Below are positions 1 through 64,000 of a stretch of DNA of 64,000 nt, in pieces. The notes under the pieces were generated by a model, which saw only the letters and a list, made by a program, of their open reading frames with translations, was not told the DNA's origin and made no database searches. The DNA is from Barthelona sp. PCE. Its lineage: Eukaryota. Both the position numbers and the translations under genes were made by a program. The DNA is taken from positions 620,001 through 684,000 of the forward strand of contig JAUFOR010000002.1 of the NCBI GenBank assembly GCA_040285745.1, read 5' to 3'. Each line of letters starts with the position of its first letter. Position 1 is the stretch's first letter.

Positions 1-1881
1 CAAAGTCATGTACAGCATAATTTGGTTGATAAGTTGAAGGAAGTTGAACAGAAGACTGTTAACGAGCTTAAGGACTGGAGGACATCACAGATGAATCGCT
101 CTAAGCAGCGTATTGAGGATACAATTCAAAAAGCTCTTAGCAGAGGCATGCAAACATTTGATAATGTTGAAAGAGATTATAATATTAAACTCAACGCTAT
201 CAAGCAAGACATTCATGAGAAGCGCCTTAAGGACGCCCAGAACCGCAAGAACATGAGTTATAGTTCCCAAAAAGCAGAAGAATTACGTCAAAAAGCAAAA
301 GAAACAGCAAAAGAGAAGGCAATGATTCGCGTTAAGACCAGAGAGGTGTTAAAACTGCTGGATGAGCGCGAGGCCAAGAAGAGAAAGCACACAACCCTGA
401 TCCAGGATAAAAAATTGAAGATCCAGCAGAATCTCCAAGTTTTGAAGAAGAATTGGAAAAAATCCATTATGGAAAGATTGAACATTTATTTCATGAAGAA
501 ATACTTGCAGTTGCGCATAGAAACGTACAATGCATACGTTAAGAATGGAGAGAATGGACTGTGGAACTTTGAAGAGAAGGAAATATGGAAAATTGTAACT
601 GGTGACGGAAGCTGGACAGAAGATCAATGGAGTGAGCTTCAGCTCAACATTGATTTTGCGCTTGAGGACTATGATACCATCATAGAGCGTAACGAGGAGC
701 TATTTAACCTAGAGAGAGAGGAGAAAGGAAAGGAAATGCCGGATTTGTCTAAAGTTACAGCACCTATTTGTGCTCGTGATGAGGAATCCCCCTCAACAGT
801 TGAGATACCGAAGCCAATAATACCAGCCATAACAACAGTTAACCCCACAACTACCGATCCGATGCTCTATGTTTTGAAGGAGGGATTACTCACCCTGGAT
901 GACGTCCGCAAGCAGAGACTAGCGTTACTGAATGAGATGTTGATTGAGAGCAGATCAAAGATGCATATTAGATGTTACAATGATGTATTAGAAGAGACAG
1001 AACGTCGAAAGAGACAAATAGCACATGAGCATCATTTGATGCTTAAGGAGGATGAGTATTCCCGTAAATGTCAGGACATTGGTCTTTGGAGAGAGCAGGA
1101 GGAGCAACTCAAGATGTGGAGAGAGGATCGTGTACGTCAGAGCATAGAGTCCCAAGATATGTTGCGATCCTTTGATTCCTCGGCCTTGGGCGACTCTGGA
1201 TTGATGAGCGTCTTGAATAACTTAGAGGAGTCTGCTAAACAGAAGTGGATTATTAAGGAGGAAAGGAGAAAGATGGAGAGACAACGTCAACTGTTACAAG
1301 AAAGAGCTCAGATTGAGGCAGAGCTCGCCAAGCGATTGGAAGCACACAAGTCGATAAGTAAGCAAATGGGAATTGTTGTGGAGGACACAAGCGAGGAAGC
1401 ACAGAACTTCATCAAACAGGATCTGAGTGAAAACTTAGAGACGAATGAATTGGCAGATCAGCGCCGGAAGGAAGAAGAAGAGGTTGAGCGTCTAAGTCGT
1501 AGAAATATGAGACAAGAAGAGCGTAGGAAGAGGGAAGCGGTAACCCGTATGCGTGCTTTATTGTTGAGTGGTGGTCAGTTTATCAAACATGGTCGCCGTG
1601 GTAGACCACATCCTCGTTATGTTGTGCTTGGTGATGACATGGCCACAGTTTTTTGGAGAGATCCCAAGAAGAGCAAGTTCAAGAATTCAATGCACATAGC
1701 AGAGATAACAGATGTTGTTCCTGGAAAGCAGACTGCTGTTTTTGAGAGATCTGACGTTGAACCAGGATTGTGTTTTTCTTTGGTCGGCATTGACAGAACA
1801 CTTGATTTACAATGTGAGACGATTGATGAGAGAGATATGTGGGTCGGTGCATTCCAATACTTGATTACAGGTAATGAATAA
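1..1881 (+). CDS. Coiled-coil protein with C-terminal PH domain (PLC-type/Mcp5-like PH); 5'-truncated by the window edge
   Basis: The frame is open from base 1. Long E/K/R-rich heptad region, then a C-terminal GGQFIKHGRRGRPHPRYV...VVPGKQTAVFER...CFSLVGIDRTLDLQCETIDERDMWV, which matches the PLC-like PH pattern. Confidence 0.8.
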   Translation, partial: QSHVQHNLVDKLKEVEQKTVNELKDWRTSQMNRSKQRIEDTIQKALSRGMQTFDNVERDYNIKLNAIKQDIHEKRLKDAQNRKNMSYSSQKAEELRQKAKETAKEKAMIRVKTREVLKLLDEREAKKRKHTTLIQDKKLKIQQNLQVLKKNWKKSIMERLNIYFMKKYLQLRIETYNAYVKNGENGLWNFEEKEIWKIVTGDGSWTEDQWSELQLNIDFALEDYDTIIERNEELFNLEREEKGKEMPDLSKVTAPICARDEESPSTVEIPKPIIPAITTVNPTTTDPMLYVLKEGLLTLDDVRKQRLALLNEMLIESRSKMHIRCYNDVLEETERRKRQIAHEHHLMLKEDEYSRKCQDIGLWREQEEQLKMWREDRVRQSIESQDMLRSFDSSALGDSGLMSVLNNLEESAKQKWIIKEERRKMERQRQLLQERAQIEAELAKRLEAHKSISKQMGIVVEDTSEEAQNFIKQDLSENLETNELADQRRKEEEEVERLSRRNMRQEERRKREAVTRMRALLLSGGQFIKHGRRGRPHPRYVVLGDDMATVFWRDPKKSKFKNSMHIAEITDVVPGKQTAVFERSDVEPGLCFSLVGIDRTLDLQCETIDERDMWVGAFQYLITGNE

Positions 1882-2205
1882 AGAATAGAAAATGTTTGAA
1901 ATTGATTATAAATTGAAATTTTCTTTGAGCAAATCTGAAGCGTTACAGCTTATTGTGTGTTATCTAAGTCCGTTTTTGCGTACTCGAAGGTTAAAATAAG
2001 CACAAAACATTCTCAATGTTCATTAACCATAAAGTGACGTGTTAAGGGTTTAGGATATCACACCTTTGATAAAGCGGCAGAAAAATTGATTTCAATCCTT
2101 TATTCTGCCAAAAGAAATGCTGAGAGCAAGCGGAAAACGTGTATTCAGATATTCATTCTCTTTACTATTTTATTGTAGCGTTTTCGGTTTAAACGGGCTA
2201 ACAGC

Positions 2206-5200
2206 ATGGCTTATAACGCAGCCATAAGACGTATAGATGAATACGAGGATATTTTTTGTTCTTTAGATTTTTCAGCACATTTTTCCATCAGTACACCTTC
2301 AGGAATAGCAGTGTTTGGGGAACAGAGCATGTTTTTATACAATTTTATAAGCAAAGCAAAAAGTAGCTTGTTTTTTGAAGATGAAGTGCGCTGTGCATAT
2401 TTTGCAGAGTTTTTTATTGAACGCAATGTATTCGTGATCCTGTTTGCCACAGGAGTGCGAATTTTACGTTGTGATGATTTAGGAGTTGTATTTGATGCTT
2501 ATTATCAAGATTATCTTCAAGATCTATTAAAAGACACTGGAGAAGATGCGCAGAGTATCGGTATAGTGTGTAACCATGGAGATTATCATTCTAAAGAAAG
2601 GTTAATATCAGTGGTTTTAGATAAATACATATTAATTTTGAAATTGCAAAAGACCAGCTTAATACGTTTGTTTTTTGGAAAGTTAAACCTGAATTCAACC
2701 CTACTGAGATGTCGTTTCATATCAAAAGAAGTTGTTATTGTATCATGTCTAGATAATGAGATTCTTTTTTTTAATTTTGGTTGTAATATTTTAAATCCAA
2801 TTTGTACATCAACTCACCCTCATTTATTAGAGATCTGTAATAATTTTAATCGAATTTTGGTTGTCAATCAAAATACAATCAGTGTTTTGAAGGAAGATGG
2901 GTCTGAACACATGGTTATCAAGCTTCCATACTCTATTAACAGTATTATTGAACATGCTCATGGGTTATGGATTATCATATGCCCCACAGCACTTGTAGTC
3001 ATCGATTCAGAAATGGGAACCACTCAGCCCCCAATTATACTAGCGACTTCACAGTACGGTACTGTACAGAAGACGCCTCTCACATCGTTTGGATGTCATG
3101 GATCGCATGCAATCTTTTTGAAGAACGGTATACTTATCCGTTATGCCACGTCACTTTTACTCACATCAGAGGAGAAGCGGAAATCAAATATGATGAGTGG
3201 TGTAGGTCACCAACAAGAGTTTGTGTATGATAGTTTGGATATTTTGAATGATACAGAGCGTCTCTTTGATACAATTAACAAAAAACCTTCAACCACATTT
3301 AGGCAACAGCGAAGAAGAAATTCGTTAGTGGATGCAAGTATGTTGAGTGAACCATTACTTCAAAAGATCAAAAAAGGAATCCTAAACAAAGAAGTTATTC
3401 GATTTGCACTTGTTAATCTAAAGGAAGATATAAATCAAATTGATGAAAATGGTGAAGGTCTGGCCTTTTATACATTGAGGTATCTACGTAACGATGCTTA
3501 CAATCAGTTCCAATTGCTGCACAGGTTCAATATTGATTGGGATATCACTAACAAAGACGGTTTCACAGCGCTTATGGTTGCATGTACACAACCTACAGCA
3601 GAGATGAGACGTATTGTGCAGTTTTTGCTGCATGTTGGTGTTGATTTGACCAAAAGAGATTACCTAGGTCAATCATTATTTCACAAGATTTGTCATTATT
3701 ATACCAAAGATGCTGCAAAGGTTCTTTTTTCGACAATGAAGCACGTTGAAGATTTTTCAGCAATTCTTTCTCCCGATATTGATGGTTGGACACCATTACA
3801 TTACGCATGCAGATATGTTGAAGATCATTTATCCAAAATAATTGCAATGCTCATTAAAAAGGGTTGCGATCCATTTGCAAAGAACAACTTGGGTCAATCA
3901 CCTCTGGACTTCCTTGTTGATGGATACGCAAGCGATAAGGCCAACTGTATTACGATCATATATGATTTAACAGGAAGGCTGGATGAGCTACCGGTTGAAT
4001 ACCGAGAGATACTACAGGAAGAGAGTAAGATGGAGGAGGATGAATTGAGTAATTATGGATTTAAACTTTCTGTATCGACGAAAAAAATTAAGGAATCTAA
4101 GAAGATACGCCGTAAGAAGAAGAATCGTAAACATCGTCCGAACTCTGCCAGTAACCGTGCCATTAGTCAGTTACGTAATATGGCAAGGAGTATACCAACC
4201 CGTGAACAATTGCTCTCATTCCTGCTCTCATCCCCAAATTTGTGCATCACCAATCAGCGAGGTCAGAGTGTGTTTATGATTTTCTTTCGTAAAGCAACTT
4301 CCGATGATATCATGCATGTATTCGACAACATCGTAGAAGCTATGCAAGGAATCGAAGACTTTGACAGTAATGCAGTTGATGAGCAAGGTCGTTCTATTTT
4401 GACCCATCTTTGCGCAAATAAGCAGTCAGTCGCCCCCATTGTGCGACGTTTATTGTTGGAGACAAAATGTCGTCCATCGTTATTCGATCTCCACCAAGTT
4501 GCTCACAGACAAGGTGAACGTGTTGAATTGTTTAAATTGTTCTTACCATTTATTGATGAAAATACCAAATCAATGATCAATTTCAGAAAACCCTATTTCG
4601 AACCAGGGATGTTTCTACACCAACTACTTTTATCCCCAGCTGCAGATATTGTTCACTGTCTTGAAGTGTTGTCTGGTATTAACATTGATTTAGATGCTGT
4701 TGATCCTCATACTGGAAGTACGTGTCTCCACATATTTTTTGATCGGTTTATTGATTCCTCTGATGGAGTAATGGAATATCAACATATTGGGAAACCAATT
4801 ATGTTCTTATCAAAGTCACAGATTGCTGCTTGTCGTTATATTTTATTGGAAGTTCCCAAAATATGGCATACAAAGAATAGTTATGGCTTTTCTCTCAATG
4901 AACTTTTTGAAAAATATCTACCACATGGTATCCATAGTAATTTCAGTCAGTTTGTTTCAGCAATTCATGAGAATAAGTTAGATAGACTCGATGCAATGAT
5001 GATGGAAATCAATGGTGGAGAGGCAACATCAGATCGGTTCTTATCAATGATGACTTCTTTTGAATCCTTTACAGAGGAGATCATGTCATCAGAAATTGAT
5101 ACATGTTCCGAATGTTCCGATCTTTTTTCTGTTGCTTCTTTTAATATGATTCATACAGATTACAGTGATAGTGACAACGATGGGTCAGTCTGTTCTGATC

Positions 5201-7497
5201 TGTTAAGTGATCAAGTAGATGAGTATAGTATTTTCAATGACGATGTTGACGATGAGGAAGATGTTGACTTTTCTTCATTGCATTTAGAGAAGGTTTCTGA
5301 TAAAGTGTATAGACCGGATATTCTAAATGTTTCGACATCTACAACTGATATACCACGTATGCATGTTGATCTCCTGACATTCAGTCCTAAACATTTCGTA
5401 CGATTCTTCCCTTCATACTATCAAAGTCTTAGTGGAGTCGCTGAAGTTACATGGATATTTAAAGAGTTATTGACTATCGGAAAATTGGGAGTTGATCGTG
5501 CGCGTAACCTTGATTTCTTCAGTGCTCAGACGGGTTTGTACTTCAAAACAGTCGTTAACATTGGAATTTCTGTTATGAAGATGATTACTTTACCAGAACT
5601 GGATGAGGAGACGATGGACAGAGCACGCTTGGACGAGTTAGAGCAACGTAAGCGTGTTGTTGAACTGTTCAAAAGTGTGGAAATCAGTGAGAGTTTTATT
5701 CAACTGCTCAAAAGTGTTCAGGAGTATTGCAAATACGTCGATCTTAACAAAAATGGAGATCTGTCAAATGATCGTGTACTGGAGATAGTAAGCGGTGATG
5801 ACATTCGTTTTTTCATTCCATTCGTGCGTGATTTCAACTATACGCTCATGAAACTGATTGCAGATGTGCAAAACGTCGTCCCTGGAGCTTTTCTAAGTAT
5901 TGTTCCTATCGATGAGACTCTTGCATGGAACGCTCTCATTGCAGACCGTTTTGATGCGATTAAAAACCCAGAGATCCACTGTCTTTTATTAAATCGTTGT
6001 TTGGAGACTTATGATGTTACCGAGAGTATTACAGAGATGGAAGCTATGGCCTTCTCAGAGACCAAAACAGCAAAGTGTTTTTACGGAAAATTTGCAATTA
6101 TTCATAACGAATTGGATACACTCACTGGTTTCAGTAGTGATATTAACAGTGATGCTCAGTCTGCCCAAGCAGTATCGGAAAACTCACTATTTAGTCAAGC
6201 CATTGAAACCAATTTGGAGGAAGAAGCCGCTCAAGGTATCAGTAGATCATTTGCTATTGCTCAAGAGTTTCGAATCAACGGCAGTATCATTTTTGAGAAC
6301 GGTGGTACAGAAGAAGATATTACAGAGATGGATATGTGTACGCTTAATGAAGAGGATGTTGTTATCAAGGTTTTCCGTGATCCTTCGTTTGTAGATGTTG
6401 CATATTTCTTATTGAAGGAATCGGGCGTTAACATGGATGGTCTTGCGGTGTGCTATGGTCTGATAAAGATGCCGTACGGTTCCATAGGTCTTGTTATGAA
6501 GAGATACACATGCTCACTTGAGACAATGTGTCTTTCTTCTCAGAGTAAGTATGTCTTCTTCACCTCGGTTGCAGACACGTTGAATAATCTTCACAGTAAT
6601 GGATTTTTGCATGGTAATCTCAAACCGAGCAATATTCTTTTCGATGATGATAAGTGTGTTTATCTCGCTGATTTGAGATGTCACGATTTGAAGAACGAGT
6701 TCATTCACGAACGCGATATTAGTATGGCGTTGTCAGAGGAGGAGCGTAAGCATTCATCAATTTTTGTGCTGAAGCATCTTGCCAAAAATTTTTTTCAGAA
6801 ATTGGATGTATTAAACAATGATTTAACAACTTTTTTCACGTTCAAGCAAGTGTTAAAGCTTACGCAAGATCAGGAATCATGTGTAGACTACATTCATGAA
6901 GTATTCTTCCGTGCAGATAAACTAAGTGTATATGGATCACCAGAGACAATTTTGTTTGATAGTTACAGCGGATTCAGTGATGTATATTCATTTTGTGTTA
7001 TCATTTGTAAGGTATTAAAGCCAATGATGTCTGCATTACAACTAAGTACATTGGAGATTATTCCAGAGTTATTAACTTCAAATAGTATGCAGTTGGACAG
7101 ATCGTTGCCACGTTGGATATTGGCTATTCTTAAGCTCATGAACGAGTATGACCCTAATCTACGTATTGGATCTAAGAGAGTATTAGATGAATTAAATGTA
7201 GAAGTAAGATATTTGGGCTCATCCTCAACGTTAGGATCCAGGGTATCGTTGTCAGGAAGTCTTACACCGAGTGCTGATCTAAAAGATATTTTCAAAAGGG
7301 ATAGTGGTGTTGTCAGTATTGACGTATCACCTAATATGGGATCAAAAGAATTTTTTGAAACGAATTCAGACTTTGATGATGAGTTTTTGTTGGAAGAAGA
7401 TGTAGATGCAGCTAGTTTAAAGAGTAGACAAGAAGAAGAAACATTAATAGCAGAAGACAATCACACAAATTCTTCATGTTCTTGTCAGCTGCTTTAA
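2206..7497 (+). CDS. Large ankyrin-repeat protein with C-terminal protein-kinase-like (probable pseudokinase) domain and CaaX motif
   Basis: Ankyrin motifs DGFTALMVAC, LGQSLFHKIC, DGWTPLHYAC, TGSTCLHIF. Kinase subdomains VVIKVF, LHGNLKPSNILF, YLADL, YGSPE, SDVYSFCVII. Ends in CSCQLL*. Confidence 0.8.
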   Translation: MAYNAAIRRIDEYEDIFCSLDFSAHFSISTPSGIAVFGEQSMFLYNFISKAKSSLFFEDEVRCAYFAEFFIERNVFVILFATGVRILRCDDLGVVFDAYYQDYLQDLLKDTGEDAQSIGIVCNHGDYHSKERLISVVLDKYILILKLQKTSLIRLFFGKLNLNSTLLRCRFISKEVVIVSCLDNEILFFNFGCNILNPICTSTHPHLLEICNNFNRILVVNQNTISVLKEDGSEHMVIKLPYSINSIIEHAHGLWIIICPTALVVIDSEMGTTQPPIILATSQYGTVQKTPLTSFGCHGSHAIFLKNGILIRYATSLLLTSEEKRKSNMMSGVGHQQEFVYDSLDILNDTERLFDTINKKPSTTFRQQRRRNSLVDASMLSEPLLQKIKKGILNKEVIRFALVNLKEDINQIDENGEGLAFYTLRYLRNDAYNQFQLLHRFNIDWDITNKDGFTALMVACTQPTAEMRRIVQFLLHVGVDLTKRDYLGQSLFHKICHYYTKDAAKVLFSTMKHVEDFSAILSPDIDGWTPLHYACRYVEDHLSKIIAMLIKKGCDPFAKNNLGQSPLDFLVDGYASDKANCITIIYDLTGRLDELPVEYREILQEESKMEEDELSNYGFKLSVSTKKIKESKKIRRKKKNRKHRPNSASNRAISQLRNMARSIPTREQLLSFLLSSPNLCITNQRGQSVFMIFFRKATSDDIMHVFDNIVEAMQGIEDFDSNAVDEQGRSILTHLCANKQSVAPIVRRLLLETKCRPSLFDLHQVAHRQGERVELFKLFLPFIDENTKSMINFRKPYFEPGMFLHQLLLSPAADIVHCLEVLSGINIDLDAVDPHTGSTCLHIFFDRFIDSSDGVMEYQHIGKPIMFLSKSQIAACRYILLEVPKIWHTKNSYGFSLNELFEKYLPHGIHSNFSQFVSAIHENKLDRLDAMMMEINGGEATSDRFLSMMTSFESFTEEIMSSEIDTCSECSDLFSVASFNMIHTDYSDSDNDGSVCSDLLSDQVDEYSIFNDDVDDEEDVDFSSLHLEKVSDKVYRPDILNVSTSTTDIPRMHVDLLTFSPKHFVRFFPSYYQSLSGVAEVTWIFKELLTIGKLGVDRARNLDFFSAQTGLYFKTVVNIGISVMKMITLPELDEETMDRARLDELEQRKRVVELFKSVEISESFIQLLKSVQEYCKYVDLNKNGDLSNDRVLEIVSGDDIRFFIPFVRDFNYTLMKLIADVQNVVPGAFLSIVPIDETLAWNALIADRFDAIKNPEIHCLLLNRCLETYDVTESITEMEAMAFSETKTAKCFYGKFAIIHNELDTLTGFSSDINSDAQSAQAVSENSLFSQAIETNLEEEAAQGISRSFAIAQEFRINGSIIFENGGTEEDITEMDMCTLNEEDVVIKVFRDPSFVDVAYFLLKESGVNMDGLAVCYGLIKMPYGSIGLVMKRYTCSLETMCLSSQSKYVFFTSVADTLNNLHSNGFLHGNLKPSNILFDDDKCVYLADLRCHDLKNEFIHERDISMALSEEERKHSSIFVLKHLAKNFFQKLDVLNNDLTTFFTFKQVLKLTQDQESCVDYIHEVFFRADKLSVYGSPETILFDSYSGFSDVYSFCVIICKVLKPMMSALQLSTLEIIPELLTSNSMQLDRSLPRWILAILKLMNEYDPNLRIGSKRVLDELNVEVRYLGSSSTLGSRVSLSGSLTPSADLKDIFKRDSGVVSIDVSPNMGSKEFFETNSDFDDEFLLEEDVDAASLKSRQEEETLIAEDNHTNSSCSCQLL

Positions 7498-7611
7498 ATA
7501 TATAATAAACCTCTATTTTGCTGTTGCACACATGCTTGATGTGTAAATACCTAAAAACTTTGATAAATGGATTGTTTTCCTTCTTATCTCTATTTCATTG
7601 CATTTTTTGAT

Positions 7612-10600
7612 ATGAGAGAAGCCCTGTTCGCTTTGTTGAATGAGGTGGTATTCTTTATCAGTAGTGAAACGAACCAGATCGTTTATCACTCACCTAATGT
7701 CCAATCCTCTTTTCCGAAGGCAGATCTCAATAACCTGGCATCTCAGTTTCAGCCGACCATACAGCAGATCATGCCACAGATTGAGAGCCAGCTCCTTACA
7801 CAAGGCTACACACAATTGCAACAATCACCTGTCATTACCTTTCGTGGCAATTTTGCACAGTCCGCATGTGAATTTCGCATAGTTCGTGACCAAGAGGGAT
7901 ATGTTCTGGTGTTGGAGAAGTTGCATTTTGATAAACATTTCTCTCGTTTACCATTACATCAGGAGAACAAACTTATTTCGAGCACATTCTATTCTCCACT
8001 CGTTGCAAACCTAATAATTGGTTCACGAGGTGAGATTATCAGTGCCAATCAAGTTGGTCTATCACTTTTGGGTGACTGCACAGAAGCAAACCTCTCTCAA
8101 TTTAATCTAACTAATTTACACGACTGTATCAAGGATGAGAGCGATGTTTCGCTCCACTTTGACTGGATCCGGTCTTCAGGCGGCTCTGTCGTTTATCAAA
8201 CGGATGGATTAGGAATATCGATGGTTGTTAGTGCTTTTGAATCAGAACATGAGCCAACGTGTTATTTTTTCCAAATACTCCCAAAGACAACCGAGCACGC
8301 TCTTATCCTTCGTAGTGAGATCTTAAGGCATATTGTTCAATCTCTGGGACTGAATTTATTGGTCATCAGTGCAAATGGTATTGTTTTGGACGTAAGTACC
8401 GAGGCATCACTCGCTATGGGTATGGCCCGTCGTGACGTCATCAACAAGCCTATCATTGATCTCATGATTGATGCCGATGGTTGTCAAAAGGCAGATTTCA
8501 GAACAGCACTGAATGAAGCAGAGAAAGAATTGCTTGGTATCAGGTACAACACCGGTCAGCCACCAAACACCCAAGCAAATGGTATTTTCACGGAGACACG
8601 AACTGGCCCTCAATATACAAACATGGCATTCATTAATGGTGTTCAGATTCGCAACGTTCGCGTTTTCCCTCTCGTCGTGAAGGAGATGTGTGTGTATGTG
8701 CTTGTGTACCCGCCAACCACACAGAGCAAGGCCCCAGGCATCCAGCAACACAACACTTCGACCAAGAGGACACTGGCGCTTCACAAGTATCCAGAGGAGA
8801 CGATGGACTTTCAGATTGACCAAGACATTGGGTTTTTCGATGGATTCCCATGTGTTGTTGTACTGCATAACACAGACGGTGTTCTGTTGAAGATGCACGC
8901 GTCCGAAGAGATGGGCCTTCCATCTATTAATATTCTTGGTGATTACATTGACAATGGTTTCAATGTTGACCCTATGGAGGTCCGCAACATCACAGAAGTC
9001 GACGTCTCACTAACTGCGCTGTCCAGAAAGACGAAGGAAAGAGGATGGACTCGTTTTGAGGAGCTAAAAGATGAGCTGGAGCAAAATGGTAAATCTACAT
9101 TCCAGTGTGTTCTCAAGACCATAAACGGGCTTGTCTCGTTTGAAGCGTGGTCGCGCTTGATATTTGAAGGAGACCATCCGCTCATTTCAACCTTTTATGT
9201 TTCACGTGAGTCAGTCAGCGATGCATTCTCACTCAGCACTGTGCTCGGTTCTGCGCTTGACGCCATCACTGAGCCGATGTTTGTTGTTGATCACTTAGGC
9301 CGTACTTATTACTGTAACCGCAATGGTCTGTCTATGATTTCGGTGCTGTCATTAGACCAGATCGTTAACAAGCCGTTCAACGATTTGCTCTCTTTCTACG
9401 GTAGCTCGTGCGACTTCAGCACATTCCAGCAGTTTGCGGACGCTGTTCGTGTTAACAACACTATAAAGTTGAGCGTTACTTACAGTCATAAGCAGTACGA
9501 CGCCTTTTCAACAATGACACATGTCCACGACAGGGAGTATTTTGTCATTATGATTGGTGCCGAGAAGTACACTGGTGACGTGCAGTTCTACAGATACTCT
9601 ATGCACGCGTCCAGCGCTTCATTTGTTTGGGTGCGCAACAACGGTCGTATCCACGAGTGTAATGCCTCATTTTGCCTGTTGCTGGGGTTCACCCGACCAG
9701 ATCTCCTGGACCAGGACTTTATGAGCATATTTGAGAACATAACAAGCGTTCAATTCAGCGATCTATGGTCTCTTAGAAGTTCATTTATAGAGGTTAAGGT
9801 GGTGCGCCCTGATGGTAAGGCGCTCATTTTACGTATCGTACCCACCCAAATAACGTGCAAAACCCGCGAACTATGTCTGTTCCACGTCACAGATGTCACT
9901 CATTATGATTATCTACGGGGCCAGATGCTGATGATGGAGAATACTCTTACACATGTTAGCGACGCTGTTCTCTTCATAGACGGCAGCGGATCAATAGTGT
10001 ACTGCAACGAGAATGCAAAGAAGATGACAGGATACATGGATAATTCGTTAATGGATGGCTTCCCTTACGTACGTTTGTTGCACTCGTCTGATAACCCAAT
10101 TGATGTCGACAGGCAGTGGTCACAGCGTGTCCATATGTTGGAAGCCCAAGATGGGTTCCTCCACTCCGATGTCATTATTCACAAGCTAGATACAACGACT
10201 GTCCAGGTCAAGACAATGAGTAGTTTCATCAGTGTTGGTAACCAGAAGTACGTGGTTGAGATTTTGAGGTATCCTCATGATGTTGTAGCAACTGGTATGA
10301 TTGATTCAGTTATCACTGAGCAACCGTCTGTATCCCTCAAGTATTTGAACGGAGTCCTTCACCAGTTCACACAGCCTCTACAGGATCTGGTGAATTTTGT
10401 ACGACCGGAGACTATTGATGTTAACGGTAACGAGCAGCAGCTGTTCCTCAAGAAGATTTGTCAACGTTTCAATACTGCGGTTGAGCATTTGCATTTGTTT
10501 TACAAAGTCAAGAACGAAGCGATAGTTTTAAATCCAACTGAGTTCACTATTGAACAGCTGAGACACAGTATTTTCACAGCACTGGAGAACGAGATGAATT

Positions 10601-12051
10601 TCACCGATTATAACGGGTTTTCACTTGAGATTGATGATTTCTTGCAGAATTCAAAACTTGGCTTTGTAGCAGATTTCAAATTACTGTTATACGTACTCCG
10701 TGTGTTATTGAATAACGCTGTCTCTTACACATCAAGTGGAGTAATTGATTTGGGAATCTCATTCATATCAGATCAGAACGAGGAATCCCTGGAAGGTTAT
10801 GGTGTACTAGAGTTTGTTGTTAAAGACTCTGGAGTGGGTATGTCGAATGATGAACTCCGTTCTCTCGCAACCTTCACAGAATCCCACGATATCTCATCGA
10901 ACACAGGTTCTTCGGGTGTGTCTGTCTTTTTGGCACACCATATTGTTTCAATGTTGAAGGGTACAATCGCCGCATCGTCAACGCAGGAGGATGGATCAAA
11001 GTTCACAGTACAAATCCCTGTGGAGGTTATCCGTAACACAGAGGCGCATCAGATGGGAGCTGGACGGCTCATGGAAGGACTGGCCCGAAGCAATGAAGTA
11101 TTCTTTATTCACGTTATTCATCCAACGGAGCGTGTTCGAAAAACCATTGAGACCATTTGTCATGAAGCAGGTCACTGCACATCGTGTTTTTCGTCCATTA
11201 AGGAAACTATTGACATGCTCATGGGCAGCTCATTCCCTTTTAATGTTCCAGAGACTCTCAAATCTGATGAGGGATTGGACATCAGGAATTTACGACACAT
11301 ACTCTTGTTCCACATTCGTAATGTTGATGAAGATAAATTTTCGATGCAGAGAATAACAAGATACCAGCCTCATGACAATCAGATCCCTATTAATGGCATC
11401 ATTCTACTGAAGAACGAGACTCAATCTGATGAAATAGCAAATCCCGTGAGGAACACATTGCCCACAGTGATCTTTTCGGTTCCTTTCTCTCCTTCAAAAA
11501 TAAGGCTTCTTCCAACGGTCTACGAGAAGGCTGAGGAGTATGTGAGATCAAGTCACCTTAATATTAATTTGGTTCTAGAGGCGCAACAGAAGTGCAGAGC
11601 AATTTTTGCTGACGATCAAACAATTCCTTTACATATTCGTAAGTATGAGTCCATGGGTATTGAGTGTCATGTAGTTCAAGACGGTCAACAGCTACTGGAA
11701 GAAATCACAAAACGACCGCCTGGATTCTTCAATATCGCTATTGTGGATCTGTACATGCCTGTTCTTACGGGAATCGGTGCGATCAAGAAGATCAGAGAGT
11801 GGGAGCAGGAGAACAACTTAGAAAGTTTGGCTATCATCTGTCTTACATCAAGCCAGAAACCTGTTGAGTACTTTAAGGATGTTGGTTTTACTTCCAAGCT
11901 TACTAAACCTGCTCCTATCAGTGTGATCGTTGAAAATATCGAGGAATATACGGGTTTTGAGATCATAACAAGAAGACACGAGCCAATCAAGGAAGATGAA
12001 GAAGTCACAATGGAAGCAGTTGAAGAGCCAGAGATGTCGCTTTCGCTTTAG
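7612..12051 (+). CDS. Multi-PAS hybrid histidine kinase (PAS repeats, HisKA, HATPase_c, degenerate receiver, receiver)
   Basis: PAS starts (IGSRGEIISANQ, ISANGIVLDVS, VDHLGRTYYCNR, VRNNGRIHECNASFCLLLGF, IDGSGSIVYCNENA). H-box-like VLHQFTQPL, N-box LLNNAVSYT, G1 VKDSGVGM, G2-like GSSGVSVFLAHHIV, GSKFTVQIP. REC domain AIVDLYMPVLTG...LTKP. Start taken at ATG 7612; 7567 is an alternative. Confidence 0.88.
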   Translation: MREALFALLNEVVFFISSETNQIVYHSPNVQSSFPKADLNNLASQFQPTIQQIMPQIESQLLTQGYTQLQQSPVITFRGNFAQSACEFRIVRDQEGYVLVLEKLHFDKHFSRLPLHQENKLISSTFYSPLVANLIIGSRGEIISANQVGLSLLGDCTEANLSQFNLTNLHDCIKDESDVSLHFDWIRSSGGSVVYQTDGLGISMVVSAFESEHEPTCYFFQILPKTTEHALILRSEILRHIVQSLGLNLLVISANGIVLDVSTEASLAMGMARRDVINKPIIDLMIDADGCQKADFRTALNEAEKELLGIRYNTGQPPNTQANGIFTETRTGPQYTNMAFINGVQIRNVRVFPLVVKEMCVYVLVYPPTTQSKAPGIQQHNTSTKRTLALHKYPEETMDFQIDQDIGFFDGFPCVVVLHNTDGVLLKMHASEEMGLPSINILGDYIDNGFNVDPMEVRNITEVDVSLTALSRKTKERGWTRFEELKDELEQNGKSTFQCVLKTINGLVSFEAWSRLIFEGDHPLISTFYVSRESVSDAFSLSTVLGSALDAITEPMFVVDHLGRTYYCNRNGLSMISVLSLDQIVNKPFNDLLSFYGSSCDFSTFQQFADAVRVNNTIKLSVTYSHKQYDAFSTMTHVHDREYFVIMIGAEKYTGDVQFYRYSMHASSASFVWVRNNGRIHECNASFCLLLGFTRPDLLDQDFMSIFENITSVQFSDLWSLRSSFIEVKVVRPDGKALILRIVPTQITCKTRELCLFHVTDVTHYDYLRGQMLMMENTLTHVSDAVLFIDGSGSIVYCNENAKKMTGYMDNSLMDGFPYVRLLHSSDNPIDVDRQWSQRVHMLEAQDGFLHSDVIIHKLDTTTVQVKTMSSFISVGNQKYVVEILRYPHDVVATGMIDSVITEQPSVSLKYLNGVLHQFTQPLQDLVNFVRPETIDVNGNEQQLFLKKICQRFNTAVEHLHLFYKVKNEAIVLNPTEFTIEQLRHSIFTALENEMNFTDYNGFSLEIDDFLQNSKLGFVADFKLLLYVLRVLLNNAVSYTSSGVIDLGISFISDQNEESLEGYGVLEFVVKDSGVGMSNDELRSLATFTESHDISSNTGSSGVSVFLAHHIVSMLKGTIAASSTQEDGSKFTVQIPVEVIRNTEAHQMGAGRLMEGLARSNEVFFIHVIHPTERVRKTIETICHEAGHCTSCFSSIKETIDMLMGSSFPFNVPETLKSDEGLDIRNLRHILLFHIRNVDEDKFSMQRITRYQPHDNQIPINGIILLKNETQSDEIANPVRNTLPTVIFSVPFSPSKIRLLPTVYEKAEEYVRSSHLNINLVLEAQQKCRAIFADDQTIPLHIRKYESMGIECHVVQDGQQLLEEITKRPPGFFNIAIVDLYMPVLTGIGAIKKIREWEQENNLESLAIICLTSSQKPVEYFKDVGFTSKLTKPAPISVIVENIEEYTGFEIITRRHEPIKEDEEVTMEAVEEPEMSLSL

Positions 12052-12052
12052 T

Positions 12053-13567
12053 TTATTCACACAGTAAAGACTTACATTCACCAATAAGTATGCGCAACAT
12101 GATTGGATCATCAACATTTTCCTCCATATCTATCAGAAGTTCAGTGATCAGTGCATTGCGTGCGCGTTGTGTTGAATACGCTTCATTACGGATCTCTGCT
12201 TCGAGATCTAGAGCAGCTTCAAGGAATCGTTCTGTTGCCTCAGTTGCCCTTTCGTTTCCAATATTATTGGGGATGACAGGCTGTCTGGTAGGGAGGGTAG
12301 GAAACTCCCTCGGCTCCCTGGGTTGTTCAACGCGTTGCTGGACTTCAGCATCGGGTTGGGCTTCAACCACAGGCTCTACAGATTCAGGTACACGCTCGAA
12401 AAGCATAGTTTCAAGGTTGAAACGCAGTCTAACTCTTGGTTCGTTTCTAATATTTTGCAACACTGTCTCTATATTTTCCGGAGCAGCAGTCTCAGGCTCA
12501 GGTTCGTTCTGTTCCAATACGTTTGCACGACACATGGGACATGTTTGTTGAACCGAGAACCATGATTGTAAGCAATCGCGGTGGAAAACGTGTGAACAGC
12601 TGAGTTGAGCTCCATTCTCTGTATCATCGATTGCTGTTTGACATATACAGCACTGTTCTCCTACACTTTCTTGCCCTATGGGACGCATTATCTCTCTTCT
12701 CTTCTTGAGTGTTTTGATGTAAGAATTAAGACGTTTGGTAGATGTGATAAGGGCTTTAGCCATCTGGACGGTCTTGATAAACCAAAACGTGCTAAAATCA
12801 AAGACTCTACCTATCTTGAACATCGGCCGAACAATAAAACCTGATATGTGTCCTACAAATCCGGCCAGTGATGCCGCGACCTCAAGAACGAGTGAAATTA
12901 CCGGCTTATGCTCAAATGCGCCTCCGTAAACATATTTATCAATAAGGTTAACATCATAACGTAACATTATAATTATTAAACCTGTTTGTTTAACCAAAAC
13001 ATCGATTGCGAAAATAAAAAGCAAAGGCTGGCCATGTTTCATGACTTGGAACAAAGAACTGAATTCTGGACCCTTGAGGAATGTAGAAAAAAGTGTGTAG
13101 ACCAAGAACATTAGCACAATTGAGGCGTGGAAGCGGACATGCTGGGCCTTTGAATCTTCTCTTGAGTCGAAAACTTCAATTCTAACCTTAAAAAGATTGT
13201 ATAAGTATAATAAGTACAACCAAACTATGCAGAGGAATCCAATTCTCATATTTAAGTTCCTGTATACGTACGAGAACTCCATCATGAGCTCCGGTACCAT
13301 GGAAAGCATACGTTCTGCAATCATCTCAGATTCAACTGAAAGTAACTTTCCTAACAATATCCCCTTAAAAACAACCATGAAAATGACTGCATACGTGATC
13401 AGTATGTTGATAGAAATGACCTTACCCCAACTAGAAGTCGAGAAGAGCATTATCATGTTGAAAAAATCTGTTGAAACCTTGCTATATTTGTAAACAAGCG
13501 CTCCAAATGCGACCGTGGATATGATGCCCCATGCTGCCAGTGTTGGGAATCGTTTATTCCTGGCCAT
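12053..13567 (-). CDS. Multi-pass membrane RING-H2 E3 ubiquitin ligase (Hrd1/gp78-like, ERAD)
   Basis: Several N-terminal hydrophobic segments including GKLLSVESEMIAER (Hrd1-like). RING-H2 motif CCICQ...LSCSHVFHRDCLQSWFSVQQTCPMCR. Confidence 0.85.
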   Translation of the reverse strand: MARNKRFPTLAAWGIISTVAFGALVYKYSKVSTDFFNMIMLFSTSSWGKVISINILITYAVIFMVVFKGILLGKLLSVESEMIAERMLSMVPELMMEFSYVYRNLNMRIGFLCIVWLYLLYLYNLFKVRIEVFDSREDSKAQHVRFHASIVLMFLVYTLFSTFLKGPEFSSLFQVMKHGQPLLFIFAIDVLVKQTGLIIIMLRYDVNLIDKYVYGGAFEHKPVISLVLEVAASLAGFVGHISGFIVRPMFKIGRVFDFSTFWFIKTVQMAKALITSTKRLNSYIKTLKKRREIMRPIGQESVGEQCCICQTAIDDTENGAQLSCSHVFHRDCLQSWFSVQQTCPMCRANVLEQNEPEPETAAPENIETVLQNIRNEPRVRLRFNLETMLFERVPESVEPVVEAQPDAEVQQRVEQPREPREFPTLPTRQPVIPNNIGNERATEATERFLEAALDLEAEIRNEAYSTQRARNALITELLIDMEENVDDPIMLRILIGECKSLLCE

Positions 13568-13742
13568 TTTGTGTGAAATGGGAATTCTTTGTTTTAGCGA
13601 ATTTTTTATTGTGGTGATGATGACAACTTCATCAAAAGAATATATGGGGCGACATCATCCAAGAAATTTTAGTGCAGTGGCAAGCGGAATTTGTATTCGA
13701 ATTTTTCACTTCATTTTATATTTAAGTGGGCATATATAAGCA

Positions 13743-15074
13743 ATGCGAGAAATTGAACGTCAGTTTGACTTATCAGAAGAAGAAAAAGTGCTATTTGAGG
13801 CATTGATCCAGACAAAGACTCATTTCGAACTGGAAACAGTAATACGTGTAGCAGGCGGATGGGTTAGGGATAAGCTTCTCAATCGGGTTAACAAATACGA
13901 TGTAGACCTTGCTTTGAGTGATATTTCCGGACAGGAGTTTGCTAACAAATTTGTTGAGTATTTATCAGAATTTCATCCAAATGAACGTCAGAAATTCAAT
14001 GTTATCAAAGCAAACCCAGATCAATCCAAGCACTTGGAGACTGCTACAGGAATTTTTTTTGGAATCGATGTAGATTTTGTTTGTCTACGTAATGAAGAGT
14101 ACACCAGCAACTCAAGAATACCAGTAACCACACCTGGTACAGCTAGTTCAGATGCTTTACGAAGAGATCTTACGATTAATTCACTTTTTTATAACATTGA
14201 ATCTGATACAGTGGAAGATTACTCTGAGATGGGCCTTCAGGATCTTGAGATAGGCATCGTGCGCACCCCCCTTGACCCAGTCGTGACGTTTAACGATGAT
14301 CCGTTGAGGATTTTAAGGAGTATTCGATTTGCTTGTAGACTCGATTTCGACATAGACCCTTGTTTACTAGATGCTGCAAAACAGGATGAGATCAGAGACG
14401 GTTTCATGAACAAGATATCAAAAGAACGAGTCTTTAAAGAAATTTCAGAAGCATTCATCACTAACGCAATTGTGCTGCTTGAGGTTTTGGTTGAAATTAA
14501 TTATTTACCCATTGTTTTTGGAGTGGAAATCGACGGAAAGGGCTTCTATCGATTGTATAATAACCTGAAGGTGATTTCTAGTGATGGTGACATTACCAAG
14601 CAGGAGAAGGATAGTATTTTAATGACTTATCTATCTTTTATCTATCTGGGGTTCGACGGGGATATTAAGAAGTACCTACCTGTTCCGAAAACATATATTA
14701 AGATGATTAAAAAAGTGAATGATATCAACTCCTCAGTTTGGAGTCATCATTCTATGCGTCAGACGATTGGGCAGATCTTGCACATTGCAGGGGAGTTCGG
14801 GTACTACGCTATTGCAGTGCTTAATGCGGTAAAAGATATGGAGATGTCAATGACAGAATGCCTTGCTTTTGTTGAAGAAGAGGATCTGGAGTATTGCATG
14901 ACTTTGAAGCCTAAAGTCAATGGTAACGAGTTGATAAATCGTTTTAACCGTCGTAGAGGACGTTGGATGAAGGAATGTTTAGATTTGTCTATTATGTGGC
15001 AAATTGATGATCCAAACGTTGAAAAAGAAGAGCTCTTTGTTAGATTTGATGAGTACCTGAGCAAACAACAGTAA
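13743..15074 (+). CDS. CCA1: tRNA nucleotidyltransferase (class II CCA-adding enzyme)
   Basis: RVAGGWVRDKLL, DVDLAL, NPDQSKHLETA, DALRRDLTINSLFYN, DDPLRILRSIRFA. Confidence 0.93.
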   Translation: MREIERQFDLSEEEKVLFEALIQTKTHFELETVIRVAGGWVRDKLLNRVNKYDVDLALSDISGQEFANKFVEYLSEFHPNERQKFNVIKANPDQSKHLETATGIFFGIDVDFVCLRNEEYTSNSRIPVTTPGTASSDALRRDLTINSLFYNIESDTVEDYSEMGLQDLEIGIVRTPLDPVVTFNDDPLRILRSIRFACRLDFDIDPCLLDAAKQDEIRDGFMNKISKERVFKEISEAFITNAIVLLEVLVEINYLPIVFGVEIDGKGFYRLYNNLKVISSDGDITKQEKDSILMTYLSFIYLGFDGDIKKYLPVPKTYIKMIKKVNDINSSVWSHHSMRQTIGQILHIAGEFGYYAIAVLNAVKDMEMSMTECLAFVEEEDLEYCMTLKPKVNGNELINRFNRRRGRWMKECLDLSIMWQIDDPNVEKEELFVRFDEYLSKQQ

Positions 15075-15115
15075 AGTATTGCGTTATTTTTTATCTTAGT
15101 TTTCTAACTTCATAT

Positions 15116-15658
15116 ATGTTTGGACTCGAACAGACTGACCAAAAGGAGTTTGGCGGAGGGGTTACCCTTGAAAAATACAGCAATGACAATTCTTGCTGGA
15201 TATTGGTTCACAAACCCATTGTTGTGAACTGGCGGGGCTATTTCTTTCAACTAGTCGTAATGCTGCTACTCAGTATTGCCTTGCCACGTAACATATTATC
15301 CTACATTGCGTCTGTGATGATTATTGCGCTTCATTTTCTTATTTTCAAGCATAAGTACTTAAGATCCACGTACGAGGCTATTGAATTCATCAGCGACTAC
15401 CGTTTACAGGTGTGGAACTTTAAGACAAAGCAGAACATAGACAGTAGGTCAGGAAGCATTGTTGGATCAATAGATATTGAGAAGAATCCCATCTCTGTGC
15501 AAGTTACCGAGTGCCTCATCATGTTTGACTATCATTATATTATGCAATTTATCTCTAACAATAGAATTCTATCTGTTTTTACTGAAACAAAGCCTCCTAA
15601 AGAGTGTGTGATGTATGCCACCGAGTTGATACAAGAAGAGCTCGATGCTAGATTATAG
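15116..15658 (+). CDS. Probable GPI-GlcNAc transferase subunit H (PIG-H/Gpi15-like)
   Basis: Two adjacent TM segments. The C-terminal VQVTECLIMFDYHY...ILSVFTETKPPKECVMYATELIQEEL resembles the PIG-H C-terminal signature as recalled. Size of about 180 aa fits. Confidence 0.55.
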   Translation: MFGLEQTDQKEFGGGVTLEKYSNDNSCWILVHKPIVVNWRGYFFQLVVMLLLSIALPRNILSYIASVMIIALHFLIFKHKYLRSTYEAIEFISDYRLQVWNFKTKQNIDSRSGSIVGSIDIEKNPISVQVTECLIMFDYHYIMQFISNNRILSVFTETKPPKECVMYATELIQEELDARL

Positions 15659-18600
15659 AACATACTTTCTGTCGAACTGACGCATAACGCGACGACGAAT
15701 GCTACCTTTCTCCACGTGGTTCGTTTCTAACTGGAATTCAAGCATAACACTCTTCGTAAAGCATCGGACGAGGCGGTTCTGATGGATTGAAATGTAATTA
15801 ATCCAATGATCCCCCATTAACTGAGTGCCCAAGTTAAATATAAACAATTCTTGCAGTTTTTCAGTGGAGTACACAGCAATGCGGCCTGTTTTCGTACCCG
15901 TTACAATGATATCATAGTCTTCCACGTTTGTGTCGAAGTCATGCACCATTGCAAAAGAGTAAATGTGGGTACTGATGGTTTTGATGTGGCGAAGGTTGAG
16001 GGATAACAACGTTAGCGATGATTGCTCGCCGAGCTTCGTAACAACGACGATATCACCATTTCGTTGACACACATCAATACATGTTACAGTGAAATCCACC
16101 AACTGTGCTGTTGTAAATGATAAGAAACGATGTAACTGAGACAGCTGAGTTTGTTTAACCAGCTTAAACGTATTGAAATCGATTGTTGACAATAAACCAT
16201 CAGCGCAAACAACAATAAGCAAGTCCCAGTCGGTAACGTGCTTAACCCCCACGATTTCGCTGTCAAAGTACATTGACTGCAATAAGATGGTCTCCAATGT
16301 TTTGGTGTTGAAGTTATACTTATGCAGCATCATTTTAGTCATTGCTATAATGTATTCGCTGATGTAAAGTACTTTCTCTAAGTTGGCCCTGACCACCTTC
16401 AGCAGAGTTCTATCAGTAACAACGTTTGCTTTAGTATCGCAGTTAACGAGCCATAATAATCCTTGTTCAACAACAAGGTGAGAAAATGCGTTTTCATCAT
16501 GCGAAATAATTTGATGCGTTTTGTTTGAGTATCTGTAAACACTCTTCAAAAATCGGATATTGCACTTGTAATACTGTGGATAAAGTAAAGCATTTAGACT
16601 GTTCTCTTTGCTAAAATGTTTGGGAACCACTGATTGACGCCTCACAGGTTTATCAAAGATTTTTTTAGGCACTGTGCCATAGTTATTGCTTTCGTGATGC
16701 ATTATTTCGCGGATGCCCTCATCTTTTGCAACATCATCAATGTCAAAGTCGTCGTAGCATATTGGATGGTAAATGTTAATGTTCTTCTTGGCATTTTGCC
16801 CTCTGGAATTAACGCCAAAGATGAGGTCAAGCCACGGGCTCAAGTCAAGACAGTTGAGCAGCTGTGCATGTCGAGACACAAACAATCTGGAGTTGTTTTC
16901 ACTCCAAAGCGGTAGTTCCACATCAAATGAATAATTACTGTTTTTAACGTCAAAAATGACACTGTTAAAGTTCATGAGCACTTCTGGGTTGTAGAAAAGC
17001 AGCGGGTCTGCTTCAAACATCCCGTGCTTTGCTGCCGTCGTCAGTCGCCGTACTGAATTCAGTTGTCTGCTTGGGGCGTCCAATTTCCCGCCTTGGAACA
17101 TGATCTGATCATCAATGAATGGGAGCATTCTGCCGTAGTAATGAAGAAGGAGAGAAGAAGGACAGTAGCAGTTAGAGAAGTAATAGCTGTCAAACTCTGA
17201 GGGAACTTGATAGTTGATCATCTCTCCTCTAATATCCCAGTTCCACTCCCATACATTGGGCTCGTGTGTGATCGCGCCCATCACCTTTGTCATCTCTCTC
17301 AGTTCATTGGTATCGATAGCATTTGATAAAACCACAGGGAAGACAAAACCACGCCCACGATCCATAAAACTTCGTTCTGAACGTCTGTTGTAAACCATAA
17401 GGCTGTTGAAATTACTCTTCTCCTCGGTCTGGACTGGCTTCTTTCGTATCATAAATATGCTCAGTTTGCTAATTGTGGTAAAAGCTTCCCGACCAGCATC
17501 ATAAAAACTCAACAGTAATGAATATCCACTGGTAAAAAATACCTCAAAAGCAGTGTTCCGCGACTGATAGCGTCGTGGTTCCACAGTCTTCACATCATCT
17601 TTGGTGAACAACGAGCAGTGGCCGAGTGTAGAAAGGCTAAGATCATTCGGAATGAACATAAACTCCTCATCATTGGCAAATAGTGTACCACAAATAGAAC
17701 GGTGCCTCATGATGACTGTTGCCTTGATGACCTCATGTTCAAAGCGAAGAGAAATTTTCTTCAAATTCAGAGCTATATCCGGTAACTCTTTTGTATGCTT
17801 TATGTCTATGGGGTCCGTCATCAACTCTGGCTGGCGTAAAAATGGTGTTACAGCTGGCGACAGTGTCGCAAAAAACCGCTGAAAAGTGCCACTATGTTTT
17901 GATAGCGGTAACAACTCCCATTGTGGTGTAGGGTAGAATCTATTTGCATCGTTATAAACCAAAAAAGAGTTCTTGACCGATGAAAAGAGACTAGAGAGGC
18001 CACGCATTTGATGCACAGTGCGTAACACCGTTGGATCACAAATAGGGCTTGCATTCATAATTTGTGCCAAACATAAATCCAGAATCCTTTGTTGTTTAGC
18101 GTTCCAAACTTTCTGATACGACTCTGTTCCCTCTGTGAGGTACAGGGCGTTTGTTTCACTGAGGAGTACTTCGTGTTCAAAGACATCCAGCCAGTCCTTT
18201 GCAATACTGCGAAAATCACAGAATAGCTCATCTGTAAGGAATATGGACTTGATGTCAGGCTCTTCAGTTGAGTGCATGTGGCTTCTCGCCAATTCAGAGT
18301 CATCAGGAAAATCGTTTGGTACACGGAAATTCAGATGCGAACCAAGATTGAAATGAAGTATACTGCTTGGGATCATTACTTTTTTTAGTCCTTGATTTCT
18401 TTTTTTAACTCGTTGTAAGGGTCTTATTCTAGTTTTAGCAGTTGGAAATGCAAATTTCTTCTTAAAATTACGTAATATCAATTTTGCAACATCTTTAGAA
18501 GTTGACCTTGCTAATGATTTTTTAAATTTGCTCTCGTTGAATAGTTGAATTACCAACGTCCAAATTGATGAAATGTTCTGATAACAATATGTATGTATCT

Positions 18601-21600
18601 TCTCATCACGATCAGTATCTTTAATACTCTCGAATAATGGTTTAATGATTAAATCAAAAAAATCTATAGGAATATTCTTGGAAAATACTAACTTGTATTT
18701 CTTTGCTAAAAAAAACGTTTGTTTCAGCGTAATATCCTCACGTGCTCCCAAATCATCCATGAATTCCATTAACTCATAACTCTCAAAAATTCCTTTATCA
18801 AACAAAATGTCTACATGACTGAAAAAAATGTCAATAATCTGCTGTGTCTTCAGCTTTCGATTCTCTAATTTATCCCTACCGAGCTTGGTGAGGGTATAGT
18901 AACTCTTTGCCAGAATACACTCCATAAAATAGAGGAAAGCCTTGAGGAACTCTGTTAATTCACTTATCATTTTGAAAAAAACCGAAGCTTTGCTAAAAAG
19001 ACGTTTGATCAGCTTGCGAACAGATAGTTTTATGTTGAAATTGTTCTCTAAATCAAAGAAATCTTGTTGTTGAACAATATACAAGTTTAGAAAAATTATC
19101 TTCTTCAGTATTGTCAGAATACTGAGCAGTTGATTGTTTTTAGTGAGCTCATTGCTCCAACTTTGACTGGGGTCTATATCTGTATTGTTATTGGGAAATA
19201 CTTTCGGTTTCCTAAATGGATATATGTGCGTCTTTGCAACTTCGTTGGCAATGTTATGTTTGAGTAGGTCAATCACGTTATGTTGGATTAGGTGGATCAA
19301 CGCATCACAGAAATCACAATAATTATAAGGAGCATTTGCAACATTATGATATAAAAAGTCATAAAAGCCCAATTCAACTTTCGTTGCATCATTTGGTGTA
19401 TTAATCTGCTCAAATAGTGTCCTGGTCACTAAAGCCAATAATGTATGAACGTTTTTAATGGATAACAAGAACGATTTCCGCTCTGGTCGCAATACTGAGT
19501 GAATAATAATATCAAACAGTTTTCTCACGATAGAATTCGTAAAGGTACGCGTGAAGGTGCACACAGTCGTTGTCAGATGGAAATAATCAAAGAAATGATC
19601 GAGCCATTCATCAATTGAATCAAATGTGGTGATTGCAAGATCTACAATGCTACATAGCATTTCAAAGTGGAAGCAGAGAGTGCTGTCGATGCTAAGAATC
19701 TGCATTAATCGAGAATTTTCAGAATTTGAATCTGATAATTGATACAGTTCAAAAATGATGTCATATGCTCTCATAACAGAGAAGATCAAGTTCTTGATGC
19801 ATTTGAGCTTGAAGATAGAGAAGTTCTGCTTACTTAATGATATCAAAGGTGTATTATTATCCATTATAGAAAAATGCTCAAATTTTAGAAGAATGCATGA
19901 TCGAATAATTAAGGATAGATAACAGTCGAGGTAGTACTCAAACTTACACTGATCATTAATAGAAATCCGAAGATAGACCATTTGTGTTGAAAAAAGATTA
20001 TAATACAAATCTAAAATATCAAAATCAAGCTTAATTGCCTTATCCTCATTTTCACTCTTATTCTCTACCTGTTGTGGCTTGTAGCCTGAAACCTTCCCTA
20101 ATCCACCAAGAATCTCGTTCAATTCTTTTGCAAAAATAGGAAAATCTTCGCTCTTATTTTCAAGACAGTTAATACAAAACATGTTTATGAAATCTTTGGT
20201 TATAAACACGTTTTTCGTTATTTTGTCCAAAAGACTAATATAATCACCAAGAGTAAATGCAGCAATGAACTCTGGTTTAAGAAAGAGAGCTATCTTTGCA
20301 TATTCTCCCTGTACGTACATGTTTTCACGAAGACAATTGATGAAAATATGATTGTACAATAATGATATTTGTTCTTCATTCAAGAATTTTCTTTTTTCTG
20401 ATAAAATTGATCGCAAATTATTTAAAAAAACATAGCGGAAAAAATGAAATCCAAACCTACTACTCTGACGAATGGTATACTTTGATAAAATCGACGAAGT
20501 AAAGAGATTTTCATTCTCAAGGATTTCAATCATGAAACATTCATCAGGGTGTTCTATTTCCAAAACAACAGTCATATCAGTGAGAAATTGGAGAATTCTT
20601 GTTAAATTCTTGAGCGTCTTGGGGAAGAAACGGCGTACAAAGAATATTAGACTTTTGGCTACATGTGGATGAACATGGGTCACAGTACCACTGGTAAACC
20701 CTTGTAAGATGGGCAAAATAACGTCTTCGTTTCTTAACTTTGTTGAAACTGTGCTGCTAAGTAAAGTAAAAATGGTTAAACTGTTGAAAAATCCAATACG
20801 GTGTGTAAAGATAGTGCTTGAGTAATCCAAATCGTCTAGGAGTGTTGTGCAGCTGAGCAAATAAGAGGAAGAGAAAAAAGTGTTCATAAGCTCAATGTTG
20901 ATAGATGAACTGTGAGTGGAAAGCCTTAGTAACTCTTTTTTCACATTACATTCCATATCACAAAGTCTTTCTAGCGTTTCAAGAGTGTAGTTTATACCCA
21001 AGATCGACAAGAAACACTGAAGATGATCTAATGTAAGGTCAAAAACACCTTTTCTGTCAGCAGTAATTGGGAATAACATTTCAGACATTATGTGACGATT
21101 ATTATCACGCAATAAATGATCCTTCACTTCAGGCAAGCGGAACAATAGCTCTAAACATCTATATGATGTGATATCATTGGAGTTAACATACAATAAATGT
21201 AATACTGTTGACAAATTACTGATTATGAATGATACATCAAAGAAACCTAGCATATCAACGACGTGTGCGTCCTTGTTGTCCAAGCAATGCACTGTGTCAT
21301 CTTTCTTACCCTGAAACATGGAATTGACAGAATTAACCAGCAATGATTGGTTCTTAATGAAGAAGAGTAATGTGAAACTTCGAGGGATATTAAGAAAGTT
21401 GCTGAGGTACATGTCGTTCATATCACTTAGCTTTAGACAGTAATCAAGTGAGAAATCAGGACTAATCAAAAGATTTTTCAATAACCACCTTTTTTCTACA
21501 TTATCATTTGTATGCTCTGGTAATACAGGATATATATTCGGATTAATTGTGATCTCAGTGCTGTTGTTGATGCTGTGATGCGTTGCTATATGTGGATCGT

Positions 21601-24277
21601 TGAGATAGAAAACATCGTCAAACACATTTTGAAAAATAATTTCACCATTTATCACAACAGCCAACGAGAACGGATTTGTTTTGAGTGTGATTGCCAATGT
21701 AAACTCCTTGTTGGGACTAAATCTCTTTGCTATAGGAATAGGAAACTGTTTTTCACCATCCAATGATTTGCAGCATAAAAGTAACACAAAACGTTGAACA
21801 ATTAACACCATCTCAAAAGAATAGTTAATAAAATCACATTTAATGATTGGTAAATAAATATTCTCACTTGATATAATGTTTGAGTCAAAATAAATAAATG
21901 ATAGGAATAATGTGAGTTGACTGGTAAAGTTTAAACTTTCTGTACCAAACGTTACTGACTTACTTGGCTCCAAATACAAATACTGGTCCTGAGTCAACGT
22001 TGTTCTGTTGTAAGCATTTAATAAATGTGATAAAAACGAAGGAAAACAAAGTGAATTTTCAGTGAAATTATAAAGACGGAATAGTCGATTTGTATTGAGA
22101 TGGGATATACCATAGCAACACGCCATTGACAGCAGTCTCTGCACGATCACATTATCTTCAATGGATAACAGAGAATACAGACCATGGTTGGGAGCGAGAA
22201 TTACCATGGGAAATTCACTAATGTTGTTTGGTGAACACTGGAATTCTGTCAACGAAAGAAACTGATTGACTCTTGGTCTATTCTCACAAACAATACGTTG
22301 TGACATGTCAGGTCCGACGAATTCTAATGAAGAGAACAACCCCAACTGACATAATCCATTAATTATTACACAATCACTTTTAACAACAAAATTCAATAAT
22401 TTTGTTATGTTTTGGAGATCTTGCTCAGAGAAAGACTCGAAGAAAAGAAAATATACATTAAGTATAAGACAAACCCTTAACTGGGTCAATTCATCCGCCA
22501 AATCTATTGTATTTATGCAAAACGATGGGAAAATGATTTGCAAAACATGAGAAAGAAGTGTTGTGTTTGATTTAACATTCATAAAATAGTTGAAAAGTGG
22601 AAGAAATCGATGTAAATGATGGAGCGGAGTATGGCATTCAAGAAAGTTAATGTGAAATCCCTTTGATGAATATTCAAAACCGAATTCAGAATCATGATTT
22701 AAATTAAATTCTGGGATACATTCATTTCGTAAGAAAACATCGAAAAAAGAAGTGAGGATGTCAAGCAACATCGTAACATGTTTGTTTTCCTTTGAATCAA
22801 TGAGATAAAAAAGTTTCGAAAAAAGAAGATTGAAATGATCTTCTGACACAAAACAACTAAACTCACTCTCTTTTAAGATCCGATGGAAGCTTTCTAGATA
22901 GCATAGCGGCTCAAGATTAGATTGTGATATCTCATTAAAACAGAACTCAAAAAACTCATTGTATAAGCGTATGAACTTAGCTTTTAGCGCTGTCTCGTGG
23001 TCGGGTAGCAATTGGTAACCCTGATAGAATACTAGCAAAGAGCTGTTTATAGAAAATAGAAACAGTAAGTTATCAAGGGAAAGTTGAGGATAATTAAACG
23101 CTACTATTTGGTCAATGAGTATGTTCTCGAGCTCAATGAACGTATCGTAGTACCTAGAAATCGAATTGTAATGCCTAAAAAAGAAGAAAATAAAATCAAC
23201 CGAGGAGTGGAATTCTTGATTATCCAGCAATTGTCGAACAAATATGCTGTATACGGCGTCGTGGGTCTCCAATCCCCTCACACGAGACAGAGATTCAAGC
23301 AATGAATTTTTTTGAAAAGTATAAAAGAAGAACTGGAAAATTTCAAGATCATCAATCTTGCTCTTCATCAACAAGAAATCAAATACTGATTCGTCCAGCT
23401 TGGCAACATCATTTATATGCTTAAAGATGGTAAGTAAATCCATTTTTTCGAAAAAACCTTCAAAATCAGTGCGGTGCACCAAACAGCGATAGAATTCATC
23501 TGTTGCAATTGGCTTACTAATCTGCAACCCAATAAAAAGATACATGAATGTTCTCTTATTCAAAGTGATATCGGTGGAAAAAACAAACTCAATAAATGAA
23601 GTGTTTTTTGTTTTCTCAAAGAAAATATGATAACCTTTGTCAAGGAGGCTGGAACTCTCTATGGCTTCAATGAAAGAAGTAAGGAAACTATCCTTAAAGA
23701 AAAAATTGAAATTTAGAGAATTGAACATTTGGCTGAACGCAGGAAAGTTTTGCTTCATAATTTGAATCAACAGAGAGAACAGATACGATCTGAGCGCCTC
23801 TATACTCTTCTCTGTATCAGACAACTCAAAAGTTAATTCATTCAACTGAAGTACGCAATTAACCTCATCCTCAGCAAAATCATTGGATATGTAGTGCGCT
23901 ATGAGTTCGACAAGCGTGTCTACAACAGGGGCATCAAGCAAATGTAAAATACCAAAGAGAAATGAACTTAAAAGAAATGATTTTTCATCAATTACAGATT
24001 TAAAAAGGTTTAGCCCTCTTATATGCTTGCATGTGAGATGAAAAGAGTTCAGAAATTCAACAACACTGCCCTCAATATCTTTTAGAATGGTAAAATCATC
24101 ACATAGTGTGTTTCTAACGATTTCCTTCACGGTATTGTATGCGTCAATCCCAAGGCAAACATTTCTAACATCAAACAGTTCGATATCATCTCCGCATTTC
24201 TGCAGATCTTCAACAAGCTGCTCGAACGAGCTGTCAATACATAAAGAGTCAAAAAGGATAATTGGATCCTCACCCAT
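15653..24277 (-). CDS. BEACH domain protein (PH-BEACH-WD40; LYST/neurobeachin/Lvs family), divergent
   Basis: PH segment RRYQSRNTAFEVFF. BEACH motifs NRRSERSFMD...FVFPVVL, FQGGKLDAPSRQLNSV, DVELPLWS, LSPWLDLIFGVNSRG...NIYHP. C-terminal WD-like repeats. First ATG at 24277. Confidence 0.9.
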   Translation of the reverse strand: MGEDPIILFDSLCIDSSFEQLVEDLQKCGDDIELFDVRNVCLGIDAYNTVKEIVRNTLCDDFTILKDIEGSVVEFLNSFHLTCKHIRGLNLFKSVIDEKSFLLSSFLFGILHLLDAPVVDTLVELIAHYISNDFAEDEVNCVLQLNELTFELSDTEKSIEALRSYLFSLLIQIMKQNFPAFSQMFNSLNFNFFFKDSFLTSFIEAIESSSLLDKGYHIFFEKTKNTSFIEFVFSTDITLNKRTFMYLFIGLQISKPIATDEFYRCLVHRTDFEGFFEKMDLLTIFKHINDVAKLDESVFDFLLMKSKIDDLEIFQFFFYTFQKNSLLESLSRVRGLETHDAVYSIFVRQLLDNQEFHSSVDFIFFFFRHYNSISRYYDTFIELENILIDQIVAFNYPQLSLDNLLFLFSINSSLLVFYQGYQLLPDHETALKAKFIRLYNEFFEFCFNEISQSNLEPLCYLESFHRILKESEFSCFVSEDHFNLLFSKLFYLIDSKENKHVTMLLDILTSFFDVFLRNECIPEFNLNHDSEFGFEYSSKGFHINFLECHTPLHHLHRFLPLFNYFMNVKSNTTLLSHVLQIIFPSFCINTIDLADELTQLRVCLILNVYFLFFESFSEQDLQNITKLLNFVVKSDCVIINGLCQLGLFSSLEFVGPDMSQRIVCENRPRVNQFLSLTEFQCSPNNISEFPMVILAPNHGLYSLLSIEDNVIVQRLLSMACCYGISHLNTNRLFRLYNFTENSLCFPSFLSHLLNAYNRTTLTQDQYLYLEPSKSVTFGTESLNFTSQLTLFLSFIYFDSNIISSENIYLPIIKCDFINYSFEMVLIVQRFVLLLCCKSLDGEKQFPIPIAKRFSPNKEFTLAITLKTNPFSLAVVINGEIIFQNVFDDVFYLNDPHIATHHSINNSTEITINPNIYPVLPEHTNDNVEKRWLLKNLLISPDFSLDYCLKLSDMNDMYLSNFLNIPRSFTLLFFIKNQSLLVNSVNSMFQGKKDDTVHCLDNKDAHVVDMLGFFDVSFIISNLSTVLHLLYVNSNDITSYRCLELLFRLPEVKDHLLRDNNRHIMSEMLFPITADRKGVFDLTLDHLQCFLSILGINYTLETLERLCDMECNVKKELLRLSTHSSSINIELMNTFFSSSYLLSCTTLLDDLDYSSTIFTHRIGFFNSLTIFTLLSSTVSTKLRNEDVILPILQGFTSGTVTHVHPHVAKSLIFFVRRFFPKTLKNLTRILQFLTDMTVVLEIEHPDECFMIEILENENLFTSSILSKYTIRQSSRFGFHFFRYVFLNNLRSILSEKRKFLNEEQISLLYNHIFINCLRENMYVQGEYAKIALFLKPEFIAAFTLGDYISLLDKITKNVFITKDFINMFCINCLENKSEDFPIFAKELNEILGGLGKVSGYKPQQVENKSENEDKAIKLDFDILDLYYNLFSTQMVYLRISINDQCKFEYYLDCYLSLIIRSCILLKFEHFSIMDNNTPLISLSKQNFSIFKLKCIKNLIFSVMRAYDIIFELYQLSDSNSENSRLMQILSIDSTLCFHFEMLCSIVDLAITTFDSIDEWLDHFFDYFHLTTTVCTFTRTFTNSIVRKLFDIIIHSVLRPERKSFLLSIKNVHTLLALVTRTLFEQINTPNDATKVELGFYDFLYHNVANAPYNYCDFCDALIHLIQHNVIDLLKHNIANEVAKTHIYPFRKPKVFPNNNTDIDPSQSWSNELTKNNQLLSILTILKKIIFLNLYIVQQQDFFDLENNFNIKLSVRKLIKRLFSKASVFFKMISELTEFLKAFLYFMECILAKSYYTLTKLGRDKLENRKLKTQQIIDIFFSHVDILFDKGIFESYELMEFMDDLGAREDITLKQTFFLAKKYKLVFSKNIPIDFFDLIIKPLFESIKDTDRDEKIHTYCYQNISSIWTLVIQLFNESKFKKSLARSTSKDVAKLILRNFKKKFAFPTAKTRIRPLQRVKKRNQGLKKVMIPSSILHFNLGSHLNFRVPNDFPDDSELARSHMHSTEEPDIKSIFLTDELFCDFRSIAKDWLDVFEHEVLLSETNALYLTEGTESYQKVWNAKQQRILDLCLAQIMNASPICDPTVLRTVHQMRGLSSLFSSVKNSFLVYNDANRFYPTPQWELLPLSKHSGTFQRFFATLSPAVTPFLRQPELMTDPIDIKHTKELPDIALNLKKISLRFEHEVIKATVIMRHRSICGTLFANDEEFMFIPNDLSLSTLGHCSLFTKDDVKTVEPRRYQSRNTAFEVFFTSGYSLLLSFYDAGREAFTTISKLSIFMIRKKPVQTEEKSNFNSLMVYNRRSERSFMDRGRGFVFPVVLSNAIDTNELREMTKVMGAITHEPNVWEWNWDIRGEMINYQVPSEFDSYYFSNCYCPSSLLLHYYGRMLPFIDDQIMFQGGKLDAPSRQLNSVRRLTTAAKHGMFEADPLLFYNPEVLMNFNSVIFDVKNSNYSFDVELPLWSENNSRLFVSRHAQLLNCLDLSPWLDLIFGVNSRGQNAKKNINIYHPICYDDFDIDDVAKDEGIREIMHHESNNYGTVPKKIFDKPVRRQSVVPKHFSKENSLNALLYPQYYKCNIRFLKSVYRYSNKTHQIISHDENAFSHLVVEQGLLWLVNCDTKANVVTDRTLLKVVRANLEKVLYISEYIIAMTKMMLHKYNFNTKTLETILLQSMYFDSEIVGVKHVTDWDLLIVVCADGLLSTIDFNTFKLVKQTQLSQLHRFLSFTTAQLVDFTVTCIDVCQRNGDIVVVTKLGEQSSLTLLSLNLRHIKTISTHIYSFAMVHDFDTNVEDYDIIVTGTKTGRIAVYSTEKLQELFIFNLGTQLMGDHWINYISIHQNRLVRCFTKSVMLEFQLETNHVEKGSIRRRVMRQFDRKYVL

Positions 24278-24339
24278 AATAACTACCCATATTAAAAACA
24301 ATGGGAAGAATTAAAGTATGTGAAAATGAGGATAATTTA

Positions 24340-27300
24340 TTAACAAGCTATTGCTTTATATTGGAACTGCTTATCGGGGTAATCTACGTCAGGTTCGACA
24401 ATGAGTTGATGTGAAAAATCATTAGATGTATCACAAACAAAAAATGAAAAAAAGAGTAGCTTGTTAGTATTACGACATTTGTGTAAATTAAGTGTATACA
24501 CCATTTTCAGCTCACAATTAAGCTCAAAGAAATCGCAAATTACAATGAATCCATTATCATCTGTTGTAAAAAACCCTAAACGGATCATATTGTCTGAAGA
24601 ACTTAAAACAACTGCTTTTCTGAAGTTAACTCCTACATCTTCATCAATATCAAGTCGGCAGAACCCGCCGTTCACTGTGTCTATTACTATTACTACTGAT
24701 CTATGATGATTAATTGCCAAAATACAGAAAAAGTATTGATTATGGCATTCTGAAACAGTCACCATTACCAAGTCCCCGCTGGAGGTATTCAGCACATCAC
24801 ACAGGTCCTGAGAAAAAATTAATTCGTTGACAGAAATATTGTATATAAGCAAGGTGTGATTGCACCCAAAAACACCATATATCTGTCCCTGATCGTAACA
24901 AATGTTATGGTGGTGGGGGATGTCGGGAAGAAATATCTGCTGCATGTCTTTGCAATAAATAAACGTTGCACCGCGGAAGTAAAAATCCAAAAGTGGAGAT
25001 TTGTTCTCAGACAAGACAGTTTTTAACATAAAATCATTATCATTTGTAGTAGAATCAACAGGGACATAATGAATAACAGTGCTACTGATGATTGAATCGT
25101 AGCAAGACTTGAAATATACTCTGTATCCTGTGAAAGCGTTAGGAAACTCCTTTAACTGCATTTTGCGCAAAGGATATAGATCGGTAAACGAAGATATATC
25201 ATATATCGTGACGTTTGGGCTAAGCACAGAAAAACATTTCTTATTGGTCTCGGTATATTTGCTTAGATTAAGGGATTCCTTAAAGTATATATGAATGAAT
25301 GAATCGAAAGTGTACCTACGTAGTCTTAGCTCAAATTCTACAATATCAGAAGCAGTAAAAACTGATACATTCCGTTTTTGATGTGGCAAACTTACATGCG
25401 TTAGCTTATGCTTAGCACGCTGCTTAAAAGATCCTCCTAAAGCATAAGTTGACAGAAGCTTGACTACAACTGCGTCACTGTCATAAGTATGAGAATCAAA
25501 CCGAGCACTATATATAGATTCAGTTAAAAATCTTAGTTTAATATCAGTATCTGTAAAAACATTCATAAATTCATTAAATATGGCTGTTGGTAATACAATA
25601 CTGTCCTTCAGATCTCGATACACAGAAGGCTGGACTCGTGCATGGCTATCACTTACAGCATCAGTGAAAGAGAAATGTTTTCCGAATCTAAAATGCAAAA
25701 GCGATTGTGGAAGGAAATCAAAAGATTCTTGCTTGACATTAATGTGTTGAAACGTATCTTGACAAAAAATAAATAAAGAATTCAAATCATACTTGTCTAT
25801 CTGTTCCGATAGAGCACTACGAGTCTCTCTATCAAAAAATAGTCGAATTGTTGCATTGTAAAACTCACGATGACTGGTCATAAACTCCTTATACCAGTTC
25901 CAGACCTGGTTGATATTCAGTAGCATAGAATTGTCACTGTTGTTCATTTCTGACAAAATTGAGTTGTATTTATCAGCAAACTCTCTGAGATTTTCGTCTT
26001 TTTCACTGGAGTTGAATATATCATCAAATGAATAACCCATTGTTGTGAGTTTGCGGGTCATAACCTCCTGATACAACATTAACCGATCGTTATTGAAAAG
26101 AACGCTGAAAATAATAAAGGAACAATATTTCTCCAAAGCTAAAAAGAAGAGAATAAATGTTATACTGTCTTCGTTGAACAGAAGATCAAAGAAACCATGG
26201 TTTTCCAAAGTAAACAATAAGAAACGCGGTAAAGAAAAGAATGAAGAAACAAAAAATCGCAACTTGTTCTTCATATTCTTCACAAAATTCAAATTGACAG
26301 GGGTAATGTGCATTCCGTTCAAAAAACCACAAAAAATTACACTGATAAATTCATTGAACAGTGTTAAAAAGTTCTTTCTAAAATTTTTTTTTTGATTTAG
26401 AGATTTAATATTATAAACAGGATCAAATCCAGTGTTTTGGGCAATATGGTCAACGTTTTCATACAAAATCAGTTCAAGAATTGTAACATTTCCGTTGTTT
26501 GAAGAAAAACAAAATGTGTTGGAAGAATTTGTAAAATTCATTGTTTTCTCATTAAAGAGATTAAATAACGTGAACAACAACTGTAGCGTCTCAAAAAATC
26601 GTTCCTGCAAGGAATTAGTATGAACAAAACTTGTTTTTAATGTGTGATAATCTTCAACTGTGGAAAACTTATTAGTGAAATAGAAAGATTCCAATAGACA
26701 TCCGAAAACCAGCAGCAAACTATCAGCATGTAACACTAACACTCTAAAATCAACGTTATTAACCAAAGAACTTGCAAACGAGATTAAAAATGATTGGTAG
26801 TTAATTAAGGCATAACACTGGTTATCCAATGGGTGAATACCATCAATCTTGTGTTGCAAATAATTATTAAGTCGCTTAAAAATCTGAACAAAATTAAAAA
26901 CATTACTAAAAAACAATGTGTTAAATAATGTGATCAAGAAGGAAGAAAAGAAGTCAACAATATCCTTTAGTAGTGTACTTTTGGGATGTTCTTGTACGTT
27001 GATAGATAATAAGATGTATGAATAGATCATATCTTTGAGCAAATCGAAATCAAAAAAATCAATTATTGATAACTGCACACCAGTCTTATTAATGTTATAT
27101 CCAAGCTTTTCTTTGACGAACAAAATCGAAACAGTGTACTGAAACTCAAAAGCCAAAACACAAACACTGCAAAATGTATTGTTAAGAAAAGACATATTTA
27201 ACTCAGAAAGTCTCAGTGATTGTTTGAATAAAGACTTTGTTGCGCGCAAGAACCCCTTGAAGAACGGCTTACGGAACCCATAACTTGATGAAGAATGATT

Positions 27301-30300
27301 GCAAATTGAAGAAACTAGAATATCATCATACTGTAATTCAAATTCATTAGGACTTATAGAAGAATGAAAATCTATTAATGGGAGCCATTGGTGCTTTTCA
27401 AGAAAGAAAAATGCATATAGAAGAGTAAAAGTAATGTCTTGATTGTTGAAGAATAATTCACTCTTGTTAAGTATATAAAAAACATTGTGGCCATTTTTTT
27501 GAAAGTGTAAGTTAAACTCTTTGTTCTGCCTGATGATGAGAAGGATCATTAAAATTTCATTCATTAAATGCTTTTCATAATTCAAGTTAAAATATAAGGT
27601 ATTGATCATTCTAGAAAAATCTTTTTCGCCAGACGTTATCAATAACCTATTACTTAAAAGCAACGATTTGCACAAGATTTTTATGGTTTGACGTTTGAAA
27701 TATATATAACCAGGACTTATTTTAACACCTGCTTTTGGAAATGATCTAGTATCGGCTAAAATCTCAAAAAAGAATCTTTGAAGGGCTACATCATCACAAT
27801 TGTATGCCATGGCTGTGAGAAACATAGATACCTTTTCTGCTAACTCCATTGATAAACATAAGTCAGTGAAAAAAAAATGTAAAGTAAAATGGTGAAAAGC
27901 GTTCAATTCTCTAAGCATGTGTAAATTCACCTTATTGTGTTTGATATTTTCTGTAAGACGTGAAAAGAAATCAACTAAGAAAGAGTGGAAATTTTTCTGA
28001 AAAAATGAAAAGTTGTGTATCAACAAATCAAAATAATCATTTAATATTAACTGCCTCTTATCTCTCAATCCAATCATGCTCACAAGACTCTCGTATTCCT
28101 CATGTGTGGGATTCTCACAGACAAGTATAAGCTTAATACATGAACCGATTAAATTCAAACCATTACCAAAGCTCAAGATAAAACTCCTAAACGTTGATAC
28201 CTGCATGAAGCATGCTAATACATGCAAATCTTTGTTAACACAAAGCCTATCATCATTGACATTTTCCCATAAAACCTTCATCATCCTTCTGATGAAAAAA
28301 ATATTATACTCGTTGTGACAGAATCGTGAAAGATGAAATCTAGAATTAGGTACATGGGTTTTAAACTGATCTATAACATTACAAGAAAGTGAATTTTTTT
28401 CGGAAATTTCTTGTTGACACACTAAACATCCATTACCATCTATTAAACCAGTAGTTTTGTGAGAAAAGTTATTAACACTAAATAGAAGTGAGGAAAATGA
28501 GGAATTTTTTCCATTTCCTAATAAGTATGAAGTTGAATGATAAAAAATTTCAGATTGTGATCTTACATTAAAGAAATCAAACGGTGACAATGGTAAATGG
28601 AAACAAATTTCTTTATCAAAACGATCAGAAATCATAGTAACCATTTTTTTTGTGATATTCAGAATTAGACCAATTTGAACAAGACCAGGGGTCAGAGATA
28701 TATTTTCAGATACATATTCTCTTCCATCAACTTGTACAGAAAATTCATTCTTTGACATAAGCAATGATAACTCAAGCTTAGCATTAAACTGCATAAAGAG
28801 CTCAATTGTGTCGGACATGAACGGATTGAACCGTACTACACACCTGAACACTGTGGCTTCGTATGTTTCATGCGCTGGGAAATTTTGATAAAACAGTGTA
28901 TTGCTGCAACGTGTATAATATTCACTAATTGAGTTAACCTGACATGTACTATCATTAAATAACTTAACAATGTCACTGTGAGAGATTATTTCTACTTCAT
29001 AAAGTTTCCAGATATGCTGACAAAGAGTTGAAGAAGCTTTATGATTAGAAATCAATAACAAACATTTTAGAAGGTGAGAGTTCAGTAAATCGCAACTAAA
29101 AATACTTGTGATATCTTTAATACTTTCAAAAGGTTCAAGATTACTAATTTTGAGAATAATTTCTGGACTATTATTTAAAAAATCCAAAAAATCCAAAAAG
29201 AAGTTATTGAAGCTATTGTTCTTGCTTGAAATACACTGAAACATAAAAAGCATATAGTTATAAACCTCAATGATTGACCAATTTTCAATGGATCTTTGGT
29301 TAAGAATCGATTCAAAAACAACCAGCTCTTCATTATTTGTGATGTCAAAAACTGATAAAAGGCAATCAAAAACACAGTGAGATGTTGGAAAAAAACAAGT
29401 TATATCAATTAGATACAGACAATTATGGAAAAATTCAAAAAAAATTGTTTTGTGTTTGTTACGGTGGAAATTTCCAGATCTAAGAATAGGAACAACGTAT
29501 ACTTCCGCTATACATCGAATATCTACCTGACTTAACAATGTTTCCAATATATTACTCCTCATATTAGTAAAAATATTAGCAAAATACTCAAACAAAGCTT
29601 CATTGTTATCTATTTCATTTGAACTAACAGAAATGTATAAAAGGTGGATTAAAGCAAGGAAATGAAGGTTACTTAATTCAATAATCTCTAAAAAATTTTG
29701 AAAAACTTTATGATAAACAATCTGTCGTTTTTTAAAAACTTTTAACAATTCGTTTGAAAAGGGAAATAATGATCTATTCAATAATTCCAACAATATCTCA
29801 TCTATTTCACTGCTTTCCCATGCTACTTCGTTGTTGTTAAAAGTAGGAAACAATAGAAATATGTTAAATCTTGAGGTATCAAATTCTGTTAACAACATAT
29901 GAAAAAATTCATAATTGTTCAATAGAGAACTGTTATTTTTTAGAACAGCATTGAGAAAGTCTAATGCTAACATTGAAAACTTTAAGGTTTTGAGGAGTTT
30001 CAAAAATTTTATAATACTGTCTTGATCAAATACGACATTTTCAGAATTGCTACCATCTAAGAAGCTTAATAAGTATATTTTTAGGAATGATTTAACATTA
30101 TTAATGCTAAACTTTTCAATAAAAATTTCAGAAGTAAGAATTTCTACAAGGAAAGAAAAAAAAATTGTCTTTCTATCGCAATCAGCAAATAATTTCAGCA
30201 TTTTCTCAAACATAAAGTGGCGGTACACATACTCCTCGGTATTATGAAGAGCTATTTCAAGAGAAACCTGAAGAAGTATATGGTATGCATCGTCTGATGC

Positions 30301-30447
30301 ATTTTCATCACCTTTGATTGTAGAAGCGACATCAGTGAAGAAATCATCAGCCCTACTAACCCAAACATCAACAAAACTTTGAACTGCATCGAAATCAGGA
30401 TTTTGTGCTAAGCTAGAAAAGATAGCAGCTGAATACACGCTATCCAT
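24340..30447 (-). CDS. ~2035-aa AT-rich protein, probable divergent tandem paralogue of the adjacent BEACH gene lacking recognisable BEACH motifs
   Basis: Uninterrupted 6.1-kb ORF. Shares the motif LPQSLLHFRFGKHFSF...DSHAR...DLKDSIVLPTAIFNEF with the neighbour's IPSSILHFNLGSHLNF...DSELAR...DIKSIFLTDELFCDF. First ATG at 30447. Confidence 0.6.
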   Translation of the reverse strand: MDSVYSAAIFSSLAQNPDFDAVQSFVDVWVSRADDFFTDVASTIKGDENASDDAYHILLQVSLEIALHNTEEYVYRHFMFEKMLKLFADCDRKTIFFSFLVEILTSEIFIEKFSINNVKSFLKIYLLSFLDGSNSENVVFDQDSIIKFLKLLKTLKFSMLALDFLNAVLKNNSSLLNNYEFFHMLLTEFDTSRFNIFLLFPTFNNNEVAWESSEIDEILLELLNRSLFPFSNELLKVFKKRQIVYHKVFQNFLEIIELSNLHFLALIHLLYISVSSNEIDNNEALFEYFANIFTNMRSNILETLLSQVDIRCIAEVYVVPILRSGNFHRNKHKTIFFEFFHNCLYLIDITCFFPTSHCVFDCLLSVFDITNNEELVVFESILNQRSIENWSIIEVYNYMLFMFQCISSKNNSFNNFFLDFLDFLNNSPEIILKISNLEPFESIKDITSIFSCDLLNSHLLKCLLLISNHKASSTLCQHIWKLYEVEIISHSDIVKLFNDSTCQVNSISEYYTRCSNTLFYQNFPAHETYEATVFRCVVRFNPFMSDTIELFMQFNAKLELSLLMSKNEFSVQVDGREYVSENISLTPGLVQIGLILNITKKMVTMISDRFDKEICFHLPLSPFDFFNVRSQSEIFYHSTSYLLGNGKNSSFSSLLFSVNNFSHKTTGLIDGNGCLVCQQEISEKNSLSCNVIDQFKTHVPNSRFHLSRFCHNEYNIFFIRRMMKVLWENVNDDRLCVNKDLHVLACFMQVSTFRSFILSFGNGLNLIGSCIKLILVCENPTHEEYESLVSMIGLRDKRQLILNDYFDLLIHNFSFFQKNFHSFLVDFFSRLTENIKHNKVNLHMLRELNAFHHFTLHFFFTDLCLSMELAEKVSMFLTAMAYNCDDVALQRFFFEILADTRSFPKAGVKISPGYIYFKRQTIKILCKSLLLSNRLLITSGEKDFSRMINTLYFNLNYEKHLMNEILMILLIIRQNKEFNLHFQKNGHNVFYILNKSELFFNNQDITFTLLYAFFFLEKHQWLPLIDFHSSISPNEFELQYDDILVSSICNHSSSSYGFRKPFFKGFLRATKSLFKQSLRLSELNMSFLNNTFCSVCVLAFEFQYTVSILFVKEKLGYNINKTGVQLSIIDFFDFDLLKDMIYSYILLSINVQEHPKSTLLKDIVDFFSSFLITLFNTLFFSNVFNFVQIFKRLNNYLQHKIDGIHPLDNQCYALINYQSFLISFASSLVNNVDFRVLVLHADSLLLVFGCLLESFYFTNKFSTVEDYHTLKTSFVHTNSLQERFFETLQLLFTLFNLFNEKTMNFTNSSNTFCFSSNNGNVTILELILYENVDHIAQNTGFDPVYNIKSLNQKKNFRKNFLTLFNEFISVIFCGFLNGMHITPVNLNFVKNMKNKLRFFVSSFFSLPRFLLFTLENHGFFDLLFNEDSITFILFFLALEKYCSFIIFSVLFNNDRLMLYQEVMTRKLTTMGYSFDDIFNSSEKDENLREFADKYNSILSEMNNSDNSMLLNINQVWNWYKEFMTSHREFYNATIRLFFDRETRSALSEQIDKYDLNSLFIFCQDTFQHINVKQESFDFLPQSLLHFRFGKHFSFTDAVSDSHARVQPSVYRDLKDSIVLPTAIFNEFMNVFTDTDIKLRFLTESIYSARFDSHTYDSDAVVVKLLSTYALGGSFKQRAKHKLTHVSLPHQKRNVSVFTASDIVEFELRLRRYTFDSFIHIYFKESLNLSKYTETNKKCFSVLSPNVTIYDISSFTDLYPLRKMQLKEFPNAFTGYRVYFKSCYDSIISSTVIHYVPVDSTTNDNDFMLKTVLSENKSPLLDFYFRGATFIYCKDMQQIFLPDIPHHHNICYDQGQIYGVFGCNHTLLIYNISVNELIFSQDLCDVLNTSSGDLVMVTVSECHNQYFFCILAINHHRSVVIVIDTVNGGFCRLDIDEDVGVNFRKAVVLSSSDNMIRLGFFTTDDNGFIVICDFFELNCELKMVYTLNLHKCRNTNKLLFFSFFVCDTSNDFSHQLIVEPDVDYPDKQFQYKAIAC

Positions 30448-30771
30448 GTGTTTAAACGATAAACTCTTCAAATTAAGAGCATGGAATGAGGTTTAAAAGT
30501 ATTTTCAATGTGCAAACACAATTTCAACTGTTTTTAATTTTGAAGTCTTTAGGAAGATATAATTTGGTATACAGTCACAAATTGCCCAAAGTATGAAACA
30601 ATTAATAAGCTCTTAATGGAACACTCACGAATTTAGCCTTGTTCATTGCATTTTGTGGTTTATTTGTCTTGTAAATAGAAATACTTTAAGCACATCATAG
30701 GGTCTGAGAGAATAAAAATTTGTAATATTCTTCTTTAAAGTATATTTCCTTTTACACTTTATTAAACTAAA

Positions 30772-31609
30772 AGTATGGTTATATAAACACTGTCAGCGAC
30801 AACGCTATTGCTCCCAGCACGTGATTCAGACGCGATTGCCCGCATTGAAAGTTTGTACGTTAAGCTTACAAATTTTGCTTTTCTCTGTTTGCAATACTAA
30901 ATTATTTAGCGATCTACCACATAGGGGATGCATACGCAACACGCTACAGATCATATGATTTGCCTAACACTTAGTGGGACGTAGACCTGCCAGATGTTAT
31001 CGTTACATTAAGAACAAGCCTTACTGCAAGGGCAAGTACTGCCGTTCAGGCCCCGACACACGTATTAGACAGCACGAATGTGGTAACAAGAAGGCTGCTC
31101 CTGATATGTTCCCCAAGACCCTCATGCTTATCTCTATGGAGAAGGAGAACGTTACTTCCAACGCTCTTGAGGCTTGCCGTACCTGTGCTAACCGTTATCT
31201 CGTTAAGTACTGTCAAGGTGGTAGAACCGGTTTCGCTCTTCGTCTTCAGAGTTTCGGTATTTTCCTTAACCGTATCAATAAGACCCTTTCTTGTGCTGGT
31301 GCCGATAGACTTCAGTCTGGTATGCGTGGTGCTTACGGTCGTCCTCACGAGCGTATTGATCGTGTTTACCCTGGTAAGATCATTATGTCTGTCCGTGTCA
31401 AGGAAGGTGACGTTGATATCGCTAAGGAAGCTTTCCGTCGTGCCCGTATGAAGATTGCTGGTCGTCAAAAGATTGTCGTCTCCAAGAACTACGGTTTCAG
31501 TAACTACACTGAAGAGGAAATCATGGCTGCTAAGGCTGAGGGTACTCTTGAAAACTGCGGAACTCACTTTAAGATCCGTAAGCCTAAGGGCCCCATCCCC
31601 AAGAACTAA
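30772..31609 (+). CDS. RPL10: 60S ribosomal protein L10 (uL16); start codon split A|TG by an intron
   Basis: GRRPARCYRYIKNKPY...RINKTLSCAGADRLQSGMRGAYGRP. An in-frame TAA at 30965 blocks any upstream ATG. Joining A30772 to TG30975-6 restores M-G-R-R-P. Strong codon bias. Confidence 0.95.
30773..30974 (+). other. Spliceosomal intron (202 nt) within the RPL10 start codon
   Basis: GTATGG at 30773; CTAACACTTAG ending at 30974. The acceptor is well supported; the donor was chosen by its match to the GTATG of the other two introns. Confidence 0.7.
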
Positions 31610-31721
31610 ATAACGTTCATTGGTTAGTGGACAGGGTATTTTACCCACTTTTGTAAAAGTTTTCCACGTATATTTTTTTTTACTTTTGTTGAATGATAAC
31701 AAACAAGGATATGCAAAAAAT

Positions 31722-33806
31722 TTATTCAATAAAAGAACAGAGATCAATAACACGTGTGGGTTCAACATCAATCCTACCATGATGATCACGGAAATACCCA
31801 GCCATCGAATGATACGAACAAGAGGAAAAAAAATCCTCGACTGTGGTACCAAAACATTCCGTTTCTACTATTTCAGAACCGCTTGTGTGGTACCTTGTGA
31901 TGCTAAATATCTTTTTCTCCAAGTCACTGATTGGAACAATGCTGAAATCTCCCTTTGCATTGATAAAATGAGTAAATTCTCCCAAATCAACTAATTTAAC
32001 ACTTTCTGACCCGATAAAATATATTCCATCGCTAAATAATGCGATTTCTGCATCAACAAACGCAATAAATGAAGATCTTTCAACTGAACAAGCTCTGCTG
32101 TCAGTAAAGGTAAATTCAGCACTGCTGTGGTTGAAACTAACACGTGACTCCGTGTTAAAAGGATTAACAAATATATCTTTGTCGAGTCGACATTCTTCCA
32201 CCCACTTCGTACGGGAATCCCGTCTAAAAACTATGCGACAGCTCTTTGTAACAATAATAATGATATCCTCGGTCACATGCTCAATCCTTACCTTGCGGTC
32301 CCTTACCTCTCCGCTAAATATCAAATAACTTTTAGAATCTGCAAAATCATAGTACTCAAGCGTGGATAAAAATCCTTGCTCAATCCACCTAGAGTTGACA
32401 TGAACCAAACCTTCATCCAGTATTGACACGTATGGGCATTGATTGACAGAAATTTTTGTACGCTGAATACATACTGAAGGGTATTCCCCTTGCTCAAGAT
32501 TAAATTCCTTGATATTATAAATATAATCAGTTGCAATCATTCGCTTTCTATTAGATTTGTGCTGCGAAACGCAAAAGCATTCTCCACTTGATAACTGAAT
32601 ATGATGATTCAAAGTTTCGAACGATTCAATATTTTCGTATTCCCCCTTTTTCTTATCAAACATACACGTTTTGGCTGCTAAATCAACCAAAAGGATGCCG
32701 TACCGTGTGGTAAACAACAAAGAAGTGCTGAGGCACCCCAACAAATCCTTCTTCGAATCAACTCCTATCAATATTGATGAAAATGGTCGGAATATGTTAA
32801 CCCTACATATATTGTCATTAAAGATGAAGAACATGTCTTTGCACGTGTTTAAATAGTCAAATTCTAAAGAAAATTCCCGGGGAATCATGGATAATCGCTT
32901 GGAACATGAAACTTTCGTAAAACTAATTTTTTCATCCTTCAAAACAACAAAAATCCATGATTCCGGGTGTTTAGCCATTAAAACGCATTCTCTTTGAGAA
33001 ACTGATAGTTTCAAGAAGGATATTGCTTGCAACTGCAATTTGCAACTGGATAAGGCTGGGAAAAATTCTAACATATTTAAAGAATTTAATAATCCATCTT
33101 CCGCATATCTTGCAAAAAAACGTATGTACCCATCACTTTCATATATATTATCAATGAAACAATCTGTCGCACAACATCTTAGCATATATTCATCATTTCG
33201 GTACAGTTCTTCACTTATCAGGCAGTACTCTCCACCATCCCCCATAGTGAGGGTATGTGCTGTGACTACATCTCTTTTCTTGGTTACAATAAAACTGCCA
33301 ATAATCTGTATTCGACATTTGTCCCCAATAAACCAACTAAAAGAAATTTCTCCACAGTCATTAAGTCTGTGGACAAACCATGCTCCAGATTCCCGACATA
33401 TAAACGTCATTTCATCGATGTATTCTATCATTCTTAACTTTTCAGGAATTTTTATCCATCTCTTGCTTTCATGGATGAAATTACCATCTTCTAAGGCGTA
33501 GATGTGTAAATAATGTGGCCCACTCCTTTTAGATTTAGGATAAAAACGATTTGGATCTGCGGGAAACCGCTTCAAAATATATAACAAATTGCAATCATCA
33601 TCATCATATGAACCTACAATGGTGTGAACGCCAAATTCAGGACCACATACAGAAGGCTGAATGCCCTGCCCCAATGAGAATTCAAGAATAGGGTCACTAT
33701 TCACTCTTTCAATGTGAAAACTCTCTTTAGATGATGAAACCAACGAACAAGGTTCACCAAACACATCCTCAGGAATGTGGGTTGTTTGCCTTTTAATTCG
33801 AGGCAT
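31722..33806 (-). CDS. Hypothetical protein (~694 aa, beta-rich, no recognised family)
   Basis: Long uninterrupted ORF; first ATG (MPRIKRQ) at 33806. No motifs recognised. Confidence 0.6.
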   Translation of the reverse strand: MPRIKRQTTHIPEDVFGEPCSLVSSSKESFHIERVNSDPILEFSLGQGIQPSVCGPEFGVHTIVGSYDDDDCNLLYILKRFPADPNRFYPKSKRSGPHYLHIYALEDGNFIHESKRWIKIPEKLRMIEYIDEMTFICRESGAWFVHRLNDCGEISFSWFIGDKCRIQIIGSFIVTKKRDVVTAHTLTMGDGGEYCLISEELYRNDEYMLRCCATDCFIDNIYESDGYIRFFARYAEDGLLNSLNMLEFFPALSSCKLQLQAISFLKLSVSQRECVLMAKHPESWIFVVLKDEKISFTKVSCSKRLSMIPREFSLEFDYLNTCKDMFFIFNDNICRVNIFRPFSSILIGVDSKKDLLGCLSTSLLFTTRYGILLVDLAAKTCMFDKKKGEYENIESFETLNHHIQLSSGECFCVSQHKSNRKRMIATDYIYNIKEFNLEQGEYPSVCIQRTKISVNQCPYVSILDEGLVHVNSRWIEQGFLSTLEYYDFADSKSYLIFSGEVRDRKVRIEHVTEDIIIIVTKSCRIVFRRDSRTKWVEECRLDKDIFVNPFNTESRVSFNHSSAEFTFTDSRACSVERSSFIAFVDAEIALFSDGIYFIGSESVKLVDLGEFTHFINAKGDFSIVPISDLEKKIFSITRYHTSGSEIVETECFGTTVEDFFSSCSYHSMAGYFRDHHGRIDVEPTRVIDLCSFIE

Positions 33807-33966
33807 TGAAAAGGATGATAGAAGTAAACATATATTGCAGCTTAAAGTATGTTGCAGAATGAAAATAATGCGTAGATAATGATCACTAAGATACAACCAA
33901 TACGAAAGAAATGCTGTTCATATAATAAATAACACCAAAATACATAAAACAGTGACTTTATTATGA

Positions 33967-36606
33967 TTACAGAGTCTTGACAGCAACATCATTCTTGATG
34001 GTGTAGCCACGCTTCTCAAGGAAGGCAGCAGCCTGCTCAGCGTGTGCGGGAAGGTGACCATAGATGGTCTTGTGATTCTTACAAGCAGCAAAAGCTTCAA
34101 TAGACTCCATGAGCTGTGAACCAATACCCTCATTGGCAACGAGTCTGTCAACGACGAGAGCGAACTCAACGCCGTTATCACGCTTGGATAGACGAGCGAG
34201 AGCACAAAGCTTATCGTTCTTCTCAGCGACAAAAGCCATTTCGTAGTTGTAATCGACGAAACAAAGACCAGAAAGACCGGAATCAAGCTTCTCATTGATA
34301 GGGAAATCGTTGAAGAAGGAAGAGTAGACGCTGTTGGTCTCGAACTCAAGAGCTTGGATTTGATCATCGTCGGTGGGACGAATGGGACGAATAATGATAT
34401 CATTGTGCTCCTTAACAAACTCACGGGGGTAACCGGTGGCAATAGGAGCAATGACAAGATCTTCGGGGCCAGTAAGAAGGACACGGGCATCGACGGCTGT
34501 CAATTCCTCGGGGGAGATGAGGAGAGGGTTGATATCGAGCTCAGCAATCTCAGGGAAATCAACAACGAGGATGGAAAGATCAACGAGGATGCGCTCAAGA
34601 GCTTCAATATCACATGGCTTAGCACCACGGACACCCTTGAGAGCTTCAAAGATCTTTGTCTTCTCCATCAATTGACGGGCAAGACCGTGAGATAAAGGAG
34701 GAAGGCCAAGAGCAGTATCCTTAAGGACTTCGCAAAGAGTACCACCCATACCGAAGAGGAGGACAGGACCAAGTTCAACATCCATTGAGCAACCAAGGAT
34801 AAGCTCGAAAGCACCCTTTGTGTTGATCATCTTTTGGACAGTGACACCCAGAACGAGCTCATCAACTGACTTGTTACCGTAGTGACCACGAACCTTCTCA
34901 ACGTTCTCACGAATGAGGTGGAAAGCTGCAACGACTTCCTCACGGGACTTGAGGTTAAGTTGAACACCACCAACATCAGACTTGTGAGTAATGATCTCAG
35001 AGTGAATCTTGACGACACAAGGGTAGCCGATCTTCTCAGCCCATTCACCAGCTTCTTCAGGGGTGAGGGCGATCTCAGTGATACAAACGGGGATGTTGTA
35101 AGCAGCAAGAACCTTCTTAGACTCGTACTCAGAAAGAACCTTACGGCCATCAGCACGACACTGATCAATCATGCGACGAGCAGTCTCCTTATCATAGGTG
35201 ACGTCACGGGCATCGACGTAGGGCTCCTCGTACAAGTTACGGAGGTTAGAGTGATAACGGTTAATAATGTTAAATACCTCTGTGGCTTGGTCAGGGAAGG
35301 GGAAAGTAGGGATACCTGCTTCGCTGAGAAGACGAGCGCCTTCAGCAACGGCGGGACCACCCATCCATGAAGCGAGGACGGGAACTGGGGAGTTCTTGGC
35401 GTGCTCAATAACGGCACGAGCAGTACCAGTGGGATCGGTCATGTCTTGGGGAGTGAGGATGACGAGTGTACCATCGGAATCCTTGTTCTTGGCACATGCT
35501 GCCATAGTCTTGGCGTAACGCTCAGGACGGGAATCACCAATGACATCAATGGGGTTACCATGAGACCAGGTGTTGGGGAGGAAGGAGTTTAACTCATCCA
35601 TAATGGAGTCGATGGGTGCGAGCTTTCCACCACCGTTGACGAGAGCGTCGACAGTACAGACACCGGGGCCACCAGCGTTGGTAACAATGGTACAGGTGGG
35701 TTCACGAGTGATGTTACGCTTGAAAGGTTGCTTGGCAAGGATATCAGCTAAACCGAATAACTGAGCCATTTCACGGACACGGACGACACCAACGCGCTCG
35801 AGAGCGGCGTCAAGGGCGGCGTCACCACCAGAGAGTGAACCAGTGTGAGATTCTGCAGCAGCCTTGGATTCCTCGGAAGCACCACCCTTCAGGAGAATAA
35901 TGGGCTTACGGAGGGAGGTCTTACGGGCAGCAGCGAAGAAATCGTGGCCGAGAGCCTCAGCGTAGAGGACAATGGCGTCTGTGTTCTCGTCTTCACCGAA
36001 ATAGCTGACAAGATCACCAAAGGAAACGTCAGAAGCGTTACCAATGGAGATACAGGCGCTGAAACCAATATTACGGGTCTTGGCGTAGTTGATTGTGGAG
36101 GTACAGAGAGCACCAGATTGGGACAAAAGACAGATCCTACCAGGGAGGGTCATCTCGGATGAGAATGACGCGTTGTACTTGGAATCGGTACCATTGCAGA
36201 GAACACCGAGGGTGTTGGGACCGAGGATGGGGAACTTACCAGCAGCAGCAGAGATGAGCTCCTTCTCCAATTCCAATTCACCAACTTCCTTGAAACCGGC
36301 AGAGATGATGACGGCAGCACCGACCTCCTTCTCTGCACATTGTTCGATGACACCAACACAAAAACGAGCGGGAACAGCAACAAGAACAAGATCAATGTGC
36401 TCAGGAACCTCAAGAACAGACTTGAAAGCGGGAAGTCCGTAAATTTCAGGCTTCTTGGGGTTGATAGGGTAGATGACACCATCATAGGTAGCCTGGAGGT
36501 TGGTGACAATAACACCACCCAGCTTACCTTCACTGGCACCGACGACAGCAATTGACTTGGCCCTAAACATAGGGTCCAGACGTTTGTTGATGCTAAGGAT
36601 ATCCAT
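33967..36606 (-). CDS. ADP-forming acetyl-CoA synthetase (acetate-CoA ligase) fused to a C-terminal GNAT-like domain
   Basis: CoA-binding SIAVVGAS...YPINPK, GPNTLG, SQSGAL, SIGNASD, phospho-His motif ESHTGSL, TNAGGPG, NPIDVIGD. ATP-grasp HKSDVGGV, FGMGG, ELDINPL, AVDARV. GNAT tail IIRPIRPTD...EFALVV...EGIGSQLM. Strong C/T-ending codon bias. Confidence 0.93.
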   Translation of the reverse strand: MDILSINKRLDPMFRAKSIAVVGASEGKLGGVIVTNLQATYDGVIYPINPKKPEIYGLPAFKSVLEVPEHIDLVLVAVPARFCVGVIEQCAEKEVGAAVIISAGFKEVGELELEKELISAAAGKFPILGPNTLGVLCNGTDSKYNASFSSEMTLPGRICLLSQSGALCTSTINYAKTRNIGFSACISIGNASDVSFGDLVSYFGEDENTDAIVLYAEALGHDFFAAARKTSLRKPIILLKGGASEESKAAAESHTGSLSGGDAALDAALERVGVVRVREMAQLFGLADILAKQPFKRNITREPTCTIVTNAGGPGVCTVDALVNGGGKLAPIDSIMDELNSFLPNTWSHGNPIDVIGDSRPERYAKTMAACAKNKDSDGTLVILTPQDMTDPTGTARAVIEHAKNSPVPVLASWMGGPAVAEGARLLSEAGIPTFPFPDQATEVFNIINRYHSNLRNLYEEPYVDARDVTYDKETARRMIDQCRADGRKVLSEYESKKVLAAYNIPVCITEIALTPEEAGEWAEKIGYPCVVKIHSEIITHKSDVGGVQLNLKSREEVVAAFHLIRENVEKVRGHYGNKSVDELVLGVTVQKMINTKGAFELILGCSMDVELGPVLLFGMGGTLCEVLKDTALGLPPLSHGLARQLMEKTKIFEALKGVRGAKPCDIEALERILVDLSILVVDFPEIAELDINPLLISPEELTAVDARVLLTGPEDLVIAPIATGYPREFVKEHNDIIIRPIRPTDDDQIQALEFETNSVYSSFFNDFPINEKLDSGLSGLCFVDYNYEMAFVAEKNDKLCALARLSKRDNGVEFALVVDRLVANEGIGSQLMESIEAFAACKNHKTIYGHLPAHAEQAAAFLEKRGYTIKNDVAVKTL

Positions 36607-37113
36607 AGGAGTTAGTTATAGAAGTAAGATATTCTAAAGTAAGTTTTTCTTTCTTTTCCAAAATGTACTCTGGCTCCAGCTGTTTTTAGTAGGGGTCAGG
36701 TGTGTTTTGAAGGATAGAAATTGCTCAAAACCAATTATCTGATGAGATAATTTTTGAGATGTGAGATTGTTGCAGTGTGGGATAAATGTGTCTCCACTGT
36801 CTGTTTTCACAGCATGGTGGGTGAAATATATGCTATTTTTCTTTTTGGTCCTTCACATGTGAGGTAGATGAATTTTTTTTTAAATACAGTGAGGTTATCA
36901 AATGGTAAGTTCTGTTTAGAGGGGGAAACCATGTCACACAGTGCCAGTCATTTTAAATACGTTGAAAACTGCACTTTACGCGGACCTGCAGTTTTAAATT
37001 CTTTCTTTAAGGGCCTTTTTAAATTATGTAAATATTAATGTGCGAGATATTAACATTCACAGTTAGGGACAGAACAATCTTCTCATCATAGACTTCTTTC
37101 TTCTTTTTGAGTT

Positions 37114-37833
37114 TTACTTATACCTATTAACATTCCTTGGATGTTGCATGTTCTGCCTACGTTTCAAGAGTGTTAGTTTTCGCTCCTTAGCTTCTTTAAT
37201 GCTTTTTTCAACTGTTCTATTTTCTTTAACGAGGTGTTCATATTGTTCTTTAACTGATTTGTTCAACTGTGAATATTCATCACTTTTCTTCGTAATTCGA
37301 CAGATACATTCCTGTATATCACGCTTGGCTTCTTCAATGTTTGACTGAATATCTTGAAGAGTAAAGTCTCCAAGTTCGTCGTTTTCTTCACTCCCTTGTA
37401 ACTCTGAGCACTGCTTTTCGAGCTGCTTGATGTACTGAATGCGCTCATCATCTTTCATATGATCTTTTATCCAGTTCTGCCAGTCTTTCAAAGCACTTTT
37501 TCTTGTTGTAAATTCGGTCTCCTGCTGTTTCATTTGCTGAAACAGATTTGCGATCGTTTGGGTATCAGATCTGACCTTTTCTGTGAGCATAGGCAACTCA
37601 ACAGAGATTTTGTTAAAACGAGTTTGGATTTCTGCACATTTAGCCTCTAAACTAGCACGGTTTTGCTTCAATTCGTATAACGTTAACGTCAGCATTCTCT
37701 TTGTTCTTTCAATTTCTTCTAAACGCTTCTCCAGCATCTTACCCTTGATAAAATGCAGTTCATTTGCACTTTCAAAGTCCCCAAGTCTTTCTGTGAGATT
37801 ATCCACGAGGGATACAATATCTAATGGATCCAT
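37114..37833 (-). CDS. Coiled-coil protein
   Basis: ATG at 37833 (MDPLDIV); E/K/Q-rich heptad composition throughout. Confidence 0.65.
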   Translation of the reverse strand: MDPLDIVSLVDNLTERLGDFESANELHFIKGKMLEKRLEEIERTKRMLTLTLYELKQNRASLEAKCAEIQTRFNKISVELPMLTEKVRSDTQTIANLFQQMKQQETEFTTRKSALKDWQNWIKDHMKDDERIQYIKQLEKQCSELQGSEENDELGDFTLQDIQSNIEEAKRDIQECICRITKKSDEYSQLNKSVKEQYEHLVKENRTVEKSIKEAKERKLTLLKRRQNMQHPRNVNRYK

Positions 37834-37996
37834 ATTTGAATAAAGTGAAAAAGAAGAAAGTACTGAAAACAGGTTTTTGTAATATATCAAAATTCAAATT
37901 TGAACAGCGTAATGCACCTTTTTCCGTCACATGCGTCCCATGTAAACAACTTTGAATGTTGGGAGTTGATTTAAATCAAAGAAAACTAAAAAACAT

Positions 37997-39946
37997 TTAC
38001 ACATATACCTTGAAGTACTCTGCTGACACAAACAGCTCCTGAATAGAAACTGTTGTTGAGCTGCCTGTCAGCATATCGTAAAATACCAAATTCTCATTCT
38101 CAGAATCATAGGTAACATACTTCACTGTTTCAGTCTCACGATCAATTTTCCAACACATACCAAGTCCTTTGAAGTGAAGACGAACATTGGGAACATCCAA
38201 AAACTTAGAAATTAACTTGTATTGTTCAAGTCCATAACCTTCAGAAACATCATATATACCTTGTTCACCAATAAGAAGTGTGGGAGTGATGAATTGTTGA
38301 ATACCAATACCTGTTACAAACGTGTGCTCCTTTGTTTGAATATTAAAAACAACATCACCGATACTTGAAATTAAAACAAAAGTATTAGGATCAAAATGGG
38401 TTCTAAAACCTTTATAGAAGCCAATGTCATTAATATTAGGTAATGTCATAATCTTAACAAATGTATTAGGGGCTGTTCTTTCAAAAATTTGATAATCTTT
38501 AAGATGTACGCATACTACATTAGTATCAATAAAAAATATTGAGCTGGCTTCTGTTTGACAAATAAATTCATCATTTAAAACCGCTACATTATCGCTACAA
38601 TTTCTCTTGATGACGTTACCGGCCTTATCCACCTCACATGTCACAAAACCATCTTCTTCTTCTGGAATCACATATTGCAAAAAACCATCTTGTTCAGAAT
38701 CGTATTTTTGTATCTTAAAGGCCTTATACGTTGGAGACTCGTAGCCTGTGTCCTTTGCAATAACCGTCATGGTTTCTGAATCATAAGAATGGAAGCAATG
38801 ATCCTCAGAGATGGAAATAACAAATATTTTTTTTGTTTCAACATCAAGCGTAATTCGCATCATATCACCAATATAATGTATCAGTCCATCTTCAACAATA
38901 AAATCTTTCAGATTCTGTATTTTTGTTAGAATTCCATCTCCTGCCTTATAAACATACATACCCCACACGTCATTCTTACAAGCCAGGAATTCATCATCAT
39001 TATTAATATCTTCAACAAACACACTGTCTTCGGTGAGCTCAAATGGTGTGCAGTGTGGCCAGATGATGGAATTCAGACCAGATGGTGTTCTGGAAAACTG
39101 CAATTGATTATTATCTAAACGTACAGAAACAGCATTCTCAAAAGACATAAAACGGATACTAAATGAGTTGATTGACAGGTTTTCCACCAAAAAAGAGTAG
39201 TAATTCATTTTGTTTCTCCGATTATAATTATAAAATGTATCTGACTCATCTTGAACTCGATTGAACTTAAAATCATAGATCTCCAGACCATATTGAATGA
39301 CCGCAAATACACGAGCATTTGCTGCACCGCATATATGCTGTGCTGATGAGAATCCAATACCTTCTGGGAAAGGTCTCAAAATCGGATCACCGTCCTCGAA
39401 ATCAACCAAGGCACATCCATTACCTCTAAGAATCAACGCCGCGATGAAGCGATAGGGCGTGTTAATCATTCTGTATGAACCAACCTCATGAAGATCACCA
39501 GTATCTATATTAAAAATAAACGTTTTTGTTGCATCTCCATTAATGAAAAATGAGTATGCAATGCGTGAAGCATCAACGGCAACGAAATCAGAGTCTAAAA
39601 ATCCATGAGTTCCCTCAATATGAGGGAGTTGGAATTTTTTTTTTCGTATAACAACCATCCGATTGTTTTCCAGCCCGTAAAACTTCATTACACCGTTTCT
39701 CTTGCCCTTTTTAAGCTTAAAAGAAAGAGTACTGATGGAATTATCAATAATTCCTCGTAAAAGCTCAACATTGCCCATTACATCAATCTTGGAACACATT
39801 TGAACGTAATTGTGGTAAAAACTTTCCTCCCGCGAGATGTCACTCACGTCATTGTATGAAATGATGAGAGAATCGTTTGCAATCTCTAATACTGCATCTT
39901 CACTTTCCAACGGATACAACGCTGTTTGATTCACTATTTCGTCCAT
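37997..39946 (-). CDS. Hypothetical protein (~649 aa, beta-rich)
   Basis: Uninterrupted ORF with ATG at 39946. No family motif recognised. Confidence 0.65.
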   Translation of the reverse strand: MDEIVNQTALYPLESEDAVLEIANDSLIISYNDVSDISREESFYHNYVQMCSKIDVMGNVELLRGIIDNSISTLSFKLKKGKRNGVMKFYGLENNRMVVIRKKKFQLPHIEGTHGFLDSDFVAVDASRIAYSFFINGDATKTFIFNIDTGDLHEVGSYRMINTPYRFIAALILRGNGCALVDFEDGDPILRPFPEGIGFSSAQHICGAANARVFAVIQYGLEIYDFKFNRVQDESDTFYNYNRRNKMNYYSFLVENLSINSFSIRFMSFENAVSVRLDNNQLQFSRTPSGLNSIIWPHCTPFELTEDSVFVEDINNDDEFLACKNDVWGMYVYKAGDGILTKIQNLKDFIVEDGLIHYIGDMMRITLDVETKKIFVISISEDHCFHSYDSETMTVIAKDTGYESPTYKAFKIQKYDSEQDGFLQYVIPEEEDGFVTCEVDKAGNVIKRNCSDNVAVLNDEFICQTEASSIFFIDTNVVCVHLKDYQIFERTAPNTFVKIMTLPNINDIGFYKGFRTHFDPNTFVLISSIGDVVFNIQTKEHTFVTGIGIQQFITPTLLIGEQGIYDVSEGYGLEQYKLISKFLDVPNVRLHFKGLGMCWKIDRETETVKYVTYDSENENLVFYDMLTGSSTTVSIQELFVSAEYFKVYV

Positions 39947-40001
39947 AATCAGCAAAAATGCAAATAAAAACCTCTGTAGAAAGGGTTAAAAATTTCAATA
40001 T

Positions 40002-40132
40002 TAGACTTCAGCTTATCGGGATTTTAAGTTCGGATTTCCTGCATCCCAAGTATGGGAACGGAGCCTACTCTACTAATAAATAATAAGTATTTGAAGAACT
40101 TTCCAGTCATTTATATTAGAGGGTATATTAAG
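40002..40132 (+). repeat. Left terminal inverted repeat of the hAT element
   Basis: TAGACTTCAGCTTATCGGG...GGGTATATTAAG is the reverse complement of 41407-41537 with 3 mismatches. Confidence 0.95.
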
Positions 40133-41271
40133 AAAAATTTATTACTGTGATAGAACATGGATTTGTTTTCTATTTTCAACCCTTTTCTCTATTAATTATG
40201 TCTGATCCTTATAGGGACATTTTGAAAATGATAGCAACTCCATTGATAGGGTTGTATGATTAAATTGAGTGTATTGAATCCAAAGAAAATATTTCCCCAA
40301 ACACATCGATTTGGAAGCTTTGGTGCAAAACTGACAATGGTCTAGAGTTTGTACTTTTTGAATACACAGTTAAAAATACCAGCATCGATGTGTGGAACAC
40401 AAAAATGCGAAAGATATTGCCTCTCTTACGCTATGAACCTACTTTTGATATTATGAGTGAAAGAATCTGTAATGCACGTAGGTTGGTAAGAAAGAAAGTT
40501 AGTAATGTACGTTCAAGAACACTGACCAAATCGAAACTTGTATATGCTGGCTATCATCTATTCAGTTTAATGCCATTGAGCCAGTATGTATCGGACAAAG
40601 AACGGTTCAAACATGTTCTATGTTCGATCAGGAACGATGATAAATTAACTTTTGTCGAAAATCTTGACATGGAAAGATTGGAGAGACTATATGTTCAGTA
40701 CCTGAATGGATGCAATTCCGAAGAGGCTAAATATGCTGAGAACTTTAATCCAAATGCTGAGCTAAATAAGTTCAACACTAATATAGGCGCTGCAACAACA
40801 AGAAATTTAACTTCAGGTATATATTACGATAGCAGAAAAGGAATATGGACATGCACGAACGAAGAAGTCATCAGAAGTTTGAATTTTCATGGAATTTAGA
40901 TCGCAAATTGTGAAAATCACTTGTTCATCCCGCCAGTCAAAGAAAAATGCAGCGTACCCAATCAACTGATTGCAAATATGTTACAATGCAATACGTATCA
41001 GATGCAGTGCTTTATGGTTTTCATATGTCAGGGTTAGAAAAATGTTCTGAAATGTTCTGCATTTTTTAATATCGTAAATCAATATCGTAATACACCAGCG
41101 GGCAATGCTGGTGTCGAAAGAGCGTTTTCTAAGATTGGACAAATGTTTAAAAAAACACAGTATAATCTTAGCCAGATTAATGAATTAAATTTGGTATATT
41201 TGAACATGTTAAGTCACTTACCGTTCATTAGTTATGAAGATTTAGCTTTTTTAATGAAAAATGAAGAGTGA
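40132..41271 (+). pseudogene. Degenerate hAT transposase (C-terminal part)
   Basis: One reading frame runs from the inner edge of the left TIR to TGA 41269-41271, interrupted by TAA 40261, TAG 40897 and TAG 41035. It includes track ORF 40390-40899 and ends ...AFFNIVNQYRNTPAGNAGVERAFSKIGQMFKKTQYNLS... Confidence 0.75.
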
Positions 41272-41406
41272 ATTTTTTTCTTCCATATTCAATGAAATAG
41301 ACAGTTGTTCACTATTGTTGATGTTACATTCGCATATAAGACCTAAAAATGATACTCAATTGTTAATGTAAAAAAATGATAAAAAATGTGGATTCCTTTT
41401 TCTGCA

Positions 41407-41537
41407 CTTAATATACCCTCTAATATAAATGACTGGAAAGTTCTTCAAATGCTTATTATTTATTAGTAGAGTAGGCTCCGTTCCCATACTTGGGATGCAG
41501 AAAATCCGAACTTTAAATCCCGATAAGCTGAAGTCTA
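41407..41537 (-). repeat. Right terminal inverted repeat of the hAT element
   Basis: CTTAATATACCC...CCCGATAAGCTGAAGTCTA is the reverse complement of 40002-40132. Confidence 0.95.
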
Positions 41538-41598
41538 TTCAATATAGAATAACTCCAATAAACCGGTGTTTACTAACGTTTATGTGCAACTTTTTCGC

Positions 41599-42720
41599 TT
41601 AATCGAGGTAGAATTCAGCTCTTATTAATTGCTTATACTCTTTACCGAATACCTCCAAATAGTTTTCACTATTCTCCACCAGGAAGTTTAATTTCATATG
41701 GTATTTCTTCTCAAAAACTTTAAACTTGAGTTGTTCAAACAAAAGACAACTTTGAAACAAATTATCAAACTCAATATACAAAACAAAAATTTTCTCTTCA
41801 TTCTTAAAGAAATACTTGTAGTTATTCGGTTCCAATTTATGCAATTGGCACATCTTATTAATGCTATCAATAAATGCTTCCTCAGTGAAACCAGGAATGC
41901 CAAGTATTACTTCTATAACTAACACTTTGCTAGGGATATTAATATCGTGATCTGTTACTCTTTGACCTGCACGTGATTGGCTTAGTCTGTTAATATAAGA
42001 AGTATCACTTGCAGCAAAACAAGTTAGTTGATGGTCGCCTATTTTGAACCCTCTTAACAACGAAATAGCTTCAGTGAAGAGATCTTTATCAATGAATTCA
42101 AATAAACAATGCTGTGTTGGCTCATTAATGATTTGTAATGCTTTAATACTTCCAATACTACTCAGAAATTTCTCTAAATTATTCCTAGTGAGAAAACTCG
42201 GAAAACCGTGAACACAAAGGCAGTATGGGTTAGGTTGCACGCGTGCACTCACAAGAAGATCCATAGAAATCTCACCTAACATGTCTTTTGCTGGTTTGTA
42301 ATCTCTTGGACGATTGACTAAGAGCGGATAGTTGCGCAACACGGCGCCGTTGAGCTCCAGGCCCTTTGTTGCGCTGTCTACATCCCTGAACTCAATAAAA
42401 GCGTAACCATTATTGATTGTTACCGAAACAACTTTTGCTTTGTGGCCGCCACGTTTGTTTAACTCGCTCACAAAGAAGGATCCTAATTCTTGCTGGTGCG
42501 TATCTGGTGGAATTCTTCCGACATATAAACGACGAGATTGAATCAAACTCACGTTATTGTGTTGAAGTAAAATCTTCTGTATAACTTCTGGGTTTGATGC
42601 TACTACCTCAGCTACCGAGCGATTTTCAAATCCTGCAGGTGCTTGATCCCAACCAGTCTCATGATGCTCTTCCTTCTTCTTCCGGCCTCTTCTGTTCCAT
42701 CTTTTTGGCTTGTATACCAT
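41599..42720 (-). CDS. U2AF2: Splicing factor U2AF large subunit (U2AF65/U2AF2-like), divergent, no RS domain
   Basis: ULM-like GWDQAPAGFE, RRM1 SRRLYVGRIPP...GYAFIEF...NRPRDYKP, a second RRM, and a degenerate third (UHM-like) domain. First ATG at 42720. Confidence 0.78.
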   Translation of the reverse strand: MVYKPKRWNRRGRKKKEEHHETGWDQAPAGFENRSVAEVVASNPEVIQKILLQHNNVSLIQSRRLYVGRIPPDTHQQELGSFFVSELNKRGGHKAKVVSVTINNGYAFIEFRDVDSATKGLELNGAVLRNYPLLVNRPRDYKPAKDMLGEISMDLLVSARVQPNPYCLCVHGFPSFLTRNNLEKFLSSIGSIKALQIINEPTQHCLFEFIDKDLFTEAISLLRGFKIGDHQLTCFAASDTSYINRLSQSRAGQRVTDHDINIPSKVLVIEVILGIPGFTEEAFIDSINKMCQLHKLEPNNYKYFFKNEEKIFVLYIEFDNLFQSCLLFEQLKFKVFEKKYHMKLNFLVENSENYLEVFGKEYKQLIRAEFYLD

Positions 42721-43431
42721 ATATGAATGCCCTAAAATGAAGAGAAATACGGAAAAGTGTGAAAATGGAGTTTTTTGTAAAAACAACTTCTAACTCAAAA
42801 AAAAAGACTCGAAATTACAAATTATCATTGTATGCATTCACACCCAACCACAACATGTAAGAAAAAAAAAGTCAAACATATCTGACCACACCAATCTTAT
42901 TCAGGTACTCTACTTTCCCTACTATTGAAAATATTCGCCTCCAAAAGCTTATTATTTGAACAATTAATGTTGATTTCTGTTTATAATTGTTGATAAAATT
43001 CTTTTAAACCCAACTTCAGGCAAATACTCACAAATTTCCACATACTTACTTAACTTTATGGCTTAAATCATAATTTAATATCATAATAGGTCCCTTGAAT
43101 TATAAATTTCTATAAATACTCTTCTATTCTTCCAAAAAAAGAAAATATTCTGTCCAAATCAGTTTAATGGAACATATGATGTGCAACATTAGAATATACA
43201 GCATATATTAACCGTAAATGTGTGAAAATATTGTGTTACATTGTTTCAACAAGAACCGGCGTTTCACGCAATATTATAGATACTGTTAATGCTGACTTCA
43301 ACAGGTTTTCTCCATATAACAACCACCAAAATTGTGTATTTTGAGAAGTAAAATATAGAAACAGGATGAATATGGCGTTTCAACGAATATCACCCATTTC
43401 TGCATATTTTTCGAATTCATTAAGTTTCACA

Positions 43432-44116
43432 ATGGTATGTTTCGTACATAGTCCCGAGCGTAAGTACTTACAAGTAATAATTCACTGGTGGAGATACTTT
43501 CGCTTCAGAACAACCCACAAACTCTCACATTCAGTTCTATCTTGCATTAGGTGACGCTCACATTCCATACAGAGCTGCTAACATTCCCGAGGCACTCTGG
43601 AACCGTATTTCTAAGGGCAAATATTCACACATCTTCTTTACTGGTAATGCGTGCTCTCTAGACGTTGTTGCCGATCTCAAGAAGCTCTGTAACTCTGTTC
43701 TTGTTGCCAGAGGAGATTTTGACACAGAGAATTATAATGAAAGTATTGTGACATCCTTAACTGATGATCTCAAGGTTGGTGTAGTCCATGGACATCAGAT
43801 TATTCCATGGAATGATGAGGAAGCACTTGCTATGTACCAACGCCAGCTTAACTGTGATGTTATGATTCATGGTAGCACACATACCCCCAATCATTTTGTT
43901 AAGAACAAAAAACTGTTTTTAAACCCCGGATCATGCACAGGCGCCTTCCATACACAGAATCCCGAATCAAAACCATCATTTATGTTACTTGATGTTGTTT
44001 TTGATGTTGTACAATGGTACACTTACACATATGATGCTGAGTCTGATTCTGTTAATATCTCATGCCACTCCTGGACCAAGGGCACCGACGAAATCCGCAG
44101 CGAAGAACTTGAGTAG
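43432..44116 (+). CDS. VPS29: Retromer subunit VPS29 (194 aa after splicing)
   Basis: Spliced product M-FYLALGDAHIPYRA...FFTGN...RGDFD...VVHGHQIIPWND...HGSTH...NPGSCTGAF...PSFMLLDV. The track ORF 43748-44116 covers only the C-terminal part. An in-frame stop lies upstream of 43535, so an intron is required. Confidence 0.93.
43435..43534 (+). other. Spliceosomal intron (100 nt) immediately after the VPS29 ATG
   Basis: ATG|GTATGT ... CTCACATTCAG|TTC; phase 0 splicing restores the VPS29 N-terminus. Confidence 0.82.
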
Positions 44117-44383
44117 TCTTTTTTTTAATAGTGTCAGGTAGTAAACTCGTGTTTTTTACTTTTTGTGGTTTCAGTCAAGGAAAACTATCTAAAATTTTGA
44201 ATGAAGGTGTCACTATGATGGTAAAACTACCCTAAAAAACTTGCTTCAACATTTATCTTTCATTTCAAGATTTCTGAGCTTTTAATTTTATCTGCCCTGT
44301 CTTATTTTTCTTGTTGTCTTATTTTTTTCATTTAAAAAGCAATTTTTTCGTAGTGTAATAATTTTCTATTCTATTATATATTC

Positions 44384-44890
44384 ATGTTTAAAGTATGTAT
44401 CTTCGGCCTTGAGGGTGGCTTTGCTATGCATCGCATCGCAGGTGCACTATGTCATGAGAAAACATATAAGGGTGTTATATGGCCTGCTTTTCGAGATTAT
44501 AAAAGTAATTGTGGAACTGAGATTCGATTCTGGCAGGAATATTCCAGAAGAGATGGGTGCCATCGTATGTGCTCACGTATGTGGGAACAAGCAGACGTTT
44601 TAGTTGTTGCCATAAATTCAATTGATGAAGCTGAATTTTATATTGATGATCTGAGGTCAAGAGCTGCTATAACGTGTCCGCGAATCCTTCTTTCAACAAA
44701 TCCAGAAATACCTGTTACTAGTTTAAAAGAAGCAATTGTTTTTGATGCTAGTTTCGATGTTTTTCTGGACCTCAGTGAAAGGAACGCTGGCACAGAAGAC
44801 GAGTTTATTACATTTACTCCTGTTATGGAGTGTATTAAATCGTTTATTCCTGATAAATCTGAACCATTAGAAATTGAAGTTCATGAATAG
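44384..44890 (+). CDS. Highly divergent small-GTPase-like protein (possible pseudo-GTPase)
   Basis: Ras/Rho-like order of elements: MFKVCIFG (beta1/G1), IWPAF (switch I), IRFWQE (at the LWDTAG position), RMCSRMWEQADVLVVAINS, PRILL. Canonical GKS/T, DxxG and NKxD are absent. Confidence 0.45.
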   Translation: MFKVCIFGLEGGFAMHRIAGALCHEKTYKGVIWPAFRDYKSNCGTEIRFWQEYSRRDGCHRMCSRMWEQADVLVVAINSIDEAEFYIDDLRSRAAITCPRILLSTNPEIPVTSLKEAIVFDASFDVFLDLSERNAGTEDEFITFTPVMECIKSFIPDKSEPLEIEVHE

Positions 44891-45140
44891 TTTCTTTTTT
44901 TCTTTTTTTGATCATTAGCATGTGTAAATAGTCACATTATTAACTGTTAATAACTTTTATTCATCAAAATTCGGATACAAACAATGTAAAGAAAAGCAGG
45001 TGCACAAATACGTTAATTTTCCGTAATTCAGAACCATAATTGAAGTTAAATTATACTGTTCTACCAAATATTCGCTGATAAAAAACTCTATGATGTTTAC
45101 AAATATTTTTCCCATATCTAGTTCCTCTATTGCAAAAGAT

Positions 45141-47390
45141 ATGCAAGATCAGTTTTTCCAGATAGAGGAGGCCACGGGCGTCAGATTGGCGTATTCAGCT
45201 TTCCCAAATACTAAAGAGGTTGCAAATAAGCTGCCAATTCCATTGAGCGCATTGTTCACACCGTTGAAACATGTCCAGGGCCTGAAATGTCTCCAGAACG
45301 AGCCTAACCCGTGCTCATGTGGCGCAATGCCAAATCCTTACTGTGGACTTGTTGGGAATCAACAGTGGAGGTGCGTAATGTGCGGTCAGATGAACCCCAT
45401 CCCCCCACAGTTTGCCCAAAACTTCGAACCTTTCCGAAACGACGCTCTAACTATTGAATACGATTTGGGTGAAGCTCCTCTCAAACCGTTTTATTTCTAC
45501 ATTGTAGACACCACTCAGAGTGAGAAGAACCTCAAGGCACTCAAGGAGGTGCTGCTTGAAAGCATCCTTTACCTTCCTGATGATGCCCTTGTTGGTGTCA
45601 TGAGTTACAACGCAACGATTCAGTTATGGGACCTGGACAGCGGTGATATCTCCCGCAATTTCACATTCAATGCTGAGGATATCCCTTCTGTCGAAGAGCT
45701 TATTAACCAGCTACATCTCTCTGACATGCGATCGTATTCTAGATTCATGAAAAAGGCTGGTGAATGCGCGTTTGCTCTCCAAAATATATTCGATAACCTT
45801 CCCAAGGCATGTTGGACAGTTGCAGAACAGTCTTTCCCAAGAAGAGCAACAGGAGCTGCGCTGGCGACTGCGCAAGCTTTACTTGATGTTATTGCTGTTA
45901 AACAAGCGGGTCGTGTTATGCTCTTCACTAGCGGGCCCAACACATATGGAGACGGTGCTTTTGTTGCGCTTGAACAGTCAAAGACTGTTCGGTCCTTCTA
46001 TTCAATCAAGAACGATCAAAACATGGGCCCAACAAAACGGTCCACCAGGTTTTATTCACGTCTAGCTGAGAAGTTCTGTGACCAAGGCATCATTGTGGAT
46101 GTATGGTCCGGGTCTATTCGTCAATCTGGACTCTATGAAATGAGGAATATCATGAGCAAGACTGGAGGCTATTGTTATATGACTGAACACTTTTCGGATC
46201 CAGAGTTCAAGTCTTCGTTCCTTAAGACTTTTGCTGGAATTGGTGGTGTTGGATCACAGATGCTCTATGGTAAGCTTCCTGACTCTCCGCTTGAAGAAGT
46301 CGTATCAGTTCCTACTGCTTTCCAAACAACATTATCACTTCGTACTTCACCAGGTATCACAATATGCGGTGCCCTTGGCAACTGTTATTCGATGGGTGCA
46401 AAGACAGCCAACGTTTCCCACCGCGAAGTTGGTGAGGCAGGCACATGTATGTGGCAGTTATGTGGCTGCGATCCCAGGAATACGATCGCCTTCTTGTTTG
46501 ATGTGGAGAACGTTGAACGTGATGTGAGTGAGCATAAATATCTTCAGTTCACGTCGATGTATACTCATCCTACTGGTAAAATTGTCAAACGTGTCATCAC
46601 CTTAGCTGTTTTATATGCAGGACTCGACAAGGTAATTGAGCTATTCGACCAAGAAGCTGCTGCTGTGATTTTGGGTCGTCTAGTTGCTGAACGTAAGAGA
46701 CAAGATCCCTCAGAGGAGGTGATCCAAATGATAGATTCTCGGCTCGTCAAGCTCCTTCAGATGTCGTGCGTCTATCAGCCCAACGTCCCCGCGTCTATGA
46801 CTGTCCCCGCATCCATGGCTGTGTTTGCTCAGTTTATGTTTTACTTGCGAAAGAGTACATTGGTTACGAACTTCAACGAATCTCCGGATGAAGCTACTTT
46901 CAAGGCCCTGACGTACAACAGGAGCAGCGTAACTGACTCCTTGTCGATCTTCCAACCTTCTCTGACAAGATACAACATGCAAAGTATCGACTCCGTTTTG
47001 CTAGATGTCCGCAGTCTCACGGACGACTGTATGCTGTTGCTGGACACCTTCCACACCGTCCTCATCCATTACGGAGAGACATACAAGCAGTACAGGCAGC
47101 AAGACGTCCATCTCAGAGCTGATTGCTCTTGGTTTGCAGACCTGATCGAATCATCAACGTCTGAAGCCGAACGTATTCTCGCGGAGCGCTGGCCAACTCC
47201 CAGGATGATCTATACGTATCCTGGACATAGTCAAGAGCGATTCCTGAAGAGCCAGTTAAACACGAATGATAACTTGCCAACTGGTGGTAGTGAAGCCTTT
47301 TCTTCCACAAAGAGGATCGTGAAAACTCATGATGCATCGTTTGAGCAGTTTATGAGTCGTCTACGCGAGGCCGTAACCAAGTTGCAGTGA
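45141..47390 (+). CDS. SEC23: COPII coat subunit Sec23
   Basis: IEEATGVRLAYSAFP...LFTPLK, Zn finger CSC...NPYC...WRCVMC, vWA domain FYIVDT, RATGAAL, RVMLFTSGP, FDQEAAAV, NESPDE, LLLDTF, SQERFL. ATG 45141 is preferred over 45090. Confidence 0.95.
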   Translation: MQDQFFQIEEATGVRLAYSAFPNTKEVANKLPIPLSALFTPLKHVQGLKCLQNEPNPCSCGAMPNPYCGLVGNQQWRCVMCGQMNPIPPQFAQNFEPFRNDALTIEYDLGEAPLKPFYFYIVDTTQSEKNLKALKEVLLESILYLPDDALVGVMSYNATIQLWDLDSGDISRNFTFNAEDIPSVEELINQLHLSDMRSYSRFMKKAGECAFALQNIFDNLPKACWTVAEQSFPRRATGAALATAQALLDVIAVKQAGRVMLFTSGPNTYGDGAFVALEQSKTVRSFYSIKNDQNMGPTKRSTRFYSRLAEKFCDQGIIVDVWSGSIRQSGLYEMRNIMSKTGGYCYMTEHFSDPEFKSSFLKTFAGIGGVGSQMLYGKLPDSPLEEVVSVPTAFQTTLSLRTSPGITICGALGNCYSMGAKTANVSHREVGEAGTCMWQLCGCDPRNTIAFLFDVENVERDVSEHKYLQFTSMYTHPTGKIVKRVITLAVLYAGLDKVIELFDQEAAAVILGRLVAERKRQDPSEEVIQMIDSRLVKLLQMSCVYQPNVPASMTVPASMAVFAQFMFYLRKSTLVTNFNESPDEATFKALTYNRSSVTDSLSIFQPSLTRYNMQSIDSVLLDVRSLTDDCMLLLDTFHTVLIHYGETYKQYRQQDVHLRADCSWFADLIESSTSEAERILAERWPTPRMIYTYPGHSQERFLKSQLNTNDNLPTGGSEAFSSTKRIVKTHDASFEQFMSRLREAVTKLQ

Positions 47391-47583
47391 GTGTAAATAT
47401 AGTCACCTTTTTTTAATAATTTTTACACTAATTGTTTTGAAAACACATGCTCGAATTGTTCAAGGATAAACTTTCTGAAATGCCCTTGAAAAAAAAATGC
47501 GAACTTATTGGCGTAGTAAACAGTTTGCTTGCTCTTAATAACCCCTTATAAACACCCCCTGTAACATATAAAAATACCCCAAT

Positions 47584-47859
47584 ATGTCTGATATCCGCAA
47601 CTCAGTAGAAGAAGCCATAGACACAATAATTAAGGTGCTAGAAACTCCTTCTTATTCAGATCACAACTATGAGCGTGAAAAGAAACACAACATCAGCAAA
47701 GAAAAGAAGGAGCTTCGCAATAGATGCATCCAAAATCAGAACCCTAAGAACATGAAGAAAATTCAAAAACATCATCTCAAATACCGTCAAAATATCACTG
47801 TAAGACATTATGATTACTCTTCTCAGCCATTTCAGCGTTCTCAAAAGAGAAGCAGCTAA
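47584..47859 (+). CDS. Small basic hypothetical protein (91 aa)
   Basis: ATG-initiated ORF filling the gap between two genes; K/R-rich. No motif recognised. Confidence 0.4.
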   Translation: MSDIRNSVEEAIDTIIKVLETPSYSDHNYEREKKHNISKEKKELRNRCIQNQNPKNMKKIQKHHLKYRQNITVRHYDYSSQPFQRSQKRSS

Positions 47860-47945
47860 AATAAACAAAAAACAAACTTGTTACAGGTTAAAATACCCAT
47901 TACAGATTGTTTTTTAAATTTCTTTGACTGTAATAGAGCAATAGG

Positions 47946-49007
47946 ATGCCTGCAAAGAAGAAGAAGGGCAAAAAATCAAAAAAAAAGTCTCAGAAGAAGA
48001 TTGTCGTTAAACCGCGTTTCGGAAATCTGTCTATTGGGCAAAAAATGACACAAATGCGGATTCTCTACGCAAATAACTGTACAGAGCTGGGGGAAGAACC
48101 ATGCAAAGCCATCTTAAGTGTTTTTCGTGGTTTATTCAACTCTAAAAAGAAAGATGAGGAGCCAACGCTGCTGGAGCGCTTGCAGGTTGTGAACACGGAG
48201 CTCAGTGTAGTTCAAATTCACTCTTTACTCACAACACTCGTTGATTATCCATATCTAAAGTCCCTAATATTTGTTAATTGTAATCTCACAGATGACTGCT
48301 GCATCCCGCTGTCACACTACCTCAACAGCAACCTGGGTATTGAAACGTTAATACTAGACGGCAACCAGATAACAGCAGACGGTATAACACATGTATGTCG
48401 AGGTTTAGTCAACAACACATCTTTGAAGAACCTCTCGGTGTCACACAATCCGCTTGGTGACCGTGGATGTCTATTATTGACGAATATGTTGAAAGATAAT
48501 TTATCAATTGAAGAGATATCTTTGAGACACTGTCAAATCGATGTAACTGGCGGCGTAACGTTGTTCAGGACGCTCCTACCGCAGCCACTAACAAGGATAA
48601 AGCACATTGACATGAGTGGGAACCCTATCACAGATATTAGTTTAGTAGCAATAGGTGAAACAATACAGTTAAATAAGAGTGTAGAAGCAATAATTCTGAG
48701 TAATATCAGCCTGACTAATCAAGATACGTCAATAGAAATCTTTTTAAATGGTCTTACTCAGAATTCAACTTTGAAGCAGTTGGATTTAAGCCATAATCTA
48801 ATGACTGAAGAGCAAGGTATATTCTTTACAGAGCATATGAAGAACATTAAGAATATTGTTAAGTTGAGAATGCCTCATGTGATTGGGAAAACAGCACTGA
48901 AAAAATTGATTACAATCTTAGAAAAGAACATTAAGGCTGCTAAACCTTCAAAGAAGAAGAAGGGTAAAGGTAAAGGAACTAAGAAAAAGAAAAAACCAAA
49001 GAAATAA
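47946..49007 (+). CDS. RNI-like leucine-rich repeat protein with lysine-rich termini
   Basis: Repeats such as LILDGNQITADG, LSVSHNPLGDRG, ISLRHCQIDVTG, IDMSGNPITD, LDLSHNLM. Poly-K N- and C-termini. Confidence 0.85.
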   Translation: MPAKKKKGKKSKKKSQKKIVVKPRFGNLSIGQKMTQMRILYANNCTELGEEPCKAILSVFRGLFNSKKKDEEPTLLERLQVVNTELSVVQIHSLLTTLVDYPYLKSLIFVNCNLTDDCCIPLSHYLNSNLGIETLILDGNQITADGITHVCRGLVNNTSLKNLSVSHNPLGDRGCLLLTNMLKDNLSIEEISLRHCQIDVTGGVTLFRTLLPQPLTRIKHIDMSGNPITDISLVAIGETIQLNKSVEAIILSNISLTNQDTSIEIFLNGLTQNSTLKQLDLSHNLMTEEQGIFFTEHMKNIKNIVKLRMPHVIGKTALKKLITILEKNIKAAKPSKKKKGKGKGTKKKKKPKK

Positions 49008-49008
49008 A

Positions 49009-50016
49009 TTATTTTCGTTTCCTCGATTTAATAATTTCAATCTGCTTTCTAGTTGGCACAAATATGGTTGATGGAATGAAAAATTCACTTCTGAACTTGG
49101 TTTTCCTGATAATATCATCATTTATCGCCCGCTTAACAATATCCCACAGCGATCCTGTATACTTAAAAAATGAGGTAAATTCGTATTTTTCCTCCTTTTC
49201 AGCTTCTTTCTCTTGTATCTCCACCTTTTCCTTACTCTCTTCTGGCTCTGCACGTAAAACAAGCTTGCTTTTAACTGTTTCAGGCTGTTTCTGACCAGCA
49301 ACCAAATGTAAGACAGATTTCTTCGATTTTCTATCAATTTCCTCAACGTGTGTGATCTCTGTGAACGAAAACTCGCCTGGGTCCTTGATTATCTGGTTCG
49401 TTACCATCGGATGACACATTAAAACTAGCTCATCATCTCCGACTTTAATGGTATCAACCATACTGGCTGATGAATCAAAAAGTTGTCCATTCATGTATCG
49501 TTCTACCTTGCTGCGGCGTTCTGAAAGAGAAAATGCCGTGTACTGAGGTACAAGGAAGGATATTTCTGTCAATCCCTCTAAATGACATTCCAAATCTTCA
49601 GCTAGTTTCTCAAGGCCATAGTATTGGGCCTCCTCCCTGAATCCTGTAAGGAATTTATGAGTTCTTTCCACAAAAACCTCTTTGTTTCTTAAATAATTCA
49701 AAATATAGCGGAAATAGTGTGGATCCCTATCTATTACGACACGATCACCCTCGCCTATCTCAAGAAGTAAATCGTCAAAGTAAGAAGGTGATACATGAGT
49801 AAAAATTGATTTTTTTGTTGCAAAAACAACACCACCAACAACAAAATCAATAACATCACGCATGGGATCATCATTTGGTGGTGGTGGTGTAAAATTTATC
49901 CCTGTAGGTGCTAAAGCACTGTCAAACTTAATACTTTGTTCTGCCCAATCGCTTTTATATTCTGATGTTGTGCTTATCACATCCATATTGTCCAATGTTT
50001 CCAGTAAAGAATTCAT
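49009..50016 (-). CDS. BTB/POZ (KCTD/T1-type) domain protein
   Basis: IDFVVGGVVFATKKS...SYFDDLL...VVIDRDPHYFRYILNYLRN...FREEAQYYGL. First plausible ATG at 50016. Confidence 0.85.
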   Translation of the reverse strand: MNSLLETLDNMDVISTTSEYKSDWAEQSIKFDSALAPTGINFTPPPPNDDPMRDVIDFVVGGVVFATKKSIFTHVSPSYFDDLLLEIGEGDRVVIDRDPHYFRYILNYLRNKEVFVERTHKFLTGFREEAQYYGLEKLAEDLECHLEGLTEISFLVPQYTAFSLSERRSKVERYMNGQLFDSSASMVDTIKVGDDELVLMCHPMVTNQIIKDPGEFSFTEITHVEEIDRKSKKSVLHLVAGQKQPETVKSKLVLRAEPEESKEKVEIQEKEAEKEEKYEFTSFFKYTGSLWDIVKRAINDDIIRKTKFRSEFFIPSTIFVPTRKQIEIIKSRKRK

Positions 50017-50338
50017 TTTAGCCAATAAACCAACTACTAATAATGAAAGAAGTGAAAAATTACAAACCATCAACATTTGGTTGACTTTTGTGGGTGATTC
50101 TTATTTACACTTGCTCGTGGTAGTCATAGACTTAAAGGATTTGAAGGATTTCAAGCTTATTTTTGCGCAACGACTATCAATCCTATATATACATCATACT
50201 ACCAAAAATAAATCATAAGGTTTATTGTAAATTACTTTAAAAAGTAATGGGAGGAGGGTAATTGAAAGGGAAAAGGGTTAAAGGAAAAGGTAAACTAAAA
50301 GGGAATGTATATGCAGGATTTTGATGACGTGTGTGTTT

Positions 50339-50542
50339 CTAGAAAGCCATCACTGAGGGATAGTTTGTAAATTCTATGGGCTCTGATGGAATATCTTGAT
50401 CCAAGGAGGCCATATTATTGTAAAGCGAATGTAGACTATCGCTTGTGTAAAACAACTCCCCCGCATACCCTACACTTGTGGTATTGCATGTGGACGGAGG
50501 TATATCCGTTACCCTTGGCAAAATTGAGACAAAATAGCTCAT
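50339..50542 (-). CDS. Possible 67-aa microprotein
   Basis: ATG-initiated ORF, more GC-rich than its AT-rich flanks, in an otherwise unusually long spacer. Confidence 0.3.
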   Translation of the reverse strand: MSYFVSILPRVTDIPPSTCNTTSVGYAGELFYTSDSLHSLYNNMASLDQDIPSEPIEFTNYPSVMAF

Positions 50543-50939
50543 GTTAAAAGAAGTAAAATTTAAAACATTACAAATTCGGTTTCTAATTCTTCTAACATTA
50601 GTATTACCTATTGTTGGGATATTTATACTTCTTTACACCTCTAATTCCGACAAAAAGGATAATGCAAAAAAATATCAGGAATGATGTAATATTTCAGGTA
50701 AAAGACAGGAACTTAAACCAAATTCGGAATTATTATGCTTATTTTGTATCAATAACGATGTTTAAATTCACTAACAGATGCGTATCTCAACCAAAATCCG
50801 GTTCTATAGTATTTACACATTTTCTTCCAATAATTTATGGATATTTGACGAGATTACAAGTATTTCAGTTCTGAAACATGTGTAAAAAATCTTCAAAAAT
50901 AAGTTTTCAAAAAAAAATTGAGTTTTACACGTAAATAAC

Positions 50940-52004
50940 TTACTCCTCAGCGGGAGCGGGTTGCTCTTCAGCGGGCTCGGGTTCAGGAACAGTTTCCTCA
51001 ACCTTCGGCTCATCTTCTTCAACAACTTCATTCATTTCCTCAATGATCAAATCAATGTATCCTTGAATGACGGAGGAGATTTCGCTACCCATTCTGGTAT
51101 CAAAAGTGTGCTTGGATTGGGCGTGCTCTTCTCCAGCTGTAAAAGCAAAAGTACGAGGACTGGAACCCCAACTTAAAACATCATTGTAAGCAAAGGTTGC
51201 AAGGACTTCCTTAGAAGGGTTGCGAAGGACATGGATGCCCTGTACGTTGAGAGAGATAAAGACCTTAATACCCAACTTACGGTTGCCATCACTGACGTAC
51301 TTAACTGGGAAGAAGGTAGATCCATAGTAATGCCATGTTCGACAGACCTCAAGGTATGCCTTCTTGCATTCCTCAGGTGACTTATCAACAAGCTCTTGGT
51401 GCTTCATAAAGATAGCCTCTTCCCAAGCTTGAGGAGAGCGAGAAGGAAGCAATTGCTCAGGAATGAAGTTCTTAATGGTGCGAGTGAGATAACCAGGCTT
51501 GTGGTGCGTGGGGTTGTGGTTGCCAAAGTCAATCTGGACACAATAACTGGCCAGAAGGATAGCTTCATCAGCAGTGGGCTCATATCTTGAAGCAAGAACA
51601 TCTTCACGAACCTGAGCGAAAATGAAAGTCTCAGCAGACGGATCATCGCATGGAAGTTCGGGGTGCATAAAGAAACGTTTCCTTAAAAGGAAATAACAAT
51701 CAGGATCGTTGTTCCATGAATTTTTAACCTCTCCAGGGAGAACATCTGGACGGAGGTAACTCTGCCACTCTCTGTTAACCTCGTAAAGGCAGAAAGTGTT
51801 GCTTTCGTGCTGAATCTCCAGCTTCTCTACGACAGCGGCCAGCAAAACTTCAACTGTGTCTGTCTTTTGAATGGGGATGGTTGTTGAACCTCCATCGAGG
51901 AAGAAAACCTTGCACAAAACACTAAACTAGGTGTAAGTCATTTCAATTTATGAAAAGCGCGTCCTTGCTGCTTTAAGAGGGCGAGGCCGTCCAATGCATA
52001 CCAT
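50940..52004 (-). CDS. Stand-alone FERM domain protein with acidic tail (329 aa after splicing)
   Basis: M-FSVLCKVFFLDG...FLLRKRFF...FAQVREDVL...EAILLASYCVQIDFG...YLEVCRTWHYYGSTFF...YNDVLSWGS...EISSVIQGYI. An in-frame TAG at 51929-51927 requires an intron. Confidence 0.9.
51927..52001 (-). other. Spliceosomal intron (75 nt) immediately after the FERM-gene ATG
   Basis: On the minus strand: ATG(52004-52002)|GTATGC ... CTTACACCTAG|TTT. Confidence 0.85.
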
Positions 52005-52642
52005 TTAAAACGTGAAAAAGTGTACAATTTTGAAAACGAGTAAAATTTGAACTATGCATCTTTTTACTCGATAAATAGGTTGATATCTCAGTTTATCTGA
52101 TTCTTTAAGCCAATTAAGCTATTCTATTTCAGGTTTGGACCTTGTTTTCTTTACAAACTTGCCTGCCTTATCAATTCATTTCAAAAATGCTGATTTAACC
52201 CAAAAATCGGCAATATAAATGTTTTAACTATTATAATATGCGGTTAAAAAAGTAGTTTTAACTGACTACACTTTACAAAAAAATCATTCAATCAACATTT
52301 TAAAAATTATGTTATTTGCAGCTGATTTTTACTTGTTTTTAAATAGTTTCTAATTTAAATAAATGTCAAAATAACACCATACATAAATTTTTTCCTAATT
52401 CCTACATTTCCGTCGTTGATTACGGTTTTTCACTCACTTTAAAACAAATTATGGGGTTTTTGATGGGGTTTTCATGGAAAAATAACATTATTGAACTGAA
52501 AAAGATGCTTTACCATAGGCAGGCTTTTTTATTTTTAGATTATATCTTTTTGATCGATTTATATGAGCTTATTATAAAGTTTTTGGGCAATCATTATTTG
52601 TAAAACGAAATATGAGCACCTAAACTTTGTTTAACAATCATC

Positions 52643-53392
52643 ATGGATATCACTGCAGTACGATATAAAGATATTGAAACGGTGATACCAAGGGGTGCCT
52701 TTACCTCTTCTAACAGTTTTTTACTGCCAATAGGGGACGAACCAATTTTTATTATGGATGATGTTGAAGTAGATGATTTTGTGCTCAACCGTCATAATTT
52801 AGAGATAGATAATGATCTATGTGACCTCAAAACCACCAAAAGAATACCGCTATTCTCCTCAGCAATCTCTATATCATGGTTAATTGAACTAATATCTTCG
52901 AATAATGATATTTCCCTTAGTTTAGTGGACATAGGCTGTGGTAGTGGGCGTGATCTTGCATTTTATGGAGGTTATTGCGAAGAGATTATGCTTATTGATA
53001 GCAGAAAAAGGATGCTGCAAAATGCCAAGAACATATTTGACTTTTATGTTGATAACCAAAACATTTCTGTTCAATACAGTAACAGAAAGGTTAATGTTGA
53101 GAACTTTATTGATCAGGAATTCGATATTGTTGTTACCATCCTTGCTCTTGGTAAGAAAATGTTGCCACTTGCTCTTGAAAAATGCAATAAGTTCTTTTGC
53201 GGTGCTTTCTTTCACGTTGATGCAAGCATTATTGGTTGTTGTAACCCAAAAAAGGATAATCTTTTATTTACTGAAGATGAATTGCGAAGAATAATAGAAA
53301 ATGCAGATTTTGAGATATTACGCTTAGAAACTGTTCTAAAACCGGATGGGAGACCATATTTTGAAATTTTGGGTCAGAAAATCAATGTATAG
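52643..53392 (+). CDS. Class I SAM-dependent methyltransferase (TehB/Methyltransf-like)
   Basis: Motif I LVDIGCGSGRD, then MLIDS, FDIVVT and LFTEDELR. Confidence 0.8.
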   Translation: MDITAVRYKDIETVIPRGAFTSSNSFLLPIGDEPIFIMDDVEVDDFVLNRHNLEIDNDLCDLKTTKRIPLFSSAISISWLIELISSNNDISLSLVDIGCGSGRDLAFYGGYCEEIMLIDSRKRMLQNAKNIFDFYVDNQNISVQYSNRKVNVENFIDQEFDIVVTILALGKKMLPLALEKCNKFFCGAFFHVDASIIGCCNPKKDNLLFTEDELRRIIENADFEILRLETVLKPDGRPYFEILGQKINV

Positions 53393-53477
53393 TCCGTCAT
53401 AAGTAGGAAAAACAAATTAACCTGCTTTCAGTTTTTTCCTTTTCATATTGTATACAATTTTTGCTGGTAGCATCTAA

Positions 53478-54272
53478 ATGAGTAACACTGTTGGCTTTGA
53501 ATTTTCAATTCTTAATGATGTAACATCATTACAAGAAAAAGTTTCTAAACAAGAAAAAACCTGTACTGAGTTGTCTGATGATTTAAAAATCTCCATCAAT
53601 AAGTGCATGCTTGGAAAAGAAGCCATTTCTCGCCTCCGTTCTAGTATTAACAAGGAGAGAAAAAAACTTCATAGTAGTCAAAGAATTTTAACTGACCTAG
53701 TAGATAGACTCACATTTGACTTTCGCAAGTACAATATACTCAAGAATCAGACAACAGGTACGAGCAATACCATTGAAAAGTTGAAGGAACAGAGACGGAA
53801 GAAGATGACTCTTTGGAATACTCAATTAGAGTTGTTACAATCTTCATATTATTCATCAAACTTTATGAAAATCCAGATGGGAATCAAAAAAAAGACAGTA
53901 GAATTGAAAAAAAAGGTTTCAATACTTCAACAACAAGACAATGATAGAAAACAACTTTTCCAAAGTTTTAAGGAGTATAGATGTTTAAAGAGTCGATTAG
54001 AACACTTGCACGTAAAAGAAAATTCTATTTTGGAGAAGATTACAGGTATTTTGAACATTAACAAACTAAAAGAAGCAATTGAGAATAAGAAGAATGAATT
54101 GCTTACATTACAACGCGATAATGATAATATTGATGACCACATTCTATCTATTATTGATGACATTGTAAGTACATCCAGCGCTAACCATCAGTCACCTCCA
54201 CAAAAGTTACAACGTACATCTGTATCTTTTAACGCTCTTTACTTCAGTTCTGACAGTGAAACGATGCTTTAG
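53478..54272 (+). CDS. Coiled-coil protein
   Basis: ATG-initiated 264-aa ORF with K/L/E/Q heptad composition. Confidence 0.65.
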   Translation: MSNTVGFEFSILNDVTSLQEKVSKQEKTCTELSDDLKISINKCMLGKEAISRLRSSINKERKKLHSSQRILTDLVDRLTFDFRKYNILKNQTTGTSNTIEKLKEQRRKKMTLWNTQLELLQSSYYSSNFMKIQMGIKKKTVELKKKVSILQQQDNDRKQLFQSFKEYRCLKSRLEHLHVKENSILEKITGILNINKLKEAIENKKNELLTLQRDNDNIDDHILSIIDDIVSTSSANHQSPPQKLQRTSVSFNALYFSSDSETML

Positions 54273-54459
54273 ACATGATTATTGCCGGTTTTGAATAAAT
54301 AATGAACGTATACGTTCAGTAAAAACAATATCAAAATTTGGCTTTATTAAGGAGTATTATGCCGCGCATCCACTTCTGGTGGATCAGAAAGGAGTTTGTT
54401 GCTTCACAATATACACTCTCTTACTGCACTACTGTTTTACATTTTGTTCCTACTTTTTA

Positions 54460-57400
54460 ATGGTACCTTTTAAAATTGAGGATTTAGAGCGTTGGTTCTT
54501 TGATAGAACCGAGTATCTTAAGTCTCTCACACCAAACACTGAAACTGCTTATTTCTATGAAATTTTAGGGCTTCAACTTGAAAATGAACATATAAGCGAT
54601 CGAGAAACAGAACTCATGGAGAAGCTCAAAGAGCTTAATCCCGATCTATCCAAAATTCTTAATAACAGATATCATTATCGAATGTTTTCTACTGATCCGG
54701 ATACTTTTCTGGAATGGTTCAAGCTCAATGTGCCCATCACTGAGTTTGCAAAACCATCACACCGCGACCTTGAGCGTGACGATGAAGAGATTAAATATCC
54801 AAGTGAAATGGAACCAGTTGACATGGATAATCTCATTTGGGACAGATTCGTTAACCACCAACAGATCACAGACATCGTAGCGTGTGAATTCTCAAAGTGT
54901 TTCCTGGAAAAAGAAGAGGAGTACACCTTTATTATGCTCAAAGCTATGATTGAAAATTTGCATCAATTGATGCACAATAAGGTTGCCATAATTAAACGTT
55001 ATTTAACTCTTAGTGCTGAATTGGAAATGACTGTCAATCTACCAAGTGTCTATAGTCTTACTCTGGAAGAGTTAGATGAACTTATGGAGTTTGATGAACG
55101 TTTTGTCAATGATGAGAGTATTTTTAACCATCGTTTCAGTACAGTATATATGCCTGATGAAAGCTCGTGGGATATTGACACTATCGAAGGGTATCCTGTA
55201 CCTGAAGCTCTTGAGCAATACAAGATTGGTTTACTGTATGCAGCCTTGTATGCACGTTTTGAAAAAGGAGAAGAACTACCAATCGAGAGGATTGCTGAGT
55301 TGGTTGCAACTGGATGTCTGTCGAACGCCGGTCTATACCGCGAGAAGCAATCAAAGACACAAGTACAGAAGAAGAAAAAAAAGCACAAAGAAAAGTCAAG
55401 CAAAAAGGGGAAAAGTGTTGCTGTTGATGTCTTTTATGAAACACAAAATGTTTCGTTCCCCCGTTTTCTCCCCATTAAGAGCATTGATCATTCCCTCGTT
55501 GATCATTGGTTACTTCGTGGCTTTATGGAATGCCCTGATTATCCTGTGGATTCTGAGCACTTTGGCGCCGTTGCATTGGACCATATTGAAATCCTGAAGT
55601 ACCGCGCAACCATCTATACAGACGGCGCATTCCAAAAATATGATCGTTTTGCATCAATGCATAACAGGTTTGTTAATGAAGAGCGCTTTGTATTTCTAAA
55701 GAAGCTCAAGGAGATTTCCGAATCCGAGGAGTCAGTCACGATCCCTGTAATGATCAAGAATATTCCAGAGCTCGAGGTGCGCGTCTATCACCTCAATTCT
55801 GAGCTTCTCGCCAAAGACGGTATCACCCCTTCCGTTACGATGGATCTCTCAGGCTGGATTCCGAACTCTATTGAAAAATATTCATACGATTCTCCTGTGC
55901 ACATTGCACATGACGAGGAGTTCTCCTTCGATCTCCCCAAGCGCTGCTACCGCATCGTTGACTTTGTCAGTAAGGACAAGTCATGGCGTGTTCTCATCAA
56001 GAAGGGTCTCCTTTCTGTTCACATGAAACCGACCATTGATGGCCAAGAGTTAACCGTGTACAGTGGAATCCCTGAGAAGCTCACCGCCAAAGCGTATATA
56101 AATTGCGACATTTATTCAACTAATGATAATAAGGTGATCAAAATGCCATTTTTCTCAAGTACCTCGATGCAACATATTTTAATCGAGAGCGATGGATTTT
56201 GGCAGAATTTCTCTGTTAGAACATTCGGAGAATCGTTTAACGTTAAGCACAGCATCATTGGCTTCGATGAGACACTTGTTCCCGGTTCTTACGGCTCAAT
56301 CTTCGTATACCCCCGTGTGGAGGCACACGGTATCCCAATTGACCCGTCTGACGTGATCTCACGAGACGTAGTTGTTCTTTGTCATGGTGAGAGTGTTGTT
56401 TCCCGAAGATTCAACATCAAGGAGCCTGATCGTTTGGCTGAGCTCTCATTCAAGGTTCCCAGTGACACTAAGTCAATGGACGTCACAATAACTACATCCT
56501 ATCAGAAGGAGCGAAACGTTGCTGAAGATACTATCAAACAAACTATAAATTTGCAGTGTACTGTTCCCGAATCATTGCTGGGTCTGTGCCCAGTGGGAGA
56601 CTCTAACGACTTCCGTCTCGAGCTCAGATCTCCAACCGGTGATACCATCGGACGCACTGAGTTACAGTTATCTATGCATTCCAACCTTTTAAAAAAGCCA
56701 CATGAAGTTATCCTTACTACAAACTCCGATGGCCAAGTTCTGTTGGGTGATGTCTCACTCTTCAGCTCTGTCACTGTTGCTGGTCATGGGAGCTACAGTA
56801 TCCCACAACCAGTTCAGAAAGCTTCTTCTCGCACACTTTTCTCTATTGGTGGTCACATCATTGTGCCATTTAGTTCGGCTGGACAGGCGTTCACGAACGT
56901 AGAAGTGTTTAGAATCAGTCAACAAAAGACTATAATAGATCGACACGAAGTTACCATTAGTGTAGAAAATAAGTGCATAGAACTGATGCTTGAGCCAGGT
57001 ATGTACACCCTGTGTTCCAATACCCTTGTTTCAGGCCGGCATACACGTTTCATCTTTGTGTATGATGAAGAAGCACGATTCGATAATCAATTCATCTTTG
57101 ATAGGAAATTAGAGAAACTCATCGAGCAGTCTGAATGTCAAGGCGGATTCATCACTGGAGTCACACGAACTGAGGAGGGGCTTAGAGGTGGCGTCATGTA
57201 TGGTACGCCCACCACACGTGTTCACTTTTTCTCATTTGCTCATCATGTTGCTGCACAGAAATTTGCTAATATGTTTGACGTTCTTCCCAGCAGATTGCTA
57301 GAGACGATAACCGTGAACAAAGCTGGGGAAATGGCGTACACAGATGAGCGTACTCTATCATCGGTGGAGATTTACGTTGCGCAACGGCGTCAAAACGATT

Positions 57401-60400
57401 TCAGGCTAGGAGTTAATCTCTCGCATACCACTACGCTCCTACAGCCAATGAACGTGGGTGTGGCGTCGAACTCTGCAGCAAAGGAGTTTCGGGGCTCAAA
57501 ATTCGAGAAGAAGAAGAAGAAGAGAGAAAAGAAAAACTATTTGCGTCGAATGTCGTTGGATTCTGAGGATGAGATATTTTTTAACGATAATGAAAATGAT
57601 GTGAGACTCAATGATAAAATGCATCTACTGCAAAAATCAGCGGATTATCCACCACAAAGTTCATTTTTCGATGACAGAAAACCAAAAAGAAGGATGCTGG
57701 GATATGGTCAATCAAACTCAGTTTGTAGCGGACAATCGCTAAAAAACAAGCCCCTGTTGTCTTATTTGCGTCGTCCTTTCCATTGCAAGCTCAACGTAGA
57801 GATAAATGAAGATGGTTCATTCTTAATCCCCAATCGCTATTTAGACGATTGCCGTAACTGCTTAGTCATCATTGAAGACTATTCAATGGGTTTTGGATAT
57901 GCTTCGAGTTTTGCAATCCCAGAAGGTGTCGATGATCTTCCGATTCGTCCTCTGGAGTTACTAGAGAAGGATACCCTTGACAGAGACAGCATCTATGTCG
58001 ATGCACTGTTATGCGACACAACAGTTGATGAGTTACCGTTTGGAACACTGAGCAGGGTGTATAAGTCGGTCAAAGATTTGTGGATACTCTTCCAGGATTC
58101 TTTCGGTACGTTTTCACTCAAGGAGTTCGAGTGGCTGACAGAGGATCTATCTGCGGAGGAGATGAAGGAGAAGCTGCACACATATTGGTGCGACGAAGTT
58201 GCGTTCTTTATCATGCTTCAACGCCCAGACCTGTTTGACACATGTGTGCGCCCCTTCTTACACCACAAACTCGACCGCAACATGCTCGAAAACATCATGC
58301 TGTATCTCAACGATCCTGAGCATCTGATTCCAATGTTGCAGAAGTATCGTGAGCCTACATACTGGAACAAATTGAGCATTTTTGAGCGCATTCTACTGGT
58401 TGCCCTCACCGAAAGAGACATGTTTGTATACGCCAACGATATCATGCGCATAGGTGAGAAGAACAAATGCCAACCAGGTCAGTACGCTAAACTTTTCCGT
58501 ACTGCACTGCTCGCTGTCCCGGTTGATCTCTCTTCACAGAGTGTTGCTGAAGAGGATATATCACAGGAAGAATACGCTGAGCGTCGCAGGAACTTTTCTG
58601 CGTGTGAGAACAACATGCTTGACTTTAGTGAGAGTGATGGTGGTTTTTCTGATGTCTCAGACGAAGATTCATCTATTGTATATGACAGCTTATGTGATGA
58701 TGATGACGTTTTTGATGAAGAATACGATGAAAGATTGAATGAGATTCAGGATTGCTTCGATGAAACTGCTGCTAGTATAGATATGCTCATGGATCAATGC
58801 GAAACCTTAGATAACGAATCGATGAGCTTCTTCAAACAGACTAAAAAATCCTCTCTCTTTTCGTTTGGTGGTGGTAACCGCAATAGAGGTGGAATGTACC
58901 GTAAGACTGCACAACGGGCCCCCAAACGCAAGGCCGTCAAGCGCCCCACCGTCTACAAACCCATAATCGCGACTAAGAAGTATGTTGAGACATCATGGCA
59001 CGATATGGATAATAACGCTAATCACAATCTCTTTAGAGTTTCACGTTTCTGGGGTGAGTTTGCCCTCCACATGGCCAGCATCCCATATGAGAATCGCTTT
59101 GATCCAAGCAGATGGCAGCTGAAGAGCAAAAATGTCCTCTCCATTGTTGAGAGCACCGTCAATTATCACGAAGTCCTGTTCGCTCTCAGTTTGTTTGATG
59201 TGTCAGGCGATGTTTTTTGCCGCTTCTACAGGTCCTTCGGCACAGACAAGGACGTTGAGGCCAAGGAAGATCTTGTTGTACGTCAGCAGATATTCGATCC
59301 AACAACAAAGGATCCTAACACCGGAATGTCGTTACCTGCTGGAAAGGAGTTGCTGATCAACCATGTATACACATGTGAAATCATATGCTTCAACCTCTCA
59401 TCAATAGCAAAGACAGTGAGCGTGATGAGGCAGGTGCCTAAAGGCGCAGTTGCAATGCACATGCGGAACACATTCTCGTACCACGTTGAAGTTCCTCCCT
59501 TCAAGGCGAAGAAGATTTCGTTCGGGTTCTTCTTCCCGAGAGAGTGTGATTTCTACATGTTCCCTGCGACTGTATGTAAGCTCACCAATTATTTGGGTAG
59601 AGCTGATGTCATGGAGCGCTCTGTTGTTCGTTGTTACTCAACTGCAAACTCCATGTCCTGGCGACGCATTTCACTAAGAGGCTCGATAGAGGAGACGTGT
59701 AGTTTCTTGAGAGAGAAGTACGTTGCACCAATTGAGTACAGCTACTGTTATTGGCGTGCTAATGATTGTGCAGAAGCATTCAATATGTTGGCATCAACCT
59801 TCACTGAATTAGGTCACTTCGATGCCAAGTTCATGAGACTTGCGTTCAAGTTCAAGAATGAACGCTTCATGCGCCTGTACTTTAAGCACGAACGCCCTTC
59901 TTCAGCATCTGTTCTTGAAGTCTTTAAGTGCCAGCTTTTCGAGGTCAACCATCCTGAGTACCGATTCCAGGAATTCGAGCCATACGTAACTCAGCGCGTA
60001 TTCAGCTTGGGCGACCACTGGCAATCTAAGGAAGTCAGGAATATGTACTACAAAACGCTGAAGCTGCTCGCACTCAGTCATAAGCCTGACCCGATCCTTT
60101 GTGTGTACGCTGCGTACTATATGCTCCTTGTTGAGCGTTTTGCTGACGCCCAAAAGTACATGGCGTGTGTTCCAGCTGAGCACGACACACCGTTCACTGA
60201 TTTGATTCGTGCCTATCTCGATGTCATCAACGGCGACCTCACAGTTGCACGCGAGCTCGTCAAGAAGCACGAGGACGTCACGCATCTGCGCCTGAAGCCT
60301 CACTTTAAGGAGATCGATCTTTTGATCAGAGAACTTGATGGTGAGGATGTGTCTAAGTACCAGACCGTTGAAACCTTTGAGAAGGACGACCATATGGCTC

Positions 60401-60981
60401 ACAGATCACGCCAGCAGGAGATTGGACTCATTGAGGAGACTGCAAAGTACCTCAATCTGAAGGCCGGTAAGAATTGCGTCACGATCGACAGCGATTTCGA
60501 GGTAGTCAGTCTCTTGTTCTATCCTCTGGAGGCTGAGATCCTCTTCTCCAACAAACCATTCGATATTAACGATGCCACGCGCAAACCGTTAATTTCGCCT
60601 GCCGTTACTTTGGAAACCACCGAAAGGCGCGTCCCCATCCCTGAGGAGATCTCCAACAACTCTGTAATTGTGGAGGCACGCGGTAGCGGCGTCTCAAAGC
60701 GCGTTATCGTCCATCCTGCCAAGTTCGACGTTGAACTTCGTCAAAAGGCCGGTATTCTCGTCGCAAAATATAATGGTGTGCCTCTGCCCCGTATCTACTG
60801 CAAGGTCTTCCTGAATCCAGATTCACTATTCCTCAAGGACGGCTACACGGATCGTCGTGGTGCGTTTGACTACTTTAGTGTCTCCACTGGTGATCCAGCT
60901 ACTATCAAGCGTCTTGCAATATTTGTGTCAAGCCCAGACTACGGCCATTTGATCATTGAGACCAACCCGCCAACACTATAG
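54460..60981 (+). CDS. Very large uncharacterised protein (~2170 aa), possibly with macroglobulin-like beta-sandwich domains
   Basis: Uninterrupted ORF, first ATG at 54460. C-terminal PRIYCKVF...FLKDGYTDRRGAFDYFSVST...LAIFVSSPDYGHLIIETNPP. Internal LTTNSDGQVLLG, RQVPKGAV and FFFPRECDFYMFPATV. Confidence 0.7.
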   Translation: MVPFKIEDLERWFFDRTEYLKSLTPNTETAYFYEILGLQLENEHISDRETELMEKLKELNPDLSKILNNRYHYRMFSTDPDTFLEWFKLNVPITEFAKPSHRDLERDDEEIKYPSEMEPVDMDNLIWDRFVNHQQITDIVACEFSKCFLEKEEEYTFIMLKAMIENLHQLMHNKVAIIKRYLTLSAELEMTVNLPSVYSLTLEELDELMEFDERFVNDESIFNHRFSTVYMPDESSWDIDTIEGYPVPEALEQYKIGLLYAALYARFEKGEELPIERIAELVATGCLSNAGLYREKQSKTQVQKKKKKHKEKSSKKGKSVAVDVFYETQNVSFPRFLPIKSIDHSLVDHWLLRGFMECPDYPVDSEHFGAVALDHIEILKYRATIYTDGAFQKYDRFASMHNRFVNEERFVFLKKLKEISESEESVTIPVMIKNIPELEVRVYHLNSELLAKDGITPSVTMDLSGWIPNSIEKYSYDSPVHIAHDEEFSFDLPKRCYRIVDFVSKDKSWRVLIKKGLLSVHMKPTIDGQELTVYSGIPEKLTAKAYINCDIYSTNDNKVIKMPFFSSTSMQHILIESDGFWQNFSVRTFGESFNVKHSIIGFDETLVPGSYGSIFVYPRVEAHGIPIDPSDVISRDVVVLCHGESVVSRRFNIKEPDRLAELSFKVPSDTKSMDVTITTSYQKERNVAEDTIKQTINLQCTVPESLLGLCPVGDSNDFRLELRSPTGDTIGRTELQLSMHSNLLKKPHEVILTTNSDGQVLLGDVSLFSSVTVAGHGSYSIPQPVQKASSRTLFSIGGHIIVPFSSAGQAFTNVEVFRISQQKTIIDRHEVTISVENKCIELMLEPGMYTLCSNTLVSGRHTRFIFVYDEEARFDNQFIFDRKLEKLIEQSECQGGFITGVTRTEEGLRGGVMYGTPTTRVHFFSFAHHVAAQKFANMFDVLPSRLLETITVNKAGEMAYTDERTLSSVEIYVAQRRQNDFRLGVNLSHTTTLLQPMNVGVASNSAAKEFRGSKFEKKKKKREKKNYLRRMSLDSEDEIFFNDNENDVRLNDKMHLLQKSADYPPQSSFFDDRKPKRRMLGYGQSNSVCSGQSLKNKPLLSYLRRPFHCKLNVEINEDGSFLIPNRYLDDCRNCLVIIEDYSMGFGYASSFAIPEGVDDLPIRPLELLEKDTLDRDSIYVDALLCDTTVDELPFGTLSRVYKSVKDLWILFQDSFGTFSLKEFEWLTEDLSAEEMKEKLHTYWCDEVAFFIMLQRPDLFDTCVRPFLHHKLDRNMLENIMLYLNDPEHLIPMLQKYREPTYWNKLSIFERILLVALTERDMFVYANDIMRIGEKNKCQPGQYAKLFRTALLAVPVDLSSQSVAEEDISQEEYAERRRNFSACENNMLDFSESDGGFSDVSDEDSSIVYDSLCDDDDVFDEEYDERLNEIQDCFDETAASIDMLMDQCETLDNESMSFFKQTKKSSLFSFGGGNRNRGGMYRKTAQRAPKRKAVKRPTVYKPIIATKKYVETSWHDMDNNANHNLFRVSRFWGEFALHMASIPYENRFDPSRWQLKSKNVLSIVESTVNYHEVLFALSLFDVSGDVFCRFYRSFGTDKDVEAKEDLVVRQQIFDPTTKDPNTGMSLPAGKELLINHVYTCEIICFNLSSIAKTVSVMRQVPKGAVAMHMRNTFSYHVEVPPFKAKKISFGFFFPRECDFYMFPATVCKLTNYLGRADVMERSVVRCYSTANSMSWRRISLRGSIEETCSFLREKYVAPIEYSYCYWRANDCAEAFNMLASTFTELGHFDAKFMRLAFKFKNERFMRLYFKHERPSSASVLEVFKCQLFEVNHPEYRFQEFEPYVTQRVFSLGDHWQSKEVRNMYYKTLKLLALSHKPDPILCVYAAYYMLLVERFADAQKYMACVPAEHDTPFTDLIRAYLDVINGDLTVARELVKKHEDVTHLRLKPHFKEIDLLIRELDGEDVSKYQTVETFEKDDHMAHRSRQQEIGLIEETAKYLNLKAGKNCVTIDSDFEVVSLLFYPLEAEILFSNKPFDINDATRKPLISPAVTLETTERRVPIPEEISNNSVIVEARGSGVSKRVIVHPAKFDVELRQKAGILVAKYNGVPLPRIYCKVFLNPDSLFLKDGYTDRRGAFDYFSVSTGDPATIKRLAIFVSSPDYGHLIIETNPPTL

Positions 60982-61000
60982 TGGTAAAAGTAAATCTAAT

Positions 61001-62989
61001 TTATTCTTCAACCTGAGTAATCAGTAACAAAGAAGCTTCTGCAGCCTTTTGATCCCCGCACGGCAACTGCCCGTTAACTAGAGGCACTGTTGAATAATAG
61101 AAGAAGTCTTGATGATGCAAATAGGGCATTCTCTCAACAGCTTCTTCAAAATCTGCAATTTTCGAAAATGGAATGACGAGCACCATCGTATTCGAAAACA
61201 CTGCACTCAAAAGAGCAATGTCCTTCAGGTACTTGTCTTCAAACTTAAAGAGCTCTATGAGGCCTTTTGTTCCAAGCCATTCAAAAATGATATCCATACC
61301 TGCGTGACGCCCCGCATCGACAGAGGTTGGGACTTCCACCGGCATGGCGTTTGTGGTGAGGGAAGAAACAGAAACAACTGGGAAACCGCTAACATCAATC
61401 GGATGGATCTTATTCGCAAACACCGTATCGACATTAGCCTTCCGCCTAACCTGACCTTCTGGAGTCTTCCTTGCTCGGTTCTTGCGCACATTTTGCTTTA
61501 GCTCGTACACCTTTTCGTACAACAACTCACCAACCCACTCCATGTCGACGGTGAGTCGCCTGAATTCATCAAGGGTGAGACGTGCGAACATGGCCCCGTT
61601 CATGTTGAAACAGCGCCTGACTTCTTCAATGAGATCGTCGTTTGCCCTTTTACCTCCGCACCGTTTCACAGTCTCCCTCACGAAGCGGTTGACCATTGGT
61701 TTTGTCCATTTTAATGGGTTGTTCTTTGTGCTTGTAGCCGACTGTTTTGCAATATTCTTAACCCCAGACAGAAAGCGTAGGGTGGAAATTGAGTGCTTGC
61801 AATCCAAAGTGCTGGGACCAACACAACATATAACAACCGACCTGTGCCGGTTATCCAAGAAGCAGGGGCTCAGCATCATTGTCAGCTTCGACCCTCGAAC
61901 CGGAATCCTTGGCTTGCTTTCGCCAACCGCCCTCAGACAGTCTTTTAATGACATCAAGGACTTGTTAATCTTTGCAGCGTCACGCGTCTGCTCCTGGTCG
62001 TGATAGAGAGAGTCTGCAGCCCTCTCTGACCCGGCAAGATCGCAGCAGTTCAGGTAGGAGTATATTTGAGTACGACTTTGATGATCCTCTGTAACCATTT
62101 TTAATTCAAAAATTGCATGTGTTCTTGATGAATCCGCGTTACGGTTGGTTGCGGAGACTCTTCGAAATGAAGAACCAATATCAAGCGCTTCGATCACGTC
62201 TTCAACGTTTTCACACTCATAGTAAGTGATACCTCTCATCACCATCTTGCCATTAGCGTCCTCATTCGCAAACACTTCGTTCTTATTATTCAAAAGGTCA
62301 TAGAGGTGATCTCCGTCAACCTCGTAGTATGATGCGATGACGCGACAGTTCCTGATGATGGAAGAGGGGGATTCAGCAATTGCTTCAAAAAGGGCACCAG
62401 CCAAACGTTCTTGTAGATCGACAATCGTGTATGTTTTTCCGCTACCAGTCGCACCAAACGTGAATATGGTCGTGGATTGCCCGCCAATGAGCCCGTCAAC
62501 TATTCCAGATCCCATGGTATGATAAATCTCAGAATTGCTCGAGTTCTCACCAAATACAAAGTCTGCTCGGAATTTACGGTTCTCCATCTTGATACTTCCC
62601 GTTGTCATTGAAGATGTGCACTCGTGAACGTAGATCTGCGGTTGAGAGACAGAAATACAGTCATAATCACCAAGTGCAGATTCGCTATCAAACAATGGAC
62701 GCTTACGGAGCACAGTAGACAGTGTGGGGAAACGTCGCGGGTACTGTGCTGGTGGGTTGAGCTTGGATCTGAAGAGATTGATCTTGTTCATCATAGGACG
62801 AGAATGATCACGAGCAATCTGCAATGAATTGCTAACAACAGACTTCATGTGCGCCCTCGGCACGGGGGTGACACGTGTTGATGACCTGGATTTTGGTATG
62901 CGTGGTTTAGAACCCGAAGGTTTTAACCTTGATCTTGAACCAGAACGCTCGATCCGCGGTTCTGATTGCTTTGGTTTTTTTGAATACAT
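61001..62989 (-). CDS. Kinesin motor protein, kinesin-13-like (internal motor domain)
   Basis: VLRKRPL, P-loop GATGSGKTYT, NADSSRTHA, DLAGSER, INKSLMSLKDCLRA, RIPVRGSKLTMML. Basic N-terminal extension. Confidence 0.88.
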   Translation of the reverse strand: MYSKKPKQSEPRIERSGSRSRLKPSGSKPRIPKSRSSTRVTPVPRAHMKSVVSNSLQIARDHSRPMMNKINLFRSKLNPPAQYPRRFPTLSTVLRKRPLFDSESALGDYDCISVSQPQIYVHECTSSMTTGSIKMENRKFRADFVFGENSSNSEIYHTMGSGIVDGLIGGQSTTIFTFGATGSGKTYTIVDLQERLAGALFEAIAESPSSIIRNCRVIASYYEVDGDHLYDLLNNKNEVFANEDANGKMVMRGITYYECENVEDVIEALDIGSSFRRVSATNRNADSSRTHAIFELKMVTEDHQSRTQIYSYLNCCDLAGSERAADSLYHDQEQTRDAAKINKSLMSLKDCLRAVGESKPRIPVRGSKLTMMLSPCFLDNRHRSVVICCVGPSTLDCKHSISTLRFLSGVKNIAKQSATSTKNNPLKWTKPMVNRFVRETVKRCGGKRANDDLIEEVRRCFNMNGAMFARLTLDEFRRLTVDMEWVGELLYEKVYELKQNVRKNRARKTPEGQVRRKANVDTVFANKIHPIDVSGFPVVSVSSLTTNAMPVEVPTSVDAGRHAGMDIIFEWLGTKGLIELFKFEDKYLKDIALLSAVFSNTMVLVIPFSKIADFEEAVERMPYLHHQDFFYYSTVPLVNGQLPCGDQKAAEASLLLITQVEE

Positions 62990-63069
62990 TGCAACAAAGA
63001 AATTCGTTGACTTAAGAAAGTGAAAAAAGAATTAGCGCATGTTTTGTTATAACACAAATCACATCTATC

Positions 63070-63939
63070 ATGTCTTTTACAGACGAAAACTTTGCACGAC
63101 TCGATCACTTTCTGAGGGAATATGGCATAAACGCTGACATAAACGAGATACTCAATGTTGAGCACAGTTTTCACGGTTTACTTGTTCAGATAATGTGTTT
63201 ACATGCAGATGAGAACAAAACCAGGCTGATCCAATCTCTAACAATACATGAGTTCGCAGATCTGCTTCATTCCTTGAACATTCTACAAACGCCTTCATTG
63301 TTACCAAATGATGCATCAAAACGTCTTCAATTAATTGAAGATGTATGCCTGCTGGTACCCCATCTCAGCCCAGAAGAAGGTTGTGTTGAGGAGTACCGTT
63401 TATTACAAAGAATAGGTGAAAAAAGCAATGAAGTTTTTGAGCCGCTGTCGATATCAATTAATGGAGAACAAACTGTATGTACAGAGGACTTTAACCTCGA
63501 AAGCAGCATTCTAAAAATTGATATGTTACGTTGTGGACTTGAAGATCATGCAGAAGTTTTGCAAAATGTACTTGAAAAGGATAACCAAGAATTCCCTGAA
63601 AAAGAAAAGGTTCAGCTTGATTCTGAGGTGGCTGAGCTAATCACAATGGCTAAGGATGCGCTCCCTTCGGTGTTATCAATCTTTAAAAGCAATCTTATTT
63701 CCGATGAACCAGTTTCTATGCCAGAAGGATTTGATCACACAACATCGGAATTAAGAGCTTTGTGCGACCGTGTAGTGGGCATCAACGAGCTCATTTCCAC
63801 CATAACCGAGACACAAGAAACGCTTCAGGAGAAAAAACAGCTTCACAAGGAATTAAAAACAAAAATCTTTGAAATGCATCAAATCGTGCTTCAAAAGCAC
63901 CACTTAGCTTCTGCGCTTCCTACGTCGACGGCGAGGTAA
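63070..63939 (+). CDS. Hypothetical helical/coiled-coil protein (weak resemblance to augmin subunit HAUS7)
   Basis: ATG-initiated 289-aa ORF with a helical N-terminus and coiled-coil C-terminus. The HAUS7 resemblance is an impression only. Confidence 0.55.
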   Translation: MSFTDENFARLDHFLREYGINADINEILNVEHSFHGLLVQIMCLHADENKTRLIQSLTIHEFADLLHSLNILQTPSLLPNDASKRLQLIEDVCLLVPHLSPEEGCVEEYRLLQRIGEKSNEVFEPLSISINGEQTVCTEDFNLESSILKIDMLRCGLEDHAEVLQNVLEKDNQEFPEKEKVQLDSEVAELITMAKDALPSVLSIFKSNLISDEPVSMPEGFDHTTSELRALCDRVVGINELISTITETQETLQEKKQLHKELKTKIFEMHQIVLQKHHLASALPTSTAR

Positions 63940-64000
63940 TGGTGGTTGTCCCATTTCTTCATACAAAGCATCTTGTCCTTGTCCTTCAAGCAGAGGCTTC

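Follow-up and report, generated by a model that had tools for sequence, protein, structure and literature searches.

Introns in or directly after the start codon of three genes in a 64-kb stretch of the Barthelona sp. PCE genome

Three genes in the 64,000-nucleotide stretch of Barthelona sp. PCE DNA analysed here (the window), those for RPL10 (uL16), VPS29 and a talin-like FERM protein, contain an intron of the form GTATG...CTNACAYYYAG, and in all three it lies in or directly after the start codon. The introns are confirmed in the sequence at the coordinates that a sequence-only reading of this DNA had given beforehand (30773-30974, 43435-43534 and 52001-51927), all of them being found exactly there. 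The coding share of exon 1 is 1 nt in RPL10 and 3 nt in VPS29 and the FERM gene, in line with the 1-3 coding nt of that reading, and the spliced products of 211, 194 and 329 aa have N-termini as expected. The public collection already contains identical proteins (exact matches: P0003 for RPL10, P0001 for VPS29 and P0123 for the FERM protein), all encoded on one 2,128,580-bp contig. The gene models of the genome paper were built from RNA-seq with HISAT2, GeneMark-ET, AUGUSTUS and PASA (PMC11316075); it does not discuss introns, and its supplements may contain intron statistics. The intron anatomy and the restored proteins agree with the public gene models, and the three introns are probably spliced in the cell.

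In RPL10, on the forward strand, the only coding base of exon 1 is the A of the start codon at 30772. The 202-nt intron at 30773..30974 (GTATGG...CCTAACACTTAG) interrupts codon 1 in phase 1, and its branch A lies 7 nt from the junction. Exon 2 at 30975..31609 consists of TG, 209 codons and TAA (Pfam Ribosomal_L16, 3.6e-24). Joining A to TG restores M-GRRPARCYR, and P0003 (211 aa) is identical to the product. The best foreign match has 53% identity, and the N-terminus of uL16 from M1 to R10, R7 excepted, is invariant across 21 sequences. A TAA precedes the in-frame ORF, which does not open before 30968 and has its first in-frame ATG at 31106. The donor itself is ambiguous: an alternative A-GTATG on the same strand (30591..30595), 384 nt from the same acceptor, would result in the same protein, and the sequence is compatible with either 30773 or 30591. 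An initiator-like TTTTAC at 30750..30755 (+), which fits the looser pattern TTT[CT]A[CT], lies 22 nt before the coding A and, if taken as the transcription start, would give an exon 1 of about 19 nt.

The VPS29 gene, also on the forward strand, has its start codon in the final three bases of exon 1 (43432..43434), followed by a 100-nt intron in phase 0 after codon 1 (43435..43534, GTATGT...CTCACATTCAG). Exon 2 (43535..44116) has 193 codons and TAG and contains Pfam Metallophos_2; P0001 (194 aa) is M plus exon 2. In the comparison with solved VPS29 chains (E = 1.6e-38), residue 3 of the exon 2 query pairs with residue 4 of 182-aa chains, so exon 2 is short by exactly one residue. The in-frame ORF opens at 43481 and has its first ATG at 43832. 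TTTCAC occurs at 43425..43430 (+), 7 nt before the ATG, and exon 1 would be about 6 nt long if transcription starts at the A of this motif.

The FERM gene lies on the minus strand. Its start codon again forms the final three bases of exon 1 (52002..52004), and the 75-nt intron (51927..52001, GTATGC...CTTACACCTAG) is in phase 0 after codon 1 and ends in a TAG that is an in-frame stop. Exon 2 (50940..51926) comprises 328 codons and TAA, with Pfam RA_2, FERM_M and IRS/PTB domains, and P0123 (329 aa) is M plus exon 2. The product is a stand-alone talin-head-like RA/F1-F2-F3 protein for which no close relative was found in the protein search. RA_2 profile positions 3-93 fall on residues 3-84, and the alignment to the talin-1 head (2.4e-28) runs from residue 6; the FERM/RA domain begins at residue 3-6, fitting the restored N-terminus. 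The next in-frame ATG is at 51668. A TTTCAC at 52012..52017 (-), 13 nt before the ATG, may have an initiator-like role. That an in-frame stop lies close upstream of the conserved coding sequence, as noted in the sequence-only reading, holds in each gene: TAA before 30968 in RPL10, the intron-terminal TAG in the FERM gene, and in VPS29 an ORF that opens at 43481.

All three introns have GT...AG boundaries, the extended 5' splice site GTATG and a spacing of 7 nt from branch A to junction. The sixth base of the donor is Y in two and G in RPL10 (GTATGG), and the branch motif is the canonical CTAAC in one and CTCAC or CTTAC in the remaining two. Beyond the splice motifs the introns have no sequence in common, their lengths differ (202, 100 and 75 nt), and exon 2 begins with T in every case (TGG, TTC, TTT). 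On these motifs, an extended GTATG 5' splice site and a 3' splice site with which the branch point is fused (CTNACAYYYAG), they are predicted to be ordinary U2-type GT-AG introns of the metamonad type, spliced in cis. The window has 4 copies of the 11-mer CTNACAYYYAG where 1.04 would be expected, a number reached by 6 of 200 dinucleotide shuffles. For GTATG followed by the 11-mer within 400 nt there are 5 occurrences against 0.23 expected, and for A or ATG plus GTATG followed by the 11-mer 4 against 0.075; none of 200 shuffles reached 5 or 4, respectively. The arrangement of splice motifs is far above chance.

The other genes were checked by 30 exact look-ups in the public protein collection, which found 21 proteins: for 18 complete genes the public protein is the ORF from the first ATG to the stop, and for 3 it is an ORF that starts at a downstream ATG. 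A 180-aa ORF at 15116-15655 had no exact match in the collection with two starts tried. Leaving out the cut gene at 1-1881, 21 of the 24 complete gene models are single-exon and the three introns are the sole interruptions, a count that refers to the coding region since introns in the 5'UTR would be invisible. Unbroken ORFs reach 8.6 kb, the longest being 15653-24277. Both the earlier description of the gene set as otherwise intronless and that of the long ORFs (2-8.6 kb) as unbroken therefore stand, the former for the coding region of the 21 remaining models. Of the 24 upstream regions of 70 nt, 9 contain TTTCAC (0.81 expected), 7 to 48 nt before the starts. TTTCAC and TTTTAC may mark the transcription start site, an assignment from which all our exon 1 lengths derive, and the positions of TTTCAC at -7 in VPS29 and -13 in the FERM gene suggest tiny first exons.

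The splice motifs resemble those described for other metamonads. Type A introns of Trichomonas vaginalis follow the pattern GYAYGY N{41,178} RCTAACACAYAG (PMC6260720), with the branch A 7 nt from the junction as in all three introns here, and Trichomonas type A, Giardia and Spironucleus introns share a GTATG(Y) 5' splice site and a CTAAC-like branch fused to the AG (PMC6260720, PMC6679479, PMC12316389). At 75-202 nt the Barthelona introns come close to the T. vaginalis type A range in length, whereas their branch is looser (CTAAC, CTCAC, CTTAC), with a tail of YYY in place of CAY. T. vaginalis differs in intron position as well, its introns occurring in all phases, with 9 more in the 5'UTR, and having no concentration at codon 1. 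A position at or near the start is shared, however, with Giardia, in which the median distance of type A introns to the start codon is 61 bp (PMC10711314), and with S. vortens, in which Rps4 has a start codon intron (PMC6260720, PMC6679479, PMC12316389).

Start codon introns and extreme 5' bias have already been described in animals, fungi, plants, Encephalitozoon, Yarrowia and Spironucleus. The start codon introns of Nielsen and Wernersson 2006 are in phase 0 between codons 1 and 2 (PMC1626468), as in VPS29 and the FERM gene; the RPL10 intron, in phase 1 inside the ATG, is outside this definition and fits only the wider class of Yarrowia lipolytica, in which the 5' splice site follows the A, T or G of the start codon (42 introns) and split ATGs are covered (PMC13309789). 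Short, conserved proteins and ribosomal proteins have more than their share of start codon introns (PMC1626468); our hosts, three genes only, are a ribosomal protein of 211 aa, a conserved protein of 194 aa and a FERM protein of 329 aa without close relative. In the genomes surveyed in PMC1626468 such introns form a small peak among many introns, a few per cent at most, and in Yarrowia they are a small share (42/2421, that is 561 + 42 + 1700 + 118; PMC13309789), in contrast to all three introns of our window. Yarrowia also has its branch point very near the 3' splice site, as in Barthelona, but the 5' splice site is GTGAGT and the branch-to-3' splice site distance 1 nt, against GTATG and 7 nt here (PMC13309789). 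Its start codon introns have the highest splicing efficiency and occur in the most highly expressed genes (PMC13309789). Encephalitozoon cuniculi, which like Barthelona has a compact and intron-poor genome, has an extreme 5' bias of introns at the ATG (PMC6349667). That species is a parasite with introns of about 25 nt, mostly in ribosomal protein genes (PMC6349667), whereas Barthelona is free-living, with introns of 75-202 nt, two of three in non-ribosomal genes, and other splice motifs.

If introns were placed uniformly along the coding sequences, simple arithmetic puts the odds of all three falling at codon 1 near 3/636 x 3/585 x 3/990. Such an outcome would be vanishingly unlikely, and a strong positional bias in this window is therefore a fair inference, the sample being three introns from 64 kb, or some 0.6% of the 10.2-Mb genome. 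The earlier reading had spoken of extreme positional retention. The bias it implied stands, with three of three introns at codon 1, but retention proper, that is the keeping of ancient positions, is unproven: a search whose patterns favoured contiguous MGRRPARCY, and so were biased against splits, gave no A-TG split among the 80 best metagenomic RPL10 loci, of which 70 keep the ATG contiguous and 10 carry an intron at codon 4/5. The yeast VPS29 intron lies after 49 bp and not after the ATG (PMC2139870).

We consider it likely that these are constitutive introns of the metamonad U2 type which are found at codon 1 through survivorship. The pre-mRNA would open with a very short exon 1, a short 5'UTR plus A or ATG, which the spliceosome would join to the remaining coding sequence; translation would begin from the rebuilt or joined AUG, and splicing would be obligatory and most likely constitutive. 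As to the position, we infer that it reflects what has survived in a genome stripped of nearly all introns. Where loss proceeds via recombination with reverse-transcribed mRNA, 3' and internal introns would go first (this cDNA-mediated, 3'-biased model is summarised in PMC1626468). Such loss would require exon homology on both sides, and an intron behind a handful of transcribed bases would resist deletion most. A further contribution may come from selection for 5' introns that enhance expression.

The alternative that the introns were recently gained, the ATG or its surroundings being a preferred insertion target, proto-splice-like or of another kind, would replace survival by insertion bias, and we regard it as unlikely. 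ATG-G has been discussed as a possible proto-splice site by Nielsen and Wernersson (PMC1626468), and both the absence of the A-TG split from the 80 RPL10 loci, with the search bias noted, and the different site of the yeast VPS29 intron (PMC2139870) would fit recent gain. Exon 2, however, opens with T in all three genes and not with the G of a MAG-G proto-splice site, and nothing points to an element that spread recently, because the introns share splice motifs only and differ in length (202, 100 and 75 nt). Intron gain is in general rare in intron-poor lineages, which also speaks against it. It is hardly credible that there is no splicing at all and that the gene models are prediction artefacts, with initiation at a non-AUG codon or a downstream ATG. 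RPL10 does have an in-frame GTG at 30974-30976 directly before Gly2 (GGA), but this GTG is an automatic consequence of AG-TG, and VPS29 and the FERM gene are without a comparable non-AUG codon. Use of the next ATGs, 43832 in VPS29 and 51668 in the FERM gene, would remove the starts of conserved domains. Three independent perfect pairs of donor and branch/acceptor at the right place, a count that 0 of 200 shuffles reach, also argue against such artefacts, and a gene-finding pipeline would probably not call a one-base initial coding exon unless RNA-seq supplied intron hints.

The sequence-only reading had further suggested that splicing could act as an on/off gate. In a gate of this kind, regulated retention of the start codon intron would control the AUG-initiated ORF in the manner of autoregulated yeast ribosomal protein genes. 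RPL30 of yeast is one ribosomal protein gene autoregulated at splicing. In yeast ribosomal protein genes such regulation exists (PMC4838235, PMC2095825), and the case of Rpl22p, a known form of splicing gate, resembles ours in that a 5'-proximal intron must be removed for the gene to be expressed (PMC4838235). The premise of the suggestion is sound, as the unspliced RNAs of the three genes cannot make the proteins: the first AUG of unspliced RPL10 sits inside the 5' splice site and reads MVI-stop, and VPS29 and the FERM gene yield peptides of 40 and 18 aa. This loss is silent on regulation, because it is true of almost any retained intron with a stop or frameshift, and it is not particular to the start codon position. 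In the yeast genes the product binds a conserved RNA structure in its own transcript, whereas none was detected in the Barthelona introns (fold z -0.35 for RPL10, -1.07 for VPS29 and -0.29 for the FERM gene), and an Rfam search of the introns matched no family. Two of the three genes are non-ribosomal with no obvious shared regulon, and in Yarrowia the start codon introns are spliced most efficiently and belong to the genes whose expression varies least (PMC13309789). The gate was not borne out and seems very improbable to us.

The pattern is known for intron-poor eukaryotes, namely microsporidia, yeasts and diplomonads; what is new here is the lineage that is added to it, together with the two non-ribosomal genes. 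We suggest only tentatively that most or all coding-region introns surviving genome-wide lie within the start codon or immediately behind it, preceded by mini first exons of about 6-20 nt. If so, about one gene in eight would have such an intron, many of them non-ribosomal, and massive loss would have filtered the introns to the single position out of reach of cDNA-mediated deletion. The genome would then offer an unusually clean natural test of 5' intron survival under genome streamlining, one that would separate mechanical protection from cDNA-mediated loss from selection for expression, as well as a case of splicing from cap-proximal mini-exons. Gene finders that require an ATG at the start of the ORF would truncate or miss about one in eight genes here. 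This organism has the smallest genome yet reported for a free-living eukaryote.

All three introns detected in the coding regions of the window lie in or directly after the start codon. In the RPL10 (uL16) gene, on the plus strand, the intron (30773-30974, 202 nt) follows a single coding A at 30772, runs from GTATGG to CCTAACACTTAG and leaves an exon 2 that opens with TG; there are two candidate donors with GTATG directly after an A in this gene, at 30773 or 30591. The VPS29 intron (43435-43534, 100 nt, plus strand; GTATGT...CTCACATTCAG) follows the ATG at 43432-43434, and that of the talin-like FERM gene (52001-51927, 75 nt, minus strand; GTATGC...CTTACACCTAG) follows the ATG at 52004-52002. 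These coordinates, proposed in a sequence-only reading, were recovered unchanged by reading the sequence and by scripted splicing. The conserved frame opens just upstream of exon 2, at 30968 in RPL10, 43481 in VPS29 and 51926 in the FERM gene, where the in-frame stop is the TAG formed by the final three intron bases. Splicing is obligatory for the three proteins, whose next in-frame ATGs are at 31106, 43832 and 51668, respectively, some 44 to 117 codons inside exon 2. The distance from branch point A to junction is 7 nt in all three, and we regard them as ordinary spliceosomal introns with metamonad-type signals.

The spliced models are supported by several lines of evidence. The products, of 211 aa for RPL10, 194 aa for VPS29 and 329 aa for the FERM gene, are identical to public proteins of the same lengths (P0003, P0001 and P0123, respectively). 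In RPL10, joining A to TG restores the N-terminus M-GRRPARCYR; across 21 aligned uL16 sequences every position from M1 to R10 other than R7 is invariant. Aligned to solved VPS29 chains (E = 1.6e-38), exon 2 of VPS29 places residue 3 opposite residue 4 of the 182-aa chains and so lacks a single residue, the Met. The product of the FERM gene is a free-standing talin-head-like RA/F1-F2-F3 module, the first domain of which begins at residue 3-6. The gene models of Barthelona sp. PCE were built from RNA-seq data with HISAT2, GeneMark-ET, AUGUSTUS and PASA (PMC11316075), which gives indirect RNA support to the three spliced models; a one-base initial coding exon would be an improbable gene call without an intron hint. 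The arrangement of donor and acceptor motifs is also above chance, as judged from shuffling the window 200 times with dinucleotides preserved. The acceptor motif CTNACAYYYAG, a branch point fused to the 3' splice site, occurs four times against a shuffle mean of 1.04. GTATG followed by this 11-mer within 400 nt was observed five times (0.23 expected), and the same pair with A or ATG directly before the GTATG four times (0.075 expected), neither count being reached by any of the 200 shuffles; two of the pairs counted use additional donors that precede the RPL10 acceptor, and one is a 28-nt pair inside an ORF at 5357-5384.

We looked for further introns by exact-sequence look-up of simple ORFs in the public annotation, which returned 21 of the 30 ORFs asked. 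Eighteen of these other genes are annotated as ORFs from first ATG to stop, and three from a downstream ATG. The window thus holds 24 complete gene models, 21 with a single exon and three with an intron, every intron being at codon 1; the count covers the coding regions of the complete genes, which follow a cut gene at 1-1881. That the long ORFs run uninterrupted, as had been claimed from the sequence, is borne out by single-exon genes of 6.1, 6.5 and 8.6 kb. A 180-aa ORF at 15116-15658 (plus strand), which runs a few bases into the end of the BEACH gene, is missing from the public proteins whichever of two starts is used, has no Pfam match and probably does not correspond to an annotated gene. 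A Pfam search of the 76 intergenic ORFs with 35 aa or more, which might betray a hidden split gene, gave no family above the curated cut-off (two matches were sub-threshold), and no intergenic GTATG in the window beyond the three donors has a convincing, suitably placed acceptor. The 28-nt stretch at 5357-5384 (plus strand; GTATG...CTGACATTCAG, acceptor motif at 5374-5384) matches the strict motifs, and was rejected as a fourth intron: it lies within the Ank-kinase ORF, its length is not divisible by three and translation of the public protein continues through it. It is either a chance match or a rarely used tiny intron, the latter being akin to the type B introns of Trichomonas, of 23-26 nt. 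In intron length the window does not fit a mikrocytid source, since introns in that group measure 16-17 nt (PMC10245619). Genes in the window are extremely tightly packed. The convergent pairs at 12051/12053 and 49007/49009 have one base between their stop codons, and the remaining intergenic spacers span 19-863 nt.

Introns at this position are known from other eukaryotes. Start codon introns, the name for introns of phase 0 that separate codon 1 from codon 2, form a peak that is known from vertebrates, arthropods, fungi and plants, and they are over-represented among short, conserved and ribosomal proteins (PMC1626468). Yarrowia has 42 introns whose 5' splice site comes immediately after one of the three bases of the ATG, a class that takes in the split start codon seen in RPL10 (PMC13309789). 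In Giardia, the median distance between type A introns and the start codon is 61 bp (PMC10711314). The type A introns of Trichomonas vaginalis, with the pattern GYAYGY N{41,178} RCTAACACAYAG, have the same 7-nt spacing from branch point A to junction as the three Barthelona introns (PMC6260720), whereas T. vaginalis introns, as described in PMC12316389, differ from those in our window in occurring across all phases, nine of them in a 5'UTR.

The sequence-only reading took the position of the introns to suggest extreme positional retention, and proposed that splicing could act as an on/off gate on the start codon. A strong positional bias stands, with three of three introns at codon 1; the gate does not. 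Retention of the intron would cost the cell each protein: unspliced RPL10 RNA encodes MVI followed by a stop, its first AUG being the one within the GU-AUG-G splice site, and unspliced VPS29 and FERM RNAs encode peptides of 40 and 18 aa. Loss of product upon retention is, however, common to almost any intron and is therefore no evidence for a gate. None of the introns folds better than its shuffles (z = -0.35, -1.07 and -0.29 for RPL10, VPS29 and FERM), and no Rfam family matched at gathering level anywhere in the window; the minimum-energy structure predicted for the RPL10 intron pairs its 5' end with the stretch directly upstream of the branch motif, in a fold that as a whole is not significant. 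In Yarrowia, moreover, splicing is most efficient in the start-codon class, and the genes concerned are the least variable in expression (PMC13309789). We consider a regulatory gate very improbable. Recent gain of the introns is somewhat less so, but still unlikely. The first base of exon 2, which is T rather than G in all three genes, speaks against an origin at a proto-splice site.

The best-supported explanation of the position is survivorship under intron loss. In the standard model of loss, reverse-transcribed mRNA recombines with the gene and deletes its introns, preferentially at the 3' end (PMC1626468). If only a few transcribed bases precede an intron, almost no 5' homology would be left for recombination with the cDNA, and such an intron would therefore be the last to be deleted. 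We surveyed the position of RPL10 introns by scanning metagenome contigs with the 21-sequence uL16 alignment and taking the best 80 of 452 confirmed relatives. The ATG is contiguous in 70 of these 80 loci; in the other ten, about six of them distinct, an intron sits at codon 4/5. A split between A and TG was found in none of the best 80, which is weak evidence against a shared position because one of the two search patterns was MGRRPARCY and long contiguous matches rank first. Codon 4/5, seen here in metagenomic eukaryotic genes, is a second 5'-proximal intron position in uL16, distinct from that in the start codon. In loci L012, L013, L023, L024, L026, L052, L060, L064 and L067 the intron is in codon 4, about 1 nt before the start of the match (in L052, for example, ATGGGTCGCC is followed by the intron GTACGT...CAG and then GC), and in L063 it lies directly upstream of Pro5. 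For VPS29, we take exon 1 of the human gene to end at the ATG. Yeast VPS29 has a 5' intron after a 49-bp first exon (PMC2139870), a position different from that after the ATG in Barthelona.

The genome of Barthelona sp. PCE (10.2 Mbp in 8 contigs, 40.3% G+C, 5064 predicted proteins) is the smallest known for a free-living eukaryote (PMC11316075). The main text of that report uses the word 'intron' once, in the methods. We found no description of the intron landscape in the literature that mentions Barthelona, although supplements may contain such data, and it seems undescribed in the literature searched. The novelty lies in the lineage, in the presence of two of the three introns in non-ribosomal genes, and in the proportion found at codon 1, three of three in an unselected stretch of 64 kb that contains 24 complete genes. 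With such a proportion in one window, a high fraction across the genome is plausible, and we tentatively suggest, at somewhat less than even confidence, that most coding-region introns in the genome are at codon 1.

The flanks of the genes carry recurrent motifs. TTTCAC is present in 9 of 24 upstream regions of 70 nt (0.81 expected), 7-48 nt before the ATG, and TTTTCAC in 7 of 24 (0.4 expected). A copy of TTTCAC lies 7 nt upstream of the VPS29 ATG (43425-43430, plus strand) and another 13 nt upstream of the FERM ATG (52012-52017, minus strand); TTTTAC lies 22 nt upstream of the coding A of RPL10 (30750-30755, plus strand). On sequence grounds TTTCAC is a candidate initiator or core-promoter element, presumably similar to the Trichomonas initiator. 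Core promoter elements near the ATG and short 5'UTRs are described in Trichomonas (PMC6260720). The motif hints at tiny first exons, which would measure about 6 nt in VPS29, 12 nt in FERM and 19 nt in RPL10 were transcription to start at the A of TCA. The three genes annotated from a downstream ATG are the histidine kinase (first ATG 7567, annotated start 7612), Sec24 (45090, 45141) and, on the minus strand, the BTB protein (50076, 50016), with one or two in-frame ATGs skipped. In the histidine kinase and BTB genes the skipped ATGs sit upstream of a match to the initiator-like motif; Sec24 has no match to the pattern, and a TTTACA spotted by eye comes after its skipped ATGs. Annotated starts beyond such ATGs would fit very short 5'UTRs. 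Downstream, (A/T)GTAAA occurs within 80 nt past the stop codon in 12 of 25 3' flanks (1.53 expected), for example at 7542, 31652, 44923, 47392 and 50929 (minus strand); it is probably a polyadenylation signal, and we take it to be similar to the AGTRAAY signal of Giardia.

Several other genes deserve mention. The uL16 (30977-31606, plus strand) has at most 54% identity to any other uL16 in the collection, a divergence that is very high for uL16 and consistent with a long-branch lineage. The gene at 33967-36606 (minus strand) encodes an 879-aa protein in which an NDP-forming acyl-CoA synthetase-like region (CoA_binding, Succ_CoA_lig and ATP-grasp_5) is fused to a C-terminal GNAT acetyltransferase, an architecture that we take to be that of the bacterial Pat/YfiQ protein acetyltransferases; the gene may therefore be of bacterial origin. 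The histidine kinase at 7612-12051 (plus strand) is a hybrid that combines two PAS domains and HATPase_c with a receiver domain, and the eukaryotic genome that encodes it is very small. A 164-aa gene at 40405-40899 (plus strand), to which no function was assigned, has a paralogue of at least 90% identity on the same contig and is flanked by inverted copies of a 14-nt word that contains GTATG, at 40050 (plus strand) and 41489 (minus strand).
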